Made by a program: the position numbers and the translations under genes. Shown piece after piece: positions 1 to 64,000 of a stretch of 64,000 nt of DNA. Numbering within the stretch: position 1 is the stretch's first letter; every line of letters begins with the position of its first letter. Source of the DNA: Dehalococcoidia bacterium (GTDB taxonomy: Bacteria; Chloroflexota; Dehalococcoidia; SHYB01). The stretch spans positions 1,366,374-1,430,373 of the forward strand of contig OZ253453.1 of the NCBI GenBank assembly GCA_965261455.1. Reading direction: 5' to 3'. Under the pieces are notes generated by a model that saw only the letters and a program-made list of their open reading frames with translations, searched no databases and was not told where the DNA came from.

Positions 1-80
1 CGGACATCAACCACGCCTTCGGCCAAGCCGATTGGGCTACGGGGAAGTCCGACGTTATCCGAGCCTACCTCGCCCCTTAG
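1..80 (+). CDS. possible 3' end of an upstream gene (frame 3, ...DINHAFGQADWATGKSDVIRAYLAP, TAG at 78-80); function unknown
   Basis: Open frame from window edge to a TAG stop; protein-like composition but too short to classify. Confidence 0.25.
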   Translation, partial: DINHAFGQADWATGKSDVIRAYLAP

Positions 81-254
81 CTGAGGACTTCCCGCCAAAC
101 GCCGCTCGGACGCCCAACAGGTAAGCTGCCATCTGGTTCCGATTGCCCTCGGCTAGCCCGCCCCTCCATCCCTTGCCGAAGGCGGGTAGGCCCATACGGC
201 GGCGCTCAGGCCAGGCGGTCGGTCAAGGGATCGTGATTCTCGGGAGATAGCAAG

Positions 255-2699
255 ATGCACGGCCTCCGTGTGCTCGATCTCAGTCGCGGCATTGCCGGCG
301 AGTTTTGCGCCCGGCTGCTCTGCGGCTATGGCGCTGAGGTCATCAAGGTCGAGCATCCCCAGCACCCCAGCGCCACGCGCGGCATTCCGCCCTTTCTCCG
401 GGACGAGCCTGGGCTGGACCGGAGTGCGCTCTTTTGGCACCTCAACGGCGGCAAGCAGGGAATTACCCTGGACCTGAGTTCCGCCGCCGGTAGGCATGCG
501 GCGATGGGGCTTGCCGCCATTGCCGACGTGGTTATAGAAGACCTGACGCCTGGCGCCCTCGACGACATGGGCCTGGGCTATGCGTCCCTGCGCCGAGCCA
601 GACCGGACGTCATTCTCACTTCGGTCACGCCCTTTGGGCAAAGCGGGCCCATGCGGGGGCACGAGGCCACGGAGCTGGGGTTGCTGGCCGCCGGAGGGGA
701 GCTCTACATCACTGGCGCCCCGGACCGGGAACCCATCAAGCCGGGGGCGCACCTTGCCTCCCACGCCGGCGGCCTCCAGGCCGTCGTAGCCACTTCCGCC
801 GCCCTGTGCCTTCGTCAGGTGACCGGTATGGGCCGGCATATCGACGTCTCAGTCCAGGAGGCCGTCGGAATGTTCCTCAGCGGGGGGCCTGCCTGGGTCC
901 ACCACTTCGGCCAGACCCAGACTCGCGTCGCAGCTCGTGTGGCCCAAGCGATGGTGCGCCATGCCTACTCCGGCAACATTCTGCAGTGCAGCGACGGTTA
1001 CCTCTGGTTCGGCACGGGGCACAACCAGGACATGATTGGACTACTTGTCGGCAGGGATGACTTGGCATCCCCCGAGCTTTGGCGTCAGCCAGGCCTGCAT
1101 GCCGACGAGATCGATGCCGCCATCGAAGCCTGGACAATCTCGCGGACACGACAAGAAGTCACCGCGCTGGCGCAGGAGCTCAACATCGCCGTCGCCCCGG
1201 TGCTCACCCTCCAAGAGGTCTTGGAGAATCCCCAACACGCCGCCCGAGAATTCTTCCAATCGGCGAGGCATCCCGCTTTCGGCGACTTACTGGCCCTTGG
1301 CGCTCCGGTCCGATGCAAGGAACTAGCCTGGCGCGTGGGACCGGCCCCAGCCCTCGGCGAGCACAATGCCCAGGTCTTCCAGCAAGTCTTGGGCGGTTCC
1401 CCAGCGAACGCCAATCCATCGTCCCAGGGGAAGGGCGACGCCCCACCCACGGCTCCGCTCAAGTCCATCCAGCCACTGGAGCGGCTGCGCGTCCTGGACC
1501 TCACCAACAACGTGGCTGGGCCTTTCGGGACGCTGGCACTCGCCAGCTTGGGCGCCGAGGTCATCAAGGTCGAGCGACCGTGGATCTCGGAGCTGCGCGA
1601 GGGGCGGCGAATAACGCCTCCCGCTAAGCCGGGCGCCCCGGACGAATCCTACAATCGCGTCTTGTGGTTCAACGAGGTCAACAGGGGCAAGCGAAGCGTC
1701 CCCATAGATATATCGTCAGACGAGGGGAGGCGACTCCTTCTCGATCTGGCGTCCGTGAGCGACGTTATCGTGAGCAACTTTTCGACCCGCGTCATGAACA
1801 ACCTCGCCCTCGACTACGAGACCCTCGTTAAGGTAAGGCCGGACATCATCTACGCCACGGTGTCGGGATACGGCTCTACCGGTCCGGCAGCGTCCTGGAG
1901 CGCCGCCGGACCGGCCATCGACGCAGCCTCCGGCATTGCCTGGCTGACCGGCTATCCGGACGGCCCACCTCTGCGTCCGGGAAACTTCGTCCCCGACCCC
2001 ATCGCCGGTCTGTATCTCGCTTGGGCCGTGCTGATGGCCGTCTACCGCCGCCGCGAGTCGGGCAAGGGTGAACGCATCGACCTCTCCATGCTCGAGGGCA
2101 TGGAGCACATCGTCGGCGGAGAGCTAGTAGCGGCCGCGGCCGGAGCCGCCGTTCCCGCCAAGACCGGCAACGACATCGAAGGCATGGCGCCCCACGGCTG
2201 CTTTCCCTGCGCGGGCGACGACGCCTGGATCGTCATAGCCGTCGAGAACGACCGACAGTGGCTGTCGCTCTGCGACGTCATGGGCAGGCCCTCCTGGGGC
2301 CGGGACGAGCGGTGGCGTCACGCCCAAGCCCGGTGGGAACAGCGGGAGAGCCTCCATTGGCTCCTAGCAGACTGGACCGCGTCGCAGGACCGTTTCGATC
2401 TGGCGAACCGCCTCCAGGCGGCCGCCGTTCCCGCCGTGGCCGTGCTGAACTCCGCGGACCTGCTTCAGTCGCCGCACCTGTGGGAGCGGGGATATTTCGA
2501 GTTCGACCAGCATCCCCACGTACCCCCTAGTCCATTCGCCGGGTTCGGCTGGGGGCCCTTCACGTCGGAGCCACAACAGCCCGCCCCCCTCTTCAGCCAG
2601 CATCTTGACGACGTAGTTGAGCTATTGGGTATTTCGGCCCAGCAGGTTGAGCAGCTGCTGGCAGGCAGTGTGATCGTCAGAGGGCCCCGGCATGAATAA
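255..2699 (+). CDS. tandem-fused family III CoA-transferase (two complete CaiB/BaiF-type domains in one 814-aa chain)
   Basis: Both halves begin with the family-III signature (LRVLDLSRGIAGEFCARLLCGYGAEVIKVEHP; LRVLDLTNNVAGPFGTLALASLGAEVIKVERP). A Pro/Ser/Ala linker joins them near aa 390-410. RBS-like gggaga upstream. Confidence 0.85.
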   Translation: MHGLRVLDLSRGIAGEFCARLLCGYGAEVIKVEHPQHPSATRGIPPFLRDEPGLDRSALFWHLNGGKQGITLDLSSAAGRHAAMGLAAIADVVIEDLTPGALDDMGLGYASLRRARPDVILTSVTPFGQSGPMRGHEATELGLLAAGGELYITGAPDREPIKPGAHLASHAGGLQAVVATSAALCLRQVTGMGRHIDVSVQEAVGMFLSGGPAWVHHFGQTQTRVAARVAQAMVRHAYSGNILQCSDGYLWFGTGHNQDMIGLLVGRDDLASPELWRQPGLHADEIDAAIEAWTISRTRQEVTALAQELNIAVAPVLTLQEVLENPQHAAREFFQSARHPAFGDLLALGAPVRCKELAWRVGPAPALGEHNAQVFQQVLGGSPANANPSSQGKGDAPPTAPLKSIQPLERLRVLDLTNNVAGPFGTLALASLGAEVIKVERPWISELREGRRITPPAKPGAPDESYNRVLWFNEVNRGKRSVPIDISSDEGRRLLLDLASVSDVIVSNFSTRVMNNLALDYETLVKVRPDIIYATVSGYGSTGPAASWSAAGPAIDAASGIAWLTGYPDGPPLRPGNFVPDPIAGLYLAWAVLMAVYRRRESGKGERIDLSMLEGMEHIVGGELVAAAAGAAVPAKTGNDIEGMAPHGCFPCAGDDAWIVIAVENDRQWLSLCDVMGRPSWGRDERWRHAQARWEQRESLHWLLADWTASQDRFDLANRLQAAAVPAVAVLNSADLLQSPHLWERGYFEFDQHPHVPPSPFAGFGWGPFTSEPQQPAPLFSQHLDDVVELLGISAQQVEQLLAGSVIVRGPRHE

Positions 2700-2866
2700 G
2701 GCGCCATCTCACAATCGCATGACCTCGGGACTTTCGCCTTCATAGTCCCTCGCCACACCCCCGATTATCGGATCTCGCACCTTGACAGGCTCGGCGCACC
2801 CGACATATAAGGCGGATGGTCAGGCTCGGCGGGACGAAGACGCGGCGGCAAGTGAAAGGTGGAAAA

Positions 2867-3676
2867 CGAGTGCCTATCGAATACGAGAAAAAAGACAAGA
2901 TCGCCTATATCACGATCAACGGCCGCAACGAGGTCAATCCGTTCTCGCCCGAGATGTACCAAGAGCTGTACCACGTCTTCAAAGACTTCCGCGACGACCG
3001 GAAGCTGAGCGTCGCCATCATCACCGGCGAGGGAAGCAAGGCGTTCTCGGTGGGCGGCGACCTCAAACGGATGGTGAAGTCGGCGGACGAATTGGACCAC
3101 CTGGAGATCTTCGAGCGGATCTGGTACCCGCACACCGAGCCCTTGGGCTATCCATCCGCCCTTCACGACGTCTTCAGCCTGCAAATGTGGAAGCCTATCG
3201 TTGCGGCGGTCAACGGCTATTGTCTGGCGGCGGGGCTGGAGATCCTTCTGCTCATGACGGATATTCGCGTCGTTTCGGACGACGCCAAGTTCGGCTTCGC
3301 CGAGGTTTTGCGAGGGCTGGCTGGGGGAGCGAACACTGGAGTTACGATGCAGATTCCCCACTGCATCGCCATGGAGCTGTTGCTGACCGGGGAGATGATG
3401 GACGCCCAGGATGCCTGGCGGTCGGGCCTGGTGAACAAAGTCGTTCCCAAGGACCAAGTGTTGCCCGTGGCCGAGGAGTACGCTCGGAAGCTGAGCAAGA
3501 TCCCTCCCCAAGTCCTGCGCGTGCAGAAGGAGATGGCCGCCGTCACCGGCGATGTGCCGCGAAGCATGGTCCTCCAATACGCGAGGATCCTTGGGGCCAT
3601 GCAGCGCGTGGTCCCGGACGCCTACGAGGGCCAGATCTCCTTCCTCGAGCGGCGCGACCCCGATTACAAGGGCTAA
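2867..3676 (+). CDS. enoyl-CoA hydratase/isomerase (crotonase) family protein
   Basis: KIAYITINGRNEVNPFSPEMYQEL...AIITGEGSKAFSVGGDLK crotonase fold motifs. GTG at 2867 with aggtgg 8 nt upstream. Alternative ATG at 2816. Confidence 0.8.
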   Translation, partial: RVPIEYEKKDKIAYITINGRNEVNPFSPEMYQELYHVFKDFRDDRKLSVAIITGEGSKAFSVGGDLKRMVKSADELDHLEIFERIWYPHTEPLGYPSALHDVFSLQMWKPIVAAVNGYCLAAGLEILLLMTDIRVVSDDAKFGFAEVLRGLAGGANTGVTMQIPHCIAMELLLTGEMMDAQDAWRSGLVNKVVPKDQVLPVAEEYARKLSKIPPQVLRVQKEMAAVTGDVPRSMVLQYARILGAMQRVVPDAYEGQISFLERRDPDYKG

Positions 3677-3920
3677 CAGCCGCTAGCGTAGGAGGGTAGG
3701 CGTTCCCCCTGGCTCTCCCTCATGCCAAGGCCGTCGGCGTTGCCACTGTCGGCGTCTTCGCATCTCCCGGCGAAGCGCCCGGCTCGACGACGCTCCGGCC
3801 TGCACGAGCCCGAATCACGTATACTCCTCGGAAATCGAGCCTAGTCGCCGGGGATACGGCTGACTCATTCCTCCCTCGACCGTGCTCGCAGGCGCCTAGG
3901 CGCTGCAGGGACCTTACTTC

Positions 3921-4877
3921 GTGAAGGCCTATATCGTCCGCCGCCTGTTCCTCACGATTCCCACGCTTTTCCTCGTCTCCGTCTTTATCTTCATCATCTT
4001 GCGACTTCTGCCGGGTGACGTCGCCCTCATCATCCTGACCGGCGGCGGGACCACGCAAATCGACCCCCAGCAGTATGCCGAGCTCCGCCAGCAGTTGGGG
4101 CTCAACGACCCCTGGCACGTGCAGTATTTCGACTGGGTATGGGGCATGCTGCGGCTGGAGGGCGGCGACTCCTTGTGGACCGGCAATCCCGTCTTTGAAG
4201 ACATCTCACGAGCTCTGCCGGCGACGCTTCAGTTGACCATCATGGCGTTGCTCATCTCCCTTGTTATCGCGATTCCCCTTGGCGTCCTGAGCGCCATGTA
4301 CCGCAATAGCCTCTTGGACTACGCCATGAGGATCGTCGCGATCTCGGGGCTGGCCATGCCAGACTTTCTGGTGGGGGCGATGCTCATCTTCATCATGGTC
4401 GTCTTCTTTAACTGGATACCGCCCCTCGACTACGCCGGCTTCTTCGAGAACCCCGCCAGCAATCTGCAGCAGATGATCTGGCCGGCCTTGATTCTGGGAT
4501 ACATCCAAGCGGCGTTCCTGGCCCGGATGATCCGGTCGACGACGCTTGAGGTGCTGGGCCAGGACTACATCCGCACCGCCTGGTCCAAGGGGCTGGGCTC
4601 CCGGCACATCTACATTCGGCACGCCCTGCGCAACGCGCTCCTTCCCGTGGTCACGGTGGCCGGCATTCAAACGACTCAACTCCTTGGCGGGGCCGTCATC
4701 GTCGAGAACATCTTCGCCATACCCGGGCTTGGCTTTAAGCTCCTGGAGGCCATCGTCAACCGGGACTGGGTCACCCTCCAGACCGTGGTGACCCTCTTTG
4801 CCCTTGCCATCCTGCTCATCAATCTGTTCATCGATCTTCTCTACGGTTGGCTCGACCCTCGGATTCGGTACGGGTAA
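3921..4877 (+). CDS. ABC transporter permease, DppB/OppB-like
   Basis: N-terminus MKAYIVRRLFLTIPTLFLVSVFIFIILRLLPGDVA and the EAA-region layout are typical of peptide/opine-family ABC permeases. Confidence 0.85.
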   Translation: MKAYIVRRLFLTIPTLFLVSVFIFIILRLLPGDVALIILTGGGTTQIDPQQYAELRQQLGLNDPWHVQYFDWVWGMLRLEGGDSLWTGNPVFEDISRALPATLQLTIMALLISLVIAIPLGVLSAMYRNSLLDYAMRIVAISGLAMPDFLVGAMLIFIMVVFFNWIPPLDYAGFFENPASNLQQMIWPALILGYIQAAFLARMIRSTTLEVLGQDYIRTAWSKGLGSRHIYIRHALRNALLPVVTVAGIQTTQLLGGAVIVENIFAIPGLGFKLLEAIVNRDWVTLQTVVTLFALAILLINLFIDLLYGWLDPRIRYG

Positions 4878-4895
4878 CAGGGAGGCTGCGCGCCG

Positions 4896-5804
4896 TTGCG
4901 GAACGACCAAGCAATCGGGATCACGGCGAGTCTCTCGGGGAGTGCGTACGCCGCGTTGCACCGCTGGGGGGCGAGAGCCGTCCGCTTCGCTAGGGATAAC
5001 CCTGTGGCGGCGATCGCCGCGTTGATTCTGTTCGTCCTGGGATTCCTGGCCGCCTTTGGGCCGCTCATCTCCCCATTTGACCCCCTGGAATTCCACTCCA
5101 AAGAAAGGTTCGCCAGCCCCTCGGGGACCTACCTCATGGGCACGGATGAGTTCGGCCGCGATCAACTCAGCCGGCTGATCGCAGGGACCCGCTCCATCTT
5201 CACCATCGTCGTGGTCTCCGTGGCTATCGGAGTCACCGCCGGAGCCCTGATCGGCCTCATCAGCGGCTATCGCGGCGGATGGCTGGACAGCATTCTGCAG
5301 CGGTTCATGGACAGCATGATGGCCATCCCGCTTCTGGTCCTGACCCTCGCTATCCTGGCGATGCTGGGGCGCAACGACATCAACGTCATCGGGGCCATCG
5401 CCGCGGTCAACGTGCCCATTGCCAACCGGGTGATCCGCTCGGCGACCTTATCCGCCAAAGAAGAGCTCTACGTCACCGCCGCTAAGGCCCTCGGGGCTTC
5501 CGACTGGCGCATCAGTCTGCGGCACATCGGCCCGAACGTGTTGGCCCCATACTTGGTTGTCGTCACCACCCAGTTGAGCTGGGCGATCATCGTTGCGTCC
5601 GCATTGTCGTTCCTGGGAGTCGCCTCGCCCCCGCCCGAGCCTTCCTGGGGAAGAATGATGTCCGAAGGCGCTCGCGAATTCGCCGAACGGGCGCCATGGC
5701 TCGCCGTCTTTCCCGCGGTCTTCGTATTCTTGACCGTGCTAAGCTTCAACCTTGTGGGCGACGTCCTGCGCGACTCCCTGGACCCCAGACTGCGCGGACG
5801 CTGA
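4896..5804 (+). CDS. ABC transporter permease, DppC/OppC-like
   Basis: LMGTDEFGRDQLSRLIAGTRSIF motif and TM layout typical of DppC-type permeases. Immediately downstream of the DppB-like gene. Confidence 0.85.
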   Translation: MRNDQAIGITASLSGSAYAALHRWGARAVRFARDNPVAAIAALILFVLGFLAAFGPLISPFDPLEFHSKERFASPSGTYLMGTDEFGRDQLSRLIAGTRSIFTIVVVSVAIGVTAGALIGLISGYRGGWLDSILQRFMDSMMAIPLLVLTLAILAMLGRNDINVIGAIAAVNVPIANRVIRSATLSAKEELYVTAAKALGASDWRISLRHIGPNVLAPYLVVVTTQLSWAIIVASALSFLGVASPPPEPSWGRMMSEGAREFAERAPWLAVFPAVFVFLTVLSFNLVGDVLRDSLDPRLRGR

Positions 5805-5823
5805 CGGTCCGCCGAGTACGACG

Positions 5824-6138
5824 ATGGCGAAGCAGTATCCGCTTGCCAAGGTATCGGAGTTGCAGCCGGGCGAGATGAAGCTCGTCGTGGCCAACAGGGA
5901 GCGGCTGCTCCTGGCGAACGTCGACGGCGTGTTCCACGTCATCAGCGACACCTGCACCCACAAGAGGACCTCGCTGTCGCAAGGCATGCTCGAGGGCGCT
6001 CTGGTGGAATGCCCCTTGCACTTCGCTCGCTTCGACGTCCGGACCGGTGCGTTCATCGATGGCCCCTACACGACCAACGTGGCCCGCTACGAGGCCACGG
6101 TCAGGGGAGACACGGTGTACGTCGAAATGGATAGCTAG
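5824..6138 (+). CDS. Rieske [2Fe-2S] ferredoxin-domain protein
   Basis: CTHKRTSL...CPLHFARFDVRTG, the CXH...CXXH Rieske cluster-ligand pattern. ATG 5824 in frame with track ORF 5752. Confidence 0.7.
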   Translation: MAKQYPLAKVSELQPGEMKLVVANRERLLLANVDGVFHVISDTCTHKRTSLSQGMLEGALVECPLHFARFDVRTGAFIDGPYTTNVARYEATVRGDTVYVEMDS

Positions 6139-6265
6139 AGACGACCGCTCGTCACGATAACGCAACAGAAGGGAATTCTTGACATCACCTGAGCGCAATG
6201 CTATACCGTGCCTACTTGCCCGGGCATTCAAGCAGGGGTGGCGGGCGTGACGGAGGGGGTGCCCC

Positions 6266-7429
6266 ATGGGCGACTACAAGGTCATTTCGGCGGACACACA
6301 TATCGTCGAGCCACCCGACCTGTACACCTCGAGGTTCGAGCCGGGGTTGAGAGACCGGGCCCCGCGGATAGAGCGCCGGACGACGAAGGCCGGGCAGGAC
6401 TACGACGTGTGGATCGTGGACGGCCAAGAGGCCGGCATGTTGGGCACCTTCGTCAAGGCCGGTCAGCGGTTCGATGACCCAGAGAAGATCGACTTTCTGG
6501 GCTTCTGGGATGACGTGCGCAAGGCGGCCTACGACCCTCACGAGATGCTCAAAGAGTTGGAGATGGACGGGGTCTGGGCGGCATGCCCGCAACCCAGCCA
6601 GGGCCTCTTCTGGTACCGGTTGGACGACCACGAGATTATCACCGCGACCTGCCGCGCCTACAACGACTGGATAGCCGAGTTCTGCCAGCCCTACCCCGAT
6701 CGGCTCAAAGGCATCGGTGTTCTCAACGTCGACGACGTCGACGAGGCCTGCGCCGAGATGGAGCACTGCGCCGAGATGGGGCTGGTAGGCGTCTTCATCC
6801 CGTCGTCGCCCCTCTGGGAGAGGCCCTACCGCGACCCCATATACGAGAAACTGTGGTGGACCGCCCAGGACGTGGACCTACCCCTGCTGCTGCACATCGG
6901 CAGCAATCGTGGCGGCATCCCGGGCTGCGAGCTCACCATCGACACTGCCGACCTCACGGCGGCCGGCTTCGCCACCATCGACTACTGGGTCAGATACTCC
7001 ATGACCTGCATGATCTTCGCCGGTGTGTTCGACCGCTACCCGAAGTTGAAAGTGGGCTCCGTCGAGCACGAGACGGCGTGGATCCCCCACTGGCTCAAAC
7101 AGATGGACTTTATCTACATGGAACGGCCGGCGCAAAGCCGAAAGCTGGGATGGCGCTCCAAGCAAGGGTTCCTCCCCAGCGACTATTGGCGCGAGAACTT
7201 CTTTGTGGAGTTCATGGAAGACGACGCCGGCATCCAGATGCGTCACCTCATCGGGGTGGACAACATGCTCTGGGGGAACGACTTCCCCCACGCGGAGTCC
7301 ACCTGGCCCCAGTCGATGCAGTTCCTGGACAGGATCTTCCAGGGCGTCCCCGACGAGGAACGCCGCAAGATAACCTCGGAGACGGCAGCCAAGATCTTCA
7401 AATTCACACTGCCATTAGGGTTGGCCTGA
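6266..7429 (+). CDS. Amidohydro_2 (ACMSD/LigW-like metal-dependent hydrolase/decarboxylase) family protein
   Basis: ISADTHIVEPPDLY N-terminal metal-ligand motif, about 385 aa, paralogous to four other ORFs in the window. RBS gacggaggggg. Confidence 0.8.
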   Translation: MGDYKVISADTHIVEPPDLYTSRFEPGLRDRAPRIERRTTKAGQDYDVWIVDGQEAGMLGTFVKAGQRFDDPEKIDFLGFWDDVRKAAYDPHEMLKELEMDGVWAACPQPSQGLFWYRLDDHEIITATCRAYNDWIAEFCQPYPDRLKGIGVLNVDDVDEACAEMEHCAEMGLVGVFIPSSPLWERPYRDPIYEKLWWTAQDVDLPLLLHIGSNRGGIPGCELTIDTADLTAAGFATIDYWVRYSMTCMIFAGVFDRYPKLKVGSVEHETAWIPHWLKQMDFIYMERPAQSRKLGWRSKQGFLPSDYWRENFFVEFMEDDAGIQMRHLIGVDNMLWGNDFPHAESTWPQSMQFLDRIFQGVPDEERRKITSETAAKIFKFTLPLGLA

Positions 7430-7461
7430 GCCGCCACCACGATCAAACGGAGGAAGCCGTA

Positions 7462-9234
7462 ATGAACCAGCGGTCTCGATTCCGGAAGCTGCATTTCATG
7501 ATTGGCGCGACGGCCCTGCTTGCGCTCATCGTGGCCGCCTGCGCGGGACCGGCAGGACCGGCAGGACCGGCGGGCCCCGAAGGACCGGCGGGCCAAGCGG
7601 GAGCGGCGGGCCCCGAAGGCCCACAAGGCCCACAAGGGCCGACCGGGGGCGATGCTCCGGCTCCCCCATCGGCGCCGACTGCGACAGCGGTCCCACCCAC
7701 CGCTACGCCCCTGCCCGCTCCGCCGCCGCCCGGGGACGAACCGAAGTACGGTGGAACACTGATTGCCGCCTCGTCGGGCGACCCCCCGAACCTCGACGTG
7801 GCCCGCGCCACCTCCGTTCAGCTCCTGCACATGTGGGGCCAGGCCTACAGCCAGTTGGTCCGCTACAACTTCGAGGAGCCCCTCGAAGAGATCGTCCCCG
7901 ACCTTGCAACGGGGTGGGAGATAAGCGCCGACTCGAAGGTCTACACATTCAAGCTGCGGCAGGGCGTCAAATGGCACGACGGACAAGACTTCACCGCTGA
8001 AGACGCCAGGTTTGCTGTCCAAGTGCTGAAGGACGAAAACCCTCGCCTCATACCGGAGCTGGAGTCGGTCACCGCTATTGAGGCGGTTGGCGACGACACT
8101 CTGCGGATCAGCCTAAGCGCCCCCAGAGCGTCCCTCGTGGCGGTCCTCGGGATCATCCAGGCCCCGACCATAGCCAAGCACGTTTGGGAGGCCGCAGCCG
8201 GCGACCTGTCGGACGGGCCGACGGTGGGTACCGGGCCCTTCCTAGCAGGCGAGTATGTCCGGGGTGAGTCCGTCGACTTCACTCGATTCGACAGCTACTA
8301 CTTGGAAGGCAAGCCCTACCTGGACGCCATCAGATACCTGATGATCGGCGACGAGTCGACCCGTATCGCGGCCTTCCGGACCGGCAGGGTGGACCTTCTG
8401 GGGCCCGGCGTCACCGACATCAACAAGGTCCAGCTTGCGCAGCTCCAAGGCGACGTGCCCGATCTCAGCCCCAACCCCTACGACCGGCTCTCTTCGAAGA
8501 TCGTCATCATCAACACCGACCGTGAGCCGTTCACTGACGTGCGCGTGAGGCGCGCCATCTTCCTCGCCATCGACCGGTTTGAGGCTCTGGAAGTCCTCGA
8601 CGACGTGACCAGGCCCGCGGGTCCCGCATTCGCGCCGGGGTGGGAGCTGCCCGAAGAGGAGCTGCTTTCCATGCCGGGCTACCGCCAGGGCGCTGAAAAA
8701 CAGAAAGACCTGGACGAGGCGAAGAGGCTGCTCACTGAGGCCGGTTTCCCCGACGGGTTCGATACCGAAGCCGTCACCGTAGGACCCGTGGCACGGCTGG
8801 TGAAGCTGCAAGTCTTCGTCGTAGACCAGCTCGCCAAGGTCGGCATCCGCGTGAAGTCGTCGCCGCTTCCCTTCCCTGAACTCGTCCCCAGAGCGGTCTC
8901 CAACGACTTCGACCTGTTCCCGGTGGAGTCCTCCGTTCTCTACATCGACCCCGACGCCAACTCCTACAACATCTCGGTCCAACCCTTCTCCAACGTCCTG
9001 GTCGACGAACGAACCAACGAGCTCTATGCCCAGCAGCGGGCCGAACAAGACCCCACGAAGCGGCGCGAGTTGGTCTACGAGATGCAACGCCGCATGCTCG
9101 AGACGCTAGGGCAGATTCCCATCGCGTGGGGACAGGGCTTCTGGCCCTCTCAGCCGAGAATCAAGGGGTTCTTCCCACCCCTGGGCGTCTGGCTCCACGC
9201 ACCGCGCTTGGACCACGTATGGATAGACGAGTAA
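7462..9234 (+). CDS. ABC transporter substrate-binding lipoprotein (family 5, DppA/OppA-like) with collagen-like GXY linker
   Basis: Signal peptide plus lipobox LIVAAC. GPAGPAGPAGPEGPAGQAGAAGPEGPQGPQGPTGG repeats, then Ala/Pro/Thr linker, then SBP_bac_5-like body (KYGGTL...). ATG 7462 with aacggaggaag RBS. The track's upstream extension to 6583 overlaps the preceding gene. Confidence 0.85.
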   Translation: MNQRSRFRKLHFMIGATALLALIVAACAGPAGPAGPAGPEGPAGQAGAAGPEGPQGPQGPTGGDAPAPPSAPTATAVPPTATPLPAPPPPGDEPKYGGTLIAASSGDPPNLDVARATSVQLLHMWGQAYSQLVRYNFEEPLEEIVPDLATGWEISADSKVYTFKLRQGVKWHDGQDFTAEDARFAVQVLKDENPRLIPELESVTAIEAVGDDTLRISLSAPRASLVAVLGIIQAPTIAKHVWEAAAGDLSDGPTVGTGPFLAGEYVRGESVDFTRFDSYYLEGKPYLDAIRYLMIGDESTRIAAFRTGRVDLLGPGVTDINKVQLAQLQGDVPDLSPNPYDRLSSKIVIINTDREPFTDVRVRRAIFLAIDRFEALEVLDDVTRPAGPAFAPGWELPEEELLSMPGYRQGAEKQKDLDEAKRLLTEAGFPDGFDTEAVTVGPVARLVKLQVFVVDQLAKVGIRVKSSPLPFPELVPRAVSNDFDLFPVESSVLYIDPDANSYNISVQPFSNVLVDERTNELYAQQRAEQDPTKRRELVYEMQRRMLETLGQIPIAWGQGFWPSQPRIKGFFPPLGVWLHAPRLDHVWIDE

Positions 9235-9252
9235 CGCTCCTGACCTAGCAAC

Positions 9253-9292
9253 CGAATCGCCCCTGTTGCGGCAGGGGCGATTCGCTTTAGGC
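9253..9292 (+). terminator. hairpin terminator candidate after SBP gene (GAATCGCCCCTG-ttgcgg-CAGGGGCGATTC)
   Basis: 12-bp perfect inverted repeat directly after the stop at 9234, followed by a short T-containing tract. Confidence 0.5.
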
Positions 9293-9360
9293 GCCTTTCG
9301 GGACGAGGAAAGAGTACCCTCACCACGGCGATGGGTTGGAGGAGGCGGTAGGAAGGAAGT

Positions 9361-11061
9361 ATGGCGATGTACGATCTGGTTATCCGCGGCGGCACTATCG
9401 TCGATGGGAGAGGCCTTCCCCGGTACAAGGCGGACCTCGCCGTCAAGGACGGCAGAATCGCCATGATCAGTGGGAAGATCAACGCGGGGGGTGCCAGAGA
9501 GCTTGACGCCGGCGGCTGCATCGTGGCCCCCGGCGCCGTCGACCTCCACACCCACTACGACGCCCAGGTCAACTGGGACCCCTATTGCTCCATGTCCGGC
9601 TGGTTCGGCGTGACCTCGCTCACCATCGGTCAGTGCGGCTTCGGCTTCGCGCCCACGCGGCCCGATGACCGAGAGTTGAACATGCGCATGATGAACCGCG
9701 TCGAGGCCATCCCCCTCCACTCGATGCAAAAGGGCATGCGTTGGGACTGGGAGACCTTCCCCGAGTACCTCGATAGCCTGGACCGCCAGGGCCTGGGACT
9801 CAATATCGGAGCGCTGTTTCCCATGTCTCCCATGCGCGGCTACGTCATGGGAATGCTGGAGTCCCGGCAGAGAACGTCGGCGACGGATGCGGAGATCAAT
9901 CAGATCAAACAGATCTTCTATGACGCCATGAAGGCTGGGGCCTTCGGATTCTCCGCCAACAAGAGCGCCGAGGACCGGCCCGACGACGGCGGCTACCTGC
10001 CCACCCACGTCACTTCCGATGAAGAATACCTGGCCATGGCCGAGGTCCTCGGAGAGTTCGGCGTCGGTCACATCGGCTGGACCATCGGCGTCCCTATCTT
10101 TGACGACCGCCCTGCTCAGCACAAGCTGGTGAGCAAAATGATGCGGATTTGCGGGCGTCCGGCGCACATCAACTGCATCTTCGCGACCCCCGAGGACATG
10201 GTCTGGCTGAATGAGTCTCGTGAAGAAGGTCTTCCCCTGCTGATCCAGCAGCCCACCATCTACCCCGACGCCATCTTCAAGCTCTCGGAGTACAACCTCT
10301 TCGATATCTACCCCAACTGGGTGCAACCTCTGGTCGGCGGCGCCGAGGAACGGGCGGCCAAGCTGCGAGACCCGGCGACCCGCGCCGCCATGAAGCGCGA
10401 TGTGGAAGGCCAGAGCGGCATTACCACGCGTACGGATTGGGACACCTTCGCCGTCGTGGAAGTCGCTCACGAGCGAAACCGCAAGTACGAGGGCAAAACG
10501 ATTGAAGAGATAGCCCGGATGGACGGGAAACACCCCCTCGACGCGCTCCTCGATCTCGCCCTCGACGAAAACCTCGAGACTGAATTCATGAACAAGTCGG
10601 GTGCCGGGGACCCTGGGGAAGAAGGGCTTGCGCCCCTCATCAAGCACCCCTACTTCCACATCTCCCTGTCGGATGGAGGGGCCCACACCAGATACTTCAC
10701 CGTGAGCACCTGGCCCGTCAACTTCCTGGCGCACTGGGTCCGAGACAAAGAGCTCATGACCCTGGAAGAGGCCCACGTCAAGATGAGCGCCTACCCTGCA
10801 TGGTTTGCCGACTTCAAAGACCGCGGCACCTTACAACTGGGCGCCTGGGCCGACATCATCGTCTACGACTTCGACAAGCTGGGCTACATGTACCCCAAAC
10901 CCGTCTTCGCCACCGACTTCCCCGGCGGGGAGCGGCGGATCATTCAGAAGCCCACCGGCCTCCGCTACACCATCGTCAACGGCACAGTCACGTTCGAGGA
11001 GAACGACTGCACCGGCGCCCTGCCCGGCAAGCTGCTCCGCAGTTACGACATGGTCGCGTAG
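9361..11061 (+). CDS. D-aminoacylase (N-acyl-D-amino-acid deacylase) family amidohydrolase
   Basis: MAMYDLVIRGGTIVDGRGLP...AVDLHTHYDAQ amidohydrolase-3 type N-terminus, 566 aa. ggaaggaagt RBS. Confidence 0.8.
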   Translation: MAMYDLVIRGGTIVDGRGLPRYKADLAVKDGRIAMISGKINAGGARELDAGGCIVAPGAVDLHTHYDAQVNWDPYCSMSGWFGVTSLTIGQCGFGFAPTRPDDRELNMRMMNRVEAIPLHSMQKGMRWDWETFPEYLDSLDRQGLGLNIGALFPMSPMRGYVMGMLESRQRTSATDAEINQIKQIFYDAMKAGAFGFSANKSAEDRPDDGGYLPTHVTSDEEYLAMAEVLGEFGVGHIGWTIGVPIFDDRPAQHKLVSKMMRICGRPAHINCIFATPEDMVWLNESREEGLPLLIQQPTIYPDAIFKLSEYNLFDIYPNWVQPLVGGAEERAAKLRDPATRAAMKRDVEGQSGITTRTDWDTFAVVEVAHERNRKYEGKTIEEIARMDGKHPLDALLDLALDENLETEFMNKSGAGDPGEEGLAPLIKHPYFHISLSDGGAHTRYFTVSTWPVNFLAHWVRDKELMTLEEAHVKMSAYPAWFADFKDRGTLQLGAWADIIVYDFDKLGYMYPKPVFATDFPGGERRIIQKPTGLRYTIVNGTVTFEENDCTGALPGKLLRSYDMVA

Positions 11062-11126
11062 GGCGCCTACCGGGCAACGAACAAGATAACGCTTACAGCG
11101 CTAGACAATTCCCGAGGAGGCAGGAT

Positions 11127-12917
11127 ATGAAGGGCCGACTAGCTGTTTTCATCGCGGCTGCCGCCATTGTCTCCTTGGTGGTCGCCGCCTGCGCCGGTCC
11201 GGCAGGACCGGCGGGCCCAGCGGGACCGGCGGGCCCGGCAGGACCGGCGGGCGCAGCGGGACCGGCGGGCGCAGCGGGACCGGCAGGCCCCGAGGGCCCA
11301 CAAGGGCCGGCCGGGGGCGATGCTCCGGCCCCCCCACCGGCGCCGACTGCGACAGCGGTCCCACCCACGGCCACGCCCACACCGGAGCCGGCCCCAACGC
11401 CGGCTCCGCCCACGGAGTCCCAGCCTCGCCGGGGCGGTATCTTGACGGTCTCTGGAGGCGATCCGCCCAACATCGACCCCATCAAGGCCGTCACCAGCCA
11501 GTATTACCTGCACTGGGGCAATATCTATAGCGGCCTGGTCCAGTACAACCCAAGGCAGCCGGTGAACCAGATCATTCCAGACCTCGCGGAGAGCTGGGAG
11601 ATAGGCGCCGATCTCACCCGGTACACGTTCAAGATGCGCCCCGGCGTCAATTGGCACGATGGCCAGGCATTCAGCGCCGCCGACGCCAAGTGGAGTCTGG
11701 AGACCCTCATGGCGGAGGGCGGCCACGCCGCCGAACTACCCGCTATCGCTACGATTGAGGCCCCCGACGACGGCACCCTGGTGCTCAATCTGGAGCGGCC
11801 GCAGGCCTCGGTGCTCCAGATACTCGGCCTCATCTTCGTCCCCATCGTGGCTCAGCATGTCTACGAAGCGAACGGCGGGGACCTGTCCAACGGCCCGAAC
11901 ATCGGCACCGGCCCCTTCCTAGAAGCGGAGTACCAGAAGGGTGAGGCCGCGGAGCTCATTCGAAACCCCAATTACTTCGAGACGGTCGACGGCACCCAGT
12001 TGCCCTACCTCGATGGAGTCAAGACGTTCATGATCCGCGACTTGGAGACCAGCTTGGCCGCATTCCGCGCCGGGCGGATCATGCTGCTGGACCCGCGCGT
12101 CGGCATCGACAGGGCCCAAGTGGAGCGGCTGAAGGGAAGCGTCCCCGACCTCAAGCCAACGCCGTGGGACATGCTGCAGATATCGACACTCCTGATAAAC
12201 CCCGACGCCGAACCCTGGAACGACCAGCGCGTGCGGCAGGCCGCCAACTTGGCCATCGACCGGTGGGAGGCCGTGGAGCTCAACGAGAACCTGTACAAGC
12301 CCGCCGGCCCCATCGTCTCACCCGGATGGGGTCTCTCCGACGAGGAGCTCTTTGCACTGCCGGGATTCCGTAAGGGGGCAGACAAGGAGCAAGACCGTGA
12401 AGAGGCTCGGCGACTCCTCGCCGAGGCCGGCTACCCCGACGGCTTTGAAAGCGAGTTGATGCACTTCACCCATGCCGCCTGGATGCAGGACCTCGCGGTG
12501 TTTGCCATAGACCAGTTGGCCAAGGTCGGCATAAGGATGAAGTCCAACGGTCTGCCCTTGGCCGAAGCCCTAGACGCCTGGCAGCAACAGGCGTTCAACG
12601 TGACCACCTTTGGACACAACATCTCCTTCCCCGACCCTGACGCCACCGAGAAAAACGTCAAGCCCAACATCTTCCACTTCCTCGAAGACGCCAGACTCAT
12701 CGAGCTCTTCGACCAGCAGGCGGTGGAGGCCGACCTGGACAAGCGCCGGCAGCTTGTGACCGAAATGCAGCGCCTCATGATGGAGACCTCCGCCGTGATC
12801 TATATCGGCTGGCAGGAGAACTTCTCCCCGGTCGCGCCCCAGGTCGAGGGCCACGAGGGCGGCCTTGGGATATGGAGCCGTATCCGCCACCATTACGTCT
12901 GGCTCTCCGACGGATAG
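11127..12917 (+). CDS. ABC transporter substrate-binding lipoprotein (family 5) with collagen-like GXY linker
   Basis: MKGRLAVFIAAAAIVSLVVAAC lipobox, (GPA)n about 14 triplets, Pro/Thr linker, SBP5 body. gaggagg RBS before ATG 11127. Confidence 0.85.
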   Translation: MKGRLAVFIAAAAIVSLVVAACAGPAGPAGPAGPAGPAGPAGAAGPAGAAGPAGPEGPQGPAGGDAPAPPPAPTATAVPPTATPTPEPAPTPAPPTESQPRRGGILTVSGGDPPNIDPIKAVTSQYYLHWGNIYSGLVQYNPRQPVNQIIPDLAESWEIGADLTRYTFKMRPGVNWHDGQAFSAADAKWSLETLMAEGGHAAELPAIATIEAPDDGTLVLNLERPQASVLQILGLIFVPIVAQHVYEANGGDLSNGPNIGTGPFLEAEYQKGEAAELIRNPNYFETVDGTQLPYLDGVKTFMIRDLETSLAAFRAGRIMLLDPRVGIDRAQVERLKGSVPDLKPTPWDMLQISTLLINPDAEPWNDQRVRQAANLAIDRWEAVELNENLYKPAGPIVSPGWGLSDEELFALPGFRKGADKEQDREEARRLLAEAGYPDGFESELMHFTHAAWMQDLAVFAIDQLAKVGIRMKSNGLPLAEALDAWQQQAFNVTTFGHNISFPDPDATEKNVKPNIFHFLEDARLIELFDQQAVEADLDKRRQLVTEMQRLMMETSAVIYIGWQENFSPVAPQVEGHEGGLGIWSRIRHHYVWLSDG

Positions 12918-13081
12918 CGCGGAATCGAAAGTACACCGGGGCTGCCGCCCTAGGGACGGTAGCCCCGCGTCACGTCCGGCCAATGAGGACTGCATCCCCG
13001 GCGAGTGACGAAACCGCGGATGCGGGCAACGTCTGCTGAGGTCGTCATCGACCCGAATAGTCGCGAACTTCGCGGTTCGCC

Positions 13082-14305
13082 TTGATTCGCCGGATACACC
13101 CCGCCTGGTGGGTCCTATCCCTGATCGTGGCGGCCCTGTTCGCCCTCAACGGAGCGCGGGCGTCCTTCGCCGTCTTGTACGGGCCGCTGGAAGAAGAGGC
13201 CGGATGGAGCCGCGTTTCGGTCGCCGGGGCGGCCACCCTCGGCCAGATTGTTATGGGCGTTTCCTTCATCGTCGCCGGCGTGGCCGTCGACCGCTACGGC
13301 CCGCGGCGGGTGTTGCCCATCTTCGCGCTGCTGCACCTTGGGGGCTACCTCCTAGCGGCCCGCGCTACCGAGGTGTGGCAGCTCTATATCGGCTTCGGCC
13401 TGTTAGGCAGCATTGCCTTCGGTATAGGAGTAGGCCCGCTGCTGGCCATCGTCGCCCGGTGGTTTCACCACCATCAGGGCTTGGCTCTGGGCATCGGCTC
13501 CTCCGCCGGACAGGCGGGAGCCGCCCTCTTCTCACCCATGACGGCGTTGCTCGCCGACGGCGTCGGCTGGCGGTGGACCTTCGCGCTGCTGGGTTTCATC
13601 CCATTCGTGCTCCTTCTCCTCGCGGCTGGATTCTTGTATCGCCGGCCTGAAGAGAAGGGCGGGCACCCCTATGGTGCCGAGTCTTCGGCCAGCGGTGAGA
13701 CCGGCGCTCGCCCAACGGTGCCGCAGCCACCCTTCGGACCGTCAGTCCGGGAAGCGCTCCGCCAAAGAGCCCTGTGGTGGGCATGCCTTGTTTATTTCAG
13801 CGCGAACATCAGTACGGGGCTCATCATATTGCACATCGTGAACCATGGACGGGAAGTGGGGCTCTCCGCGGTGACGGCGGCCGGGCTCCTCTCCGTGGTC
13901 ACTGGCGTGAGCGTGGTGGGGAGGATAGGGGGTGGCGCCATCGCCGACCGGGCGGGCTTCGGCAGACTCCTGCCGGTAAGCTGCGTCGTGATGGCGGCAG
14001 GGGTGGGACTCCTGGCGGCCTTCTCCCATCCGGCCTTGCTGTACCTTTCCGCCGCGATTTATGGCATCGGTCTCGGTGGGGCCGTAGTCCTGCAGACCAT
14101 CGTGATCCGGGCCATCGTCGGCGAGCATATCCTGGGAACGGCCGTCGGGATCATCCTGCTGGCGGTCAACCTTGGGGCCGGACTCGGCGTCTTCCTCGGC
14201 GGGCTGATCGATTCCTACCTCCCCTCATTCCTTATCGGCGCCGGTGGAGCAGGCGTCGCCGCGTTGAGCGCCACGCGGTTGAGCGCGGCGCGCCGCCGGG
14301 CTTGA
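13082..14305 (+). CDS. MFS transporter
   Basis: 12-TM-like hydrophobic profile with MFS-like D-R-x-G-P-R-R loop (VDRYGPRRV). TTG start assumed, so start uncertain. Confidence 0.65.
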   Translation: MIRRIHPAWWVLSLIVAALFALNGARASFAVLYGPLEEEAGWSRVSVAGAATLGQIVMGVSFIVAGVAVDRYGPRRVLPIFALLHLGGYLLAARATEVWQLYIGFGLLGSIAFGIGVGPLLAIVARWFHHHQGLALGIGSSAGQAGAALFSPMTALLADGVGWRWTFALLGFIPFVLLLLAAGFLYRRPEEKGGHPYGAESSASGETGARPTVPQPPFGPSVREALRQRALWWACLVYFSANISTGLIILHIVNHGREVGLSAVTAAGLLSVVTGVSVVGRIGGGAIADRAGFGRLLPVSCVVMAAGVGLLAAFSHPALLYLSAAIYGIGLGGAVVLQTIVIRAIVGEHILGTAVGIILLAVNLGAGLGVFLGGLIDSYLPSFLIGAGGAGVAALSATRLSAARRRA

Positions 14306-14468
14306 GCAGCGGTCAGCGAGCGGCCAGCTTCAGGGAGTGCCGATATGTTGTGAGGCGAGGGGGATTCTGCCATTCTTGTGCTGTCCCCGACATCGCAGGC
14401 GAGACTCGGAGCACGCCCTTGGCCGCGTAACATTGGGCGGCCGTGGCACACATTCAAGGAGGCCCCAA

Positions 14469-15698
14469 ATGAGCGGTCCGCTTCACGGAATACGAGTAGC
14501 CGACCTGACCCACTTCATGGCCGGGCCCGTTTGCACGTCATTACTCCGGGACTTGGGGGCGGAGGTGATTAAGGTCGAGCCGCTACAGGGAGAGGCGGGC
14601 CGGTATGGCGGGGCCTACCCTACTCCCTATGGGGAGAGTCTCACCTTCCAAGTCCACAACCGTGGAAAGATGTCCACGACCGTGGACCTGAAGACCGAAG
14701 AAGGCAAGGCCCTCTTTCGCGATCTGATTCGGGTCTCCGACGCATGCGTAGAGAACTTCCGCCCCGGCGTGATGGCCAGGCTCGGCATCGGGTACGAGGA
14801 CCTCAAGAAGATCAACCCCACGATCGTGCTCGCGTCGATCTCCGGCTTCGGCCAGAGTGGGCCGTATTCCCAACTCCCATGCGTTGACTTCATCGCTCAG
14901 GCGATGAGCGGGCTGATGAGCCTCAACGGCCAGCCCGGCGACCCGCCCACGAAGTACGGCGTCGAAATGGCCGACTACTCCGGGGGCATGTTTGGGGCCC
15001 TCAGTGTCGCGGCGGCCCTCTGTCAGCGGGCCATGTCCGGCCGGAGCGAGCACATCGACGTCGGCATGCTCGACGCCATGGTCTACCAATTGAACTATCA
15101 CCCCATCCGCTACAAGTTCGCCGATCTCTTCTATCAACGGATCGGCAACCGGGTGGCGGGGGCCGGCGTGTCCGGTGCCTATCCATGCAAGGACGGCCAC
15201 ATCGTCATCGCGGGCGGCGGCGACGCGAATTGGCAGCGATTGACCAAGGTCATAGGCCACGCGGAGCTTGCCGATGATCCCCGCTACGCCCGCACGCCGA
15301 AGCGCTGGGAGAACCACGATGATCTCGACGTTTTGATCGAGGAGTGGTCTCGCGAGCTTACCGTCGACGAAGCGCTCGCCGCCCTGCGGGAAGAAGACTT
15401 GGTCGTGGGCCCGGTCCGAGAGCTGCCCGACATCTTCGAGGACGAACACCTCAAGGCCCGCGAGATGTTGGTCGAGGTCGAGCACCCATTGCACGGCGCG
15501 CTGACGGTGCCGGGGCCCGTTCCCAAGTTGCGAAACTCGAAGCTTGCGAAGATAGACTCAGCAGCCCCGCTGGTCGCCGAGCACAACGGCTACGTCGTCA
15601 GCGAGCTGCTGGGCCGGTCGACGCAGGAACTTCGCTCTCTGGAGGAGAACGAAGTCATCTTTCCCAAGGTCCCCGGCGCGTTGGCGCAGGACCCGTAG
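14469..15698 (+). CDS. family III CoA-transferase (CaiB/BaiF/Frc-like)
   Basis: MSGPLHGIRVADLTHFMAGPVCTSLLRDLGAEVIKVEP. Conserved Asp in ADYSGGMFGALSVAAAL. caaggagg RBS. Confidence 0.85.
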   Translation: MSGPLHGIRVADLTHFMAGPVCTSLLRDLGAEVIKVEPLQGEAGRYGGAYPTPYGESLTFQVHNRGKMSTTVDLKTEEGKALFRDLIRVSDACVENFRPGVMARLGIGYEDLKKINPTIVLASISGFGQSGPYSQLPCVDFIAQAMSGLMSLNGQPGDPPTKYGVEMADYSGGMFGALSVAAALCQRAMSGRSEHIDVGMLDAMVYQLNYHPIRYKFADLFYQRIGNRVAGAGVSGAYPCKDGHIVIAGGGDANWQRLTKVIGHAELADDPRYARTPKRWENHDDLDVLIEEWSRELTVDEALAALREEDLVVGPVRELPDIFEDEHLKAREMLVEVEHPLHGALTVPGPVPKLRNSKLAKIDSAAPLVAEHNGYVVSELLGRSTQELRSLEENEVIFPKVPGALAQDP

Positions 15699-15706
15699 CC
15701 TGCAGA

Positions 15707-18004
15707 CTACTTGTCGCTGAGGGCGGTCAGCACCTCGGCCGGCGTGATGGGAAGCCGCGTCATCCGGACCCCGATAGCGTCCGACACGGCGTTGGCTACC
15801 GCTGCCAAGGGCGGGACGATCGAGACCTCGCCGACGCCGCGCATACCGAAGGGATGCTCCTGGCTGGGTATCTCCAGCACCACTGGGTCGATGTTGGGCA
15901 CGTCCAAGCTGGTCGGCATCCGGTAGTCCAAGAAGCTGGCGTTGGCCATGATACCGTCGCTCGTGAAACTGTAGGTCTCGGTCAGCGCCCAGCCGATGCC
16001 CTGCACGGTGCCGCCTTGCATCTGGCCTTCGACGTAGCTGGGGTGCGCCGCTTGGCCAACGTCCTGGAACACGGTGACGCGGAGGATGTTGACCTTCCCG
16101 GTCTCGGGCTCCACTTCCACGTCCACGATATTGCCGGCGACCGCGGGGGCCGCCTTCGCGGGGTGGGCTACGGAGGAAACCGAGATAAGGCCGCCCAAGC
16201 GCGGGAGCTGCTCCGCCAGTTCCTTCCAGGTGATTCGTCGACCCTCGCCCTTCGTGCACACAAACTCGCCGTTATCGAAGGCGACGTCTTTGGCCTCCAC
16301 CTCCCAGAGCAGGGCGGCGCGGGCCATCATATGCCGTTTCGCCTCTTCCGCGGCTTGGAGCGCGGCGCGTCCCGTATCGACCGCGACCCGGCTGCCGCCG
16401 GTGAGGCCCGTCCAGCCCACGGAGTCCGTGTCCACGACGACGGGGTGCACGTCGGCGGCCGCCAGCCCCAAGGCTTCCGCCGCTTGCATGGCAACGGCGG
16501 TTCGTGTTCCGCCGATATCGACGGAGCCGGTGACCAAGCTGATCGTCCCGTCGCTGTTCACGTTTATCGCGGCGCAGGACTGCATACTGGCGTTCTTCCA
16601 GTACCCCAGCGCTATGCCGCGTCCGCGGTTCGGCCCTCCCAGATCGGACTGGTAATGCGGATGCCGCTTCATCGCGTCGATCAGTTGCTCGCCCCCATGC
16701 TGCGGTTGCGGGAGACCGTTCGGCATCCGGTCGCCTTTGTGGGCGAGGTTCTCTTTCCGTAGATCGAGCGGGTCCATGTCGAGCCGGCGGGCCAACTCGT
16801 CGAGGACGCTCTCAACGGCGAAGGCCGCGGCCGGCGTTCCGGGCGCTCGGTAGGCGGCCACCTTCGGCTTGTTGCAGACCACATCGCAACCGTCGATGAG
16901 TATGTTGTCGATCTTGTAGGCAGCCGAGCCGCTCATGGCGCCTTCGCCGACCGGCGAACCTGGAAAGGCTCCTGCTTCGTAGATCATCGAGAGCTCGGCG
17001 GCGGTGATCCGCCCCGTATCGGTGGCCCCGATCTTGGCTCGCAGCTGCGTGGCCGACGTCGGGCCCGACGCCTCTAGGACTTCGGCGCGCGTCATGACGA
17101 GCTTCACGGGCTGGCCGCTCTTTTTGGAAAGGATGGCGGCCACCGGGTCGAGATAGGTATCGAGCTTGCCCCCGAAGCCTCCCCCGATCTCCATCGGAAT
17201 GACTCGTACCAGCGATTCGGGAATGCCCAGGATCATGGCGGTCTCGGCCCGGATCGCAAAGGGCCCCTGCGTGCTCGTCCAGACCGTGACCTGCCCGTCC
17301 GGCGCCCACCACGCGGTCGATGTCTGGGGCTCGATGTAGCCCTGATGCACGGTCTGGGTGGTGAACTCGCGCTCGACGATGACGTCGGCTTCCCTAAAGC
17401 CTTCCTCCACGTCGCCGTTCTTGAACTGAATGCGGAACGACACGTTGCTCTTCACCTCGGTATCGTTCCCCCGCTCCAGAAAAGCGAAGGTCGACCGTGT
17501 GGTCATGTCTTCGTGGAGCAAGGGCGCGTCGGGCCGCATCGCGTCGCGGAGAGTGAGCACCGTGGGCAGCACGTCGTATTCGACGTCGATCAGGCCGAGC
17601 GCCTCCTCGGCGACGTGGGGGCTGGTCGCGGCGACCGCGGCCACGGCGTGGCCCTTATAGAGGACCTTCGACCTCGCGAGGACGTTCTCGGCAAGCATCC
17701 TCGCGTTGCCGCGAATCTCGGCGAAGTCAATGGTCCGGTCGGCAAGAATGGGAAGGTCGGCTGCGGTGGTCACGGCTTTGACGTCCGGGTGCGCTTCCGC
17801 CCTGCTCGTGTCGATGCGGCGGATGCGGGCGTGCGGGTGCGGGCTCCGCAGGATCTTGCCGTGCAAGAGACCGGGCATGTGCACGTCGGCGCCGTAGCGG
17901 GCCCGGCCGGTGACCTTCTCCACGCCGTCGTGCCGGATGGGCCTCGTGCCCACGACCCGAAAGCCGGCGTCTGTTTGGCTGGCGGGTCCAACGTCGGTAG
18001 TCAT
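15707..18004 (-). CDS. xanthine dehydrogenase/aldehyde oxidase family molybdopterin-binding subunit (CoxL/XdhB-like)
   Basis: N-terminus RVVGTRPIRHDGVEKVTGRARYGADV typical of the MoCo large subunit, about 765 aa. No FAD or FeS subunit genes adjacent. Confidence 0.8.
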   Translation of the reverse strand: MTTDVGPASQTDAGFRVVGTRPIRHDGVEKVTGRARYGADVHMPGLLHGKILRSPHPHARIRRIDTSRAEAHPDVKAVTTAADLPILADRTIDFAEIRGNARMLAENVLARSKVLYKGHAVAAVAATSPHVAEEALGLIDVEYDVLPTVLTLRDAMRPDAPLLHEDMTTRSTFAFLERGNDTEVKSNVSFRIQFKNGDVEEGFREADVIVEREFTTQTVHQGYIEPQTSTAWWAPDGQVTVWTSTQGPFAIRAETAMILGIPESLVRVIPMEIGGGFGGKLDTYLDPVAAILSKKSGQPVKLVMTRAEVLEASGPTSATQLRAKIGATDTGRITAAELSMIYEAGAFPGSPVGEGAMSGSAAYKIDNILIDGCDVVCNKPKVAAYRAPGTPAAAFAVESVLDELARRLDMDPLDLRKENLAHKGDRMPNGLPQPQHGGEQLIDAMKRHPHYQSDLGGPNRGRGIALGYWKNASMQSCAAINVNSDGTISLVTGSVDIGGTRTAVAMQAAEALGLAAADVHPVVVDTDSVGWTGLTGGSRVAVDTGRAALQAAEEAKRHMMARAALLWEVEAKDVAFDNGEFVCTKGEGRRITWKELAEQLPRLGGLISVSSVAHPAKAAPAVAGNIVDVEVEPETGKVNILRVTVFQDVGQAAHPSYVEGQMQGGTVQGIGWALTETYSFTSDGIMANASFLDYRMPTSLDVPNIDPVVLEIPSQEHPFGMRGVGEVSIVPPLAAVANAVSDAIGVRMTRLPITPAEVLTALSDK

Positions 18005-18032
18005 GACTGTGTCCTTTCTACCGTCGGTCGCG

Positions 18033-18962
18033 TCATCGCATGCGCGGGTCAAGATAGTCGCGGCCCGCGTCGCCCAACAGTGTAAAGCCCAGGATGGTGG
18101 TAAAGATGAAGACGGCCGGACCGATCACCAGCCAAGGCGCTTGCGTCGAATACTGGTCGACACCTTCGGAGAGCATCAGTCCCCAGGAGGGAGTCGGAGG
18201 CGAGTCCGATACGCCGAGGAAGCTCAGCGCCGCGGCGATGATGATGGCGAAGGAGATCCGGTTCGTAACAACGACGAGGAGGGGCGGGATCAGGCTCGGC
18301 CCCACGTGGCGGAACATGACCCTGGCGCTGGAGGCCCCAATCGCCCGAGCGGCTTCCACGTAAGTTTCCTCTTTACTTGACAGCGTGACGGCTCGGGCTA
18401 GGCGGTTGGCTATCGGTATGTTGATCGTCGCGATGGCGATGCCCACGTTGACATCTCCGCGACCCAGCACGGTAACCAGGGCCAACGCGAGAATCAGCGT
18501 CGGCATCGACAGGAGCCCGTCCATTATCCGCTGCGCGGTCAGATCGAGCCATCCTCCGGTGAAACCGCTGACGATCCCGATCAAGCCGCCGAGAATGCTG
18601 CCGATGAGCACGGAGGCGATGGACACGAAGATTGCGGGCCGCGCCCCCGAGATCAAGCGGCTGAACTGGTCTCTCCCCAAGTAGTCGGTGCCGAGAAGGA
18701 AGTCGCCGCCGGGACGCCGGAAGAGGTCGTTGAAGTTCGTGTCCAACGGTCCATACGGCTGTATCCAAGGACCGAAGACCGCCAACACGACCATCGCAAG
18801 GACCATGCCGGCCCCGAGGGCCCCCGCGGGCGAAGTCCGGGCGAACTGATAGGTACGCGTCCCCATCCATTGGAGCCGGCCCAAGGCCCACGACGGCGCC
18901 GCCATGCTCACCGCGGAGCTCACGCCGTTCCGCCTCCGAGGCGGATTCGCGGGTCCAGCCAC
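18033..18962 (-). CDS. ABC transporter permease, DppC/OppC-like
   Basis: LLGTDYLGRDQFSRLISGARPAIF motif. Start may be the internal Met (18905), which would avoid the 43-nt overlap with the upstream permease. Confidence 0.8.
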   Translation of the reverse strand: MAGPANPPRRRNGVSSAVSMAAPSWALGRLQWMGTRTYQFARTSPAGALGAGMVLAMVVLAVFGPWIQPYGPLDTNFNDLFRRPGGDFLLGTDYLGRDQFSRLISGARPAIFVSIASVLIGSILGGLIGIVSGFTGGWLDLTAQRIMDGLLSMPTLILALALVTVLGRGDVNVGIAIATINIPIANRLARAVTLSSKEETYVEAARAIGASSARVMFRHVGPSLIPPLLVVVTNRISFAIIIAAALSFLGVSDSPPTPSWGLMLSEGVDQYSTQAPWLVIGPAVFIFTTILGFTLLGDAGRDYLDPRMR

Positions 18963-19888
18963 CCATAGAGCAGGTCGAGGGCAACGTTGAGCGGCAGGAT
19001 CGAGAGGGCAAAGATCGTGACGATCGTCTGGACGGTCACCCAGTCGCGCACCTCAATGGCCTTGAGGAGTTGGAATCCGATCCCAGGCAACACGAAGATC
19101 CTCTCGACGATGATCGAACCGCCGAGAAGGAAGCCAACCTCCAGTCCGGCAAGCGTCACCAGCGGCAGCAGGGCGTTACGCAATGAGTGCCGCCGCACGA
19201 CGAGGCCCGGGGGGAGGCCCTTGGCCCTGGCGGTTCGAACATAGTCCTGGCGAAGGACCTCCAACATGGAGGAGCGGGTAATCCTGGCCAGCACCGCCGA
19301 TGACGCGAAGCCGAGCACCAGCGCTGGGAAGATCATCTGTTGTAGGTTCGCCACTGGATCTTCGAAGAAGGGCGTGAACTCAAGTGGCGGAATCCAACTG
19401 AATTGGTTGACGAGCAGGAGGAGCAGGAGGGCGCCTGCCAGGAAGCTGGGCATGGCGAGGCCGATGGTCGTAAAGAACCTTCCGGAGAGGTCCCATACGC
19501 CGTTTTGATTGATTGCGCCGATCACGCCCACGGGCACGGCGATACCGACTCCTATGGCGATGGAGAGGACCGCAAGCTCGAGGGTGATCGGCAACGTTCG
19601 CCGAAGGTCGGAGAAGACCGAACTCCGGGTGACCAACGACGTACCGCCGTCGAGCCGGACTAGGTCCCAGAGCCAGCCGCCATACTGGACCATGAGGGGA
19701 TCGTTGAGACCGAGCTCGTCGCGAAGTTCCTGGTACTCCACCGGATCGACGGTCTTGCGTCCATCGTCGGAGAGGATGTTGAGCGCTACGTCGCCGGGCA
19801 GCAGCCGGAAGATCAGAAAGATCGCGAAGGAGATGATGATCACCGTGGGGATGATCAAGAGAAGGCGGCTTACCAGGTAGCGTTGCAC
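18920..19888 (-). CDS. ABC transporter permease, DppB/OppB-like
   Basis: MQRYLVSRLLLIIPTVIIISFAIFLIFRLLPGDVA. Paralogue (about 55% identity by eye) of 3921-4877. Confidence 0.85.
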   Translation of the reverse strand: MQRYLVSRLLLIIPTVIIISFAIFLIFRLLPGDVALNILSDDGRKTVDPVEYQELRDELGLNDPLMVQYGGWLWDLVRLDGGTSLVTRSSVFSDLRRTLPITLELAVLSIAIGVGIAVPVGVIGAINQNGVWDLSGRFFTTIGLAMPSFLAGALLLLLLVNQFSWIPPLEFTPFFEDPVANLQQMIFPALVLGFASSAVLARITRSSMLEVLRQDYVRTARAKGLPPGLVVRRHSLRNALLPLVTLAGLEVGFLLGGSIIVERIFVLPGIGFQLLKAIEVRDWVTVQTIVTIFALSILPLNVALDLLYGWLDPRIRLGGGTA

Positions 19889-20128
19889 GGGTGGGGCCTT
19901 CGTCCTCAGCTATTCAACGATGCGGCCACTACTCACGGGCCGACAATACTGTGCGGCTTGATGCCGGAATGGCAAGGCCAGAACGGCAAGGCCAGACAAG
20001 GCATGAGCTTCGCTCTCGACCGCCGAAGGCTTGATTCCCCGGGCCGAACGCTGCTCCTGGGCCGATCACCGGCCCCGGGGCGGTTCGGTGGCGGTCGGTG
20101 TCTTGAATCGCCCGCCGCTCGGACGACC

Positions 20129-21817
20129 CTAACGGGCCATATCGTAGCTGCGAAGGAGCTTTCCGGGTAGCGCCCCGGTGCACTGATTCTCCTCGAACGT
20201 CACGCTGCCGTTGACGAGGGTGTACCGTAACCCCTTCGGCTTCTGGATCAGGCGGCGCTCACCTCCGGGGAAGTCGTTGGAGTAGACCGGGTCTTCGTTG
20301 AGGACGCCCAGCTCGTCGAGGTTGTAGACCATGATGTCCGCTGCCCGCCCGACGGCCAGGGTCCCGCGGTCGGTGTAGCCGGCGATCCATGCCGGGTAGG
20401 CGCTCATCTTGTAGTGCCCTTGCTCCAGCGACATGATCTCCTTATCGCGGATCCAATAGGCGAGCATGTCCACCACCCACCGCGCGTTCGCCTGGAAGCG
20501 GGTGTGGGCCCCGCCGTCGGACGTGGAGATGTGCGTCGAAGGGTCGCAGAGGTCCGCGATCTTGCTGGCGAGTTCGCCGTCGTCCTCGTAGGACTCTTGA
20601 TTGCTGAATTCGGTGAGGAGGTCCTCGTCGAGCGACAAGTCGAGCAGGGCGTCTACGGGATGCTTGCCCATCATCGCCGCCACTTGCCGCATGGACTTCC
20701 CTTCGTAGGGATAGTTCCGTTCGTCGACGACCTGAAGCACCCTGACGGAGTCCCAGTCGGTCCGGCTGTCCGGCTGCGCTTCGACGGCCCGCTTCATCGC
20801 CTCCCGGACTCCAGGCGCGCGGAGTTTGTCCGCCCGAACGGACGGGGAGCCGACAAGCGGATCGACCCAGGACGGCATATAGTCGAAGAGGTTGTACTCG
20901 GCGAGGGACCATCGGCCGGCAATCCGAAGCGGCGTTTTCTGCGGCGCCACCGGAAGCCCTTCCTCCCGGCACCGCCGATACCACTCGGGGCCGCTGTCGT
21001 TCCGGTCCAAGACCACGTGCAGGGGCCTTCCGCTGGCCCGCAACATCTTCGTGACCATTCGCTCCTGGGCGTCGTGGTTTACCGACCGGATCATCGTCCA
21101 GCCCATCATGCCGACGCCGAACCCGCCGAGCACTTCGGCCAGACCGACGACCTCCGCTTCCGAAGCCATGTGGGTGGGAATCGGGCTGCCGTCCTCGCAG
21201 CGGTCCTCCTCGCTTCGATCGATGGCGAAGCCGAACGAGCCCGCCTGCATCCCCTCGTGGAACAGCTCCTTCAGGCGGTTGAGCTCTTGGTCGGTGACCG
21301 AGGTGCGTTCCCGGGCGGGGATCATCCCCAAGACATAGCCCCGAAGCGAGCAGAAGGGAAGCAAGGAGCCTATGTTGACTCCGAGGCCCTGACGATCGAG
21401 GCTGTCGAGGTATTCGGGGTACGTCTCCCAGTCCCACCGCATGCCCTTGCGCATCGAATCGAGCGGGATTGCCTCGATGCGGTTCATCATGCGCATATTG
21501 AGGTCGCGGTCTTCGGCCCTTGTCGGCGCGAAGCCGAACCCGCACTGGCCGATGGTCATCGTGGTCTGCCCGAACCACCCGTCCAGCGTGGCGTACGGGT
21601 CCCAGTTGAGCTGGGCGTCGTAGTGGGTATGGAGGTTGATGGCGCCCGGCGCCACGATACATCCGCCGGCATCGAGCTCGGTGGCGGAGCCGGCCGAAAT
21701 GTGTCCGCTGACCTTGGCGATCCGTCCGTCCTTGATAGCCAAGTCGGCGCGGTAGCGGGGTACGCCAGTCCCTTCGATGACCGTGCCGCCGCGGATTACG
21801 AGGTCATACTCGGCCAT
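20129..21817 (-). CDS. D-aminoacylase family amidohydrolase (paralogue of 9361-11061)
   Basis: MAEYDLVIRGGTVIEGTGVP...AINLHTHYDAQ. About 75% identical by eye to the plus-strand copy. Confidence 0.8.
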   Translation of the reverse strand: MAEYDLVIRGGTVIEGTGVPRYRADLAIKDGRIAKVSGHISAGSATELDAGGCIVAPGAINLHTHYDAQLNWDPYATLDGWFGQTTMTIGQCGFGFAPTRAEDRDLNMRMMNRIEAIPLDSMRKGMRWDWETYPEYLDSLDRQGLGVNIGSLLPFCSLRGYVLGMIPARERTSVTDQELNRLKELFHEGMQAGSFGFAIDRSEEDRCEDGSPIPTHMASEAEVVGLAEVLGGFGVGMMGWTMIRSVNHDAQERMVTKMLRASGRPLHVVLDRNDSGPEWYRRCREEGLPVAPQKTPLRIAGRWSLAEYNLFDYMPSWVDPLVGSPSVRADKLRAPGVREAMKRAVEAQPDSRTDWDSVRVLQVVDERNYPYEGKSMRQVAAMMGKHPVDALLDLSLDEDLLTEFSNQESYEDDGELASKIADLCDPSTHISTSDGGAHTRFQANARWVVDMLAYWIRDKEIMSLEQGHYKMSAYPAWIAGYTDRGTLAVGRAADIMVYNLDELGVLNEDPVYSNDFPGGERRLIQKPKGLRYTLVNGSVTFEENQCTGALPGKLLRSYDMAR

Positions 21818-21859
21818 GGCTTGTCTCCTCGGGCCGGCTTCAGCGGCCTACCTCTGAGG

Positions 21860-23002
21860 CTAGTTGAACCCAAATACCCTCGCAACGTTGTCGTGGGTCA
21901 TCTTTCGCACCTCATCCTCGGGGACATCGCTGAAGATGTCGCTAATGACGCGGCGCGAGTCGGGCCAGGTGCCTTCGGTGTGCGGATAGTCGGAGCCCCA
22001 CATGAGGTTCTCGACGCCGATCACGTCACGCTCGCGGACCGCCCCCCAGTCCTCCTGGAAGCTCAGGAAGACGTTGCGATGGAAGAAGTCGCTCGGCTTC
22101 ATGTCGTTCTTGAACCGCGGCCACAGCATGCCGCGGTCTCTGTGGTGGAGGTCCATCATGTAAAGGAGGTGCGGGGCCCATCCCGCGTTGTTCTCCACAC
22201 TGGCGACCTTGAGGTCCGGGTACCGCTCGAAGACCTTCGACCAGATCATCGAAGCGATGGACCGCATGATCCGGTACTGCTGCGTGCAGTACATGACCCC
22301 AAGGGGATTGTTGGGGTCTTCGTCGTTGAACTGGTCCATGGGCACGCCGTCGCGGTGGGAGCCCGAGTGGAGGCAAAGGGGCATCCCCAACTCCTGGGCG
22401 GCCGCCCAGAGTGGCTCGTACTCAGGGTTGTGGTACTGCCGCTCGTGCTTCGGGTAGACAGTGATGAGGGCGGCGGTGAGCCCAAGGTCGCGGGCCCGGT
22501 AAAGCTCTCGCACGCCTTCCTCGACGACGTCGAGGTTCAGCATCGCGACGCCCTTAAGGCGATCGGGATAGGGCTTGCAGAAGTCGGCGATCCACTCGTT
22601 GTAGAGGCTGCAGACCACATTGAGCAGGCCGGTATCCTCGATGCGCCAGATCCCGCCGACGCCGGCAGTGGGAAAGATCGTCCCGCCGAACACGCCGTCG
22701 TATTCCATGTCGGCCAACGATTCGTGTGGATCGTAGGCGCCCCGCCGAACGCTTTCCCAGCGCCCCTTGGCGGTCATCTTGTGCGGTTCGTCGCTGGTGT
22801 ACCTATTGCCGGCTTGCGTCGTGTTGCCGATGGATCCCATCGACTGGTTGCCCTCGACACACCACCAATCGAACTCCTCGCCTTTCACGAGCCTGGGCAC
22901 CCGTTCCAGGTACTCCGCGCCGGCGCGGGCCGTCCACAGATCGGGAGGCTCGACGATGTGGTTGTCCGCGGACAGCAGCACCGTCTGGGTGTCGGTGGTC
23001 AT
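21860..23002 (-). CDS. Amidohydro_2 family protein
   Basis: LSADNHIVEPPDLW N-terminal motif, 380 aa. Confidence 0.8.
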   Translation of the reverse strand: MTTDTQTVLLSADNHIVEPPDLWTARAGAEYLERVPRLVKGEEFDWWCVEGNQSMGSIGNTTQAGNRYTSDEPHKMTAKGRWESVRRGAYDPHESLADMEYDGVFGGTIFPTAGVGGIWRIEDTGLLNVVCSLYNEWIADFCKPYPDRLKGVAMLNLDVVEEGVRELYRARDLGLTAALITVYPKHERQYHNPEYEPLWAAAQELGMPLCLHSGSHRDGVPMDQFNDEDPNNPLGVMYCTQQYRIMRSIASMIWSKVFERYPDLKVASVENNAGWAPHLLYMMDLHHRDRGMLWPRFKNDMKPSDFFHRNVFLSFQEDWGAVRERDVIGVENLMWGSDYPHTEGTWPDSRRVISDIFSDVPEDEVRKMTHDNVARVFGFN

Positions 23003-23074
23003 GTCCCAACCCTCCTCAAACCCAGGTGTTTTCCTATCGCCGCAGCGGACCGAGGTTCGCTGCGGCGGCGCTCG

Positions 23075-24826
23075 CTATTGGTCGAGCCAGACGCGGTCCC
23101 AAATGACGTTCCCCCACTGCCCAAGCGGCGACGTGTAGTTCTGGACTTCGGGACGTCCGGGCCAGAACGAGCCGAGCCAGCTCACCGGCACGAAGGGGAT
23201 GGTCTCGAACATGCGCTCCTGCATCTCGATGACGAGCTGGCGCCGTTTCGCCGGGTCGGTCTCGCCACGCTGTTGGGCGAACAGGTCGGCGGTCTGCGCA
23301 TCCACGAGCTTGACGAAGATGCCCGGAATGATCGAGAGGATCGCCCCGTTGGGGTCGGCGTAGTTCATTGCCGGAGAATCGACGTTGAGCGTGAAGTCTC
23401 CGTTGGTCTTGGCCGCGGCGTGCTCGGCGAAGGGCAACTGTACGCCGGTCGCGTTGATGCCCACGGTCTTCAGCTGGTCTTGGGCGAATTGCCAGAATGT
23501 TCCGTTGTACGTGGTGCCGGATACGACCACGTTCTCCACGTCGAGACCATCCGCGAATCCGGCCTCCGCGAGCAACCTCTTGGCCTCGGCGCGGTCCGCC
23601 TCCAGGTCGGCGCCCGAACGGAAGCCGGGCCTCGTGAGCAGCTCGCTTTCGGAGATCCCCCATCCCGGCGGCCCGACCTGGAAGCCGGCAGTCAGGACGT
23701 GCTCGGGGAGCACGTTGAGAGCGACCTGGTGGTCGAACGCGAGGAATGCCGCGCGCCGTACCCGGATGTCGTCCCAAGGCGCCCGCGCGGTATTGAAGAA
23801 GATGCCGGCTACCTCGAGTGAGAAGAACTCGTTCTCGTTCAGGTCGGGAACGGTGCTCTTGAGGTCCGCGATGACCGGCGCCGAGACCGTCGTGGCCCCC
23901 GGGCCGAGGACATGCAGCCTTCCGGCCTTGAACGCCGCGACTCTGGTTCCCTCCTCTGGGATGTACAAGAACTTCACCGCGTCGAGGTAGGGAATGCCGG
24001 GAACGTGGTAGTCCGGATTGGCGGACAGGTCCATGCTCACGTCCGGCGTGAACTCCTCGTACAGGTACGGGCCGGTCCCTATCTGCGGCGCGTTTATGGG
24101 CTCGCCGCTGTAAGCCTCCAGCACGTGCTCCGCGTAGATCGGCGAAAGCTGCATCGCAAGCGGGGCAAGGAAGTTGGAGTTCGGCTCGGCCAGGTTGACG
24201 ACGAGGGTCGTGTCATCCGGCGTGTCGACGCTGCCGATGATCGCGTACTCGGGAGCGACGCGGCCCGACTGGTTCTCCAACGAGTATTTGGCGTCGGAGG
24301 CAGTGAAGGCCTCGCCGTCATGCCACCTGACGCCGGACTTGAGATTGAAGGTGTAACGGTCGGCGGCCGAGCTGATCTCCCAGCTTTCGGCTAGGTGGGG
24401 GAGGATCTCATCTTTCGGATCGCCCCAGTTCCAGCGCACCAGCTTGTCGTAGACGTGGCTGAACATCTGGTTCCCGGAGTAGAACCCAGCTTCGCTTGGC
24501 AGGAACGCCCGAGGGCCGCTCCGCTGCGGGACGAGGAAGGTCCCGCCCCGTTTGACCCCTTCATCGGCCGGAGCTGCGGGCATGGCCGTCGGCGCCGGCA
24601 TGGCCGTTGCCGTCGGCGCCGGTGCCATCGTGGCAGCCGGAGCGGCGCCCCCGGCCGGTCCTTGAGAGCCCGCCGGCCCTTCGGCTCCTGCGGGGCCGGC
24701 CGGTCCTGCGGGGCCAGCCGGTCCTGCGGGCCCTGGCGGCCCTTGCGCGCCCCCACAAGCGGCGACAAGCAAGGCGACGACAATTCCCACGGTAACAAAT
24801 AGAGAAAGTCGCATGGTGCGTCTCAT
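23075..24826 (-). CDS. ABC transporter substrate-binding lipoprotein (family 5) with collagen-like GXY linker
   Basis: MRLSLFVTVGIVVALLVAAC lipobox, GPPGPAGPAGPAGPAGPAGAEGPAGSQGPAGG, Ala/Pro/Thr/Met linker, SBP5 body. Confidence 0.8.
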   Translation of the reverse strand: MRRTMRLSLFVTVGIVVALLVAACGGAQGPPGPAGPAGPAGPAGPAGAEGPAGSQGPAGGAAPAATMAPAPTATAMPAPTAMPAAPADEGVKRGGTFLVPQRSGPRAFLPSEAGFYSGNQMFSHVYDKLVRWNWGDPKDEILPHLAESWEISSAADRYTFNLKSGVRWHDGEAFTASDAKYSLENQSGRVAPEYAIIGSVDTPDDTTLVVNLAEPNSNFLAPLAMQLSPIYAEHVLEAYSGEPINAPQIGTGPYLYEEFTPDVSMDLSANPDYHVPGIPYLDAVKFLYIPEEGTRVAAFKAGRLHVLGPGATTVSAPVIADLKSTVPDLNENEFFSLEVAGIFFNTARAPWDDIRVRRAAFLAFDHQVALNVLPEHVLTAGFQVGPPGWGISESELLTRPGFRSGADLEADRAEAKRLLAEAGFADGLDVENVVVSGTTYNGTFWQFAQDQLKTVGINATGVQLPFAEHAAAKTNGDFTLNVDSPAMNYADPNGAILSIIPGIFVKLVDAQTADLFAQQRGETDPAKRRQLVIEMQERMFETIPFVPVSWLGSFWPGRPEVQNYTSPLGQWGNVIWDRVWLDQ

Positions 24827-25078
24827 GGTGGGCCCTCCCAAATGGCGGCGCCGCGCCGGAGCAACGCTGAGCGTCCGCAGGTACGTCTACTCCGAGAACG
24901 AACCGCTTTATCCGGGGGAGACGTGTGGCGACTCTAACATAGCGCGAGAATCAGGGTCAACACGACGAAAGTCGGCGCGACAGAAACCGGATGAGCGGGA
25001 AGACGACGCAATCGAGCCGCAGGTGCTCGAAGCAAGCGGCGGCGGCGGCTTGCGGAATGAGGCCTGCCGCGGGCGCCG

Positions 25079-25870
25079 CTAGCCGCGGTCTCGACCCCTG
25101 CCCTGACTCGTCTTCCAATCGGCCTCTCGCTCGCGCCAATCGGGGTGAGAATGACCGGCGATCGCGGTGTGTCGTCCGGAGACGAACGCGCCGTCCGGGC
25201 CGCCCATGTTGAACCAAATGCGGTTCATCATCTCGCGCTGCATCGCCATGACGTCCGGCGGAATCTCGGCGATGTCCTCGGCCGTTCGCCAGGCCTCGTC
25301 CATGAGTTGATCGGATGGGACGATTCTGCTAACCAGTCCAATCTCCTTCGCGGTCTTGGCATCCACCTTTGCCCGCCCGATGATGATGTCCTTCGCCCAG
25401 GCGACCGACACGAACTTGTAGAGCAGGGCGCCCATCGTCGGCATGCTCGGGTAACCGTAAGCGATCTGGGGCACGTAGAATTTTGCGTCTTCCGACGCGA
25501 TGAGGATGTCGCTGCAGAGCGCCATACCCAAGGCTCCGCCGGCGCACCACCCGTTTATGGCGGCGATGACAGGCTGGCGAAGCCGGAACAGGGTCTCGCA
25601 GACCTCGCTATGGATGCGTCCGGGGGAATGCCGGCTCAGCCACGCTTCGCCGTCCGGCTGCGGTTCGGACGTGTCGTGCCCGGAGGAAAAGCTGCGGCCC
25701 GCTCCGGTCAGGATGACGCAATGAATGTCTCCATCCTTGTCAATCGCGTCCAGGGCGTCCTTCATTTCAAAGTTCGTTTGCGTCCTGAACGCATTGAGCT
25801 TTTCAGGCCGGTTCATCGTTACGGTGCATATGTGATCGCGGGTCTCCACGATAATGTCATCGAAGTCCAT
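25079..25870 (-). CDS. enoyl-CoA hydratase/isomerase (crotonase) family protein
   Basis: IIVETRDHICTVTMNRPEKLNAF...VILTGAGRSFSSGHD. Confidence 0.8.
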   Translation of the reverse strand: MDFDDIIVETRDHICTVTMNRPEKLNAFRTQTNFEMKDALDAIDKDGDIHCVILTGAGRSFSSGHDTSEPQPDGEAWLSRHSPGRIHSEVCETLFRLRQPVIAAINGWCAGGALGMALCSDILIASEDAKFYVPQIAYGYPSMPTMGALLYKFVSVAWAKDIIIGRAKVDAKTAKEIGLVSRIVPSDQLMDEAWRTAEDIAEIPPDVMAMQREMMNRIWFNMGGPDGAFVSGRHTAIAGHSHPDWREREADWKTSQGRGRDRG

Positions 25871-25890
25871 AGCCGTTACCTCCGGTACTA

Positions 25891-26460
25891 CTAACCAGCG
25901 AGCGCTTCCTGGAATTCACCCACGGTGATCACCTTCGCATGCATCGGCAGCACCTTTTCCATGAGCAGGCGATGCACTTCGGGGTCTTTGTCGGCGCAGC
26001 AGTCCGACAGCACGTACAGATCGTAGTCGAGATCGACCCCGGCCCTCACGGCCGAGAGCACCTGCCCGCCCGTGCTGATCCCCATCAAGGCAAGCGTGTC
26101 GATGTTCTTCGCCCTGAGGACCGCATCGAGATCGGTGGACGCGAAGAGCCCGCTGCGCCGCCTGCGTATGACGGTCTCCCCCGGTTGCGGAGCCAAGTCG
26201 GGGTGCACCTCGACGTCCGGCGTTCCCTTTCGGAAGACCCCGCTGTTCTTCAGCCGATTGAAGCTCCAGTTGCGGGGATGGACCACGGGAAAGTCGTCGG
26301 AGAACTCAACGACCCCGTAGATGATTGAGACGCCCGCCGCGCGGCCGGCCTCGATGGCCGTCTTGGCATTCCTCAGCGCGTCTTCGTCTGGGACCATCCT
26401 CGTGACGGCAACTTCATAGTCCATCACCAGGATCGCGGTTGTGGCGGGATCGATGCCCAT
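25891..26460 (-). CDS. isochorismatase-family cysteine hydrolase
   Basis: AILVMDYEV...LMGISTGGQV...YVLSDCCAD, the D/K/C triad layout of the isochorismatase fold. Confidence 0.7.
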   Translation of the reverse strand: MGIDPATTAILVMDYEVAVTRMVPDEDALRNAKTAIEAGRAAGVSIIYGVVEFSDDFPVVHPRNWSFNRLKNSGVFRKGTPDVEVHPDLAPQPGETVIRRRRSGLFASTDLDAVLRAKNIDTLALMGISTGGQVLSAVRAGVDLDYDLYVLSDCCADKDPEVHRLLMEKVLPMHAKVITVGEFQEALAG

Positions 26461-26586
26461 TGATGACGCTCCTTTGGCTCGCGGTGAGCACGATTATAGT
26501 CCACCCGCCCGTTCCGCCGCGCGTGGAACAAATCGGCCGCCTCGCGCGTCTTAGGCATGTGCGAACACTCCACCGGAGGTCCAGAC

Positions 26587-28557
26587 ATGCCGGCTCGACG
26601 CATCTTCTCGACGCTCAGTTTGATTCTCGGAATAGCCCTCGTCCTCGCGGCGTGCGGCACAGACTCGAACGAAACGATGCCGACCGCAGCCCCGACAGCG
26701 ACGCCGGTGGCAATGCCGACGGGGTTACCGATGGCATCGGCAGTACCGCAAAGCGGGCCATCGGGCCCCAGAGGGGCGACCGGAGCAGATGGCGTCAGCG
26801 GCCCTCAGGGAGAACAAGGCCTCCAGGGAGAACAAGGCCTCGCAGGGTCTCAAGGCAGCTCCCAGGTCACGATGGCGCCGGCGGCGGCGGGCGCCCCAAG
26901 CCCAAGGACGATGAGGGAACCGACGTCGCAGGCAATGATGCCGAAGCCAAGGGCGACAGCGATGGCGGCCCCGACGGCGACGCCGGCGCCAATGATGATG
27001 CAGCCGACGGGGGCGCCGATGGCAACGGCCGCACCACAAGCCGCGCCTTATTCGAGCGGGTCTAGCGGGGCACAAGGAGCGTCGGGACCCAGAGGCGCCC
27101 AGGGCAGCCCCGGGGCGACGACCTTCCAAGATTACCCGCGCTCGCCGGCGGTCGCGACGGCTGAAGACCGGACGTCGACCTTTAGCCTCGATACCGACCG
27201 CACGTCCTACTACCTCGCGCTCAACTGGGCCCAATCGGGCTTCGAGATTGACCCCGCTTCCGTTCGCGCCGAGGAGTGGGTCAACAGCTTCAACTACGCC
27301 TACGAACCGCCGAGCTCCGAGGACCGCTTCGCCATCTCCACCGACATCTTCAGGCATCCGCTGGACGACGGAAAGCGCCTCGCGCGCTTGGCCTTCCAGG
27401 CGCCGGATCTGCACGGAGGCGAGAGAGCGCTCAACGTGACACTCGTGCTCGACGCCTCGGGGTCCATGGGGGACGGCAACCGGGTGGCCATCGCCCGCGA
27501 GGCCGCCGAGAGCATCCGGCGAAGCCTGCGCAGCCACGACCGCATCTCCGTGGTGCACTTCACCACAAACGTTATCCATGAGTACACCGTCGGGCCGCTG
27601 CGACCGGACCACCGCGACGTGAAGTGGTCGATCGCGCAATTGGGGCCGCACGGTTCGACCAACGTGCAGGCCGGTCTCGACCTCGGCGTCCGGCTCGCCG
27701 ACCAAGCCCGCCGCGAACGCCCCGACGCGTTCAACTACGTCGTGCTGATGTCGGACGGCGTGGCGAACGTCGACGCCACCGACCCCTTCGCTATCCTGGA
27801 GTCCACCGGCGGCCGCGACGACGGGAACCCGCTGCGACTCATCACGGTGGGCGTCGGGATCAACAACTACAACGACTATCTGCTGGAGCAGCTCGCCCAG
27901 CACGGCAACGGTTGGTACCGCTACCTCAGCACCACCGCCCAGGCACGGGAGACGTTCGGCCATGGCGCCTGGCTTGCGCTCTCGCTTCCCTTCGCCGATC
28001 AGACCCGCGCCCAGGTGACCTGGGACCCCGATCTCGTCCGGTCGTGGCGCATCATCGGCTACGAGAACCGCATCACGTCCGACGAGTCGTTCACCCAAGA
28101 CCGGAAGGAGTTCGCGGAGATTCCCTCAGGCGCCGCCACCACGGTCTTCTACGAGCTCGATCTCGTGGAAGGCGTGGACGCAAGAAGCGCGGGCGGCGCG
28201 AAGCTGGGCGACATCGAACTGCGCTGGGTCACGCCGGTGAGCGAAGCGTCGGTCCGGCAGCACGCGCCGATCTGGGGCCATTGGGGCACGGACTTCGGCG
28301 CCATGGATGACGCGCGGCTGCGGCTCGGCACCATCGCGGCACTTGCCGCCGACCGCTACGGCGCGCTCCCCTATGCCGACGGCAGGTACGCGCCGGAGGT
28401 CCGCCGCGACCTCTCCGTCCTCATGGACGAGCTCCGGCGCCTGGAGCGCGACCTTGGAACGCTGGAGGCCTACCGCGACTTCGCCTTCCTGCTCGACCAC
28501 ATCGTCCACAGCCTTCCCGCCGAGTCCCGGCCGGGCGATTCGGGATACAGCCGCTAG
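26587..28557 (+). CDS. von Willebrand factor type A (vWA) domain lipoprotein with collagen-like repeats
   Basis: Lipobox LVLAAC. Two GXY runs (GPSGPRGATGADGVSGPQGEQGLQGEQGLAGSQG; GSSGAQGASGPRGAQGSPG) separated by a Met/Ala/Pro-rich tract. MIDAS motif LVLDASGSMGDG. Confidence 0.75.
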   Translation: MPARRIFSTLSLILGIALVLAACGTDSNETMPTAAPTATPVAMPTGLPMASAVPQSGPSGPRGATGADGVSGPQGEQGLQGEQGLAGSQGSSQVTMAPAAAGAPSPRTMREPTSQAMMPKPRATAMAAPTATPAPMMMQPTGAPMATAAPQAAPYSSGSSGAQGASGPRGAQGSPGATTFQDYPRSPAVATAEDRTSTFSLDTDRTSYYLALNWAQSGFEIDPASVRAEEWVNSFNYAYEPPSSEDRFAISTDIFRHPLDDGKRLARLAFQAPDLHGGERALNVTLVLDASGSMGDGNRVAIAREAAESIRRSLRSHDRISVVHFTTNVIHEYTVGPLRPDHRDVKWSIAQLGPHGSTNVQAGLDLGVRLADQARRERPDAFNYVVLMSDGVANVDATDPFAILESTGGRDDGNPLRLITVGVGINNYNDYLLEQLAQHGNGWYRYLSTTAQARETFGHGAWLALSLPFADQTRAQVTWDPDLVRSWRIIGYENRITSDESFTQDRKEFAEIPSGAATTVFYELDLVEGVDARSAGGAKLGDIELRWVTPVSEASVRQHAPIWGHWGTDFGAMDDARLRLGTIAALAADRYGALPYADGRYAPEVRRDLSVLMDELRRLERDLGTLEAYRDFAFLLDHIVHSLPAESRPGDSGYSR

Positions 28558-28608
28558 CCCGCCCCCGTTTCTAGCCGGGGGCGCGGCGCGGCTATCGCCC
28601 GCCCCCGG

Positions 28609-29790
28609 CTAGCCCCGCGGAAGCCCCAGGCCGCGCGTGGCGATGATGTGCTGCTGGACTTCCGTGGTGCCGCCCTGGATCGTGTTCGAGAGCGTATAGA
28701 GGTACTCGCCGGCGGGAAGGCCGGCGAGTACCGCGCCCCGCGACCCTTTGAGCGGCTGGCCGTAGAGGCCCAACATCCGCATGCCCACCTGCGCTATGCG
28801 CTGCGATAGCTGGGAGGAGAGCAACTTGGAGGCCGAGGCTTCCTGGTTCGGTATGAGACCCTCGGCCTGCATCGAGGCGATCCGGTAGGCCAGCATTACG
28901 CCCGCCTGATTGGCGATGGCTGTTTCCGCCAGCGCGTGCCGCAGCGCGGCGGGAAGCGGCGGGCCGCCGTTCGCCGCCTTCCTTCGGGCGAACGCCGCCA
29001 GATCGTCGATGGAGCGCTGGTTGTTGGCGAACCAGCCGACCCCAGAACGCTCGAAGTCGAGCGTCGTGGCGGCGACGTACCAGCCGCGGTTCTCCTCGCC
29101 GAGCATCATCTCCCGCGAGATGCGGACGTCGTCGAAGAAGACCTGATTGAAGTAGTGCACGTCCATCATGTTCACGATCGGGCGCACGGTGATCCCTGGC
29201 AGGTCCATCGGGATGAGGAAGGCGGTGACGCCGCGGTGCTTCGGAGCGTTTGGATCCGTGCGCGTCAGGAGAATCGCGCGGTTGGAGCGGTGCGCGCCGC
29301 TCGTCCATATCTTCGAGCCGTTGACGACGTAGTCGTCGCCGTCCCGCACCGCGGCGCACTGGAGTGACGCGAGGTCCGACCCCGATTCCGGCTCGCTGAA
29401 GCCCTGGCAGTAGACGTGTTCGCCCGACGCGATGGGCGGCAGGAAGACGCGCCTCTGCTCCTCCGTGCCGTGGACCATCAACGTCGGGGCGACGAGATTG
29501 ACCCCTACGACAAGGTCGCGGTCGGGAGCGCGGCGGTAGGCAAGCTCTTGCTTATAGACGACTTGCTCCATGACCGAAGCGCCGCGTCCGCCGTACTCCT
29601 CCGGCCACCCCATGATGGGCCAACCCTGGGCGAGGAGCTTCGCCGAGAAACCGCGCACGAAGTCCCAGTACTCGTCCTCGAACTCCGCGTCGGGGTAGAC
29701 GCCGCTCCAGCCGGGAGGAAGCTCGCGGTCGAAGAAGGCGCGCAACTCCCGCCGGAACGCCTCCTCCCGCTCGGTGAACCGAAACTCCAT
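28609..29790 (-). CDS. acyl-CoA dehydrogenase
   Basis: YCQGFSEPESGSDLASL...GSKIWTSGA ACAD middle and C-terminal signatures, 393 aa. Confidence 0.85.
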   Translation of the reverse strand: MEFRFTEREEAFRRELRAFFDRELPPGWSGVYPDAEFEDEYWDFVRGFSAKLLAQGWPIMGWPEEYGGRGASVMEQVVYKQELAYRRAPDRDLVVGVNLVAPTLMVHGTEEQRRVFLPPIASGEHVYCQGFSEPESGSDLASLQCAAVRDGDDYVVNGSKIWTSGAHRSNRAILLTRTDPNAPKHRGVTAFLIPMDLPGITVRPIVNMMDVHYFNQVFFDDVRISREMMLGEENRGWYVAATTLDFERSGVGWFANNQRSIDDLAAFARRKAANGGPPLPAALRHALAETAIANQAGVMLAYRIASMQAEGLIPNQEASASKLLSSQLSQRIAQVGMRMLGLYGQPLKGSRGAVLAGLPAGEYLYTLSNTIQGGTTEVQQHIIATRGLGLPRG

Positions 29791-29800
29791 CGATGCGGTG

Positions 29801-30589
29801 CTAGGAGTCCTGGTACCACTGGATCGCGCCGCGGAGCCCCCGCTCGTCGATCATGCGGCGGACCTCGCGGACGCCGTCGGTCTGGTGGGAAATGGAGTCC
29901 CACTCCGCGCCGTACATGATGGCGGCGCGGAAACCGTTGAGGTCCATGACGCGGTTCACCGCCGTCTTCTTGATGCGTAGAAGATCGGCGGGCACCTTGG
30001 CGATGCGGGCGGCGTAGCTGTAGGTCTCCGCTTCCAGCGCGTCGGGGGCGAAGGCGCGGGTGGCGAAGCCGAAGGCCTCGGCGTCCTTGCCCGATATCTG
30101 GCTGTTGGGGAGGAACGACATGTACTTGGCGCGGTGGGGCCCGACGTGCCACATCCACGTCTGCCCGATCAGGCCGGCGCCGGCGGGAATCGAAGGGAAG
30201 CCGATCTTGGCGTCCTCGGCGGTGAAGATGACGTCGCAGCAGACGCAGAGCTGCGTCGCTCCCGCGAGGCAGTGGCCGTGAATCATGGCGATCACCGGCT
30301 TCGCTAGGTCGCGGACGCGCAGCCAACGCTCCAGGTTCGCCTGCAGCCGGAGGCGGTCGGCCTCGAGGGAATCGTCCGCGGGGCGGGTGAGGTCGTAACC
30401 CGACGAGAAGGAGCGTCCCGCGCCGCGAATCACCAGTACCTTGATGGAATCGTCGCGCCCCGCCTCGGCGAGGCGCTCATCGAAGGCCGCGAGGACCAGC
30501 GGACTCATCGCGTTGAGCTTCTCGGGCCGGTTCAGCGTGAGCGTGCCCACGCCGCCCTCCTGTTCGAGCAGCACGAGATCGTCAGACAT
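29801..30589 (-). CDS. enoyl-CoA hydratase/isomerase (crotonase) family protein
   Basis: GGVGTLTLNRPEKLNAM...VIRGAGRSFSSGYD. Confidence 0.8.
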   Translation of the reverse strand: MSDDLVLLEQEGGVGTLTLNRPEKLNAMSPLVLAAFDERLAEAGRDDSIKVLVIRGAGRSFSSGYDLTRPADDSLEADRLRLQANLERWLRVRDLAKPVIAMIHGHCLAGATQLCVCCDVIFTAEDAKIGFPSIPAGAGLIGQTWMWHVGPHRAKYMSFLPNSQISGKDAEAFGFATRAFAPDALEAETYSYAARIAKVPADLLRIKKTAVNRVMDLNGFRAAIMYGAEWDSISHQTDGVREVRRMIDERGLRGAIQWYQDS

Positions 30590-30660
30590 GTCGCCCCCCT
30601 ATTCGTCGCGGTCTGGAATGGGCCGAAGGTTAGAGACGCCGGAATGGCGCGTCAACCGGG

Positions 30661-30840
30661 GCCTGCTTCCCCTTCGGCGTCTCCCCCTGGAGACCTTTGC
30701 AAAACCGACTGGGGTTCTGGCGGGGGGAGCGGAGGTGGCATTCACTTAAACCTCTCCCCTGTGGGGGAGACTGAGAGAGGGCACGCGCCGTCAGGCGCGC
30801 AGCGCCCAAGGGGCGCTCCCCCCTCCGCGGCGCAGCTACG
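30661..30840. repeat. modular intergenic hairpin repeat (modules M1+M2), one of at least 9 copies in window
   Basis: Near-identical to 40885-41062, 47703-48070 and 49725-49880. Contains CTCTCCCC-tgt-GGGGGAGA hairpin and GC hairpins. Confidence 0.8.
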
Positions 30841-30844
30841 GCCC

Positions 30845-30850
30845 TATAAT
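30845..30850 (+). promoter_or_regulatory. TATAAT -10 hexamer 36 nt upstream of ATG 30887
   Basis: Perfect sigma-70-type -10 in an otherwise GC-rich context. Good RBS ggagga at 30875. Confidence 0.4.
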
Positions 30851-30886
30851 GCTGCCCACGCCCAAGGAGCGCACGGAGGACGACGC

Positions 30887-31678
30887 ATGCTCAGTCACGA
30901 AAGCCTAGTCGAGGCGCTGCGCTCGGAGTACGAGCGGCTGGCGCGGCATCTGCGCTCGCTCGACGCGGACGGACTCGCCGCGCCCAGCACCTGCGAGGGG
31001 TGGAGCTCCGCCGACGTGGCGGCCCACCTGGCCTGGAACGCCCGGCTCTACATCCGCTCTCTCGGCATGGGGCTCGCGGGTGAGCCGCCCCCGCCGGCTC
31101 CGGCCCCCGGCGGCACGCCCAAGATCACCGCCGACTTCGTCCGCGACCGCGCCGTCGAGCTTCGCGAGAAGCTGGGAGACGGCCTCCTGCAATCGTTCGA
31201 GGAGCACAACGTCGGCTTCATCGACATGCTCGACGCCCTCGACCCGGAGGTCCAAGACACCCTCACCGTCCCCTTTCTTAACGACACGATCCCGCTGCGG
31301 CGGCTCATCGGCCTGCGCATCAACGAGGTGGCGCTCCATTCCTGGGACGTGCGCAGCCCCGGCGACGACCAGGCGGCGCTGGTCGAAGACGCCGCGCTGG
31401 CGTCAATCGAGTTGTGGCGCGACACCATCGGACGCCGGCTGCGGGCCGGACCGGACGCCCGCGTACGCATCGAGCCCGCCGGCAGCGGCGCCTTCGACGT
31501 GACCGGCGGCGATTCGCCCTCCGCCGACCTTCCCTCAGGCGACACGGACGCCGCGCTGATGGGGACAGCGAGCGCCATCGCGCTCTTCCTCAGCGGGCGG
31601 GCGGACCTCGGCGCCGTCGAGGTCGGCGGCGACCGCGCCTCGGCGGAGTCCTTCGCTGCGCGCCTCGTCATCTCCTAA
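30887..31678 (+). CDS. DinB-superfamily / mycothiol-dependent maleylpyruvate isomerase N-terminal-domain family protein
   Basis: STCEGWSSADVAAHLAW motif. ATG 30887 preferred over track start 30644 because the upstream part is the repeat element. Confidence 0.6.
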   Translation: MLSHESLVEALRSEYERLARHLRSLDADGLAAPSTCEGWSSADVAAHLAWNARLYIRSLGMGLAGEPPPPAPAPGGTPKITADFVRDRAVELREKLGDGLLQSFEEHNVGFIDMLDALDPEVQDTLTVPFLNDTIPLRRLIGLRINEVALHSWDVRSPGDDQAALVEDAALASIELWRDTIGRRLRAGPDARVRIEPAGSGAFDVTGGDSPSADLPSGDTDAALMGTASAIALFLSGRADLGAVEVGGDRASAESFAARLVIS

Positions 31679-31698
31679 CCACGTCCGGCGCGGTGTTT

Positions 31699-31704
31699 TA
31701 TAAT
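31699..31704 (+). promoter_or_regulatory. TATAAT -10 hexamer 42 nt upstream of ATG 31747
   Basis: gtgttttataatgggcc. Isolated AT-rich hexamer directly upstream of the Prx gene. Confidence 0.4.
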
Positions 31705-31746
31705 GGGCCGCGCATTCGAGACCACGCAGGATAAAGGCCCATCCCC

Positions 31747-32202
31747 ATGCTGAACATCGGCGACTCCGCCCCCGACTTCACCGCCACCGACCACACCGGC
31801 GCCCAGATGCGCCTCTCCGACCTTCGCGGCAAGAAGGTCTGGCTCTGGTTCTATACCTCTCCCGGAGGCGGGAACTGAACCCGCCACAGTCACGGGTACC
31901 GTGACAACTGGACGGCTTGGCAGGAAAAGGGCGTCGAGGTCTTCGGGGTGAACGACCGGAGTGCCGAGGACGCCGCGGCGTGGGTCGAGCGCGAGCAGCT
32001 CCCCTTCCGCATCCTCGTCGACGCCGACCGCGCCATCGGAACGGCCTTCGGCGTCTCGCAGCCCACCGCCGAGAAGTACGTGGCGAACAACGCCGAGGGC
32101 AGGCGTCCCGGCGTGCTGATCGACGAGGAAGGGAAGATCGCGCTTGCGCTTCCCGACCTCCGCAACGTCGAGGGGCAAGTCGAGGCGCTGAGCGGAATCT
32201 AG
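31747..32202 (+). CDS. Bcp-type peroxiredoxin (AhpC/TSA family) with in-frame TGA at the peroxidatic Cys position (candidate selenoprotein)
   Basis: Aligns to E. coli Bcp across the TGA at 31876 (FYTSPGGGN-U-TRHSHGYRDNW...VNDRS vs [21 protein letters not shown]...ISTDK). The 31948-32202 track ORF continues in the same frame. SECIS-like stem-loop 31884-31911 begins 11 nt after the UGA. Confidence 0.6.
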
Positions 32203-33194
32203 CTCGGGGCCAGCGCCTCGATCGTCCGCGCCATCTGCGCCGGGCTCGCCTGGGCCGGCAGCCGGATGAGCGTGACGTCCCAGCCGGAGGCCGCGCGCCG
32301 CTCGATCCCTTCAAGGATCTCCTCGCGGGAGCCGTAGAGGCAGAAGGCGTCCACCATCGCGTCGGTGACCGCCGCGACAGCCTCGTCGCGGCGCCGGGCG
32401 CGCCAGAGCTCGATCATGCGGCCAACCTCCTCGGCGAAGCCGGCCCGTGCGGCGCGGCGCCCGAAATAGGCCCCCCGCCCGCTCATCGAACGCGCCATCG
32501 TCGCGCGCATCATGTTCCGCGCCTCCGGCTTGTCGTCCGCGACCAGCGCGAGAACGTCAGGGGCCACCACGATGTCCTCGGCAACGCGGCCCGCCGACTC
32601 CGCGCCGGCGCGGAGGGCCTCGAAGTCGCTGCCCATCGCATCCGGCGCGTTCAACACCGGTATCCAGCCGTCCGCGATCTCGCCGGTCAGCCGCACCGCC
32701 TTGGGGCCCAGCGCGCCGACGTAGATCGGGATACGGTCGCGGAGCGGCGTCACCTCGATGACGTGGCCGCCGAGGCGCAGCACCTCGCCTTCGTGCTGTA
32801 CCCGCCAGCCTCCGACGATCTGCCGGATGATCTCGACGTACTCGCGAAGGCGCTGGTAGGGCCGGTGAAAGGGCAGGCCGTGCCAGTCTTCGACGACGAT
32901 CCGGCCGCTCACGCCGAGGCCGAGAAGCAGCCGTCCCTCCGACATGCGGTCGAGCGTCACGGCTGCGGTGGCGATCGCCGCCGGCGTGCGGCTGAAGACG
33001 TTGACCACCGCCGAGCCCAACAGGATTCGCTCGGTGTGGAAGGCCAACTCGGCCAGGGAAAGGAAGATATCGGGAGCGAAGCGCTCGCCCGCCCACAGCG
33101 AGTGATAGCCCAAGCGGTCGGCCCGGGCGAAGAGCTCGATAGCGTCGGCGCGGGCGAGTGAGCCGGGTCCGGTGAACTTGAGTCCGATCTGCAT
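32199..33194 (-). CDS. LLM-class (luciferase-like) F420-dependent oxidoreductase
   Basis: LGYHSLWAGERF...SRTPAAIATAAVTLDRMSEGRLLLGLGVSG, closely parallel to the 54166 paralogue. Start taken at MQIGLKF (33194). Confidence 0.8.
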   Translation of the reverse strand: MQIGLKFTGPGSLARADAIELFARADRLGYHSLWAGERFAPDIFLSLAELAFHTERILLGSAVVNVFSRTPAAIATAAVTLDRMSEGRLLLGLGVSGRIVVEDWHGLPFHRPYQRLREYVEIIRQIVGGWRVQHEGEVLRLGGHVIEVTPLRDRIPIYVGALGPKAVRLTGEIADGWIPVLNAPDAMGSDFEALRAGAESAGRVAEDIVVAPDVLALVADDKPEARNMMRATMARSMSGRGAYFGRRAARAGFAEEVGRMIELWRARRRDEAVAAVTDAMVDAFCLYGSREEILEGIERRAASGWDVTLIRLPAQASPAQMARTIEALAPS

Positions 33195-33234
33195 CTGGAT
33201 GGGTAGCGGGCCCGGGCGACGGCGCGTCTGGAAG

Positions 33235-33440
33235 AGTATACAGACCCGCGACACTCGGTCGGCGCCACCGAGGGGAGGCCTTTGCGCAACCCGCCTGTGC
33301 GCAAGCATGGGTGGGGCCGGGAGGTCTTGCCTCTTCTCCCGTGGGGAGAAGATTGAGATGAGGGGCACCCTCGCAACCGCCACGGGTTATCGAAGCCCGC
33401 CACCTTCACGGTCAGTCAGCCCGGTTACGCAAAAGCCTTG
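33235..33440. repeat. modular intergenic repeat (module M3, hairpin CTTCTCCC-gt-GGGGAGAAG)
   Basis: Copies at 47575-47640, 49440-49600, 49900-50010. Confidence 0.75.
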
Positions 33441-33442
33441 AG

Positions 33443-33451
33443 TGGTAGAAT
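33443..33451 (+). promoter_or_regulatory. extended -10 promoter TGGTAGAAT, 43 nt before ATG 33495
   Basis: TGn plus TAGAAT. The same element recurs at identical spacing before each tandem paralogue. Confidence 0.5.
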
Positions 33452-33494
33452 CCGGCGCAGGGCTTGGCTGGCGGCCCGATACGGGAGGGAAACT

Positions 33495-34979
33495 ATGGCG
33501 GCGGTTTCGAGCAAGTCGGCGGCGATTCGCGCAAAGCTCGATCATCCGATCATCGACTCCGACGGCCACCTCATCGAGGTGACCCCCGTGCTCTACGACT
33601 ACATCCGCGACGAGGGCGGCGAGCAGGCGCTCGCAAGATACAAGGCGGCCATAGAGCCACACTGGACGCACCTCTCGTCCGAAGAACGGCGCGACGGCCG
33701 TGTCACCGCCAATACCTGGTGGCTTGCGCCCACCAAGAACGGCCTCGACCGTGCTACGGCCATGATCCCGCGCCTCCTTTCCGAGCGCCTCGACGATCTC
33801 GGCCTCGACTTCTCCGTCCTGTACCCCTCAGCGGGCTTGCTCTACCCAAGGTGGGCCGAAGAGGACGTCCGGCGCGTCAGCTGCCGGGCTTACAACAGGT
33901 ACGTCGCCGACGCCTACGGCCCCTATTCGTCGCGACTGGCCCCGGCGGCACTCGTCCCGATGCACACCCCGGAAGAGGCCATCGAGGAGATGGAGTTCGC
34001 CGTGCGGGAGCTCGGGCTGAAGGCCGCCATGATCGCGGGCCACGTCCGCCGGCCGGTCGGCAAGGTCCAGTCGCGGCATCCCGGCGCCGTGGCGGGGTAC
34101 GGCTGGTGGTTCGACGCGTTCGGCGAGGATAGCGAGTACGACTACGACCCCGTCTGGGCCAAGGCCATCGAGCTTGGCCTCCCCCTGGCGACGCACCACG
34201 GCGGCTTCGGCTTCACCAACAACTCGAACACCAACAACTTCATGCAAAACCATCTCGGCCACTTCGCCAACGCGGCCAATCTGCTCTGCAAGTCGTTGTT
34301 CTTCAGCGGCGTCACTCACCGCTTCCCCAAGCTCCGCATGGGCTTCCTGGAATGCGGCGCGGGATGGGCCGCCGACCTCTACGGCGGCATCGTCGCCCGC
34401 TGGGAGAAGCGCAACCCCGAGGCGCTGCAACACGTCGACCCGAGACTGCTCGACGAGGACCGCGTCATGGATCTCTTCGCCGCCTACGGCGACGAGAAGG
34501 CGGTGGGCAAGCTCGAAGAGATCAAGGAGTCGCTGCGCGCGCCCAGCGTGTTCGCCGCGCAAAACGCCCCGGAGGAGCTCAACGAATTCGCCCGCGCGGG
34601 CATCACCAAGCCCGAAGACATCCGCGACCGCTTCATCCCCAACTTCTTCTTCGGCTGTGAGGCCGACGACCCCATGAACGCCTCCGCGTTCAACACCAAG
34701 ATCACCCCCTTCGGCGCGAAGATCGGGGCCATGCTCAGCTCCGACATCGGCCACTGGGACGTCCTCGACATGCGCGACGTCGTCGAGGAAGCCTACGAAA
34801 TGGTCGAGCACGGCCTCATGACCGGCGACGACTTCCGCGACTTCACCTTCAACAACCCCCTCCGCTTCTTCACCGACCTCAACCCCACCTTCTTCGACGG
34901 CACCGCCATCGAGGACGCGGCGAAGGCGGCCCTCGCCCCTCCCTCCTCCAACCTCTCCCCCGCGGGGGGAGCACCTTAA
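33495..34979 (+). CDS. Amidohydro_2-superfamily protein, tandem paralogue 1 of 4 (about 495 aa)
   Basis: IIDSDGHLIEVTPV metal-ligand N-terminus, gggaggga RBS. C-terminal tail ...PPSSNLSPAGGAP and stop lie inside the downstream hairpin repeat. Confidence 0.8.
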   Translation: MAAVSSKSAAIRAKLDHPIIDSDGHLIEVTPVLYDYIRDEGGEQALARYKAAIEPHWTHLSSEERRDGRVTANTWWLAPTKNGLDRATAMIPRLLSERLDDLGLDFSVLYPSAGLLYPRWAEEDVRRVSCRAYNRYVADAYGPYSSRLAPAALVPMHTPEEAIEEMEFAVRELGLKAAMIAGHVRRPVGKVQSRHPGAVAGYGWWFDAFGEDSEYDYDPVWAKAIELGLPLATHHGGFGFTNNSNTNNFMQNHLGHFANAANLLCKSLFFSGVTHRFPKLRMGFLECGAGWAADLYGGIVARWEKRNPEALQHVDPRLLDEDRVMDLFAAYGDEKAVGKLEEIKESLRAPSVFAAQNAPEELNEFARAGITKPEDIRDRFIPNFFFGCEADDPMNASAFNTKITPFGAKIGAMLSSDIGHWDVLDMRDVVEEAYEMVEHGLMTGDDFRDFTFNNPLRFFTDLNPTFFDGTAIEDAAKAALAPPSSNLSPAGGAP

Positions 34980-35112
34980 GCCCCCCGCAAGGGGAGCACC
35001 TTAAGTCCCCCGCAGGGGGAGCACCTTAAGCCTCTCCCCCTCTGGGGGAGACTGAGAGAGGGCGCGCGCCGCAGGCGCGCGGGTGCCCGGAGGGCGCCCC
35101 TCCCCTCCGCCG
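34952..35112. repeat. tandem 24-bp hairpin units (CCCCCGCAGGGGGAGCACCTTAAG x3) plus 3-hairpin module M2
   Basis: Directly seen. Conserved after paralogues 1-3 (3, 2 and 1 unit respectively). Confidence 0.85.
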
Positions 35113-35114
35113 GG

Positions 35115-35123
35115 TGATAGAAT
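35115..35123 (+). promoter_or_regulatory. extended -10 promoter TGATAGAAT, 44 nt before ATG 35168
   Basis: Same position relative to ATG as the other three copies. Confidence 0.5.
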
Positions 35124-35167
35124 CCGCCGCAGTAGGGGGCCAACGGCCCCGATCGGAGGCGGAAGCC

Positions 35168-36655
35168 ATGGCGGCAACATCGAGCAAGTCGGCGGCGATT
35201 CGCGCAAAGCTAGACCACCCGATCATCGACTCCGACGGCCACCTCATCGAGGTAACGCCCGTCCTGCACGACTACATCCGCGCCGAGGGCGGCGAGAGCG
35301 TCCTCCAACGGGTCAAGAAGAACGCGGATTTCGCGCACTGGACGCAGCTCTCCGCCGACGAGCGGAGCGACGCGCGAACGACCGCCATCACCTGGTGGCT
35401 CGCTCCCACCAAGAACGGCCTCGACCGGGCCACCGCCATGATCCCCCGCCTCCTCGCCGAGCGTCTTGACGACCTGGGGCTGGACTTCTGCGCGCTCTAC
35501 CCCTCGGGGGGCTTGGGCTATCCCCGGCTGCCCGACGAAGAGCTTCGCCGGGTCTGCTGCCGCGCCTACAACAAGTACGTCGCCGACACCTACGGCCCCT
35601 ATTCGTCGCGCATGACGCCCGCGGCGCTGATCCCGCTGCACAACCCCGAAGAGGGCATCGAGGAGATGGAGTTCGCCGTGCGGGAGCTCGGCCTCAAGGT
35701 CGCTATGATCGCGGGCCACGTCCGGCGCCCTATCGGCAAGGTCCGACGCGAGCACCCCGGCGCCGTGGCGGAGTACGGCTCGTGGTACGACGTCTTCGGC
35801 GAGGACAGCGAGCACGACTACGACCCCTTCTGGGCCAAGTCCATCGAGCTTGGCATGCCCCTGGCCACGCACACCGGCGGCTTCGGCTTCACCAACAATT
35901 CCAACATCAACAACTTCATGCAGAACCACCTCGGCCACTTCGCCAACGCCGGCAACCTGCTCTGCAAGTCGCTCTTCTTCAGCGGCGTCACCCGCCGCCT
36001 CCCCAAGCTCCGCATGGCCTTCCTGGAGTGCGGCGCGGGATGGGCCGCCGACCTCTACGCCGGCATCATCGCCCGCTGGGAGAAACGAAACCCCGAGGCG
36101 CTGCAAAACGTCGACCCCCGGCACCTCGACGAGGACCGCATCATGGATCTCTTCGCCGCCTACGGCGACGAGAAGGCGGTGGGCAAGCTCGAAGAAATCA
36201 AGGAGTCGCTGCGCTCGCCGAGCATGTTCGCCACCCACAACGCGCCGGAGGAACTCAACGACTTCGCCCGCGCCGGTATCACCAAGCCCGAAGATGTCCG
36301 CGACCGCTTCATCCCCAACTTCTTCTTCGGTTGCGAGGCCGACGACCCCATGAACGCCGCCGCGTTCAACACCAAGATCACCCCCTTCGGCGCGAAGGTC
36401 GGCGCAATGCTCAGTTCCGACATCGGCCACTGGGACGTCCTCGACATGCGCGACGTCGTCGACGAGGCCTACGAACTGGTCGAGGACGGCCTCATGACCG
36501 GCGACGACTTCCGCGACTTCACCTTCAACAACCCCCTCCGCTTCTTCACCGACCTCAACCCCGCCTTCTTCGACGGCACCGCCATCGAGGACGCGGCCAA
36601 GGCGGCCCTCGCCCCTCCCTCCTCCAACCTCTCCCCCGCGGGGGGAGCACCTTAA
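35168..36655 (+). CDS. Amidohydro_2-superfamily protein, tandem paralogue 2 of 4
   Basis: About 85% identical to paralogue 1 by eye. ggaggcggaag RBS. Confidence 0.8.
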   Translation: MAATSSKSAAIRAKLDHPIIDSDGHLIEVTPVLHDYIRAEGGESVLQRVKKNADFAHWTQLSADERSDARTTAITWWLAPTKNGLDRATAMIPRLLAERLDDLGLDFCALYPSGGLGYPRLPDEELRRVCCRAYNKYVADTYGPYSSRMTPAALIPLHNPEEGIEEMEFAVRELGLKVAMIAGHVRRPIGKVRREHPGAVAEYGSWYDVFGEDSEHDYDPFWAKSIELGMPLATHTGGFGFTNNSNINNFMQNHLGHFANAGNLLCKSLFFSGVTRRLPKLRMAFLECGAGWAADLYAGIIARWEKRNPEALQNVDPRHLDEDRIMDLFAAYGDEKAVGKLEEIKESLRSPSMFATHNAPEELNDFARAGITKPEDVRDRFIPNFFFGCEADDPMNAAAFNTKITPFGAKVGAMLSSDIGHWDVLDMRDVVDEAYELVEDGLMTGDDFRDFTFNNPLRFFTDLNPAFFDGTAIEDAAKAALAPPSSNLSPAGGAP

Positions 36656-36764
36656 GTCCCCCGCAGGGGGAGCACCTTAAGCCTCTCCCCCTCTGGGGGA
36701 GACTGAGAGAGGGCGCGCGCCGCAGGCACGCGGGTGCCCGGAGGGCGCCCCTCCCCTCCGCCGG
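36628..36764. repeat. 24-bp hairpin units x2 plus module M2
   Basis: Near-identical to 34952-35112. Confidence 0.85.
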
Positions 36765-36765
36765 G

Positions 36766-36774
36766 TGGTAGAAT
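36766..36774 (+). promoter_or_regulatory. extended -10 promoter TGGTAGAAT, 44 nt before ATG 36819
   Basis: Conserved spacing. Confidence 0.5.
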
Positions 36775-36818
36775 CCGGCGCAGTACGGGGCCAACGGCCC
36801 CGATCGGAGGCGGAAGCC

Positions 36819-38303
36819 ATGGCGGCAACATCGAGCAAGTCGGCGGAGATTCGCGCGAAGCTGACGCACCCGATCATCGACTCGGACGGCCACCTCATCG
36901 AGGTGACGCCGGTGCTCTACGACTACATCCGCGCCGAGGGCGGCGAGCAGGTGCTGGAGCGGTTCAAGGCCCAGGGAGGGCCGCACTGGACGCAGGTATC
37001 GCTCGACCAGCGCCGCGACGCGCGGATGACCGCGAGCACCTGGTGGCTCGTCCCCACCAAGAACGGCCTCGACCGCGCCACGGCGATGATCCCCCGCCTT
37101 CTCGCCGAGCGCCTCGACGAGCTCGGTCTGGACTTCTGCGTGCTCTATCCCTCGACGGCGCTGCCCTTCCCGAGCCTCGCCGACGAGGAGCTCCGCCGCG
37201 TCTGCTGTCGGGCGTACAACAAGTACGCCGCCGAAATGTACGCCCCCTACGCGCGGCAGATGACTCCCGCGGCGCTGATCCCGATGCACACGCCCGAGGA
37301 GGGGATCGAGGAGCTGGAGTTCGCCTCGCGGGAGCTTGGCCTGAAGGTGGCCGCGATGGCGGGCTACGTCCGCCGGCCCATCAAGAAGTTGCAGCGCGAG
37401 TTCCCAGGGGCGTCGGGACAGTTCAGCGTCTGGCACGACGTCTACGGCGAGGACAGCGAGTACGACTACGACCCCTTCTGGGCCAAGGCCATCGAGCTTG
37501 GCATGCCGTTGTCGACGCATTCGGCGGGCTTCGGCTTCACCAACAACTCCAACATCAACAACTTCATGCAGAACCACCTCGGCCACTTCGCCAACGCCGC
37601 CAACGTGCTCTGCAAGTCGATGTTCTTTAGCGGCGTGACCCGCCGCTTCCCCGCGCTCCGCATGGCCTTCCTCGAGTGCGGTGCGGGCTGGGCCGCCGAC
37701 CTCTACGCCGGCATCATCGCCCGCTGGGAGAAGCGCAACCCCGAGACCCTGCAGGGCGTCGACCCGAGCCTCATGGACGAGGACCGGATCATGGAGCTCT
37801 TCGCGGCCTACGGCGACGCGCGCGCGGTGAGCAAGCTCGAAGAAATCAAGGAGTCGTTAGTCGGGACCGGAGTCCTCGCCGGGCGGAACGCGCCGGAAGA
37901 CCTCAACGACTTCTCCCGGTCCGGCGTAACCAAGCCGGAAGACATCCGCGACCAGTTCGTCCCCAACTTCTTCTTCGGCTGCGAGGCCGACGACCCCATG
38001 AACGCCATCGCGTTCGACTCCAAGATCGCTCCCCTCCGCGCGCGCGTCGGAGCCATGCTCAGCTCCGACATCGGCCACTGGGACGTCATCGACATGCGCG
38101 ACGTAGTCGAGGAAGCCTACGAGCTGGTGGAGGACGGCGTGATGACCGCCGACGACTTCCGCGACTTCACCTTCGCCAACCCCCTCCGCTTCTTCACCGA
38201 CCTCAACCCCGCCTTCTTCGACGGCACCGTCATCGAAGCCGAGGCCAAGGCGGCCCTCGCCCCTCCCTCCTCCAACCTCTCCCCCGCAGGGGGAGCACCT
38301 TAA
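36819..38303 (+). CDS. Amidohydro_2-superfamily protein, tandem paralogue 3 of 4
   Basis: MAATSSKSAEIRAKLTHPIIDSDGHLIEVTPV.... Confidence 0.8.
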   Translation: MAATSSKSAEIRAKLTHPIIDSDGHLIEVTPVLYDYIRAEGGEQVLERFKAQGGPHWTQVSLDQRRDARMTASTWWLVPTKNGLDRATAMIPRLLAERLDELGLDFCVLYPSTALPFPSLADEELRRVCCRAYNKYAAEMYAPYARQMTPAALIPMHTPEEGIEELEFASRELGLKVAAMAGYVRRPIKKLQREFPGASGQFSVWHDVYGEDSEYDYDPFWAKAIELGMPLSTHSAGFGFTNNSNINNFMQNHLGHFANAANVLCKSMFFSGVTRRFPALRMAFLECGAGWAADLYAGIIARWEKRNPETLQGVDPSLMDEDRIMELFAAYGDARAVSKLEEIKESLVGTGVLAGRNAPEDLNDFSRSGVTKPEDIRDQFVPNFFFGCEADDPMNAIAFDSKIAPLRARVGAMLSSDIGHWDVIDMRDVVEEAYELVEDGVMTADDFRDFTFANPLRFFTDLNPAFFDGTVIEAEAKAALAPPSSNLSPAGGAP

Positions 38304-38387
38304 GCCTCTCCCCCTCTGGGGGAGACTGAGAGAGGGCGCGCGCCGCAGGCGCGCGGGTGCCCGGAGGGCGCCCCTCCCCTCCGCCGG
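38266..38387. repeat. 24-bp hairpin unit x1 plus module M2
   Basis: Near-identical to the preceding two intergenic modules. Confidence 0.85.
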
Positions 38388-38388
38388 G

Positions 38389-38397
38389 TGGTAGAAT
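38389..38397 (+). promoter_or_regulatory. extended -10 promoter TGGTAGAAT, 44 nt before ATG 38442
   Basis: Conserved spacing. Confidence 0.5.
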
Positions 38398-38441
38398 CCG
38401 GCGCAGTACGGGGCCAACGGCCCCGATCGGAGGCGGAAGCC

Positions 38442-39899
38442 ATGGCGGCGGCTTCGAGCAAATCGGCGGCGATTCGCGCAAAGCTGACGCATCCGATCAT
38501 CGATGCGGACGGCCACCTCATCGAGGTCACGCCGGTGCTCTACGACTATGTCCGCGCCGAGGGCGGCGAGGGAGTGGTCCGGCGGCTCAAGGCGGAGATT
38601 GAGCAGTCTCACTGGACGCGGCTCTCGCCCGGCGAACGGCGCGGCGCGCGGGTGCCCGCCATCACGTGGTGGCTTGTCCCCGCCAAGAACGGTCTCGACC
38701 GGGCGACGGCAATGATCCCCCGCCTTCTCGCCGAGCGTCTCGACGGTCTCGGTCTCGACTTCTGCGTCCTCTACCCCTCGCTAGGGCTGGACTTCCCCCA
38801 TCTGGCCGACGAGGAGCTCCGGCGGGTCTCCTGCCGGGCCTACAACAAGTACGTCGCCGAGATGTACGCCCCCTATGCGCGGCAAATGACGACGGCTGCG
38901 GTGATTCCGATGCACACCCCCGAAGAGGGGATCGAGGAGCTTGAGTTCGCCTCGCGGACGCTTGGCCTGAAGACCGCCATGATCGCGGGCCACGTCCACC
39001 GCCCCATCGGCGAGGCCCGGCGCGAGCATCTGGGGGCGATTGGGCAATACGGCCCTCAGCGCGGCTCGTGGTACGACACCTTCGGCGAGGACAGCGAGTA
39101 CGACTACGATCCCTTCTGGGCCAAGGCCGTCGAGCTAGGGATGCCTCTGGCGGCGCACTCGTCCGGTTTTGGGTTCACCAACAACTCCAACGTCAACAAT
39201 TTCATGCAGAACCACCTCGGCCACTTCGCCAATGCGGCCAACCTACTGTGCAAGTCGCTGTTCTTTAGTGGAGTAACCCATCGCTTCCCCGCGCTCCGCA
39301 TCGCCTTCCTGGAATGTGGAGCGGGTTGGGCCGCCGACCTCTACGCCGGCATCATCGCCCGCTGGGAGAAGCGCAACCCCGAGGCCCTGCAAGGCATCGA
39401 CCCTCGCCAGCTTGACGAGGACCGTGTCATGGAGCTTTTCGCGGCCTACGGCGACGAGAAGACCGCGGGCAGGGTCGAAGAGATCAAGGCGTCGCTTCGT
39501 TCGCCGAGCCTGTTCGCCGCGCAGAACGCGCCCGATGATCTCAACGACTTCTCCCGGTCCGGCATCACGAAGCCGGAGGACATCCACGACCGCTTCGTCC
39601 CCAACTTCTTCTTCGGCTGCGAGGCCGACGACCCCATGAACGCCGTCGCCTTCGACTCCAAGATCGCCCCGTTCGGCGCGCGCGTCGGCGCAATGCTCAG
39701 CTCCGACATCGGCCACTGGGACGTCATCGACATGCGTGACGTAGTCGAGGAAGCCTACGAGATGGTCGAGCACGGCCTCATGACCGCCGACGACTTCCGC
39801 GACTTCACCTTCGCCAACCCCCTCCGCTTCTTCACCGACCTCAACCCCGCCTTCTTCGACGGCACCGTCATCGAAGCCGAGGCCAAGGCCGCGCGGTAA
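38442..39899 (+). CDS. Amidohydro_2-superfamily protein, tandem paralogue 4 of 4 (lacks the repeat-encoded C-terminal tail)
   Basis: MAAASSKSAAIRAKLTHPIIDADGHLIEVTPV.... Ends ...AEAKAAR. Confidence 0.8.
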   Translation: MAAASSKSAAIRAKLTHPIIDADGHLIEVTPVLYDYVRAEGGEGVVRRLKAEIEQSHWTRLSPGERRGARVPAITWWLVPAKNGLDRATAMIPRLLAERLDGLGLDFCVLYPSLGLDFPHLADEELRRVSCRAYNKYVAEMYAPYARQMTTAAVIPMHTPEEGIEELEFASRTLGLKTAMIAGHVHRPIGEARREHLGAIGQYGPQRGSWYDTFGEDSEYDYDPFWAKAVELGMPLAAHSSGFGFTNNSNVNNFMQNHLGHFANAANLLCKSLFFSGVTHRFPALRIAFLECGAGWAADLYAGIIARWEKRNPEALQGIDPRQLDEDRVMELFAAYGDEKTAGRVEEIKASLRSPSLFAAQNAPDDLNDFSRSGITKPEDIHDRFVPNFFFGCEADDPMNAVAFDSKIAPFGARVGAMLSSDIGHWDVIDMRDVVEEAYEMVEHGLMTADDFRDFTFANPLRFFTDLNPAFFDGTVIEAEAKAAR

Positions 39900-39935
39900 G
39901 CAAGGCCACCGCACAACCGTGCCGACCCTCTCGTA

Positions 39936-39957
39936 GGGGCGAGTCGCGACTCGCCCT
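39936..39957. terminator. bidirectional hairpin terminator candidate between convergent genes (GGGCGAGTC-gc-GACTCGCCC)
   Basis: 9-bp perfect stem located between the stop at 39899 (+) and the stop at 39967 (-). Confidence 0.45.
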
Positions 39958-39966
39958 CCCCCGCCG

Positions 39967-40806
39967 CTACGCCTTCCAGGGCGTGGCAAGCTCCTCCGGG
40001 GTAGCGAGCCCCATCTCCTCGACGAACGGGCGGGCGACGATCGACTTGCCGGTGAACGCGATGGGGTTGGCGCAGGTGGCGATGTAGGCCGCGGCCTTCG
40101 CCGGTATCCACACGCCGTGCGTGTCCGACCTATCGATATTGACGTTCGACACATTGCCGCCCTGGGTGTCGGTGTGGCGCTCGGTGAGCGTGTGGCCCGG
40201 GTCGAGGTTGAGCACGGCAATGTTGTGCTCCGCGACCTCCTTGGCGAGGGCCGGGGCGATCCGGTGCGACGCCGCCTTGGTCACGGGATAGCCGATGCCC
40301 GTCGAGCCCTTGCCCGGCATGCCCGCGGTGTCGTGCTGCGCGGCCCCCGAGGTCAGGTTGATGATGACGCCGCCTCCCTGCTCGATCATCACCGGCAGGC
40401 AAAGGTGATGGAAGAGAAGGACGGCACGGAAGTTCGTGTCGATCATCGCTTCGAGGTCGCTCCAGTCGGTATCGACGAGCTTGCTCACGTAGCCGCTGTC
40501 GGCGTAGCGCGCGTTGTTCACCATCACGTCGAGGCGCCCAAGCTGGCTGATCGTGTCATCGAAGACTTGGCGGACATTGTCCATGTCACGCAGGTCGAGG
40601 CGCATGGGAACGGCCCGCCCGCCCGCGGCCTCGACCTCCTCAGCGGTCTGCCCGATCGTGCCCGGCCAGTTATTCACCGCACGCTCCGCCACAGACCGCG
40701 CCGTCACGACGACCGTGAACCCCAGCCGCCCAAGCTCAATCGAGATTCCCTTGCCCACGCCCCGGCTCGCGCCGGTCACCAACGCCACCTTTGATTCGTT
40801 CGCCAT
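39967..40806 (-). CDS. SDR-family (short-chain dehydrogenase/reductase) oxidoreductase
   Basis: VALVTGASRGVGKGI (TGxxxGxG) and YPVTKAA (YxxxK). Confidence 0.8.
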   Translation of the reverse strand: MANESKVALVTGASRGVGKGISIELGRLGFTVVVTARSVAERAVNNWPGTIGQTAEEVEAAGGRAVPMRLDLRDMDNVRQVFDDTISQLGRLDVMVNNARYADSGYVSKLVDTDWSDLEAMIDTNFRAVLLFHHLCLPVMIEQGGGVIINLTSGAAQHDTAGMPGKGSTGIGYPVTKAASHRIAPALAKEVAEHNIAVLNLDPGHTLTERHTDTQGGNVSNVNIDRSDTHGVWIPAKAAAYIATCANPIAFTGKSIVARPFVEEMGLATPEELATPWKA

Positions 40807-40884
40807 AGCATCCCTCCGCAATCGCATTGCTCCAGACCGCCCCTATGCTATAGTCAGCCCGCAACCCCTTCAAGAAGCCGGCGC

Positions 40885-41062
40885 GAAGTCTTTACTCCTC
40901 TCCCTCTGGAGACCCTTGCAAAACCGACTGGGGTCCTGGCGGGGGGAGCGGAGGTGGCATTCACTTAAACCTCTCCCCCTCTGGGGGAGACTGAGAGAGG
41001 GTGGGGGAGGCGGGGGCCGTGCGACCTTGCTGAAGCCCGCCCGTCGAGTTACGCAAAGGTCT
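40885..41062. repeat. modular intergenic hairpin repeat (M1+M2 variant)
   Basis: ctctccctctggagacccttgcaaaaccgactggggtcctggcggggggagcggaggtggcattcacttaaacctctccccctctgggggagactgagagaggg..., matching the 30661 copy. Confidence 0.8.
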
Positions 41063-41091
41063 CCTCTGGGAGCGGGTTGGGGCGAGAGCAC

Positions 41092-42243
41092 ATGCACTAC
41101 GAAGTCATCTCGACCGACGACCACCTGCAGGAATCTTCGACGGTGTGGACCGACCGCATGTCGAAGAGCAAGTGGGGCGGCAAGGTCCCCCACATACGTG
41201 AAGTCGAGGGCGGCAACGAGCGGTGGCACATCTGGGACATCCCGATGCAGCGGAGCCTGGGCACCGTGCAAGGCGCCGTCGCCGGTGAGTTCCCCGACGG
41301 ACTCGGCCCCGACCGCTGGGAGGACATGCCCAGGAAGACCTACGTCCCCACGGAGCGCCTCAAGGCGATGGAAGAGGACGGCGTCGACGTCCACACGTTC
41401 TTCAGCAACATCGCCGGCGTCGCCGGGCAGACGTTCAGCAACCCCATCTATGCGGACGTCGACTTCCGCATGGAGTGCATCCGCGCCTACAACGATTGGC
41501 AGATCGAAGAATGGGCCGATCCCTACCCCGGACGCTTCATCACCATCGCGCTCGTGCCGCTGTGGGACGCCGAGCTCGCCGCCGCCGAAGTCCGCCGGAT
41601 GCACGAGCGCGGCGTGAAGGCGATCTCCTTCTCCTTCCCCCAGCAGTTCAACTATCCCCACATCTCCGACCCATTCTGGGACCCGTTCTGGCAGGCGGCG
41701 CAGGACGCCGGCCTGTCGGTCAACCTCCACATCGGCTCGGGCGGCAGCATCGGCATCATCAACGAAAGCTGGAGCGGACGGGGCCGCATGGTGCAGGTCG
41801 CCGACGGCAGCACCAAGGGGCTGGCGTCGAACATCCAGGTGATGAGCACCCTCCTCTACTCCGGCATCTTCGACCGCTTCCCCACCCTCAAATTCGTCTC
41901 ATCGGAAAGCGGCCTGGGGTGGGCGCCCTATCTGCTGGAGACCGCCGACCACCAGTGGGAGTCGCAGCGCCTCTACAAGCACGGCATGCCCACCAAGCCG
42001 AGCGAGCTCTTCCACCGCCAGTGTTACATCAACTTCTGGTATGAAGAGACCGGCATCGCCCTCCGCCACGCCATCGGCATCGACAACATCATGTGGGAGT
42101 CCGACTTCCCCCACCCCACCGGCTCCTACCCCAACTCGCGCGCCTACATCGAGCGCACCCTCGCCGGCGTTCCCGAGGACGAGCGGCGCAAGATGCTCGT
42201 CGAGAACGCCATCCGCGTCTTCAACCTCGACGCGCAAGCCTAG
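41092..42243 (+). CDS. Amidohydro_2 family protein
   Basis: ISTDDHLQESSTVW N-terminal motif. ATG 41092 preferred over TTG 41077. Confidence 0.8.
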   Translation: MHYEVISTDDHLQESSTVWTDRMSKSKWGGKVPHIREVEGGNERWHIWDIPMQRSLGTVQGAVAGEFPDGLGPDRWEDMPRKTYVPTERLKAMEEDGVDVHTFFSNIAGVAGQTFSNPIYADVDFRMECIRAYNDWQIEEWADPYPGRFITIALVPLWDAELAAAEVRRMHERGVKAISFSFPQQFNYPHISDPFWDPFWQAAQDAGLSVNLHIGSGGSIGIINESWSGRGRMVQVADGSTKGLASNIQVMSTLLYSGIFDRFPTLKFVSSESGLGWAPYLLETADHQWESQRLYKHGMPTKPSELFHRQCYINFWYEETGIALRHAIGIDNIMWESDFPHPTGSYPNSRAYIERTLAGVPEDERRKMLVENAIRVFNLDAQA

Positions 42244-42336
42244 CCGGAACGGAGGCGCGGCCCTTGGCGCAACTCTCACGGGACGTGAAGGTCGTGGAGT
42301 CGGGAGAATCTATACGGCAGACGGCGGCGGCGATAT

Positions 42337-43356
42337 CTAAACGGCTGGGGCGGCCCAGTCGGCCAAGGCCTGGAGATCATGCGCCCAGAAGAGTATCAAT
42401 CCTTGCTTTTGGGCGGCCTGGAGATTGTGCACTTTGTAGACGCCGCTCAACACCGCGACTGGTACGATCTGACGTTCGCCGAACTCACGGAGCCACACTT
42501 CGGCCTTCGCAGCCGCGTCGTTGTTCAGCCTCTTAACTGAGTTGGTTGACGAATTCGACACCTTGCACTCGATCGCCACCAGACGGCTGTCCCGCAGAGT
42601 CACGACAAAGTCCGCCTTTCGGCTCCCAAGCAGGCTTTCGCCACAGAACTCACCCGGTCTCGGCGCGTTCGACATCGTTGTGATCGTCCTCTGCTCGACC
42701 TGAGTGAATCCATTGGAAGAAAAAAGCTCCCCAACCTTCTTCTCCTGCGCTTCCTTCCCCTCGCTGCGCCTCTTGGTCGCCGCGCGGCTCGCGGCGATGA
42801 GCGCCGCCGACGCCAAGACCGCGCCTTCCCGCTCAGGCCCAGTTGGGCCGCGGCCCTCAGACACCCAAGCGAAACGGCGGCGATCTAGCGCCTGAAGCAC
42901 TACCTCGACGATTCGCTGTGCGAGGTCTGGGTCTTCGCGAAGACGCTTCGCGGAGAGAGAACCTTCTACGAGGACTTTCAAGTCGTCCACGGAAATCGGC
43001 GGGCCCGCGAGATAGCGGACCGCATCCAACAAGTGTTCGTCGGTGAGAACTTGGACAGCTTGCTCTTGAAGCTCCGCGAGGTCGTCCGTTGTCTCCAGCA
43101 GTGTTTTGATGTGCTTTTCGTACGCATCAAACGCTTGGAGGTAGCCCTCCAACGACTCGTCTAGGCGCTCCGTGCGGAATTGCTCTATGGCGAGGAGCCG
43201 GTCGCGCTCTAACTCCTCAGCACTCCAGCGGGGCGGGCTCTGCCGGCTAACCAACCGTAACAACTCCAGAAGCCAGCATCTCGGGAGCCGGAACGAGGAC
43301 TCGCTCCATCTCTTTCGGCTCGAACTTGACGAGCCCGCCGGCGTAGGTCCGTCCAT
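42337..43356 (-). CDS. type II restriction endonuclease candidate (PD-(D/E)xK fold), partner of adjacent MTase
   Basis: RKADFVVTLRDSRLVAIECKVSNSS fits D...(E/D)xK. Overlaps the 3' end of the MTase gene. AT-rich codons (tta, ata, aaa). Start uncertain (43374/43356, or TTG near 43240). Confidence 0.55.
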   Translation of the reverse strand: MDGPTPAGSSSSSRKRWSESSFRLPRCWLLELLRLVSRQSPPRWSAEELERDRLLAIEQFRTERLDESLEGYLQAFDAYEKHIKTLLETTDDLAELQEQAVQVLTDEHLLDAVRYLAGPPISVDDLKVLVEGSLSAKRLREDPDLAQRIVEVVLQALDRRRFAWVSEGRGPTGPEREGAVLASAALIAASRAATKRRSEGKEAQEKKVGELFSSNGFTQVEQRTITTMSNAPRPGEFCGESLLGSRKADFVVTLRDSRLVAIECKVSNSSTNSVKRLNNDAAAKAEVWLREFGERQIVPVAVLSGVYKVHNLQAAQKQGLILFWAHDLQALADWAAPAV

Positions 43357-44971
43357 CGCTGAGACGCACCTCATTCGACAGGTAGTCGCGGAGCGTTTCC
43401 AAGGCGAGCGGCGACAGGGGCTCCCTCGGATATATTCCGTGCGCGATGTTGAGAAGCCGCGCCCCGATGGGATTCAGGGCAAAGGCCGGCGGGCGCCTCG
43501 CCATATAGGTAGCGACGATCGGCGCGGGAGGGCGCAAGTTCACCGCCCACCAGCACTTCCGGTTCTTCGCCACGTAGCCTTCGTGAGCGCCCAAGAGTCG
43601 GGCAACGTGCAGGAATCGTTCGACGGACTTTCGGTCCTCTGTATCAAGGACATCAAGGCCCTCCGGCAGATCAATTACGTACCGGAGGCGCGCCGCATCC
43701 GTCAATACCCCCGACGAGTCGATGATTTCTCTGGCCCTCGTAACGGTGGGGGTGAGGACCCTCGCCGGAAGGCCCTGACTGTGGGCTCCCGCTATCCAAA
43801 CGCGGTTGCTCCCCGTCACAGACCCCCTATGTACACGGCACAACTCGCCAAGCTCGACAAAACCGGCGGGTGCCGCCCGGCGCTTCCCAGGCAGATTGCT
43901 CCAGCGCCTTTCAGTTGCTAGCTGCTCCCGGGGAACGGGATGGCCAGTCTCTAGGTTGCCAAGGTCGTCAATGGTGCCGACCTTTCGGAACCTCACATGC
44001 TCGGAAGGGCTCCCCACCTTGAACGTGGTAATGACGCCCGTTGTGGCTGCGTCGGGAAACGGCTGCGCGGCAGGGTCTACGATCGTGAGCGTCTGCGCGT
44101 GCAAAGACCTGACCAACAGGTCTCGCACGAGCCGTCCATAGTTGACGTCGAGCCACTCCGCCGCGGTAACGAATACGCCATAGTCGCCAGGCTGCGCTTT
44201 TAGTAACGTCGAGAGGAAGAAGTGTGCGTGCAGTCCAGCTAGCTGGCTCGCTCGGAAATCCCGCGCGTCTGCCTCGCGCGTAAGCCATTCCTTCCACTGC
44301 GAATCGATTAGGTGATGCCTAACGTACGGAGGGTTGCCGACAAACAACGTCGGCCCGTCGGCTAGAGGAATCTCAACGCTCCTGTAGTCCTCGACGAGGA
44401 CACTGCTTCGCTGCGAGAAGCCGGCGAGGGCCAGATTGGCGCGGGACACCATGGCGGCCAAGGGATCCACCTCGACGCCGACGAGGTCCGCCTTCGGGAA
44501 GGCGCTACCGGCGGCTAGCAGGAAGCGGCCGGACCCGGCGCCGACATCTACGACGCGATCCGGCGGGCCGTGTCGCCGCCCCCAAGCGATCATCGCTTCG
44601 ACAATCGGCCATGGCGTATAGGTGGCCCCCAACTTGCGGCGCTCGGCGCGGCTCCGGACGATAGCGAAGGCTGCACCCAATGGATCACCGCCCGCAAGCA
44701 CGCGGCGGCGCACTTCGTTCAACTCCGGTGCGGATGGCCGCCACTGCGAGGCAGCCAAGAACGGCGACTCATGCGCTCCGGCGGCAAGGGCGGCCGTTAT
44801 TGCTAGGCGCTCCTCGGTCGCCGCGCAACTCAGCGCGCTTTCCAGACCTTCCGAGGCCGACGCCTCAGCAGTGGACCTCCAGGATTCGAGCGGCGTAAGA
44901 AGGGGCGGACGAAAGACGCCAGTCGCCAAAGCCGAGCGATCGGATTCGGTTGCCGCTGTGAGCCTCGCCAT
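43247..44971 (-). CDS. gamma-class N6-adenine DNA methyltransferase (Eco57I/TaqI-like N6_Mtase with C-terminal target-recognition region)
   Basis: Motif I VVDVGAGSGRFLL and motif IV LFVGNPPYVRH in gamma order. 574 aa. Confidence 0.8.
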   Translation of the reverse strand: MARLTAATESDRSALATGVFRPPLLTPLESWRSTAEASASEGLESALSCAATEERLAITAALAAGAHESPFLAASQWRPSAPELNEVRRRVLAGGDPLGAAFAIVRSRAERRKLGATYTPWPIVEAMIAWGRRHGPPDRVVDVGAGSGRFLLAAGSAFPKADLVGVEVDPLAAMVSRANLALAGFSQRSSVLVEDYRSVEIPLADGPTLFVGNPPYVRHHLIDSQWKEWLTREADARDFRASQLAGLHAHFFLSTLLKAQPGDYGVFVTAAEWLDVNYGRLVRDLLVRSLHAQTLTIVDPAAQPFPDAATTGVITTFKVGSPSEHVRFRKVGTIDDLGNLETGHPVPREQLATERRWSNLPGKRRAAPAGFVELGELCRVHRGSVTGSNRVWIAGAHSQGLPARVLTPTVTRAREIIDSSGVLTDAARLRYVIDLPEGLDVLDTEDRKSVERFLHVARLLGAHEGYVAKNRKCWWAVNLRPPAPIVATYMARRPPAFALNPIGARLLNIAHGIYPREPLSPLALETLRDYLSNEVRLSDGRTYAGGLVKFEPKEMERVLVPAPEMLASGVVTVG

Positions 44972-45131
44972 TCTCGTTCAGCCCTGCTCGAACTTGATTG
45001 CCCCAGCTCTCGCAGCTTCTCATCGAGCCAAGGTTACGGCGCCAGCTTGCGAGAGCTGGGCCGCTTCGTCAAGGGCGACGTGTCAACGCCGTAACATGGT
45101 ACGCGGCGGTGTTACCCACCACCCCGCGCTA

Positions 45132-46271
45132 CTACGCGCTGATGCCGTACAGCCCCGCGGCGTTGTCGTGGAGGATCGCGCGGCGCTCGTCAGCGGCGAC
45201 GTCGGCGTAGTTCTTTTCCAGCGTCTTCGCGGAGTCGGGGAAGGTCGAGCTCTCCAGGGGAAACTCGGAGTACCACATCACGTTCTTGGCCCCGATGACG
45301 TACAGCAGCTTCAGGCCCACCTGGTCGAACGACGTTGTCACGAAGCCCTGGCGATGGAAGATCTCGCTGGGCGCGGTCTTCATCTCGACGTTCTCGCTCT
45401 TCAGGCAGATGCGCTCCCACTCGTGATCGGACACTTCGAGCATGAACGCGAACCAATCGATGCCGGTGGCGCTAAACACGAACTTCACGTCCGGGTGGCG
45501 CTCGCCGACGCCGGAGAAGAGGAAGCGGCAGACGATCATGCCGCTGCTCGAAGGACGGCGCACCACGTCGAACGCCTTGGCCACGGCGGGGTCGAAGCCC
45601 TCGTAGATATGCATCATCAGACTCGGCACGCTGCCCGAGTGGAAGCAGACCGGTACGTCGAGGTCGCCAATCTGCTTCCAGAACAGGTCCCAGTCGGGGT
45701 CGTAGAGGTGCGGCGTGCCGTCGTTGATACGCCACGGAGCCGCGGGGAGAACGATCCCCTTATGACCAGCCTTCACGGCCTTGACCGCGCCCGCCCTCGC
45801 CGCCTCGATTGAGCTGATCGGCACCAGCGCCTGCGGGACGAGGCGGTCGCTGCTCCATGTCTCCAGGAGCCAATCGTTATAGGCGTCGACGCAGGCGGCT
45901 TGGAGCTCGGGGTCTTTGATCGCACCGAGAATCTCGCCGCCGAGGCCCGCGATGTAGGGGTAGAGCACGGCGGCGGCGATGCCGTCCTCGTCCATGGCCT
46001 TCAGGCGCTCGGCGGGATCGTAGCTCGCCGCGGGGACCTGGTCCCACGTCTCGATGTCGAGGTACCGGTCGCCGTTAGAGATAGCGCGGGCGCGGGAGAC
46101 GGGCCACTCGGCCAGGACTTCGCCATCGACCAGCCAGCGGTCACGGCCGTCGGATTGGCGCTCAATGCGGGGGCCGCGCTCCGCCAGGCTCTTGGGCAAG
46201 CGCGACATCCAGAGGTCGGGCGGCTCCTGCACGTGGTCGTCTGAGGAGATGATCGGGAAGTCGAGAGCCAT
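45132..46271 (-). CDS. Amidohydro_2 family protein
   Basis: ISSDDHVQEPPDLW N-terminal motif, 379 aa. Confidence 0.8.
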   Translation of the reverse strand: MALDFPIISSDDHVQEPPDLWMSRLPKSLAERGPRIERQSDGRDRWLVDGEVLAEWPVSRARAISNGDRYLDIETWDQVPAASYDPAERLKAMDEDGIAAAVLYPYIAGLGGEILGAIKDPELQAACVDAYNDWLLETWSSDRLVPQALVPISSIEAARAGAVKAVKAGHKGIVLPAAPWRINDGTPHLYDPDWDLFWKQIGDLDVPVCFHSGSVPSLMMHIYEGFDPAVAKAFDVVRRPSSSGMIVCRFLFSGVGERHPDVKFVFSATGIDWFAFMLEVSDHEWERICLKSENVEMKTAPSEIFHRQGFVTTSFDQVGLKLLYVIGAKNVMWYSEFPLESSTFPDSAKTLEKNYADVAADERRAILHDNAAGLYGISA

Positions 46272-46306
46272 GAGTCGCGCCCCTTCGCCGGCGAGTCGCC
46301 GCGGTG

Positions 46307-47437
46307 TTAGTTGAGCTTGAAGACCTTCTTAGGGTTCTCCACCAGTATCTGGTACTGCTCCTCCTCCGGCACGTTCTGGAACGCCTTGGCCACGAACTCG
46401 TTGGTGTTGGGCCACAGGGAGGTCGGATGGGGGAAGTCGGTCTCCCACATGATCCGGTCGACGCCGATGACGTGGCGGTAGTGTTCCACCGCCGAGCGCT
46501 CGTACCAGAAGTCGACGTAGCAATGCTGCTTGAAGAGGTCGGTGGGACGGGTGGGCAGGCCCTTGTTCCACAACTGGCCCTGCTCCCAAGCGTAATCGCA
46601 GGATTCGAGGAGCCAGGGGAGCCAGCCGATGCCGGTCTCGGCAGCGACCAGGGTGAGCGTGGGGTAGCGGTCGAAGACGCCCGCGAACAGGAAGTTGGCG
46701 AAGTACTGGGGCTGGATGCTGAAGCCCGAGGCGGCGAGCGCGGCGTCGTTGCGGCGATGCTCCTGCGTGGCGTGCTTCTCAATGCGCATGCTCTGCGGGG
46801 CCGCGCCCGAGCCGTGGACGGTGAGCACGAGGTCGAGATCGACGACCGTCTGCCACAGCGGCTCCCAGTAGGGCGAGCTGTAGTTTTCCAGCCCGCGGGT
46901 GTGCGGCGTCCCCACCAGCATCACACCGCGGTGCCCGTTCTTCGCGTTGTGATGGACCTCTTCCAGCGTCTTCTCCATCGAGTAGTAGACAGGGACGGTG
47001 AGGGCCACGAACCGGTTGGGGTTGACGTTGACCCACTCCTCGGTCTGGTAGTCGTTATACACGCGGACGCACGCGGCCTCGAACTCGGGGTCGAGGCCCT
47101 GGAAGCGGTCACCCGAGACGCCCGTCGTGTTGGCGTACATGACCTGGCAGTCGGTGCCCTCGGAGTCCATCGCCTTCATGCGTTCCTCAGCGACGTACAC
47201 GGACGGGGGGATCATGTCCCACCGGTTCGGGTTGGTGACGCGGTCGGGCATGACGGCGGGGCACGTCGAGAGATAGCCCGTCGGCTTGCCATCCACCCAC
47301 CACTCATCACGCTCGGCACTCTGGCGGATGTGGGGGATGCGGTCGCCCCATTTCTCTTTCGACATGCGGCTGGTCCAGGTGTTGGGTTTTTCCTGAATAT
47401 GCGAATCGACGTCGATCCTGCGATAGGGATAGCCCAC
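46307..47437 (-). CDS. Amidohydro_2 family protein
   Basis: IDVDSHIQEKPNTW motif. GTG 47437 with AGGAGG 8 nt upstream. The track's upstream extension to 47692 runs into the repeat element. Confidence 0.75.
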   Translation of the reverse strand: MGYPYRRIDVDSHIQEKPNTWTSRMSKEKWGDRIPHIRQSAERDEWWVDGKPTGYLSTCPAVMPDRVTNPNRWDMIPPSVYVAEERMKAMDSEGTDCQVMYANTTGVSGDRFQGLDPEFEAACVRVYNDYQTEEWVNVNPNRFVALTVPVYYSMEKTLEEVHHNAKNGHRGVMLVGTPHTRGLENYSSPYWEPLWQTVVDLDLVLTVHGSGAAPQSMRIEKHATQEHRRNDAALAASGFSIQPQYFANFLFAGVFDRYPTLTLVAAETGIGWLPWLLESCDYAWEQGQLWNKGLPTRPTDLFKQHCYVDFWYERSAVEHYRHVIGVDRIMWETDFPHPTSLWPNTNEFVAKAFQNVPEEEQYQILVENPKKVFKLN

Positions 47438-47506
47438 GGTATTCCTCCTGAATTGCGGCCCGCGTTCCCGCGCTCTGATTCGGCCCGCCTGCGCCCCTGA
47501 GAGTAG

Positions 47507-48255
47507 CATAATCCGGCAGCGGAAACCACGACGAACGCCGCCCTTCCCCTCCTGTCTCCTCTCTCCCTCTGGAGACCTTGCGCAACCCGCCCGCGGGCAA
47601 GCATGGGTGGGGCCGGGAGCTCTTGCCTCTTCTCCCGTGGGAGGCCTTTGCAAAACCGACTGGGGTTCTGGCGGGGGGAGCGGAGGTGGCATTCACTTAA
47701 ACCTCTCCCCCTCTGGAGACCTTGCAAAACCGACTGGGGTCCTGGCGGGGGGAGCGGGGGTGGCATTCACTTAAACCTCTCCCCCTCTGGAGACCTTTGC
47801 AAAACCGACTGGGGTCCTGGCGGGGGGAGCGGGGGTGGCATTCACTTAAACCTCTCCCTCACGGAGACCTTTGCAAAACCGACTGGGGTCCTGGCGGGGG
47901 GAGCGGGGGTGGCATTCACTTAAACCTCTCCCCCTCTGGAGACCTTTCCAAAACCGACTGGGGTCCTGGCGGGGGGAGCGGGGGTGGCATTCACTTAAAC
48001 CTCTCCCCCTCTGGGGGAGACTGAGAGAGGGCGGGGGGAGGCGGGGGCCGCGCGACCTTGCTGAAGCCCGCCCGCCGAGTTACGCAAAAGTCTCCTCTCG
48101 GGGAAACTGAAAGAAGGCACACGCCCCAGGCGCGTTGGAGGCGGGCGGGGGCGGCCAGCGGCGCGCCAAAGCCCATCGAAGCCCGCCCCCTTCCGCTCTC
48201 TCCCCCTCTGGAGGACACTGAGAGAGAGCGCCGCCGCGCCCGCCTCCAAGGCCGC
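47507..48255. repeat. composite repeat block: M3 fragment, then 75-bp direct tandem repeat x about 5 (47641-48001), then M2-type hairpin modules
   Basis: Unit ctctccccctctggagacctttgcaaaaccgactggggtcctggcggggggagcgggggtggcattcacttaaac repeated head-to-tail with 1-3 mismatches. No unique spacers between copies. Confidence 0.85.
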
Positions 48256-48285
48256 CGAAAGAGCAGAGAAAGCAAGACTCCCTTG

Positions 48286-49374
48286 ATGCAGCAAGACGTA
48301 CGCGCGATCGTTTTCACCGGCGACGGACGGCACGAAGTGCGGCGGTTCGCCAAGCCCGACCCGCCGGAGGGCGGGCTCGTGCTGCGCGTCGAGGCCGTGG
48401 GCCTCTGCGGCAGCGACGCCGCCCAGCTTCACGGCCATCGCCTCGTCGGCAACGCCGTCTTCCCCGTCGTTCCCGGCCACGAGACCATCGGCCGGGTGGA
48501 GCGCATCGACCCCGCCGGCGACTGGACCGTGCGCGAGGGCGACCGCGTCGCCGTGGACGAAGTGCTCCGCTGCGGAACGTGCCGCTTCTGCCGCGCCGCT
48601 AGCACCCGCTGCGAGCGGCTCAAAGTCTACGGCTACTCCTTCGGCGCGGACGACGGCCCCGGCCTGTGGGGCGGCTTCGGCGAGTACATGGCGATTCTCC
48701 CCGGCACACACCTCATACCGGCGACGGACGCCATGCCCGCCGAGGAGCTCACCCTCTTCGAGCCCCTCGCCAACGCGCTCAACTGGGCCGGCATCGCACG
48801 CATCGCGCCCGGCGACACCGTCGTCGTCCAGGGCCCGGGCCACCAAGGGCTCTGCTGCGCCGCGGCGGCGCAACTCGCGGGCGCCGCCGAGATCATCGTG
48901 ACCGGCACGGGCCGGGACGGTCTCCGCCTCGAAACCGCCGCCGCCGCCTTCGACGCCAAGACCATCGACGTCGACGCGGCAGACCCCGTCCAGCGCGTCG
49001 CCGAGCTCACCGGCGGGGTCATGGCCGACGTGGTCATGGACCTCGCCGACGGCGCCCCCTCGACGGTGCCCCTAGCGGTCAAGATGGCGCGCCGAGGAGG
49101 CCGGGTGCTGCTCGCGGGACTCAAGCACGGCAAGCCCGTCGATGGCCTGTCGAGCGACGAAATCGTCAGCAAGATGCTCACCATTAACGGAGGCGCGGGC
49201 GCGACCCCAGAGACGATGGAGCGCGCCGTGCGCCTCCTCGGCGCGGGCCGCATCCCCTCGAAAGCCCTCCTCGGCAACGTCTACTCCATCGACGACGTAG
49301 ACACCGCCATAGCAGCCCTAGAACGCCGCATCCCCGCCAAAGACGCCGTCCGCGTAAGCCTCAAGCTAAGCTGA
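48286..49374 (+). CDS. zinc-binding alcohol dehydrogenase (MDR) family oxidoreductase
   Basis: GHETIGRV catalytic-zinc motif and CGTCRFCRAASTRC structural-zinc motif. ATG 48286. The track's upstream extension lies in the repeats. Confidence 0.8.
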   Translation: MQQDVRAIVFTGDGRHEVRRFAKPDPPEGGLVLRVEAVGLCGSDAAQLHGHRLVGNAVFPVVPGHETIGRVERIDPAGDWTVREGDRVAVDEVLRCGTCRFCRAASTRCERLKVYGYSFGADDGPGLWGGFGEYMAILPGTHLIPATDAMPAEELTLFEPLANALNWAGIARIAPGDTVVVQGPGHQGLCCAAAAQLAGAAEIIVTGTGRDGLRLETAAAAFDAKTIDVDAADPVQRVAELTGGVMADVVMDLADGAPSTVPLAVKMARRGGRVLLAGLKHGKPVDGLSSDEIVSKMLTINGGAGATPETMERAVRLLGAGRIPSKALLGNVYSIDDVDTAIAALERRIPAKDAVRVSLKLS

Positions 49375-49384
49375 GCGAGGGCGC

Positions 49385-50010
49385 TGGAGCGCGGCGCGGC
49401 GGCGCTGGGGCGCGGCGGAGAGGTCTTGCCCCCTCTCCCGCTGGAGACCTTTGCGTAACCCCCCGCGGGCTCAAGCATGGGTGGGGCCGGCAGGTCTTGC
49501 CTCTTCTCCCCACGGGAGAAGATTGAGATGAGGGGCCCCCTCGCAACCACCACGGGTTAACGAAGTCCGCCACCCTCGCGGTCAGCCCCTCCGCCAACGC
49601 CAAGTCCTCGCCGAAGTGCACCTTCAACCTTTCCCCCTCTGGGGGAAACTGAAAGAGGGCACGCGCCCCAGGCGCGTCGGAGGCGGGCGGGGGGCGGCCA
49701 GCGGCGCGCCAAAGCCCATCGAAGCCCGCCCCCTTCCGCTCTCTCCCTCTGGAGACCTTTGCAAAACCGACTGGGGTCCTGGCGGGGGGAGCGGGGGTGG
49801 CATTCACTTAAACCTCTCCCCCTCTGGGGGAGACTGAGAGAGGGCGGGGGGAGGCGGGGGCCGCGCGACCTTGCTGAAACCCGCCCGCCGGTTACGCAAA
49901 GGTCTCCCCACGGGAGAAGATTGAGATGAGGGGCCCCCTCGCAACCACCACGGGTTATCGAAGCCCGCCACCTTCGCGGTCAGTCACCCCGGTTGCGCAA
50001 AGGCCTCCGC
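49385..50010. repeat. composite block of M1, M3, M2-variant and M3 modules
   Basis: Direct match to modules at 30661, 33235 and 47507-48255. Confidence 0.8.
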
Positions 50011-50194
50011 TGGGAGAGGGTTAGCATGACGGCGCAGCATGGCGGGGTTCGTCGAACGCCAAACCTCACGGCCCGACACTACGCCGAGCTCCTCCCAGGC
50101 TTAGAGGTGGGGTATGCTATCCAGCCGTAGAGGGCAACACGACAGAACAAGGTTGGGGCATTGAAGGAGATGGCAAAGCCAGAGGGACAGGTCA

Positions 50195-51208
50195 ATGTCA
50201 AGCAAGATAGAAGAGTGCATCATTTGGCCGGGGTCTTTCGCGATCGGAGAGCATTTGCCATCAACTGGAATTTATCGTGTGCCCTATTCTTTCCGAGCGG
50301 CTGGAGCATACGAGGTTGCAGACAATCCAAGCTTGATAGATGCACTCAAGGATCTAACCGATGAAGAACGGTCACGTCTGACTACCTGGCTTATTGATCA
50401 AAGGTCGCTGGGTGTTAGGCGTCCCATAGTAACCCAAGAAATCATCGATTACGCTAAGCATCGCCGCCCATTCCTGGTTCACGAGAGAGCCAATAGACTC
50501 TTGAGGTACCTTGTAGAACAAACGAACTCGATAGGTCAGGAAATAGAGATTGGCTGCGAAGGTTCTCGCAATAATTTTGGAGAGTGGCTTCCGTCTGATT
50601 CTCAAAGCCTCTGGAGCGCGACGGCTTGGTCTGAGTCAGTACAGTCGAGCGAAGTCAAACCCTTCGCCAAATATCTAGAGGAAAAGGGCTGGATTACATT
50701 TTCCCTCGCTGGCAGATGCGGACGATTGACTGTAACAGTCGACGGATACAGCCACATTGAAGATATCGCAACGAGAACTGACTCCGCACAGGCCTTCGTC
50801 GCCATGTGGTTTCACGACGAAATGAATGAGGCCTATAAGAAGGGTATCGAGCCAGGTATAGAAGCGGCGGGCTACAAAGCACTGAGAATCGATCAGAAAG
50901 AACACACGAATAAGATCGACGACGAGATCATTGCCGGAATTAGGCGCTCGCGGTTCTTGGTAGCCGACTTCACTCAAGGAGAAGACGGGGCACGAGGTGG
51001 TGTCTACTTTGAGGCAGGTTTCGCGTTTGGACTGAACATCCCCATCATCTACACTTGCCGAAAGGACGTGAAGGACAAACTGGCCTTCGATACCAGGCAA
51101 TACAACCACATCCTGTGGGAAACGCCCGAAGAACTGCGGGATGCCCTAACCAAGCGGATTGGCGCCGTGATCGAAGACGGCCCGCTGCTACAAAATGAGC
51201 TCCCATAG
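50195..51208 (+). CDS. two-domain protein: unrecognised N-terminal domain (about 190 aa) plus C-terminal TIR-like/SLOG (NDT-like Rossmannoid) domain; candidate defence or nucleotide-processing effector
   Basis: C-terminus FVAMWFHDEM...RFLVADFTQGEDGARGGVYFEAGFAFGLNIPIIYT matches the F-I-x-H-G-H ... a-R-x-N-V-x-F-E-x-G-y-f-x-G-x-L signature of TIR-like (DUF2321-type) / nucleoside 2-deoxyribosyltransferase-like domains. The gene is visibly AT-richer (about 50% GC, aga/ata/tta codons) than its flanks. Confidence 0.6.
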   Translation: MSSKIEECIIWPGSFAIGEHLPSTGIYRVPYSFRAAGAYEVADNPSLIDALKDLTDEERSRLTTWLIDQRSLGVRRPIVTQEIIDYAKHRRPFLVHERANRLLRYLVEQTNSIGQEIEIGCEGSRNNFGEWLPSDSQSLWSATAWSESVQSSEVKPFAKYLEEKGWITFSLAGRCGRLTVTVDGYSHIEDIATRTDSAQAFVAMWFHDEMNEAYKKGIEPGIEAAGYKALRIDQKEHTNKIDDEIIAGIRRSRFLVADFTQGEDGARGGVYFEAGFAFGLNIPIIYTCRKDVKDKLAFDTRQYNHILWETPEELRDALTKRIGAVIEDGPLLQNELP

Positions 51209-51394
51209 ACCCCCCCACGCGCCATCCGCCCCTTCCCCATCCCCACCCCCGCCCCCTACCATGTCCCCATGCGAAACCAGCCCATTGGCGCCGGCCGAGA
51301 CGGCCGTGGGCGCGCGAGCGCGAGAGAGCTCCTTCGGGAAGCTCCCGCGCGTAGGCGCGCCGAGCGCTGACCCGTCGGCGCCTTGAGCGAGTCG

Positions 51395-51420
51395 GACGCT
51401 GACCTCAGCGTCCGACTTGA
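51395..51420 (+). terminator. strong hairpin (GTCGGACGCTGA-cc-TCAGCGTCCGAC) downstream of the TIR-like gene
   Basis: 12-bp perfect stem. A second 9-bp hairpin sits at 51527-51551. Confidence 0.4.
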
Positions 51421-51710
51421 AGAACTTCAGCGTGGCCGGTCTCCTAGGGACCAACAAGGCCACGCCGGAGTTGCAGAGCGGAGTTTAGAGAGACGGCCCC
51501 CCGCGGCTATCCCCCCGCCGGGCCCGTGACCGCCACCGCGCGGCGGTCACTCCCCAAACTCAGCTGAAAAGAGTACGCGTTGGCCCCCCTATGCCTTCCG
51601 TGGCTCTTTCTCCTCTAGTGGACCGGCCTCATGTTGCCGCCGCCCTCCATACCACGTAACATCTGCCCATATCCGGCGAGGCCGCGTTCAGCGGCGCGAA
51701 AGGAAGCGTC

Positions 51711-52253
51711 ATGGCGAAGATCGAGCTGCTCGACCCTACCGGCGTCATGCCCAAGTTGGACAAGACCGACACCCCCACCCTCGACACCATCGACGGGAAG
51801 CGGATCGGCTTCCGCGTGGACTGGGCCAACTTCGATGTCTTCTGTGACGAGGTCGACGCCCACCTCAAGGAGAACTACGAGCCCCTCGAGGTCAAGCACT
51901 ACTACCCGAGCGGCCGGAGCCAGACCGACTCGGGCGCCCAGGAACTGGCCGACTTCGTAGAAAGCGTGGATGCCGTCGCCGTCGGCCTCGCGGCCTGAGG
52001 CTCCTGCACAGCGTGGAGTGTCCACGACACAATTGCCGTCAACGAGTTGGGTAAGCCGGCGGTCCTCATGGTGACCTCCGAGTTCGTCAAGCTGGCCGAG
52101 AGCCTGCTGCGCGCCCGCAACCGCAGCGACATCCCGATGGTCGTCCTGCCTCATCCCTTCGAGCCCCTGCCCAAGGACGACATCAAGGCGCTGGCCAAAG
52201 AGAAGTACGAGGCCGTGGCCAGGGCGCTGACCGACGGCGAGACGAGCGCTTAG
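51711..52253 (+). CDS. UGSC-motif protein with single in-frame TGA (candidate selenoprotein, 180 aa)
   Basis: ATG 51711 with aggaag RBS. The 51711-51998 and 52047-52253 track ORFs are one frame interrupted only by TGA 51996-51998, giving ...AVGLAA-U-GSCTAW.... Stem-loop CGTGGA-gtg-TCCACG at 52012-52026 lies 13 nt after the UGA. Confidence 0.55.
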
Positions 52254-52262
52254 GAGGCCCCG

Positions 52263-53321
52263 ATGCCGGACCCAACCCTGACGGCGGAGATCGTCGCCCT
52301 CGACGACGACTCAATCGAGGCCGTCTACGAGCGCGCCGCGGAACTCGGCTGGATCGACGGCCTGCCCATCATCCCGCCGACCCCGGACCGCGTGAAGCGG
52401 ATGATGGCGGGCGTCAACCGCGAACCGCAGGACAACGTCGCCAACATCCCGCCCAACAACGCCCCGGCGACCATCGAGAAGATCGCCATCAACGCGGTGA
52501 TGGCGGGCTGCAAGCCGGAGTACATGCCGGTCGTGGTCGGCGCCATCGAGGCCTGCGCCGACCCGCAGTTCAACCTCTACGCGCTCAACACCACGACGAG
52601 CAGCGTAGGCCAGTTGCTCATCGTCAACGGCCCCATCCGCAACGAGCTGGAGATCAACTGCGGCTACAGCGTGTTCGGCGGGGCCAACGCCCGCGCCAAC
52701 ACCACCATCGGGCGCGCCGTGCGCCTGGTGATGCGGAACGTGGGCGGCTCCATCGAGGGCATCGTCAGCAAGAGCACGATGGGCAACCCGCTGCGCATCA
52801 CGGGCTGCGTCGGCGAGTGGGAGGAGCAGAGCCCCTGGCCGGCGCTCAGCGTCCAGCGCGGCCTCGCCGAAGGCCAGGACGCGGTCACCGTCTTCGGCGC
52901 GCAGGGCACGCTCAACCTGCAGGACGTCGCATGCAAGACGGCGGCGGGCCTGCTGACCGTCCTGGCGCACTCCATCGACTGCTCGGCCACCAACATGGTG
53001 CTCGGCAAGCTGGAGTCGGCGCAGATCCTGCTCGCGCTGTGCCCCGACTTCGCCTACATCGTGTCGCGCGACGGCTGGTCGGTCGAGGACGCGCGCCAGT
53101 TCATCTTCGAACAGACAAGCGCGGTCCCGCTCGACCGCTGGCCCGAGGAGCTGCACGGCCCCATGGAGGAGCGCGGGCGCATCGTCAACGGCGTCGTGCC
53201 CATGGCGGCAAACCCCGATCAGTTCCTCATCATCGTCAACGGCGGCCTCGGCGGGCTGCACGCCATCGCGTGCCACTCCTTCGCGGAGACGGACGCGGTG
53301 ACCCGCCCCATCGTGCGGTAG
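52263..53321 (+). CDS. hypothetical protein (352 aa), translationally coupled to the UGSC gene
   Basis: Starts 9 nt after the UGSC stop with gaggcc RBS-like sequence. Cys-containing, no recognisable family. Confidence 0.55.
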   Translation: MPDPTLTAEIVALDDDSIEAVYERAAELGWIDGLPIIPPTPDRVKRMMAGVNREPQDNVANIPPNNAPATIEKIAINAVMAGCKPEYMPVVVGAIEACADPQFNLYALNTTTSSVGQLLIVNGPIRNELEINCGYSVFGGANARANTTIGRAVRLVMRNVGGSIEGIVSKSTMGNPLRITGCVGEWEEQSPWPALSVQRGLAEGQDAVTVFGAQGTLNLQDVACKTAAGLLTVLAHSIDCSATNMVLGKLESAQILLALCPDFAYIVSRDGWSVEDARQFIFEQTSAVPLDRWPEELHGPMEERGRIVNGVVPMAANPDQFLIIVNGGLGGLHAIACHSFAETDAVTRPIVR

Positions 53322-53367
53322 CGCGCCGCGCCGGGCCCAAGACGAACGCACAGCCTAGGAGGCAATC

Positions 53368-54159
53368 ATGGCGGATTCACTGCTCGGCTTGGAGGATAAG
53401 GTCTGCCTCGTCACCGGTTCGGGGCAGGGGATGGGCGAAGGGATCGCCACCGTCCTCGCCGAGGCCGGCTGCCACGCGGCGGTCGTCGATCTGAACCCGG
53501 AAAAGGCCGAGCGCGTCGCCGCCAAGATCCGCGGCATGGGCCGCCGGGCCATCGCCCTCACCGCCGACGCGCGGTCGGAGGACGCCGTCCGCAAAATGGT
53601 GGAAGACACCGTGGCCGAGCTCGGCGGGCTGGACATCGGCGTGTGCAACATCGGCGGGCTGAGCCAGGAGCACCCCGCGCTGGTGGTCGACTCATCGCTC
53701 GAGTTCTGGGACTACGTGGTCAATCAGAACCTGCGCTCGACGTACCTCTGCTCCCGCGAAATGGCCCGGTCTATGGTCGAGCGCGGCGTGAAGGGCGCCA
53801 TCGTCAACATCGCCTCGATCAGCGGGCTGCGGGCGTCCGCGCGGCTCTCGCCCTACGGCGCGTCGAAGGCGGGGATCATGCACTACACCCAGACGCTGGC
53901 CATGGAACTCGCCCCGCGCGGCATCCGCGTGAACTGCGTCTCGCCGGCGTCGATCAACACGCCGGAGGCGCTGGGGCACTCGGGCCGGACGGAGATGGAC
54001 GCCTCGGTCATCCCTATCGGGCGCGCGGGGCAGCCGGAGGACATCGGCTTCCTCGTCGCCATGCTCGCCTCCGACCGCGCCGGCTACGTCGGCCAGACCA
54101 TCCACGCCGACGGCGGCCTCAGCTGCACCTCGGCCCGCCCCCAGATGGCCGGCGGCTAG
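53368..54159 (+). CDS. SDR-family oxidoreductase
   Basis: VCLVTGSGQGMGEGIA and YGASKAG motifs. Confidence 0.85.
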   Translation: MADSLLGLEDKVCLVTGSGQGMGEGIATVLAEAGCHAAVVDLNPEKAERVAAKIRGMGRRAIALTADARSEDAVRKMVEDTVAELGGLDIGVCNIGGLSQEHPALVVDSSLEFWDYVVNQNLRSTYLCSREMARSMVERGVKGAIVNIASISGLRASARLSPYGASKAGIMHYTQTLAMELAPRGIRVNCVSPASINTPEALGHSGRTEMDASVIPIGRAGQPEDIGFLVAMLASDRAGYVGQTIHADGGLSCTSARPQMAGG

Positions 54160-54165
54160 CGCGGC

Positions 54166-55176
54166 ATGCTCGAACGCATCGGGGTCAACCTCACGCTGCG
54201 GGAGGACCGCCCGGTCCCCGAGATCGTCGAGTTCGTCCAGCGGCTCGAAGGGGCGGGCTACGACTCGGTGTGGGTGGGGGAGTCGTGGGGGCGGGAGCTG
54301 TTCGTCATGCTCACCGCGCTGGCGTGCCACACCTCGCGCATCCAGATCGCGGCGGGCATCGCCAACGTCTACAGCCGCACCCCCGCGCTGGTGGCGCAGT
54401 GCGCCGCGACCCTCGACGAAGTCTCCGGCAAGCGGGCCATCCTCGGCCTCGGAACCAGCGGGGCGAAGGTTATCCGTGACTGGCACGGCGTCCCCTACGA
54501 CAGGCCCCTGCAGCGCACGCGGGAGTACGTCGAGATCGTCCGGCTGGCGCTGAGCGGTCAGCGGGTCAACTACGACGGCGAGATCTACAAGCTGCGCGAC
54601 TTCCGGATCGCGACGAAGCCGCCCCGCTCCGACACGCCCATCTTCGTCGCCTCGCTGGGCCCGAAGAACGTCCGCTTGACCGGCGAGCTCGCCGACGGAT
54701 GGGCGCCGCTCTACGTCTCGCCCAACTATCTGCCCCAGTTGCAGGCCTGGCTGGCCGAGGGCGCGACACGGGCCGGACGCGACCCGCGCGAGGTGGACCT
54801 GCGCCCCTACGTCGTCGCCTGCGTGGACGACGACCCCCAGGTGGCGCGCAAGCTCATCAAGGGGCACCTCGCCTTCTACATCGGCGGGATGGGCCGGTAC
54901 TACCGCGACCTCATCGCGCGGTACGGCTACGTCGAGGAGACCGACCGCATCACCGACCTGTGGTCGAAGCGCGAGCGCGCACAGGCCGCCGACGTCGTCA
55001 CCGACGCCATGGTCGACGAGTTCTGCGCCGGCGGCACACCGGAACAGGCACGGCAGAAGCTGGCCGACCTCGCGGACAAGGGGCTGGACTCGCCCGTCCT
55101 CTACGTACCTAACGGCTCGCCGATGGAGACGATGCTGCGGACCGTCGACGAGCTGGCGCCGGCGAAGTTCCGCTAG
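54166..55176 (+). CDS. LLM-class F420-dependent oxidoreductase
   Basis: GYDSVWVGESWGRE...SRTPALVAQCAATLDEVSGKRAILGLGTSG luciferase-like TIM-barrel signature. Confidence 0.85.
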   Translation: MLERIGVNLTLREDRPVPEIVEFVQRLEGAGYDSVWVGESWGRELFVMLTALACHTSRIQIAAGIANVYSRTPALVAQCAATLDEVSGKRAILGLGTSGAKVIRDWHGVPYDRPLQRTREYVEIVRLALSGQRVNYDGEIYKLRDFRIATKPPRSDTPIFVASLGPKNVRLTGELADGWAPLYVSPNYLPQLQAWLAEGATRAGRDPREVDLRPYVVACVDDDPQVARKLIKGHLAFYIGGMGRYYRDLIARYGYVEETDRITDLWSKRERAQAADVVTDAMVDEFCAGGTPEQARQKLADLADKGLDSPVLYVPNGSPMETMLRTVDELAPAKFR

Positions 55177-55186
55177 CCCGCGCGTC

Positions 55187-56488
55187 TTGGACCTCTCCTC
55201 ACTTCGCTTGACGCCGCCGGAGTCGATCCTGGGGCGCCACGTCTTCTACGGATGGTGGATCGTCACCGCCGTCTTCGGCCTGACCTCGATGGTATCGGGC
55301 TTCTACTTCCTCGGCTTCTCCGCCTTCGTGCTCCCCCTCTCTGAGACGTTCGACGTGGGGCGCGACAGCGTCGGGCTCCTCTTTGGCGTCTCAAGCTCCG
55401 TCGCCGCCGTCTTCGGGCTGGCGGCGGCGCGAATAAGTCCCCGCGTCATGACCTTCGCCGGCGTGCTCATGATGGGCGTCGGTTTCCTGCTCCTGGGGCG
55501 GGCGGAGTCGTTCCTGGCCTACGCCTTCATCCAAGCGCCGCTGGTGGCCACGGGCGGCTTCCTAATCGTGATGTACGGCTCGGGGACGATCATTAACAAC
55601 TGGTTCTCCAAGCGGCGCGGGCTCGCCTTCGCCATCGGGATGACGGGAGTGAGCTTCGGAGCGCTGCTGGTCAACCTGACGCAGTTCCTCATCGACGGCA
55701 TGGGGTGGCGCGACACGACGCTGGTGCTCGGCATCATCGTGCTCACCGCGGGGTTGCCCCTGGCGGCGATCATGCGAACGCGCCCCGAGGATGAGGGGCT
55801 GCTGCCTGACGGAGAGCAGCCGCGCCCCGGCGTCCAAGCCCCCGCAACGTCCGCCGCCGTGCCAGTCCTGCCTGCCGACAGCGGCCACACGGTGCGTCAG
55901 GCCCTGGCTACGCGGACGTTTTGGGTGATGAGCCTCGCGTTCATGGCGCGGAACTTCGTCACCACCGGCCTCGGCGGACACTTCATCCCCGCCATCGAAG
56001 ACAAGGGCTTCACCGCCGCTGCCGCCGCCGCGCTGCTGATCGCCTTCGCGGCGATGACCGTGCCCAGCCGGCTGACCTCCGGGTACCTCGGCGACCGTTG
56101 GCGGCGCAACATCATCGCGGGCGTTCTCATGGTGGTCATCGCGGGCTCGATGCTGATCATGATCTGGGCCCAGGCGCTGGCACTCATCATCGTCTTCGTG
56201 CTCCTCTACGGCGCCGCCTGGGGCGGCATCGGCGGCGCGATGTCGATGGCGCTCCGCGGCGAGTTCTTCGGACGGCGCGACTTCGCCGCCATCGCCAGCG
56301 TCACCACGCTCGTCATCGGGCTCGGCGAGATCTCCGGCCCTTTCGTGGCCGGGCGCATCTTCGAGGAGACCGGCTCCTACCGGCTGGCCTACGTCGCCTT
56401 CGCCGTGGCAGCCCTCATCTCCGCGATCGGCCTCCTCTCCCTGCGCCCGCCCCAGCGCGGTACGCCGACGGAACCGGTGACGGACTAG
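55187..56488 (+). CDS. MFS transporter
   Basis: 12-TM profile, 433 aa. TTG start assumed. Its last about 55 bp are duplicated at 57283-57345. Confidence 0.75.
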   Translation: MDLSSLRLTPPESILGRHVFYGWWIVTAVFGLTSMVSGFYFLGFSAFVLPLSETFDVGRDSVGLLFGVSSSVAAVFGLAAARISPRVMTFAGVLMMGVGFLLLGRAESFLAYAFIQAPLVATGGFLIVMYGSGTIINNWFSKRRGLAFAIGMTGVSFGALLVNLTQFLIDGMGWRDTTLVLGIIVLTAGLPLAAIMRTRPEDEGLLPDGEQPRPGVQAPATSAAVPVLPADSGHTVRQALATRTFWVMSLAFMARNFVTTGLGGHFIPAIEDKGFTAAAAAALLIAFAAMTVPSRLTSGYLGDRWRRNIIAGVLMVVIAGSMLIMIWAQALALIIVFVLLYGAAWGGIGGAMSMALRGEFFGRRDFAAIASVTTLVIGLGEISGPFVAGRIFEETGSYRLAYVAFAVAALISAIGLLSLRPPQRGTPTEPVTD

Positions 56489-56520
56489 CGCTGCCTAGAC
56501 ACGCCTTGCTGCTGTTACTA

Positions 56521-56540
56521 CTATTATCTAATAATAGAAT
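56521..56540 (+). promoter_or_regulatory. AT-rich palindromic operator (CTATTAT-cta-ATAATAG) overlapping a TAGAAT -10, upstream of hicB
   Basis: Perfect 7-bp inverted repeat in a locally AT-rich stretch, 15 nt before ATG 56555. Confidence 0.5.
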
Positions 56541-56554
56541 CGAGGGTTGGCGAG

Positions 56555-57055
56555 ATGAACTTCCAGATAGGCGGCAAGCGTTATGAGGTGGCCCGGGACG
56601 ACGTGATAAACGCCACGCGCGGGAGGACTCCCACGACGACCGACGGGCGTCACAAGTACTTCGTCCAGCTCCACGGTCGTCACTACCCCATCAAGCAGGT
56701 CGTCCAACTGGCCACCGGCTTGACGCCGCCCGAATTCACCTCGCAATACGCGCATGGGATTCTCACCGCGCTGGATTTCGACATCTCCGACCGTTCCTCA
56801 CCCGGTTCGGTGTCCGCCGATGACTCCAATGGAGAGCAATCGCTGAAGCTTCTCGTCGTATTCGAGACCGATGAGGACGGCTGGGAGGTTGCGAGCTGTC
56901 CGACACTCCCAGGGTGTCACAGCCAGGGCCGGACGAGAAGCGAAGCGCTGGCGAACATCCAAGAGGCCATCAGGGGCTACCTGGCGAGTATGCGCGAGCA
57001 CGGCGCCCCCCCGCCTTCCTCGTCCGAGTTCCAAGTCGTGGACGCGACCGCCTAG
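56555..57055 (+). CDS. hicB: HicB-family antitoxin with about 90-aa N-terminal extension
   Basis: C-terminal half LKLLVVFETDEDGWEVASCPTLPGCHSQGRTRSEALANIQEAIRGYL is HicB/UPF0150-like. The N-terminal half is unassigned. Confidence 0.7.
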   Translation: MNFQIGGKRYEVARDDVINATRGRTPTTTDGRHKYFVQLHGRHYPIKQVVQLATGLTPPEFTSQYAHGILTALDFDISDRSSPGSVSADDSNGEQSLKLLVVFETDEDGWEVASCPTLPGCHSQGRTRSEALANIQEAIRGYLASMREHGAPPPSSSEFQVVDATA

Positions 57056-57276
57056 TGGCCCGCTTGCCTCTGCTGTCGGGCGACGAGTTCGTCCGGGCCG
57101 TCGCCAAGATCGGATTCGCCCTCGACCGCACCGAGGGCTGCCACATGATCTTGCTAGGCCCGGCGGGACGAAGGCTCTCGGTCCCTCGTCACAAGGAGTT
57201 AGGCCGCGGCCTGTTGCGGGCGCTGATTCGCGACGCCGGCCTGACGAGGGAAGAGTTCCTGGACCTACTCCCCTGA
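57055..57276 (+). CDS. hicA: HicA-family mRNA-interferase toxin
   Basis: LSGDEFVRAVAKIGFALDRTEGCHMILLGPAGRRLSVPRHKELGRGLLRALIRDAGL. GTG overlaps the hicB stop by 1 nt. Confidence 0.75.
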   Translation: MARLPLLSGDEFVRAVAKIGFALDRTEGCHMILLGPAGRRLSVPRHKELGRGLLRALIRDAGLTREEFLDLLP

Positions 57277-57282
57277 ACCTTC

Positions 57283-57345
57283 GGGCACCTTCGCCATCGC
57301 CGCGCTCATCTCCGCCATCGGCCTCCTCTCCCTGCGCCCGCCGCG
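57283..57345 (+). repeat. direct duplicate of the MFS gene 3' end (matches about 56393-56450) flanking the hicBA cassette
   Basis: cttcgccatcgccgcgctcatctccgccatcggcctcctctccctgcgcccgcc vs cttcgccgtggcagccctcatctccgcgatcggcctcctctccctgcgcccgcc. Confidence 0.8.
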
Positions 57346-57390
57346 CCGCCGTTGACCCCACCCCGCGCGAGCCGGTAGGGTGACCACGTC

Positions 57391-58497
57391 ATGCGCGTCG
57401 AACGGCTCGCCGTCACCACCATCGATCTGCCCATCGACCTCGACTTGGGGTCGAAGTACGGCACGCTCTCCATCTTGCGCTACGTCGTCGTCGGTCTCAC
57501 CGGCTCGGGCGGCGAGCAGGGCGTGGGCTTCACCTTCGCCATGCGGCCGGACGGCGGGGACGCCATCGCCCGCACCCTCGCAGCGGTCGAGGACGCGGTC
57601 GTGGGGCTCGACCCCTCCAACACCGAGGCGAACTGGGCCGCGCTGCGCGCCGAGGTCGAGCGCGCCGTCGCGGCAGAAGGGGGCGGGCCGGAGGAACGCG
57701 AGGCGGGCGCTGCGGCCACGCTGTCGGCGCTCGACATCGCCCTGTGGGACCTTCTCGGCAAGGCCGAGGGCGCGCCGGTGCATCGCCTCCTCGGAGCGCG
57801 TCGGGAGTCGGTTCCCACCTACGCCAGCTACGACATGTGGGAGTCCGTCCCCGACCAAGAAGCGGCGCGCGCCGCCAAACGCTTCGTCGATGAAGGCTTC
57901 CAGGCCGTCAAGATCCGCACCGGCGGCTCGAAGGACCCCGACGCCGAGGCCCGCCGCGTCGCCATCGTGCGCGACGCCATCGGCCCCGACGTGCAGCTCA
58001 TGTACGACGCCTTGCAGTACTACACCGAGGACGAGGCGGTCGCCATCGCCCGGGCCCTGGAGCTCTACGACCTGACGTGGGTCGAAGACCTGCTGCCGGA
58101 GCGCAATGTCGAGGGCTATGCGCGGGTCCGCGAGGCCGTCGGCGTTCCCATCACCACCGGGGAGAGCACGCGCTTCCCCGAAGGCCTGCGGCGGCTCGTG
58201 GAGGCGGAGGCCGTCGATATCCTCATGATCGACGGCAAGGAAGCGGGCGGGATCACACCCTGGATGCGCGTGGCGCGGGAGTCGGGCGGTCTGCCCATCA
58301 TCAGCCACATCATGCCCGAGATCAGCGCCCCGGTCATCGCGGCGCTCCCCAACGGAATGATCCTCGAGTGGTTCCCCTGGAGCTTCGGCCTCTTCGAGAC
58401 GCCCCCGGCCGCCGAGCGCGGCCTCTACCGTCTCCCCGCCGAGCCCGGCTTCGGCCTGCGCTACCGCCCCGACCTCCTCGGCCGCCTGTTCGGCTAG
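57391..58497 (+). CDS. enolase-superfamily enzyme (mandelate racemase/muconate-lactonizing enzyme family)
   Basis: N-terminal capping domain plus KIRTGG...D..E..D metal-ligand layout. 368 aa. Confidence 0.8.
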   Translation: MRVERLAVTTIDLPIDLDLGSKYGTLSILRYVVVGLTGSGGEQGVGFTFAMRPDGGDAIARTLAAVEDAVVGLDPSNTEANWAALRAEVERAVAAEGGGPEEREAGAAATLSALDIALWDLLGKAEGAPVHRLLGARRESVPTYASYDMWESVPDQEAARAAKRFVDEGFQAVKIRTGGSKDPDAEARRVAIVRDAIGPDVQLMYDALQYYTEDEAVAIARALELYDLTWVEDLLPERNVEGYARVREAVGVPITTGESTRFPEGLRRLVEAEAVDILMIDGKEAGGITPWMRVARESGGLPIISHIMPEISAPVIAALPNGMILEWFPWSFGLFETPPAAERGLYRLPAEPGFGLRYRPDLLGRLFG

Positions 58498-58696
58498 CGC
58501 TGCCCCCTAATAGAGACCCTTGCATAACTTGATGCAGGGGCGGGGCTCTTACCCCCTTGTATCTTGGGGAGGAGAGCGGTAGACCGATACCCCCCTGGTC
58601 CAAGAAAGACCGTGGGAGAGCGATGGTCGCCGCTCCTACTCCAAGGAAGAGCCCGAACAGTTGCCAGGGCATGCAAAGCCCGAATCTGCAAGGTAG

Positions 58697-59686
<990 letters not shown>

Positions 59687-59689
59687 CTT

Positions 59690-59835
59690 TCAACACAGTT
59701 GCTCTCCCGCTGGGAGAGGGTTGGGGTGAGGGCGGGGGGCGGCGGGGCGCGCCAAGGTGGACGAAGCGCGCCGCTATCAAGGATGGACGCTTAGAGGGCG
59801 CCACAGGGCGGCGCCCCTCCCGTCCCTGAGAGTGT
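59690..59835. repeat. REP-like hairpin module copy (CTCTCCC-gct-GGGAGAG; GGGCGCC...GGCGCCC) abutting the IS110 3' end
   Basis: Related to M1/M2 modules elsewhere in the window. Confidence 0.6.
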
Positions 59836-59848
59836 CTTGCAAAAGCCC

Positions 59849-60880
59849 CTAGTAGCCCTTCTCCTTGTCCACGACGTGGCGCATGGGCTCGCCGTCGATG
59901 TAGCGGCGGAGGTTGGCGGCGAACTCCTTGGCCACCTGGTAGCCGTAGTCACTGACGGAGGCGGACGCGTGGGGCGTGATGATGACGTTGTCGAGGTCCC
60001 ACAGCGGGCTTTCTTTGTCCAGCGGCTCGTTCTCCACGACGTCGATGGCCGCGCCGGCGATCTCGCCGTTCTTGAGCGCCTCGGCCATCTCGGCTTCAAC
60101 AACCTGCACCCCGCGCGCGACGTTGATGAAGACGGCGGACGACTTCATGGCGCGGAACTCCTCCGCGCCGATGATGTCGATCGTCTCCGGTATCGAAGGG
60201 AGGGCGAGGACGACGTAGTCGGACTCCCCAAGCATCTCGTGGAGCCCGTCGGGGCCGTACAGCCGGTCGACGTAGGGCGGCGGCTCACCGGGCGAGCGCC
60301 GGTTGGCGAGCACACGCATGCCGACCCCCTTGCACAGCTTGGCCGCCTCGGTGCCGATGCGTCCCAGGCCGATCACGCCCACCGTCCGGCCAGCGACCAT
60401 GACGCTGCGGCTCCGCTTCCAAAGGTGACTCTGCTGGTTAATCACGTACCCTCGGATCCCCTTCGAGAAGACGATGATCATCCCCAGCGCGTACTCTGCG
60501 ATGGCGCGGGAGTTGAAGCCGCCCATGTTGGTCAGGATGATGGGGTTCTCCCAGACGCCGGAGCCGCGGTCTTCGAAGTACTGCTCGATGCCCGCGCCGA
60601 TGTTCTGCACCCAACGAAGGTTGGGCGAGCCTGCCACGGCGTTATGGGGAAGCACTAGGCTGACGATGACCTCCGCCTCGGCCATCGCTTCGAGCATCCC
60701 GTCGGGCAAGTCCTCGTTGGCCGGCGGACCGGCGAGGCCCGCGTGGCGCGCCTGCCTGCGCTCCACCGATTCGTAGTAGGGAACGCGCGTGATGACCGCC
60801 TCGGGGCAGACCTCGGAGATCACCTCCACGGCATCCTCTCCAAGCATTGGCGCGACGATCAGCACGTTGACGCGGCGCAT
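59849..60880 (-). CDS. D-isomer-specific 2-hydroxyacid dehydrogenase family (NAD-binding)
   Basis: VGVIGLGRIGTEAAKL GxGxxG and catalytic R/E/H layout. 343 aa. Confidence 0.8.
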   Translation of the reverse strand: MRRVNVLIVAPMLGEDAVEVISEVCPEAVITRVPYYESVERRQARHAGLAGPPANEDLPDGMLEAMAEAEVIVSLVLPHNAVAGSPNLRWVQNIGAGIEQYFEDRGSGVWENPIILTNMGGFNSRAIAEYALGMIIVFSKGIRGYVINQQSHLWKRSRSVMVAGRTVGVIGLGRIGTEAAKLCKGVGMRVLANRRSPGEPPPYVDRLYGPDGLHEMLGESDYVVLALPSIPETIDIIGAEEFRAMKSSAVFINVARGVQVVEAEMAEALKNGEIAGAAIDVVENEPLDKESPLWDLDNVIITPHASASVSDYGYQVAKEFAANLRRYIDGEPMRHVVDKEKGY

Positions 60881-60962
60881 GACGCCTCCTCGATTCGAGT
60901 ATCGGAGCTAGGGTAGCCAGGCACGGGGGCCGCGTCCACTCCCGCGCTTTCCCGCCCGTATA

Positions 60963-63900
60963 ATGGCGACGAGACGATCACTGGACGGAAGAAACAAGGA
61001 CTTGGGTTCAGGGACAGAACGACTAGAAACGGTCAACCGCGCGGTAGACCGGTGGAAAGAACAGTTGGTAGACGTCTCCGGACGCAACCGACTGCTGAAC
61101 TACCGCGACCTGCAGCGGGGGACGCTGGATCTAACGCCTCGCTGGAACGCGGGCGTCGATCCCCGCGTCCTAGACTCCCTGCTTGGCGGGGATACGGTCC
61201 GGCTGACCCGCCTTCTCCCGAACGAGGAGTCCCAGACCGACGCCCGCAAGCGGTTGACGGTGATCCAACGAAAGACCCAAGAGCACTTGGAAGAGAAGGG
61301 CATCGACACCCTGTTCGCCGCCGCGGGTCTGGCGTCGTGGGCGGTGGAAAGCGGGGCCACACCCAGGGCCCCGGTCTTGCTGTTGCCCCTCGCCGTGCAC
61401 CCCGAAGGCGCCGCGCGGCGGGATTTCACGATCGAGCTGTCCAGCGAGCCGCATCTCAATCCGGTGCTCGCGCATGTGCTCCGAACCCAACAAGGCATCG
61501 GTCCCGGAGTAGAGGAAGGCGGCCTTGACGACGACGTCAACGCGGCATTTTCCGAGATAACCCAGTTCGGCTTGGGTAAGCAGCGGGCGTCATCGGTTAC
61601 CGACGACATTCCCAAGTCCTATGCCGGAATAACTGACTTCTTGCGGGAATTAGAGGTTCAATGGTCGAAGGTCCAAGGCTTGAGCATCGAGCCCCGCTTG
61701 GTGGTGAGTAACTTCCGGTACGCCACCATGCCGATGGTGGCCGACCTCGAACGCAGCCGCGAAACCATTGCCGGCAACGACCTCCTCGCCGCTATCGCCG
61801 GCGTGGACGAAGCCCGCCGGGCCCTCGCCGACAGAATCCACGACCCCTCCCCCAATCGGCCCGATATCGACCCGCCCGAGTCGGAGTTCCTCGTGCTCGA
61901 CGCCGACTCAAGCCAGCACCGGGCGATCAATCGTGCCTTGGGCGGCGAGTCTGTGGTGATCTGGGGACCGCCGGGGACGGGAAAGTCGCAGACCATCGCG
62001 AACTTGATCGCCGCCCTCATCGCCCAAGGAAAACGCATTCTGTTTGTGGCCGAAAAGCGGGCCGCCATCGACATGGTGGTCGGACGCCTCCGGCGCGCGG
62101 GGCTGTCGGATCTCGTCCTCGACGTCCACGGAGGCGGCAAGTCGAAACGCGAGTTCGCCCAAAGCATGGCCGCCTCAATTCGCAGCATCGGATCGATTCC
62201 CGAGCCCGACCATGCCATCCTTCACCGCCAACTTTCGGAGCGCCGCAGCGAGCTCATTGCTCACAAGGACGCGCTTCACGAGCCTCTGTTCCCCTGGAAT
62301 GTAACCTTGTTCGACGTGCAGAATGGCTTAATCGGCGCCCCAGAAGCCGCCCAGACGAGTTTTCGGCTTCCGTCCGGCAAGGCACGAAAACTAGACAGGG
62401 AGAAGGCCGATCGGCTCAAAGAGCAAATAACGGAATGGGTCCGGCTAGAGGGTCCGTATGTGAGAACCCGCTATGCCGACTGGGCACGGCTCTCCGCAAC
62501 AACGCCAGAAGAAGCCCGCGACGCATTCGAGTTGGTCAGAGGCTTAGCCGACGATCTCCCTAACACGCAGCGGCGGCTGGCTGACGACGTTGGTGAGCTG
62601 GGTCTGGCTTGCCCCGGAACGGTAGCGGACTGGTCTGAGCTCGCGGAAGACCTATCGGTACTGTTCCCCAACATCAGGCGTCTGCTCGAATGCTTCAGCC
62701 CCGAGATTTACGACCGAAAACGCGCGGGCCAGTTGGTAGGACACCTGTCCGTCGACTTCTCCAAAGCACGCTGCTCGCTTTCCGCCACCGCCGACGAGGA
62801 AGTTCCCGCTCTAGGGCAATCGGTCAACTGGCCTGAGCTTGTTGACAAGTTGTCGGCATTGTTCCAAGACATTGAGCGCCTGCTCACGCGCTTCGGATTC
62901 GAGATTTACGACCGCGAACGCGCGGACCAGTTGGTAGGACACCCGTCCGCCGACTTCTCCAAGGTGCGCCGTTTGCTTCCCGTCGCCGACGAGGAAGGTT
63001 CTGTTCCAGGAGAATCGGTCAACTGGCCCAATCGAGCGGCCGAGCTATCGGCGTTGTTCGCGGACATTGCACGCTTGCTTGAACGTTTCGGAACCGACAT
63101 CTATGAACTCGACCACGCCGCCTTGTCGGCCGCGCTGGCGCCGTCCAAGAGTTGGCGGGGCCTGATTGCGGGCCTTCTCTCGAAGGACTACCGCGCCGCC
63201 AGAGACTCGGTGCGAGCCGTCCACCGGGCCCCGCAGAGCATCTCCGCCGCCGAAGCACTCAGCGCTGTCGAGGAAGCGGCGCGTCATCGTCTGGAATGGC
63301 GACGGCTGGGCGCGGCCCACGCCCTCAATGCTATTGAAGAAGCCACGCGACACCGTCTGGAATGGGAGCGGCTGGGCGCGGCCCACGCGCTTGACGCCGT
63401 CGAGGAGGCAGCACGCCACTGGCGCGAATGGGAACGCCTAGGCGCCAATGGCAACCCTCGAGTGTCACCGGACCTCGAAAACGTCCGGAAAGCCGTCGAT
63501 TCCCTGAGGGGGCGCCTCGCCAAGCTGCGGGACTTGCTGTCATGCAAAGACCTAACGCGCGAGCCTTACGGAGAGGTGGAGCAAAAGCTGCAACGCATGG
63601 CCTCCCAACAGAACGTGGCGGCGAACTTGCCGCGCATCCAGGCGCTGGAGCGCCAGTTCAAGAAGGCCGGTATCGACAAGATCGCCGCCGCCGTAGGAGG
63701 AGAAATCCTACCGGAGTACGCCGCCGAAGCCTTCGAATACGCCTGGCTGCGGACGATATGGGACGACAAGCTCTTCGATGATTCCAACTTGGCTAGCTTC
63801 ACGAGCGACGGGCACAATCGCCGAGAGGAGGCATTCGCCGGCCTCGACCGTCACCACTTGGAGATCACCCCTCAGCGGATCAAGCGGGCGGCCGCCGAAG

Positions 63901-64000
63901 CCGCAATTCAGGTGATGAACGAACACTCGATAGAAACCGATCTTGTGAGGAGGGAAGCGGCAAAGAAGAGCCGCCACCTTCCGGTTCGACGACTGTTCAC
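60963..64000 (+). CDS. large SF1 (Upf1/DNA2-like) helicase-family protein with DUF4011-like N-terminus; 5' partial, runs off window end (over 1012 aa). Absent from the supplied ORF track.
   Basis: Manual translation of frame 0 from ATG 60963 has no stop to 64000. N-terminus WKEQLVDVSGRNRLLNYRDLQRGTLDL (DUF4011-like). Walker A VVIWGPPGTGKSQTIANLIAAL. Internal 45-aa and 20-aa tandem repeats at about 62600-63450. Confidence 0.7.
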   Translation, partial: MATRRSLDGRNKDLGSGTERLETVNRAVDRWKEQLVDVSGRNRLLNYRDLQRGTLDLTPRWNAGVDPRVLDSLLGGDTVRLTRLLPNEESQTDARKRLTVIQRKTQEHLEEKGIDTLFAAAGLASWAVESGATPRAPVLLLPLAVHPEGAARRDFTIELSSEPHLNPVLAHVLRTQQGIGPGVEEGGLDDDVNAAFSEITQFGLGKQRASSVTDDIPKSYAGITDFLRELEVQWSKVQGLSIEPRLVVSNFRYATMPMVADLERSRETIAGNDLLAAIAGVDEARRALADRIHDPSPNRPDIDPPESEFLVLDADSSQHRAINRALGGESVVIWGPPGTGKSQTIANLIAALIAQGKRILFVAEKRAAIDMVVGRLRRAGLSDLVLDVHGGGKSKREFAQSMAASIRSIGSIPEPDHAILHRQLSERRSELIAHKDALHEPLFPWNVTLFDVQNGLIGAPEAAQTSFRLPSGKARKLDREKADRLKEQITEWVRLEGPYVRTRYADWARLSATTPEEARDAFELVRGLADDLPNTQRRLADDVGELGLACPGTVADWSELAEDLSVLFPNIRRLLECFSPEIYDRKRAGQLVGHLSVDFSKARCSLSATADEEVPALGQSVNWPELVDKLSALFQDIERLLTRFGFEIYDRERADQLVGHPSADFSKVRRLLPVADEEGSVPGESVNWPNRAAELSALFADIARLLERFGTDIYELDHAALSAALAPSKSWRGLIAGLLSKDYRAARDSVRAVHRAPQSISAAEALSAVEEAARHRLEWRRLGAAHALNAIEEATRHRLEWERLGAAHALDAVEEAARHWREWERLGANGNPRVSPDLENVRKAVDSLRGRLAKLRDLLSCKDLTREPYGEVEQKLQRMASQQNVAANLPRIQALERQFKKAGIDKIAAAVGGEILPEYAAEAFEYAWLRTIWDDKLFDDSNLASFTSDGHNRREEAFAGLDRHHLEITPQRIKRAAAEAAIQVMNEHSIETDLVRREAAKKSRHLPVRRLF

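Follow-up and report, generated by a model that had tools for sequence, protein, structure and literature searches.

The locus considered here raises the question of whether a protein that carries two family III CoA-transferase modules in a single chain has two active sites or one, and what role is left to a first module from which the catalytic Asp is missing. The gene was examined within the window, which is the whole stretch of 64,000 nucleotides that was analysed. Its parts are listed below, the two module types being named after BbsE and BbsF, the subunits of benzylsuccinate CoA-transferase.

255..2699, plus strand: fused family III CoA-transferase gene, 814 aa, stop codon included (ORF listing; PF02515 matched twice)
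255..1394, plus strand: N-half (aa 1-380), assigned as a BbsE-type non-catalytic module (N-half HMM scores BbsE highest; bootstrapped clade; Asp, ENF Asn and AGP Pro all absent)
1395..1475, plus strand: inter-module linker (aa 381-407), GSPANANPSSQGKGDAPPTAPLKSIQP, Pro/Ser/Ala-rich by composition (P6, S4, A4) and of low pLDDT
1476..2696, plus strand: C-half (aa 408-814), assigned as a BbsF-type, putatively catalytic module (C-half HMM scores BbsF highest; bootstrapped clade; best Foldseek match 9fn0_D/B)

The open reading frame starts with ATG, ends with TAA, and has a Shine-Dalgarno-like GGGAGA about 8 nt 5' of the start. Its 814-aa product was matched by the PF02515 profile at 596 bits (cutoff 23.3) in two stretches, each covering nearly the full profile, and belongs by this measure to family III (Frc/CaiB/BaiF). 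The two halves are 26% identical to each other. Among fused homologues, the linker had a median length of 23 residues and a range of 12-58 by a column-based count. The initial annotation had described two full domains and a Pro/Ser/Ala-rich linker in one 814-aa chain, and the double PF02515 match and the linker of about 25 residues bear this out. Antisense ORFs over the gene, such as 153-839 on the minus strand, were dismissed as ordinary spurious frames of high-GC DNA, the plus strand having strong homology support. Annotation pipelines label thousands of proteins of about 800 aa merely as 'CaiB/BaiF CoA transferase family protein'. All seven NCBIfam equivalog models that were compared (Frc, YfdE, CaiB, succinate-glutarate CoA-transferase and mesaconate CoA-transferases) scored below cutoff, the best reaching 358.6 bits where 750 was required.

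A chain of this kind might be produced artificially, by a frameshift or a lost stop codon that joined adjacent genes in a metagenome-assembled genome, or it might be a recent tandem duplication with a decaying first copy. Relatives often carry the N and C genes as a split, adjacent pair (21 loci), and a sequencing error could in principle mimic fusion of the two. However, the frame is continuous and the linker is typical of the family, a 98%-identical protein was found on two independent metagenome contigs, and more than 100 homologues, drawn from many independent assemblies and phyla, share the fused architecture. Recent duplication is further opposed by the low identity of the halves, by their positions in ancient E and F clades, and by the conservation of the degenerate motifs among orthologues. 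The explanation is considered extremely improbable in either form. Nor do the halves stem from a recent tandem duplication within a homodimeric enzyme; they correspond to an ancient E/F pair, found in split as well as in fused form. For the split N and C genes, readthrough of the intervening stop codon was considered and rejected; the two genes were in the same frame in 6 of 19 pairs, about the one-third expected by chance. Across the reference genomes, fused N-C genes, fused C-N genes and split adjacent pairs were phylogenetically intermixed in many phyla, and subunit fusion and fission have been repeated, in both orders. Members are abundant in Chloroflexota and Dehalococcoidia, and others were found in Actinomycetota, Myxococcota, Proteobacteria and Firmicutes.

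The number of active sites was approached through the catalytic column and the residues of the CoA site, for which four codons are of main concern.

759..761, plus strand: Ser169 codon TCC, at the N-half column of the catalytic Asp (pairwise alignments to 4ed9, 9br6 and 1pqy; codon checked)
1995..1997, plus strand: Asp581 codon GAC, predicted catalytic nucleophile (invariance in homologues; alignment to BbsF Asp178, SUGCT, 10uh and the 4ed9 Asp)
540..542, plus strand: Asp96 codon GAC, at the N-half position of the CoA-contacting ENF Asn, which is lost (Asn in 22/107 N-halves vs 107/107 C-halves)
1776..1778, plus strand: Asn508 codon AAC, ENF-motif Asn of the predicted live site (kept in all 107 C-halves)

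The catalytic Asp of the family stands at the start of the last Rossmann helix, where the C-half has D581 and the N-half has Ser169. Pairwise alignment placed Ser169 in the column of the catalytic Asp of 4ed9, SUGCT (9br6) and YfdW (1pqy), and Asp581 in the column of the Asp of 10uh, SUGCT and 4ed9; in the AlphaFold2 model the two residues begin equivalent long helices (H167-190 and H580-602). Both parts of the initial claim, a Ser at the catalytic column of domain 1 and an intact Asp in domain 2, are in agreement with these alignments. Domain 1 was also searched for another conserved Asp that might lie in the active site; no acidic residue occurs between positions 160 and 178 (PIKPGAHLASHAGGLQAVV), and a nearby alternative acidic nucleophile was thereby ruled out. 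The N-half carries two further substitutions, Asp96 for the CoA-contacting Asn and Glu16 for the AGP Pro. The Asn of the ENF motif, equivalent to Asn100 of MCT, contacts CoA (PMC9196870). The C-half retains every catalytic and CoA-site residue (P423, N508, R512, V513, Y567 and D581). Its canonical GDxxR loop is replaced by an insertion of about 30 residues (aa ~441-474), owing to which the C-half column of the GDxxR Arg was unreliable and was left out of the analysis.

Conservation across the fused homologues differed sharply between the halves. The C-half catalytic Asp was invariant in two sets (118/118 and 107/107), whereas the N-half column was variable, with Glu in 26, Ser in 22, Asp in 16, Gln in 11 and His in 7 of the 107 sequences. 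A check for the Asp-to-Ser change in fused homologues had been suggested; the asymmetry runs through the lineage, with Ser specifically in 22 of the first halves. N508, V513 and D581 were invariant in C-halves, and Y567, N639, W658 and P423 were conserved at 93% or more; all of these positions were relaxed in N-halves, in which the Arg after ENF was kept in 6/107 and the AGP Pro in 59/107. The N-half Asp and the N-half ENF Asn covaried, the Asn being present in 16/16 sequences with the Asp and in 6/91 without it (Fisher p = 2e-14). Orthologues of 78-98% identity all retained the N-half motifs LASHAGG, AGE and EDL, so that the Ser169 state is stable. In an independent set of GTDB genomes, the Asp was present in 86/86 C-type modules; the N-type modules had it in 4/27 fused N-C genes, 3/21 split pairs and 0/3 fused C-N genes.

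It might be argued from the same counts that both halves are active, the N-half using Ser169 or a shifted acidic residue as a different nucleophile. A minority of the family does have Asp or Glu at the N-half column, and wherever the residue is Asp the ENF Asn is kept as well, which makes two live sites plausible in those relatives. The protein described here, however, has the dead combination of Ser169 and Asp96, offers no acidic residue in the segment given above, and belongs to a family in which the column is not conserved. Variants of Frc with Asp169 changed to Ser, Ala or Glu are reportedly essentially inactive, which counts against activity of both halves. The same three variants have been crystallised (1t3z, 1vgq and 1vgr). 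The D212A variant of SUGCT is inactive (PMC10871334). A second working site in this protein is judged very unlikely.

The relationship of each half to known enzymes was consistent across methods. The HMM built for the N-half scored BbsE at 357 bits and BbsF at 280, and reciprocally the HMM built for the C-half scored BbsF at 434 bits and BbsE at 197. In the tree, N-halves and BbsE formed one clade in 98 of 100 bootstraps, and C-halves and BbsF another in 99 of 100. By sequence, then, the protein is made up of an E-type and an F-type module, which are distinct paralogues. The AlphaFold2 model of the whole chain had a pLDDT of 93.2 and a pTM of 0.95, the latter implying confident packing of the halves against each other; the linker was its sole low-confidence segment (pLDDT below 50 at residues 390-395). 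The best structural match found by Foldseek was 9fn0_D/B (BbsF, TMt 0.92), with BbsE at TMt 0.83-0.85. Each half superposed on one subunit of an interlocked dimer, and no chain spanning both halves was found by Foldseek in the PDB.

The likeness to BbsEF extends to the active site. In the solved structure only BbsF has the Asp; PDB entry 9fol is described as a D178-CoA adduct, and D178 of BbsF corresponds to D581 here. BbsE has Tyr at the Asp column and ESC in place of ENF, and the N-half similarly lacks both residues. The E-then-F order of the BbsEF genes is the N-to-C order of the fusion. There are also differences: BbsE and BbsF are separate polypeptides and not one continuous ORF with a linker, sequence identity to the present protein is only about 29-30%, and the host is no toluene-degrading denitrifier but a high-GC, Chloroflexota-like bacterium, which makes a substrate other than that of BbsEF almost certain. 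The starting premise that family III enzymes are obligate homodimers does not hold for all of them, since heteromeric forms exist in BbsEF (PDB 9fn0) and SptAB (PMC11659651). SptAB, a succinyl-CoA:o-phthalate CoA-transferase, is another two-subunit family III enzyme with a bulky acid substrate; it is not fused, and it was likened to the present protein by its literature description only. The proposal of an asymmetric enzyme, with one active and one non-catalytic half, has fared well: it accords with the invariant C-half Asp set against a variable N-half column, with the joint loss of the ENF Asn, with the stability of Ser169 in close orthologues, and with the assignment of the halves to E and F types. 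We conclude with good confidence that the gene encodes a single-chain BbsEF-type heteromeric family III CoA-transferase, in effect an E-F pseudo-heterodimer held together covalently, whose only active site would be that at D581.

The homodimeric enzymes Frc, YfdW, YfdE, SUGCT, 4ed9 and Brucella 10uh share the Pfam family and fold, and the C-half keeps all of their canonical motifs together with the catalytic Asp. Their two subunits are identical and their two active sites equivalent, whereas the chain studied here has two diverged modules and one predicted live site; the mechanism is presumed to be identical (PMC9813914). A canonical member is encoded in the same window.

14469..15698, plus strand: standalone canonical family III CoA-transferase paralogue (PF02515 at 1.3e-117)

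This paralogue scored about 174 bits against either half and is also a PF02515 protein, but it is a single module with Asp at the catalytic column (hmmalign) and the canonical residues (P, R, E-N-F, D, G) in every motif column, including ENF and AGP, and in the tree it lies with the homodimeric references outside the E and F clades. A racemase-like function, as in the alpha-methylacyl-CoA racemase branch, was considered and rejected: racemase chains matched at about 1e-25 to 1e-27 as compared with 1e-47 to 1e-51 for transferases, and the His adjoining Ser169 is not conserved. A literature search found no description of a fused family III CoA-transferase. Rv1866 is possibly one, and the search found nothing on it.

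A mechanism can be proposed for the single-chain E-F enzyme from the established family III chemistry (PMC9813914, PMC9196870, PMC10871334). Asp581 of the BbsF-type module, which would carry the live site, would attack the donor acyl-CoA, giving an acyl-aspartyl anhydride, which would then be converted by CoAS- to a beta-aspartyl-CoA thioester; the acceptor acid would be loaded by the reverse sequence, and each chain would have one active site. The BbsE-type module, its catalysis presumably lost, would supply the second ring of the interlocked fold. The flexible linker of about 25 residues would tie the halves together, and because it joins them, the obligatory interlocked partner would always be present at 1:1. 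The N-half would probably also help to form the pocket in which the D581 site binds the acid, for which R42, G38/P46/F47, R224 and D247, the residues conserved specifically in N-halves, are candidates. In canonical enzymes each pocket is completed by the small domain of the partner (PMC9196870). A simple model in which the small domain of the N-half completes the live site and that of the C-half is idle is not obviously favoured in view of this geometry, since the C-half small-domain/linker residues N639 and W658 are near-invariant (at least 98%) and divergence is greatest in the small domain of the N-half (0.39 vs 0.54).

Of the canonical nucleotide-binding motif, the N-half still has R42, K67 and E33. 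An alternative to a purely structural N-half is that its pocket is a non-catalytic site for CoA, an acyl-CoA or an acid, with an allosteric, substrate-parking or structural-cofactor role, so that one catalytic site would be accompanied by one ligand-binding pseudo-site. R42 (106/107), K67 (106/107), E33 (107/107) and the PPxGDxxRxxGPF loop are better kept in N-halves than in C-halves, and N639 and W658 of the C-half could, by canonical trans geometry (PMC9196870), face the Rossmann pocket of the N-half. On the other side, three canonical CoA contacts, namely the ENF Asn, the Arg after ENF and the AGP Pro (Glu in this protein), are lost in N-halves at the frequencies given above, and the conservation of the N-half residues could just as well reflect a structural role or action in trans at the D581 site. 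This alternative is thought unlikely, and it is doubtful to a similar degree that the pocket, through E33, R42 and K67 together with N639 and W658, binds a ligand and so controls or feeds the D581 site. If it did, the widespread E/F lineage, fused or split, would consist of pseudo-enzyme-regulated CoA-transferases and not of enzymes with a merely structural partner.

The genomic surroundings bear on the probable pathway of the single-chain E-F enzyme.

2816..3676, plus strand: gene for an enoyl-CoA hydratase (crotonase), downstream and probably the functional partner; GTG at 2870 is a possible start (Pfam ECH_1 at 1.7e-46)

Between this gene and that of the CoA-transferase, no terminator-like site beyond chance expectation was found. 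Synteny with the enoyl-CoA hydratase is kept in the loci L001 and L002, and the hydratase was the only recurrent neighbour (50 paired loci). The neighbours in the window include a Zn-dependent ADH, the hydratase, ABC permeases, a Rieske protein and amidohydrolases. No adjacent acyl-CoA dehydrogenase or thiolase was found, and the context differs from that of the bbs beta-oxidation operon, with no adjoining BbsG dehydrogenase, BbsCD or BbsAB and only the enoyl-CoA hydratase present. The protein probably activates an acid for the downstream hydratase; an imported or locally produced carboxylic acid would most likely be converted to its CoA thioester and then hydrated.

The fusion is the single-chain form of a known two-subunit type; it extends a known principle and overturns nothing. 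For the family, it provides a reading rule, by which both the Asp and the ENF Asn are found in an F-type module and both are usually missing, through joint loss, from an E-type one, and this rule ties a large group of uncharacterised enzymes to the recently solved BbsEF structure. A single chain that would have to fold into two mutually threaded rings would be an attractive test case, and for engineering single-chain CoA-transferases that are obligately heteromeric, the protein offers a natural template.

The open reading frame at 255-2699 (+) was intact from ATG to TAA, was directly preceded by a GGGAGA motif, and encoded a product of 814 aa that was matched twice by the Pfam family PF02515 (CoA-transferase family III; 596 bits) and reached no NCBIfam equivalog threshold. 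The two halves, aa 1-380 and aa 408-814, shared 26% identity and were joined by a Pro/Ser/Ala-rich linker (aa 381-407, GSPANANPSSQGKGDAPPTAPLKSIQP); this linker alone was disordered in the AlphaFold2 model. The arrangement agrees with the two-module fusion proposed in the initial annotation. In the C-half, the canonical PxGDxxRxxGP loop was replaced by about 30 inserted residues (RPWISELREGRRITPPAKPGAPDESYNRVLWF; window 1575-1676, aa ~441-474; pLDDT 79-89, somewhat below the rest of the model), and the inactive N-half kept this loop.

The catalytic position was located by pairwise alignment to solved enzymes. In the N-half, Ser169 aligned with the catalytic Asp of 4ed9, human SUGCT and YfdW; in the C-half, Asp581 aligned with that of 10uh, SUGCT and 4ed9. 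This confirmed the Ser-for-Asp replacement in domain 1 claimed on first reading. In the AlphaFold2 model, each residue lies where the long last Rossmann helix begins, which is the site of the catalytic Asp in family III enzymes (PMC9813914). An alternative acidic residue near the N-half site was also looked for, and none was present among residues 160-178. The standalone paralogue (14469-15698, +) had the Asp and all canonical motifs.

Over 100 full-length homologues (about 800 aa), the most distant with about 33% identity, were recovered by a protein search, mostly from Chloroflexota and Dehalococcoidia metagenome bins. Residue frequencies were determined at matched positions of 107 aligned fused sequences.

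Table. Conservation at matched positions of the two halves (107 fused sequences)
Catalytic column: C-half D581, 107/107; N-half E 26, S 22, D 16, Q 11, H 7, others
ENF Asn: C-half N508, 107/107; N-half Asn 22/107 (Asp96 in the window protein)
Residue after the ENF Arg: C-half V513, 107/107; N-half variable
Tyr: C-half Y567, 100/107; N-half variable
AGP Pro: C-half P423, 103/107; N-half Pro 59/107 (Glu16 in the window protein)
Small-domain/linker Asn: C-half N639, 105/107; N-half Asn 20/107
Small-domain Trp: C-half W658, 105/107; N-half Trp 18/107

The C-half Asp was likewise invariant in a separate alignment (n = 118). The ENF Asn, the next Phe and the following Arg correspond to Asn100, Phe101 and Arg104 of MCT, which are CoA contacts in that solved relative (PMC9196870). 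The invariant C-half Asp, set against the variable N-half column and the lost CoA contacts, supports the earlier proposal of an asymmetric enzyme with one active half. The Asp-to-Ser change was shared by part of the fused homologues: the N-half residue is usually not Asp, but it is Ser in only 22. The N-half Asp and ENF Asn were retained or lost jointly, with Asn in 16/16 sequences with Asp vs 6/91 others (Fisher p = 2e-14, uncorrected for phylogeny). These 16 homologues (set A1, within alignment entries P0041-P0106; motifs such as ENL...QADYQLG and HNY...QADFQ) were spread over at least three sequence groups and may have two live active sites. Since LASHAGG, AGE and EDL were kept in all orthologues of 78-98% identity, the degenerate state of the N-half is maintained and is not a recent decay.

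The AlphaFold2 model, built from the 107 sequences, had a mean pLDDT of 93.2 and a pTM of 0.95 and is therefore a confidently packed two-module body. Every PDB chain covered at most half of it (TMq at most 0.47), hence the PDB contains no solved fused form. Family III enzymes form interlocked dimers, each chain threading a hole in its partner, with active sites at the interface (PMC9813914, PMC10871334, PMC9196870); by analogy, we infer that the halves thread through each other within the single chain. Ser169, Asp96 and Glu16 leave the N-half without the nucleophile and without key CoA contacts, and an Asp-to-Ala variant of SUGCT is inactive (PMC10871334). The best reading is that each chain would have one active site, with the N-half as obligatory interlocking partner. 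Asp581 would pass through an acyl-aspartyl anhydride and then a beta-aspartyl-CoA thioester, as in the family mechanism (PMC9813914). The conserved residues specific to the N-half, R42 (106/107), G38, P46, F47, R224 (103/107) and D247 (103/107), are candidates for a trans contribution to the D581 pocket.

In the canonical geometry, each pocket is completed in trans by the small domain of the partner (PMC9196870). The almost invariant N639 and W658 belong to the C-half small domain/linker, and the N-half small domain was the most divergent region (mean top-residue frequency 0.39 vs 0.54). Possibly N639 and W658 work in cis with D581, or the N-half small domain varies since it governs which acid each member accepts, the family having many substrates; a third explanation, that the N-half pocket still binds something, is unlikely.

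The closest structural precedent was benzylsuccinate CoA-transferase (PDB 9fn0 and 9fol, the latter described as a 'D178-CoA adduct'), to which the model aligned with a TMt of 0.92 for chains B/D (BbsF) and 0.83-0.85 for chains A/C (BbsE). In chain sequences rebuilt from the printed alignments, BbsF has Asp178 within NYTDH; in BbsE the catalytic column holds Tyr, and ESC stands where ENF is expected. Half-specific HMMs were built from the fused family.

Table. Scores of the half-specific HMMs
N-half HMM: best BbsE, 357 bits; homodimeric references, 306-354 bits; worst BbsF, 280 bits
C-half HMM: best BbsF, 434 bits; homodimeric references, 298-382 bits; worst BbsE, 197 bits

By neighbour joining, the N-halves formed a clade with BbsE (98/100 bootstraps) and the C-halves with BbsF (99/100); each subunit was nested within its own half-clade, and the homodimeric enzymes and the standalone paralogue fell outside. 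On the reciprocal HMM scores and these clades, the fused protein is assigned, from sequence, as a covalently joined E-F pair of an ancient lineage that was already asymmetric. A recent tandem duplication of a homodimeric enzyme was rejected as its origin, the halves falling in separate E and F clades.

One genome per GTDB species was scanned for both modules, which yielded 27 loci with a fused N-C gene, three with a fused C-N gene and 21 with directly adjacent split genes, in hosts that include Dehalococcoidia, Actinomycetota (including a Mycobacterium), Myxococcota, Paenibacillus, and Alpha- and Betaproteobacteria (Silicimonas, Aquabacter, Cupriavidus). In this independent set, Asp was present in 86/86 C-type modules and, among paired N-type modules, in 4/27 of fused N-C, 3/21 of split and 0/3 of fused C-N loci. 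Fused and split forms were mixed on the trees of either module, with at least 15-16 state changes (a number inflated by any topology error), and appear to interconvert. Same-frame adjacency of split genes (6/19) was as chance predicts, so there was no sign of programmed readthrough. The reversed fusions, all from Dehalococcoidia (L034:611-3307, L050:3956-6622, L051:3977-6688), had Trp at the catalytic column of the N-type module (3/3) and adjoined on the tree a Paenibacillus split pair in C-N gene order (L070). Another Dehalococcoidia locus (L011:3740-9245) had four successive modules in separate ORFs, ordered N, C, C, N, as two E/F pairs in mirror order. In an actinomycetotal genome, a fused N-C gene was immediately preceded by a very long ORF (L016:1-3954) that gave two weak N-type matches (N-N).

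Both in the window and on contigs with 98% identity, the fused gene had a Zn-dependent alcohol dehydrogenase gene upstream and, downstream, genes for an enoyl-CoA hydratase, two Opp/Dpp-type ABC permeases, a Rieske protein, Amidohydro_2 and SBP_5 binding proteins; terminator-like sites in the transferase-hydratase gap were not above chance. A 47%-identical relative had a MaoC-type hydratase downstream instead. At 50 paired loci, crotonase-type hydratase was the only recurrent immediate neighbour (10/50), the others being scattered (acyl-CoA dehydrogenases, SDRs, thiolase-like proteins, HpcH lyases). The fused protein likely converts an acid to its CoA ester, with hydration following. Further features of the window were as follows.

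2816-12917 (+), catabolic/transport cassette, headed by the fused CoA-transferase
15707-25870 (-), similar cassette in opposite orientation, not so headed
6583-9234 (+) and 10800-12917 (+), SBP_5 ORFs with N-terminal extensions of 250-430 aa and weak 'collagen repeat' matches
15707-18052 (-), large subunit of a molybdopterin hydroxylase (xanthine dehydrogenase/aldehyde oxidase family), in convergent orientation with the standalone CoA-transferase

Each cassette comprised an enoyl-CoA hydratase, two Opp/Dpp-type permeases, Amidohydro_2, Amidohydro_3 and SBP_5 binding protein(s). The SBP_5 extensions probably reflect low-complexity sequence rich in Gly and Pro, or ORFs extended too far; the SBP_5 gene call on a related contig (L001) was just 587 aa. 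The molybdopterin hydroxylase gene was followed on its strand by ABC permeases, not by the usual FAD and 2Fe-2S subunits.

The initial annotation's premise of uniformly homodimeric family III enzymes is corrected by SptAB (PMC11659651) and by BbsEF (structures released December 2025), both heteromeric with one catalytic subunit. Full-text literature searches, of incomplete coverage, returned no description of a fused family III form. The fused protein would represent a new single-chain form of an already known heteromeric enzyme type, and the asymmetry between its halves runs through the whole lineage and has a precedent in a solved structure.

Follow-up and report, generated by a model that had tools for sequence, protein, structure and literature searches.

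Collagen-like Gly-X-Y runs in the membrane tethers of four lipoproteins from a Dehalococcoidia bacterium

Based on a crude scan for signal peptides and lipoboxes (positive n-region, hydrophobic h-region, and lipobox [LVI][ASTVI][GAS]C), the window, i.e., the whole 64-kb stretch of DNA that was analysed, encodes exactly four lipoproteins, and all four contain collagen-like Gly-X-Y runs (Table 1). Three are family-5 ABC substrate-binding proteins (SBP1, SBP2, and SBP3) and the fourth is a vWA/YfbK-like protein; the places given for these genes and runs in a first-pass annotation were borne out by the six-frame scan and Pfam. According to the pattern-based test only, the lipobox is VAAC in the three SBPs and LAAC in the vWA protein, and the n-regions contain Lys/Arg. 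In the AF2 model of SBP2, a helix is predicted for residues 3–19 in the signal-peptide region. SBP3 likely starts at ATG 24826, not at TTG 24841 (the ORF is open to 24841), and the vWA protein likely starts at 26587, because all of its orthologues share the N-terminus MPARRI. The Pfam domains of the vWA protein (vWF_A N-terminal domain, PF12450: 8e-17; VWA, PF00092: 6e-14; YfbK_C, PF12034: 6e-12) recur as the same set in 120 listed homologues. The SBP genes adjoin ABC permease and amidohydrolase genes, and a BPD_transp_1/OppC_N permease pair is located at 3921–5804.

Table 1 Coordinates of the four lipoprotein genes and of their tether features in the window.
Feature	Coordinates	Strand	Basis
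SBP1, lipoprotein, family-5 ABC substrate-binding protein, 590 aa	7462..9234	+	Pfam SBP_bac_5 E=1e-72; lipobox VAAC
SBP1 predicted signal peptide, ending at lipobox Cys27 (codon 7540-7542)	7462..7542	+	Pattern scan only
SBP1 collagen-like run, 11 unbroken Gly-X-Y triplets from Cys+2	7546..7644	+	Six-frame regex scan
SBP1 tether segment common with SBP2 (11286-11380), end of Gly-X-Y run and start of spacer	7618..7712	+	90% identity over 95 nt
SBP1 Pro/Ala/Thr-rich spacer, ~31 aa, ahead of globular domain	7645..7737	+	BLASTP alignment with SBP2 begins at residue 93
SBP2, lipoprotein, family-5 ABC substrate-binding protein, 596 aa	11127..12917	+	Pfam SBP_bac_5 E=3e-65; AF2 model
SBP2 collagen-like run, 13 Gly-X-Y triplets from Cys22+2	11196..11312	+	Six-frame regex scan; AF2 pLDDT <50
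SBP2 Pro/Ala/Thr-rich spacer, ~36 aa	11313..11420	+	Sequence, AF2 model
SBP3, lipoprotein, family-5 ABC substrate-binding protein	23075..24826	-	Pfam SBP_bac_5 E=4e-64; lipobox VAAC
SBP3 Ala/Pro/Thr/Met-rich spacer, ~33 aa	24554..24652	-	Sequence
SBP3 collagen-like run, 11 triplets from Cys+2	24653..24751	-	Six-frame regex scan
vWA/YfbK-like lipoprotein, 656 aa	26587..28557	+	Pfam vWF_A, VWA, VWA_2, YfbK_C; lipobox LAAC, Cys23
vWA first Pro/Thr/Ala spacer, 33 aa, lipobox Cys to first Gly-X-Y run	26656..26754	+	Sequence, orthologue alignment
vWA run a, collagen-like, 12 triplets	26755..26862	+	Six-frame regex scan
vWA run b, collagen-like, 7 triplets, adjoining vWF_A domain	27058..27120	+	Six-frame regex scan

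The tether consists of a collagen-like run and a Pro/Thr/Ala-rich spacer; its length is 66–77 residues for the SBPs, and the vWA protein has a tether of about 155 residues. The common plan proposed earlier (lipobox Cys, Gly-X-Y run, spacer, functional domain) is found in the three SBPs but not in the vWA protein, where a 33-residue spacer precedes the first run. With Gly barred from the X position in the six-frame regex scan, the strict count is 11 (SBP1), 13 (SBP2), 11 (SBP3), and 12 triplets (vWA, with a second run of 7), whereas a loose G-x-x count gives 12, 14, 12, and 12; the latter matches the 12–14 triplets reported by the first-pass annotation (strict count: 11–13). Across the 64 kb, there were no other coding-frame runs of at least 6 triplets, only opposite-strand shadows of the GPA repeats. 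When the residues of each tether were shuffled, 0/100,000 shuffles matched the observed run (longest shuffled runs: 7–8). Scores against the Pfam Collagen model PF01391 (cut-off 27.2 bits) were below the cut-off for SBP1 (21.2), SBP2 (24.9), and SBP3 (20.3), whereas the vWA protein was above it (35.0); the score is limited by the shortness of the runs. Pro occupies X in 9/11, 11/13, and 8/11 triplets of SBP1, SBP2, and SBP3 and Y in only 0–1, resembling the composition of bacterial collagens, in which Pro is frequent in X but seldom found in Y (PMC3707005). Pro is scarcer in the vWA runs (X = Pro in 3/12 triplets of run a and 1/7 of run b), and Y in the SBP and vWA runs is mostly Ala, but also Gln or Glu. 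In an ungapped register comparison of SBP homologues, Gly differed at 0/110 positions compared to 65/110 for X and 68/110 for Y, although the Gly count is partly circular because the compared runs had been chosen as uninterrupted. Pfam found no trimerisation domain beside the runs, only SBP_bac_5 or vWA domains and weak Collagen matches; the lipid anchor might take the place of such a domain.

The single-chain AF2 model of SBP2 (mean pLDDT 87, pTM 0.80) has no secondary structure at residues 21–100 (pLDDT 38–49), and pLDDT exceeds 90 from about residue 101. Alignments to PDB homologues of SBP2 (among them AgaA 6hlx, DppA, OppA, and NikA) start only at residues 91–111. The low pLDDT and the late start of these alignments place the Gly-X-Y run and the Ala/Pro/Thr spacer outside the globular fold. 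With respect to the rigid triple helix proposed for the stalk, published melting points are near 27 °C for (Gly-Pro-Pro)10 and 23.5–35.6 °C for Scl2 fragments of 75–237 residues that lack hydroxyproline, and stability climbs with length until about 150 residues (PMC7824840). By analogy to these published model peptides, a triple helix formed by runs of 33–39 residues, with practically no Pro in Y to be hydroxylated, would be only marginally stable.

The tether DNA had been described as near-perfect 9-bp tandem repeats, a description that does not hold: TRF reports period 9 at only 72–77% matches and period 18 at 76–96%. For the SBP1 run, matches reach 77% with a 9-bp period and 76% with an 18-bp period; the period-18 values are 4.8 copies and 89% matches for SBP2 and 2.5 copies and 96% matches for SBP3. 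Synonymous codons alternate, and the numbers of distinct 9-mers per long run are 7/11 (SBP1), 9/13 (SBP2), 9/11 (SBP3), and 11/12 (vWA run a). The DNA of vWA run a is therefore almost non-repetitive, and slippage alone does not account for its Gly periodicity. The proposed proneness to slippage gained support for the SBPs, whose orthologues on syntenic contigs have runs that are longer or shorter by full 9-bp units (triplets here vs. there: SBP1 11 vs. 12, SBP2 13 vs. 12, SBP3 11 vs. 12). The SBP3 orthologue of the relative L243 has 12 triplets, and homogenised arrays were found in relatives, with (GPA)9–10 in L002 and (GPA)7 in L243. A frameshifted copy is present in L001. The suggestion of recombination between paralogues also gained support: the tether segment common to SBP1 and SBP2 reaches 95% identity over its best-aligned 60 nt (from about 7628 on), compared to about 58% over the rest of the two genes. 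This likeness fits gene conversion, recombination, or a common cassette between the paralogues.

To the first-pass annotation, invariant repeat lengths and homologues with ordinary linkers would have spoken against a collagen-like stalk. The outcome is divided: lengths vary and some homologues are periodic, whereas many close homologues have plain Pro/Thr linkers. Among lipobox-bearing SBP homologues, 14 (including the three SBPs of the window) contain Gly-X-Y runs of 7–18 triplets and 24 contain plain Pro/Thr linkers. Tethers are 78 ± 14 aa long with Gly-X-Y and 61 ± 36 aa without, with overlapping ranges, and the nearest SBP relatives differ little (~68 aa vs. ~64 aa). The plain Pro/Thr-rich tethers known from lipoprotein SBPs of monoderms resemble the tethers described here in their position directly after the lipobox Cys, their total length, and their gene family, but they lack Gly periodicity and a Collagen Pfam signal. 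For example, close homologues P0009–P0018 have a Pro/Thr-rich linker at the place of the Gly-X-Y run, and the signal peptides of P0005 (Gly-X-Y) and P0015 (Pro/Thr linker) are almost identical. In the vWA family, only 18/120 listed homologues have at least 6 triplets. Compared to the 12 triplets of run a, close vWA orthologues have 6–7 and L243 has 19; some runs are interrupted or as short as 4–7 triplets, and the Gly periodicity of run b is lost in orthologues. Judged from these alignments, the Gly-X-Y run is dispensable in orthologues and can be exchanged for a Pro/Thr linker.

Two collection scans revealed, among the matches listed, at least dozens of lipobox-plus-Gly-X-Y proteins from many phyla, which does not support the earlier view that the arrangement is uncommon. 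Nor is a rationale specific to monoderm cells supported, given that the plan is also found in Gammaproteobacteria, Myxococcota, Bacteroidota, and Thermodesulfobacteriota, which include diderms. The recurrent plan is a lipobox Cys, 0–2 residues, and then Gly-X-Y; the run starts at Cys+1 or Cys+2 in 14/14 SBP homologues, in 51/63 listed matches of the tether search, and in 6/10 matches of an offset-free metagenome scan. Its cargo elsewhere includes SnoaL, multihaem/MtrC-like cytochrome, Spondin_N, RTX, Cache, Big_2, PhoX, and metallophosphatase domains, and in a parallel class Gly-X-Y directly follows a transmembrane anchor. Far from being rare, the collagen-like tether is a widespread linker module that changes readily and has received little study.

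BclA of Bacillus anthracis is similarly anchored by its N-terminus and has a strain-variable collagen-like region that sets the length of the surface filaments, but it differs in its trimeric C1q-like C-terminal domain, its glycosylated GPT repeats, its 17–91 triplets, and its attachment to the exosporium instead of lipid. In the Scl proteins, the N-terminal V domain nucleates trimers. Scl1 and Scl2 differ from the proteins of the window in having a C-terminal LPXTG anchor and longer collagen-like regions (25 repeats in scl1.3), and they are adhesins, not transporter components. These 'lollipop' proteins nevertheless also place hydroxyproline-free Gly-X-Y of allele-variable length between a globular domain and an anchor (PMC5005324, PMC3707005). 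Close parallels come from Burkholderia, where the predicted lipoprotein Bucl3 consists of a 44-aa N-terminus, a Gly-X-Y region, and a globular domain, and Bucl13 of a 24-aa N-terminus, 12–25 Gly-X-Y triplets, and the solute-binding domain SBP_bac_3; in both, the length of the collagen-like region is strain-variable via repeat number (PMC4565658). Unlike the runs in the window, their triplets (GTS, GIR, GVR) are not Pro-rich, Bucl3 has 38–63 of them, Bucl13 has no predicted signal sequence and belongs to SBP family 3 instead of 5, and the hosts are diderm Betaproteobacteria; the Bucl evidence is itself all in-silico (PMC4565658). Tethers of this kind are already known, with Bucl3 and Bucl13 as in-silico precedents in the literature.

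Our preferred reading, to which we give a probability of about one half, is that the Gly-X-Y run is an optional, interchangeable part of a modular stand-off tether on lipid-anchored extracytoplasmic proteins. The run would form an extended polyproline-II-type segment (about 9–11 nm when fully stretched) that, together with the flexible spacer, would fix the distance that the binding domain can move across the cell envelope, away from its membrane anchor. The run would be made, resized, and swapped by 9-bp or 18-bp slippage and paralogue gene conversion. A triple helix may form from three lipid-anchored chains, but this state would be conditional and marginal, not the required working state. 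A stable triple helix is spoken against by the short length, by the missing hydroxyproline, and by cargo that is usually monomeric, whereas strict Gly conservation argues for a triple helix, and a monomeric spacer is not known to require Gly in each third position. Taken together, the strict periodicity, Pro in X, the non-repetitive DNA of run a, and the Cys-proximal start favour a real triple helix and count against the stand-off reading.

We regard it as possible, if doubtful, that the run is instead an obligate lipid-nucleated mini-collagen, in which acyl chains would register three copies into a homotrimeric rod extending about 9–11 nm from the membrane surface, and the Pro/Thr spacer would give the three cargo domains enough freedom to reach back to the permease. 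N-terminal alkyl tails reportedly stabilise collagen-model peptides strongly (peptide-amphiphile work of Fields and Tirrell), which counts for such a rod, and in most cases the run begins 0–2 residues past the lipidated Cys, where lipids could help to align the chains. Also in favour of the rod are the unbroken Gly where X and Y have diverged by about 60%, run a lacking DNA repeats, the Collagen matches (above cut-off in the vWA protein), the class with a transmembrane anchor directly before Gly-X-Y, and a spacer that, when fully extended, roughly equals or exceeds the putative rod in length in 13/14 SBPs. Pro in X is, moreover, typical of proven bacterial collagens (PMC3707005). Against the rod, runs of 33–39 residues with mostly Ala in Y and no hydroxyproline compare poorly to like-sized, imino-richer peptides that melt near or below 27 °C (PMC7824840). 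SBPs of family 5 are generally reported to be monomeric, Pfam reveals no trimerisation domain, the run is missing from many close orthologues and interrupted or reduced to 4–7 triplets in vWA orthologues, and rod and spacer lengths show no significant correlation (r=0.26, p=0.38). The broader proposal that a very short collagen helix free of hydroxyproline, starting one or two residues past the anchor, is knotted into a trimer by the acyl chains of the N-terminal Cys, as a widespread prokaryotic display module, appears more doubtful still. If true, lipid-nucleated mini-collagens would show monomeric-type cargo (ABC binding proteins, multihaem cytochromes, phosphatases, and sensor domains) as membrane-tethered trimers on ~10 nm rods in both monoderms and diderms.

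An origin of the runs as neutral by-products, i.e., GC-rich units of 9 or 18 bp that have recently expanded in a disordered linker, have no specific role, and are tolerated because any hydrophilic Pro-rich sequence would serve, is in our view unlikely. Such expansions would be consistent with the 18-bp units at 89–96% matches in SBP2 and SBP3, the homogenised (GPA)9–10 and (GPA)7 arrays of L002 and L243, the sporadic presence and absence among orthologues, the decay of vWA run b, and the frameshifted copy in L001. They would not explain why every Gly is kept in diverged runs while X and Y vary, why run a is not repetitive in its DNA, why runs occur in all four lipoproteins of the window and in none of its other genes, or why the plan recurs in distant phyla with a start favoured beside the lipidated Cys.

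One weak homologue bears the name Candidatus Entotheonellia, a group that includes sponge symbionts. Collagen mimicry or adhesion, by which an exposed segment would bind a host or matrix partner (e.g., in animal-associated Chloroflexota), as does Scl1 in streptococci, is highly improbable: apart from this homologue it has only the precedent of Scl1 and Scl2 as collagen-like surface adhesins (PMC5005324), nothing in the evidence points to a host, the run would be the least exposed part of the protein because it is membrane-adjacent beneath the spacer and a ~500-residue domain, and the cargo is related to transport and catabolism, with ABC permease and amidohydrolase genes beside the SBP genes. 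In L243, an orthologous permease pair likewise lies beside the SBP3 cluster.

Four lipoproteins encoded in the window (G+C = 65.5%) carry collagen-like Gly-X-Y (GXY) runs, namely three family-5 ABC substrate-binding proteins (SBP1-SBP3) and a vWA/YfbK-like protein (vWA). The same four were the only matches in a crude scan of the whole 64 kb for a signal peptide followed by a lipobox (VAAC in three, LAAC in one). A six-frame scan, which also identified a second vWA run of 7 triplets, found no comparable run in other genes of the window, the rest being opposite-strand shadows. When the residues of each tether (GXY run plus Pro-rich spacer, from the lipobox Cys to the globular domain) were shuffled 100,000 times, the longest run was 8 triplets. 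Based on the scans and shuffling, the runs that the first-pass annotation had described are real and far beyond chance. The single plan that it assigned to all four proteins applies to the SBPs, in which the run begins at Cys+2, directly past the lipobox, and is followed by a Pro/Ala/Thr spacer (31-36 residues) and a globular domain that opens at a conserved R/K-x-GG motif. It does not apply to vWA, in which a 33-residue Pro/Thr/Ala spacer precedes the first run and the second run abuts the vWF_A domain. The underlying DNA had been described as near-perfect 9-bp tandem repeats, but TRF gave only 72-77% matches at period 9 (76-96% at period 18). Alternation of synonymous codons (GGA CCG GCG / GGC CCA GCG) makes most 9-mers within a run distinct, and in the first vWA run there is hardly any repetition at the DNA level (11 of 12 9-mers distinct). 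Because GPA-repeat DNA codes Gly-Pro-Ala on both strands, it also generates shadow runs outside the coding frames, as well as long antisense ORFs that are spurious.

Features of the window, with the number of GXY triplets in the window and in three syntenic contigs of relatives (L001, L002, L243)
Feature	Position	Strand	Description	Window	L001	L002	L243
SBP1	7462-9234	+	Family-5 ABC substrate-binding protein gene, paralogue of SBP2/SBP3	11	11	12, including (GPA)10	
SBP2	11127-12917	+	Family-5 ABC substrate-binding protein gene, paralogue of SBP1/SBP3	13	frameshifted	12	
SBP3	23075-24826/24841	-	Family-5 ABC substrate-binding protein gene, paralogue of SBP1/SBP2	11			12
vWA	26587-28557	+	vWA/YfbK-like gene (triplets of first run)	12			19
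Shadow GXY run	7542-7586	-					
Shadow GXY run	11192-11245	-					
Shadow GXY run	24693-24746	+					
Amidohydro_3 gene	9361-11063		Beside SBP1/SBP2				
Amidohydro_3 gene	20127-21817		Beside SBP3				
Four ORFs	33438-39899		~503-513 aa each, tandem, head to tail				
Hairpin element	34957-35030		3 copies				
Hairpin element	36633-36681		2 copies				
Hairpin element	38281-38304		1 copy				
75-bp repeat	47640-48014		5 head-to-tail copies, 96% matches				

The view of the stalk as a tether outside the functional domain was upheld by structural comparison. PDB relatives (AgaA 6hlx, DppA, OppA, and NikA-type proteins) align only from SBP2 residues 91-111 onward. An AlphaFold2 model of SBP2 (42 input sequences) comprises a helical signal peptide, residues 21-100 with pLDDT 38-49 and without secondary structure, and a binding-protein fold with pLDDT >90; the tether is thus a low-confidence coil in this model, whose reach does not extend to trimerisation. 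Nearby genes encode ABC permeases, Amidohydro_2/3 proteins, CoA-transferase III, MFS, molybdopterin dehydrogenase, and isochorismatase, a neighbourhood that fits uptake and catabolism loci. The two Amidohydro_3 genes are inverted paralogues (72-76% DNA identity), and the entire Amidohydro_2-SBP-Amidohydro_3 cassette appears to have been duplicated in opposite orientation. The window contains no tRNA or Rfam matches.

Among named homologues, the nearest are proteins of Chloroflexi/Chloroflexota MAGs. An exact SBP2 match was absent from the assembly collection, and the relatives P0001, P0008, and P0125 were used instead. A lipoprotein scan of related loci recovered solely orthologues of SBP1-3 and vWA. 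Orthologous runs in the syntenic contigs differ by whole 9-bp units as well as in their degree of homogenisation, in line with the repeat slippage proposed from the initial inspection; among the protein-search matches listed, the closest vWA orthologues have 6-7 triplets. Phase variation was rejected as an explanation, given that units of 9 bp or multiples thereof keep the reading frame. Recombination between paralogues, also proposed at that stage, gained support: SBP1 and SBP2 have a common tether segment with 90% identity over 95 nt (95% in the best-matching 60-nt stretch), compared to averages of ~58% DNA identity and 45% protein identity outside it, which supports exchange of this segment between the two genes.

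In the L001 orthologue of SBP2, a net 5-bp deletion within the GXY repeat (L001 ~5860-5890, corresponding to window 11260-11290) breaks the frame, and the protein reported by the gene caller (P0001) is consequently shortened to 512 aa. The deletion either was introduced in assembly or marks an allele truly inactivated by slippage; judging from its name, the contig probably has 11x long-read coverage. P0008 (called gene L002 6001-7515) starts at an internal Met within the Pro-rich spacer; the upstream part of the full ORF (L002 5734-7515) holds the signal peptide, lipobox, and (GPA)10 run. Called starts of P0003, P0006, P0007, P0014, and P0019 likewise lie inside the linker. By provoking frameshifts and mis-called starts, GXY tethers are therefore under-reported in protein databases.

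Comparison of homologous sequences indicates that the GXY run is not required in these families. Among lipobox-bearing SBP homologues, 14 (including the three from the window) have runs of 7-18 triplets, all from Cys+2, and 24 have ordinary Pro/Thr-rich linkers. Of the two signs that the first-pass annotation had set against a stalk, invariant repeat lengths were thus not found, and ordinary linkers were, alongside the 14 homologues that keep GXY. Tethers with and without a run overlap in total length (78 +/- 14 vs 61 +/- 36 residues; ~68 vs ~64 in the nearest SBP relatives), and two homologues with almost the same signal peptide, P0005 and P0015, differ in linker type. Of 120 listed homologues in the well-conserved vWA family, only 18 reach 6 triplets, the position of the run varies, and the second vWA run of the window corresponds to non-periodic sequence in orthologues. 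We favor a modular, evolutionarily labile stand-off tether in which triple-helix formation is optional or marginal, and assign this reading a probability of about 50%.

An obligate, lipid-nucleated trimeric rod is a weaker and rather unlikely proposal, even though the runs bear marks of collagen. In a register comparison of the SBP runs, Gly was changed at 0 of 110 positions, whereas X and Y were changed at 65 and 68 of 110 (~60%), a count that is partly circular because runs were picked as uninterrupted. The X position is mostly Pro and Y is almost devoid of it, which is the composition of bacterial collagens (PMC3707005) and led us to reject prolyl hydroxylation. Gly retention and Pro placement are hard to explain unless there is at least some triple-helix constraint. 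However, (Gly-Pro-Pro)10 melts at ~27 C, and the melting temperatures of Scl2 fragments that lack hydroxyproline (75-237 residues) are 23.5-35.6 C, with longer fragments being more stable (PMC7824840). At 33-39 residues, and with Y occupied by Ala, Gln, or Glu, the window runs should, as free chains, form a triple helix that is marginal at best. Pfam detected no trimerisation domain in the four proteins. The rigid triple helix envisaged in the first-pass annotation is a hypothesis at present. A lipid anchor beside the run might concentrate the chains locally and fix their register; lipid-stabilised collagen peptides are familiar from peptide-amphiphile work. A rigid rod with reach-back geometry also predicts that spacer length tracks GXY length, but the two are not significantly correlated (r = 0.26, p = 0.38, n = 14). 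Neutral repeat expansion is improbable, and adhesion or collagen mimicry is very improbable.

The lipobox-plus-GXY architecture had been considered uncommon and was rationalised by a monoderm envelope, but our scans show that it is neither rare nor monoderm-specific. A search of the genomes of 185,579 species for Cys-x-(Gly-x-x)10-Gly gave at least ~30 convincing lipobox-plus-GXY proteins, all among the 120 loci listed. Sources among the matches listed include Anaerolineae and Dehalococcoidia, together with Colwellia, Glaciecola, Myxococcota, Bacteroidota, Thermodesulfobacteriota, and Geobacteraceae, whose occurrence speaks against the monoderm rationale. Cargo domains in the proteins listed comprise SnoaL, multihaem and MtrC-like cytochromes, Spondin_N, RTX repeats, Cache, Big_2, PhoX, and metallophosphatase. 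When metagenomes were scanned with any spacing of 0-10 residues allowed between Cys and run, the offset was 0-3 residues in nine of the ten matches listed and 1 in six. A tether-only protein search returned a lipobox and a run of 8-27 triplets in at least 63 of 120 listed matches, with offsets of 1 (32 matches) and 2 (19 matches) among those listed, and a second class in which GXY follows directly on a transmembrane anchor that is not cleaved, with no lipobox.

One transmembrane-anchor family (~160 aa; P0264, P0279, P0289, P0293, P0296, and ~15 more among the matches listed) has an N-terminal helix (MKGSLVLAVVAIVLAIAA..VLPG) that runs straight into 12-16 GXY triplets, with a small conserved domain behind them (..NMVVAMG..VTWNS..). 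Multihaem (CxxCH) or MtrC/MtrF-like cytochrome domains occur in many lipobox-plus-GXY proteins of Anaerolineae, Myxococcota, Rubrivivax, Geobacteraceae, and unassigned metagenome contigs (genome loci L020, L052, L030, L064, L072, L089, and L099; metagenome loci L136, L148, L156, L170, L196, L222, and L236), and among the cargoes of GXY stalks, proteins for electron transfer at the surface may figure prominently.

The window proteins belong to the known bacterial collagen-like surface or lipoproteins, a kind whose stalk-and-head model has been established by experiment for streptococcal Scl proteins (PMC5005324). For the window proteins, the nearest precedent is a catalogue of Burkholderia Bucl proteins compiled in silico (PMC4565658). 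There, Bucl3, like the window proteins, is predicted to be a lipoprotein and combines a GXY region with a globular domain; in Bucl13 the domain after the GXY region is SBP_bac_3, in contrast to the family-5 SBPs here, and repeat number varies among strains in both Bucl proteins (PMC4565658). Apart from the Bucl papers, our literature search found no study of lipobox-adjacent collagen-like runs or GXY linkers in SBPs, and no paper on collagen-like proteins in Chloroflexi. If the runs are spacers only, the message is mainly one of annotation caution, with tethers that are common and differ in length between strains. If they form lipid-registered triple helices, no shorter natural collagens free of hydroxyproline would be known. 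It would follow that transporter binding proteins and surface cytochromes are displayed as trimers, and the helices would provide a compact blueprint for collagen scaffolds anchored in membranes.

Other repeats occur in the window. The 75-bp unit GGAGACCTTTGCAAAACCGACTGGGGTCCTGGCGGGGGGAGCGGGGGTGGCATTCACTTAAACCTCTCCCCCTCT has no Rfam match and is unlike a CRISPR array because its copies are nearly identical. The first two of the four tandem ORFs, which were those scanned, have weak, partial-length Amidohydro_2 matches. Between these ORFs lies a 24-25-nt element, CCCCCGCAGGGGGAGCACCTTAAG, with a CCCCC-GCA-GGGGG hairpin; its six copies sit at the 3' ends of successive 513-aa paralogues, where none is expected by chance, and its role may be that of a REP-like element or a terminator.

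Follow-up and report, generated by a model that had tools for sequence, protein, structure and literature searches.

An open reading frame interrupted by TGA at the very codon where a peroxiredoxin (Prx) carries its catalytic cysteine raises the question of whether that codon ends translation or encodes selenocysteine (Sec). Such a frame lies within the window, that is, the whole 64-kb stretch of DNA analysed here. The earlier note, made from the sequence, read it as a Bcp-type peroxiredoxin gene with Sec in place of the peroxidatic Cys and a SECIS-like hairpin just downstream. Our comparative analysis favors a genuine Sec-decoded gene with selenocysteine at UGA-44, to which we assign a probability of about 0.9. 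The gene and its in-frame TGA are placed as follows:

31747..32202, + strand: putative complete selenoprotein gene of 151 codons including Sec44, with the ATG at 31747 and the TAG at 32200–32202, from the read-through translation.
31876..31878, + strand: in-frame TGA, predicted to be read as selenocysteine, at residue 44, the peroxidatic Cys position, from the orthologue column and the 5enu alignment.

Translation through the TGA gives a product of 151 residues in a single frame (MLNIGDSAPDF...FYTSPGGGN-U-TRHSHGYRDNW...GRRPGVLIDEEGKI...), which contains no Cys and matches the translation quoted in the earlier note; the positions given there for the ATG, TGA, stop codon, hairpin and TATAAT are likewise all correct against the sequence. 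The Pfam AhpC-TSA domain (PF00578) spans the TGA, covering residues 4–132 (E=2e-26, 92.8 bits vs a cutoff of 26). The phmmer alignment to the BCP-type Prx 5enu, from a search against PDB sequences, is ungapped and sets FYPKDNTPGC over FYTSPGGGNU, with the TGA under the peroxidatic Cys. The protein search returned matches of two kinds. Full-length relatives of 151 aa (P0001–P0005, 56–58% identity) carry Cys in the TGA column within 'FYTSPGGRNCT', which, together with the ungapped 5enu alignment, upholds the proposed placement of U at the Bcp peroxidatic Cys. The second kind comprises many C-terminal parts of 84–90 aa, for example P0006 and P0014 ('redoxin domain-containing protein'), and these database fragments arise because gene callers treat TGA as a stop.

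Orthologues were scanned with one genome per species, yielding 69 loci with 44–96% identity to the window protein; the nearest relative among them is CBDCOW010000003.1 (L001). Their hosts are Dehalococcoidia, SAR202 and Chloroflexota MAGs, the sole exception being one bin labelled Syntrophobacterales. The codon in the TGA column is TGA at 66 of these 69 species-level loci and TGC or TGT at the other 3, with no further codons in use, and Cys-containing orthologues are therefore present in relatives both as these three genome loci and as P0001–P0005. The view that the TGA is not a genuine terminator is thus borne out by its retention across species, by the Pfam match that crosses it and by the conservation of both its flanks.

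The AlphaFold model of residues 1–151 (pLDDT 92.3, pTM 0.89) finds its best PDB matches by Foldseek exclusively among BCP/PrxQ proteins at TM 0.84–0.88, including 5enu, E. coli BCP in 9a4d, Sulfolobus Bcp1 and Bcp4, and M. tuberculosis BcpB. Residue 44 of the model immediately precedes helix 46–53, at the N-terminal end of α2, and Sec44 would sit beside Arg120 in the place of the Prx peroxidatic Cys. Arg120, the Prx active-site arginine, is invariant in 24 sequences. Taken together, the sequence and the model support the assignment of the predicted product as a BCP/PrxQ-type, peroxiredoxin-like selenoprotein of the thioredoxin fold.

The active-site motif departs from that of the solved BCP at several points. 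The PxxxTxxC motif is absent; the ungapped 5enu alignment gives T...G..U in its place, with Thr in the Pro position. At position –3, Sec forms have Gly in 64 of 66 cases and Glu in the other 2, never Thr, and the Cys-form orthologues likewise have Gly there. No resolving Cys is present in the Sec forms, each of the 66 carrying H, L or R at position +5, and 41, the window protein among them, are free of Cys altogether. The motif starting at the Sec reads U-T-R-H/M; positions +1 to +3 contain neither Cys nor Sec, and the UxxC, UxxU and UGC motifs are therefore not found. Thr at +1 is 97% conserved. The protein scores 75.8 bits against the NCBIfam Bcp equivalog NF006960, below its cutoff of 140; the PrxQ equivalog cutoff likewise lies above the score of the window protein, and the match to PrxU (NF040737) reaches 36.1 bits vs a cutoff of 270 over residues 1–108 only. 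The description of the product as a Bcp-type peroxiredoxin therefore stands with respect to the fold, the Sec position and Arg120, but not with respect to the Pro and Thr of the motif, the resolving Cys or the NCBIfam Bcp cutoff. In view of these missing residues and the sub-cutoff score, 'peroxiredoxin-like' is a safer label than 'peroxiredoxin', and the score leaves peroxidase activity not assured.

These departures bear on the strongest competing reading, in which the UGA is decoded as Sec but the protein is a Sec-dependent non-peroxidase, such as a reductase or thiol/selenol transferase with a lineage-specific compound as its substrate. The replacement of P...T..C by T...G..U, the near-fixed Gly at –3 and the scores under both equivalog cutoffs all speak for it, as do ResA-type thiol-disulfide oxidoreductases, which match nearly as well in sequence and fold, and the confinement of the family to Dehalococcoidia and SAR202. 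Against it, the Sec occupies the Cp position and not the first position of a CxxC or UxxC motif, and Cys occurs at neither +3 nor –3. The arginine typical of Prx enzymes shows no variation, only BCP/PrxQ peroxidases appear among the best fold matches, and the Cys-form orthologues retain the BCP-type Cp-x4-Cr pair. The near-invariant Thr at +1 might, speculatively, replace the lost one. On balance, a non-peroxidase is unlikely, and the protein is probably a peroxidase, as its fold and the position of its Sec suggest, with the lost Thr still granting a different substrate a small chance.

As a peroxidase, the Sec44 selenolate would most likely reduce peroxide (or another oxidised substrate) and be converted to a selenenic acid. 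Since the protein has no Cys, reduction of the oxidised selenium must come directly from a thiol partner outside it. A thioredoxin- or glutaredoxin-type protein, or a low-molecular-weight thiol, could fill this role and complete a '1-Sec' cycle. We consider it doubtful, though not far-fetched, that the 'GG-x-N-U-T' proteins form a functionally distinct, Cys-free '1-Sec' branch of the Prx fold lacking the otherwise universal Thr and Pro. If they did, either selenium chemistry would make the Thr dispensable or the substrate would be a non-peroxide specific to these organisms, and the former case would offer a revealing test, set by nature, of why Sec takes the place of Cys.

The following elements were located 3' of UGA-44:

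31889..31905, + strand: putative bSECIS core hairpin with a 7-bp stem (GUCACGG/CCGUGAC) and the apical loop GUA, from covariation and folding.
31889–31895, 31896–31898 and 31899–31905, + strand: parts of the hairpin, GTCACGG, GTA and CCGTGAC, respectively.
31884..31911, + strand: possible lower stem pairing CCA (31884–31886) with UGG (31909–31911), from the 45-nt fold.

The published bSECIS model specifies a loop of 3–9 nt, an upper stem of 4–16 bp, a UGA-to-loop distance of 16–37 nt and an MFE of –7.5 kcal/mol or lower, and requires a G within the first two nucleotides of the loop, which G or U usually follows (PMC13188914). With a loop of 3 nt, a stem of 7 bp and a UGA-to-loop distance of 17 nt, the window hairpin agrees with this model in every respect; its apical loop begins with G and then U, as the model requires, and its folding energy on its own is –9.2 kcal/mol. 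The 45-nt fold including the lower helix reaches –17.3 kcal/mol in the window sequence, and an alternative longer lower pairing would join 31881–31886 with 31909–31915. Lower helices occur in many sequences but differ between clades and are out of register, and the lower stem was therefore left out of the covariation scoring.

Covariation was assessed in an ungapped alignment (A3) of 67 TGA-containing sequences. Of the cells in the 7-bp stem, 97.8% are paired, and compensatory changes occur at four of the seven stem pairs; pair 20–36, for example, has 38 sequences with G-C and 23 with C-G, and pair 23–33 is seen as A-U, U-A, U-G and G-C. The observed covariation score lay above that of all 500 shuffles, and sliding the 3' arm by 1–3 columns as a control lowered the pairing to 29–45%. 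RNAalifold independently recovers the inner five stem pairs. Several covarying columns fall on synonymous third positions: the Arg codons CGU, CGC, CGA and CGG track the second base of the opposing His, Arg or Leu codon. Furthermore, codons inside the hairpin are synonymously frozen (Gly GGG in 66 of 67, Tyr TAC in 67 of 67 and Asp GAC in 39 of 39 sequences), and such freezing is restricted to the hairpin; Gly codons outside it use all four forms evenly. The folding energy of a 66-nt stretch of the single sequence is unexceptional for its composition (z=–0.71 against shuffles), and the support for the predicted hairpin is comparative, not thermodynamic alone. The Rfam scan of the whole 64-kb window at gathering thresholds returned no match, indicating that no curated family covers this hairpin. 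The earlier description of a SECIS-like hairpin with G and U in the apical loop is thus sustained both by its fit to the bSECIS model and by covariation across the 67 sequences.

The Cys forms served as a control set of eight, composed of the three genome loci and the five metagenome contigs of P0001–P0005. Seven of the eight lack the hairpin, with 3–5 of the 7 pairs formed, no loop G and folding energies of 0 to –5.6. The locus L072, in which the codon is TGC, has a protein sequence of the Sec clade and an intact hairpin, and looks like a recent Sec-to-Cys switch that still bears its SECIS. A resolving Cys is found at +5 in six of the eight (CT[AV]HAC, Cp-x4-Cr) and is absent from L058 and L072.

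From these features a decoding scheme can be drawn for UGA-44. The hairpin, 10 nt past the codon, would offer the apical GUA loop for binding by SelB, the elongation factor specific for Sec, which in turn would bring Sec-tRNA(Sec) to the UGA, and the ribosome would insert selenocysteine without terminating. The ribosome would then melt the hairpin and translate its codons as S-H-G-Y-R-D.

Whether the organism decodes Sec at all was addressed through a second gene in the window:

51711..52253, + strand: putative second selenoprotein gene, UGSC family, with its TGA at 51996–51998, from the match to NCBIfam NF041046 UGSC_fam (E=1.3e-21).

Its TGA lies 20.1 kb from the Prx-like gene, and the NF041046 match confirms the UGSC gene that the earlier note had placed 20 kb away. 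A similar hairpin with a GUG loop, CGUGGA-GUG-UCCACG, follows the UGA of this gene at a distance of 13 nt, and the read-through extension of the gene has a GC3 of 0.89. The GC3-based scan of the window for in-frame TGA codons left only those at 31876 and 51996 as credible; the candidates at 25308 and 45424 proved to be antisense artefacts. The presence of the UGSC gene in the window supports Sec decoding by this organism. ARAGORN detected no tRNA of any kind in the 64-kb window, hence no selC there, and no selA, selB or selD was found among the window genes scanned with Pfam and NCBIfam, about half of some 50 predicted. By comparison, a tRNA-Sec was detected by ARAGORN in the relative L054, about 800 nt from a TGA-containing orthologue and between msrB and trxA, and it scores 73.1 bits with Rfam RF01852 against a gathering score of 47. 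Two further source genomes of our orthologues have been listed among the ten selenoprotein-richest bacteria, namely 'Dehalococcoidia bacterium UBA1141' (49 selenoprotein genes) and isolate 10f4566d-... (46; PMC13326102, Table 2); they correspond to loci L028 and L026, respectively. We infer that the organism of the window decodes Sec.

The lack of a tRNA-Sec in the 64-kb window (ARAGORN, Rfam) is one of two points that could be raised for read-through of the UGA without Sec, either by hairpin-stimulated near-cognate insertion of Trp, Cys or Arg or by Cys carried on tRNA-Sec. The other is the database protein P0009, which has W in the TGA column. This W appears because its source translates that contig with a table in which TGA encodes Trp, and the relatives of P0009 at the DNA level all have TGA plus hairpin. 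Throughout 77 sequences, moreover, the TGA column alternates only with Cys codons, never with Trp or Arg codons, and the spacing and G-U loop of the hairpin fit a bSECIS of the SelB type. The tRNA-Sec adjoining the orthologue in L054, the published selenoprotein richness of relatives (PMC13326102) and the location of the UGA exactly at the redox-active position used by Sec in known selenoproteins add to the case for Sec, and read-through without it is very improbable. Genome-wide reassignment of TGA was considered separately and rejected. The ADH gene at 48058–49374 and the IS110 transposase gene at 58715–59686 have TGA stops that coincide with the termini of their family models; since TGA terminates ordinary genes there, genome-wide recoding is absent.

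Coding constraint around the TGA is evident from the orthologue alignment. Third positions vary and amino acids are kept at codons –20 to –1 and +10 to +50; Gly –16, for instance, is 97% conserved with all four codons in use, and codons +1 to +23, which lead from the TGA to a downstream GTG, are conserved as protein. Conserved amino acids with free third positions on both sides indicate purifying selection on one continuous frame, and such selection is incompatible with a pseudogene or a split gene. The earlier note had named orthologues that were pseudogenes with other disruptions as an outcome that would tell against it; we found 66 intact TGA forms and neither frameshifts nor additional stops in the 69 loci. 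The least tenable reading, in which translation stops at the TGA to leave a 43-residue peptide and the 84-codon GTG ORF at 31948–32202 is separate or unexpressed, draws on public gene callers, which give only the 84–90 aa C-terminal fragment, but it fails because callers reading TGA as a stop can be expected to produce just such fragments, a nonsense mutation is not kept in one column of 66 species with purifying selection on both halves, neither half alone can form the thioredoxin fold, for which the model requires residues 1–151, and the intervening TGA-to-GTG stretch is itself conserved as protein.

Our comparison with known systems shows that the Sec-decoded gene shares most with the 'Prx' Sec family of marine metagenomes. 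This family (TxxU, COG1225/PF00578) was described with 43 sequences from the Sargasso Sea (PMC1088965, Zhang, Fomenko & Gladyshev 2005); 253 were counted in the GOS data, in which UGSC proteins likewise rank among the most abundant (PMC2398784). Both belong to PF00578 and to the Bcp group (COG1225), with Sec for the peroxidatic Cys, a SECIS just downstream, many Cys homologues and co-occurrence with UGSC proteins in aquatic bacteria. The obvious differences occur in the motif, in which TxxU (PxxxTxxU) is missing and G-x-N-U is found instead, with Thr for Pro and no resolving Cys. In addition, the present proteins seem to be confined to Dehalococcoidia and SAR202, have no NCBIfam model of their own and appear in public records as the 84–90 aa fragments.

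E. coli Bcp/PrxQ is an atypical 2-Cys peroxiredoxin, and a resolving Cys five residues after Cp is not universal in its subfamily. The predicted product resembles this group (NF006960; 5enu, 3drn, 5epf) in its fold at the TM values given above, in a catalytic residue at the start of α2, in the Arg and in a size of ~150–160 aa, and the Cp-x4-Cr spacing is kept in the Cys-form orthologues. It differs in having Sec rather than Cys, in the replaced Pro and Thr of the motif, in the loss of Cr and in the score of 75.8 bits against 140. The biochemically characterised Sec-peroxiredoxin is PrxU of Eubacterium acidaminophilum (Soehling et al. 2001, as cited in PMC13188914), and the Sec-Prx active-site motif is given as PxxxTxxU (PMC13188914). 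PrxU likewise belongs to the peroxiredoxin superfamily and has a UGA-decoded Sec at the peroxidatic position; however, at ~230 aa and AhpC/Prx1-like, it represents another Prx subfamily. The proteins described here are also unlike the Prx-like 1–3 and UGC-containing UxxC selenoproteins (PMC2398784), as no Cys or Sec follows at +1 to +3.

The predicted hairpin resembles the bSECIS of E. coli fdhF and fdnG in lying inside the coding sequence directly 3' of the UGA and in its small loop starting with G-U, and it shares with the consensus bSECIS (bSECISearch, PMC13188914) a spacing within 16–37 nt and a stem within 4–16 bp. By comparison with the fdhF/fdnG element, the GUA triloop on a perfect 7-bp stem is shorter, no conserved bulged U was identified, and the lower stem varies between clades. 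On this sequence evidence, the gene is best described as a member of a lineage-restricted new subfamily among the established Sec-peroxiredoxins, whose superfamily and decoding mechanism it shares. The subfamily may already be listed as 'Prx' in BSepDB; in general databases, truncated fragments are the only form in which it is recorded.

The practical consequence concerns annotation. General pipelines shorten the gene to an 84–90 aa 'redoxin domain' in dozens of Dehalococcoidia and SAR202 genomes, and recognition of the predicted Sec-UGA would restore a full-length redox enzyme to them. Together with the UGSC gene, the Prx-like gene would mark the genome as Sec-decoding, extending the picture of heavy selenium use among these Chloroflexota, which are abundant in aquatic and subsurface habitats. 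The orthologues also constitute a natural set, with 66 putative Sec forms, Cys forms that have or lack the resolving Cys, and one locus that appears to have switched recently from Sec to Cys while retaining its SECIS; this set should be useful for the study of Sec/Cys exchange and of a minimal SECIS consisting of a 7-bp stem and a GUA triloop. General knowledge of selenocysteine decoding and of peroxiredoxins is unchanged by the finding.

Two candidate expression signals lie upstream of the Prx-like gene:

31699..31704, + strand: TATAAT, candidate –10 element, 42 nt before the ATG, invariant in seven species.
31732..31736, + strand: purine-rich block, candidate ribosome-binding site, ~10 nt before the ATG, from alignment A4.

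The spacer around the TATAAT is otherwise variable in alignment A4, which covers the seven species. The scan for consensus promoters and terminators gave no match and found no –35 partner for the TATAAT; the position and conservation of this element, pointed out in the earlier note, therefore stand without the partner, and a promoter is only plausible. The purine-rich block reads AAAGG in the window and AGAGG or CGAGG in relatives, and its A and GG (A96, G97 and G98 of the window sequence in A4) are invariant in that alignment. Gene order is common to the five closest relatives only, indicating that the gene has no conserved operon partner. The upstream neighbour is a DinB/MDMPI-like gene, not a general companion, and downstream lie a convergent luciferase-like (LLM) oxidoreductase gene and then tandem amidohydrolase genes.

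A switch between Sec and Cys is suggested by one Cys-form orthologue of the Sec-Prx-like gene, L072:501-959 (contig ena:ERZ27251220:k141_109919), in which a TGC codon is embedded in the Sec-clade sequence CTRHSHGYRD and both the perfect hairpin, with all 7/7 stem pairs formed, and the GGG codon are retained. This locus seems to have changed from Sec to Cys very recently and to carry a fossil SECIS. The database protein P0009 has Trp in the Sec column, most likely as an annotation artefact of a source contig translated with a TGA=Trp table; P0009 is not taken as evidence for Trp at this column.

In a relative, the orthologous locus L054:3628-4763 encodes, in order, the Sec-Prx-like gene, msrB, tRNA-Sec (4254-4347, minus strand, between msrB and thioredoxin) and thioredoxin, and constitutes a small redox/selenium cluster.

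The window itself contains a second selenoprotein gene, of the UGSC family, whose hairpin (CGUGGA-GUG-UCCACG) lies 13 nt 3' of the UGA. The ORF directly following it matched nothing in Pfam or NCBIfam and may be its functional partner.

51711-52253, plus strand: UGSC-family selenoprotein gene, TGA at 51996-51998 (NF041046, E=1.3e-21)
52263-53321: 352-aa ORF

Across all predicted genes of the window, the stop codons are mostly TAG and TAA. TGA terminates only about 8 of the roughly 50 high-GC3 ORFs, and 2 of these TGAs are Sec codons; such scarcity of TGA-ending ORFs is unusual for a genome of 65.5% GC.

Together with several LLM/F420-type oxidoreductases and enoyl-CoA hydratases, the Amidohydro_2 genes of the window form a paralogue-rich catabolic set. 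Four of them are tandem paralogues that recur about every 1.65 kb and are 80-93% identical at the nucleotide level, and three further family members lie near the array.

33438-39899, plus strand: four tandem Amidohydro_2 paralogues
41077-42243: Amidohydro_2 family member
45132-46271, minus strand: Amidohydro_2 family member
46307-47692, minus strand: Amidohydro_2 family member

A repeat family with the internally palindromic core CCTCTCCCCCTCTGGGGGAGACTGAGAGAGGG occupies at least nine intergenic sites and looks REP- or MITE-like; at 47.6-48.1 kb it is repeated five times in tandem.

Intergenic repeat sites:
30677-30828
33282-33438
35021-35094
36672-36745
38295-38368
40896-41047
47546-48149
49452-49890

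These repeats lie on both sides of an ORF that was rejected by the high-GC3 gene filter used for the rest of the window and that gives a weak, below-cutoff match (25.7 bits) to nucleoside 2-deoxyribosyltransferase; it is possibly an insertion or a gene of the defence type. Restriction, transposase and helicase-like genes are also present.

42337-43374, minus strand: XamI-type restriction endonuclease, adjoining the methylase
43247-44971, minus strand: Eco57I-like methylase
50195-51208, plus strand: repeat-flanked ORF
58715-59686, plus strand: IS110-family transposase
60963-64000, plus strand: large DUF4011/AAA_11 helicase-like ORF, continuing past the window end
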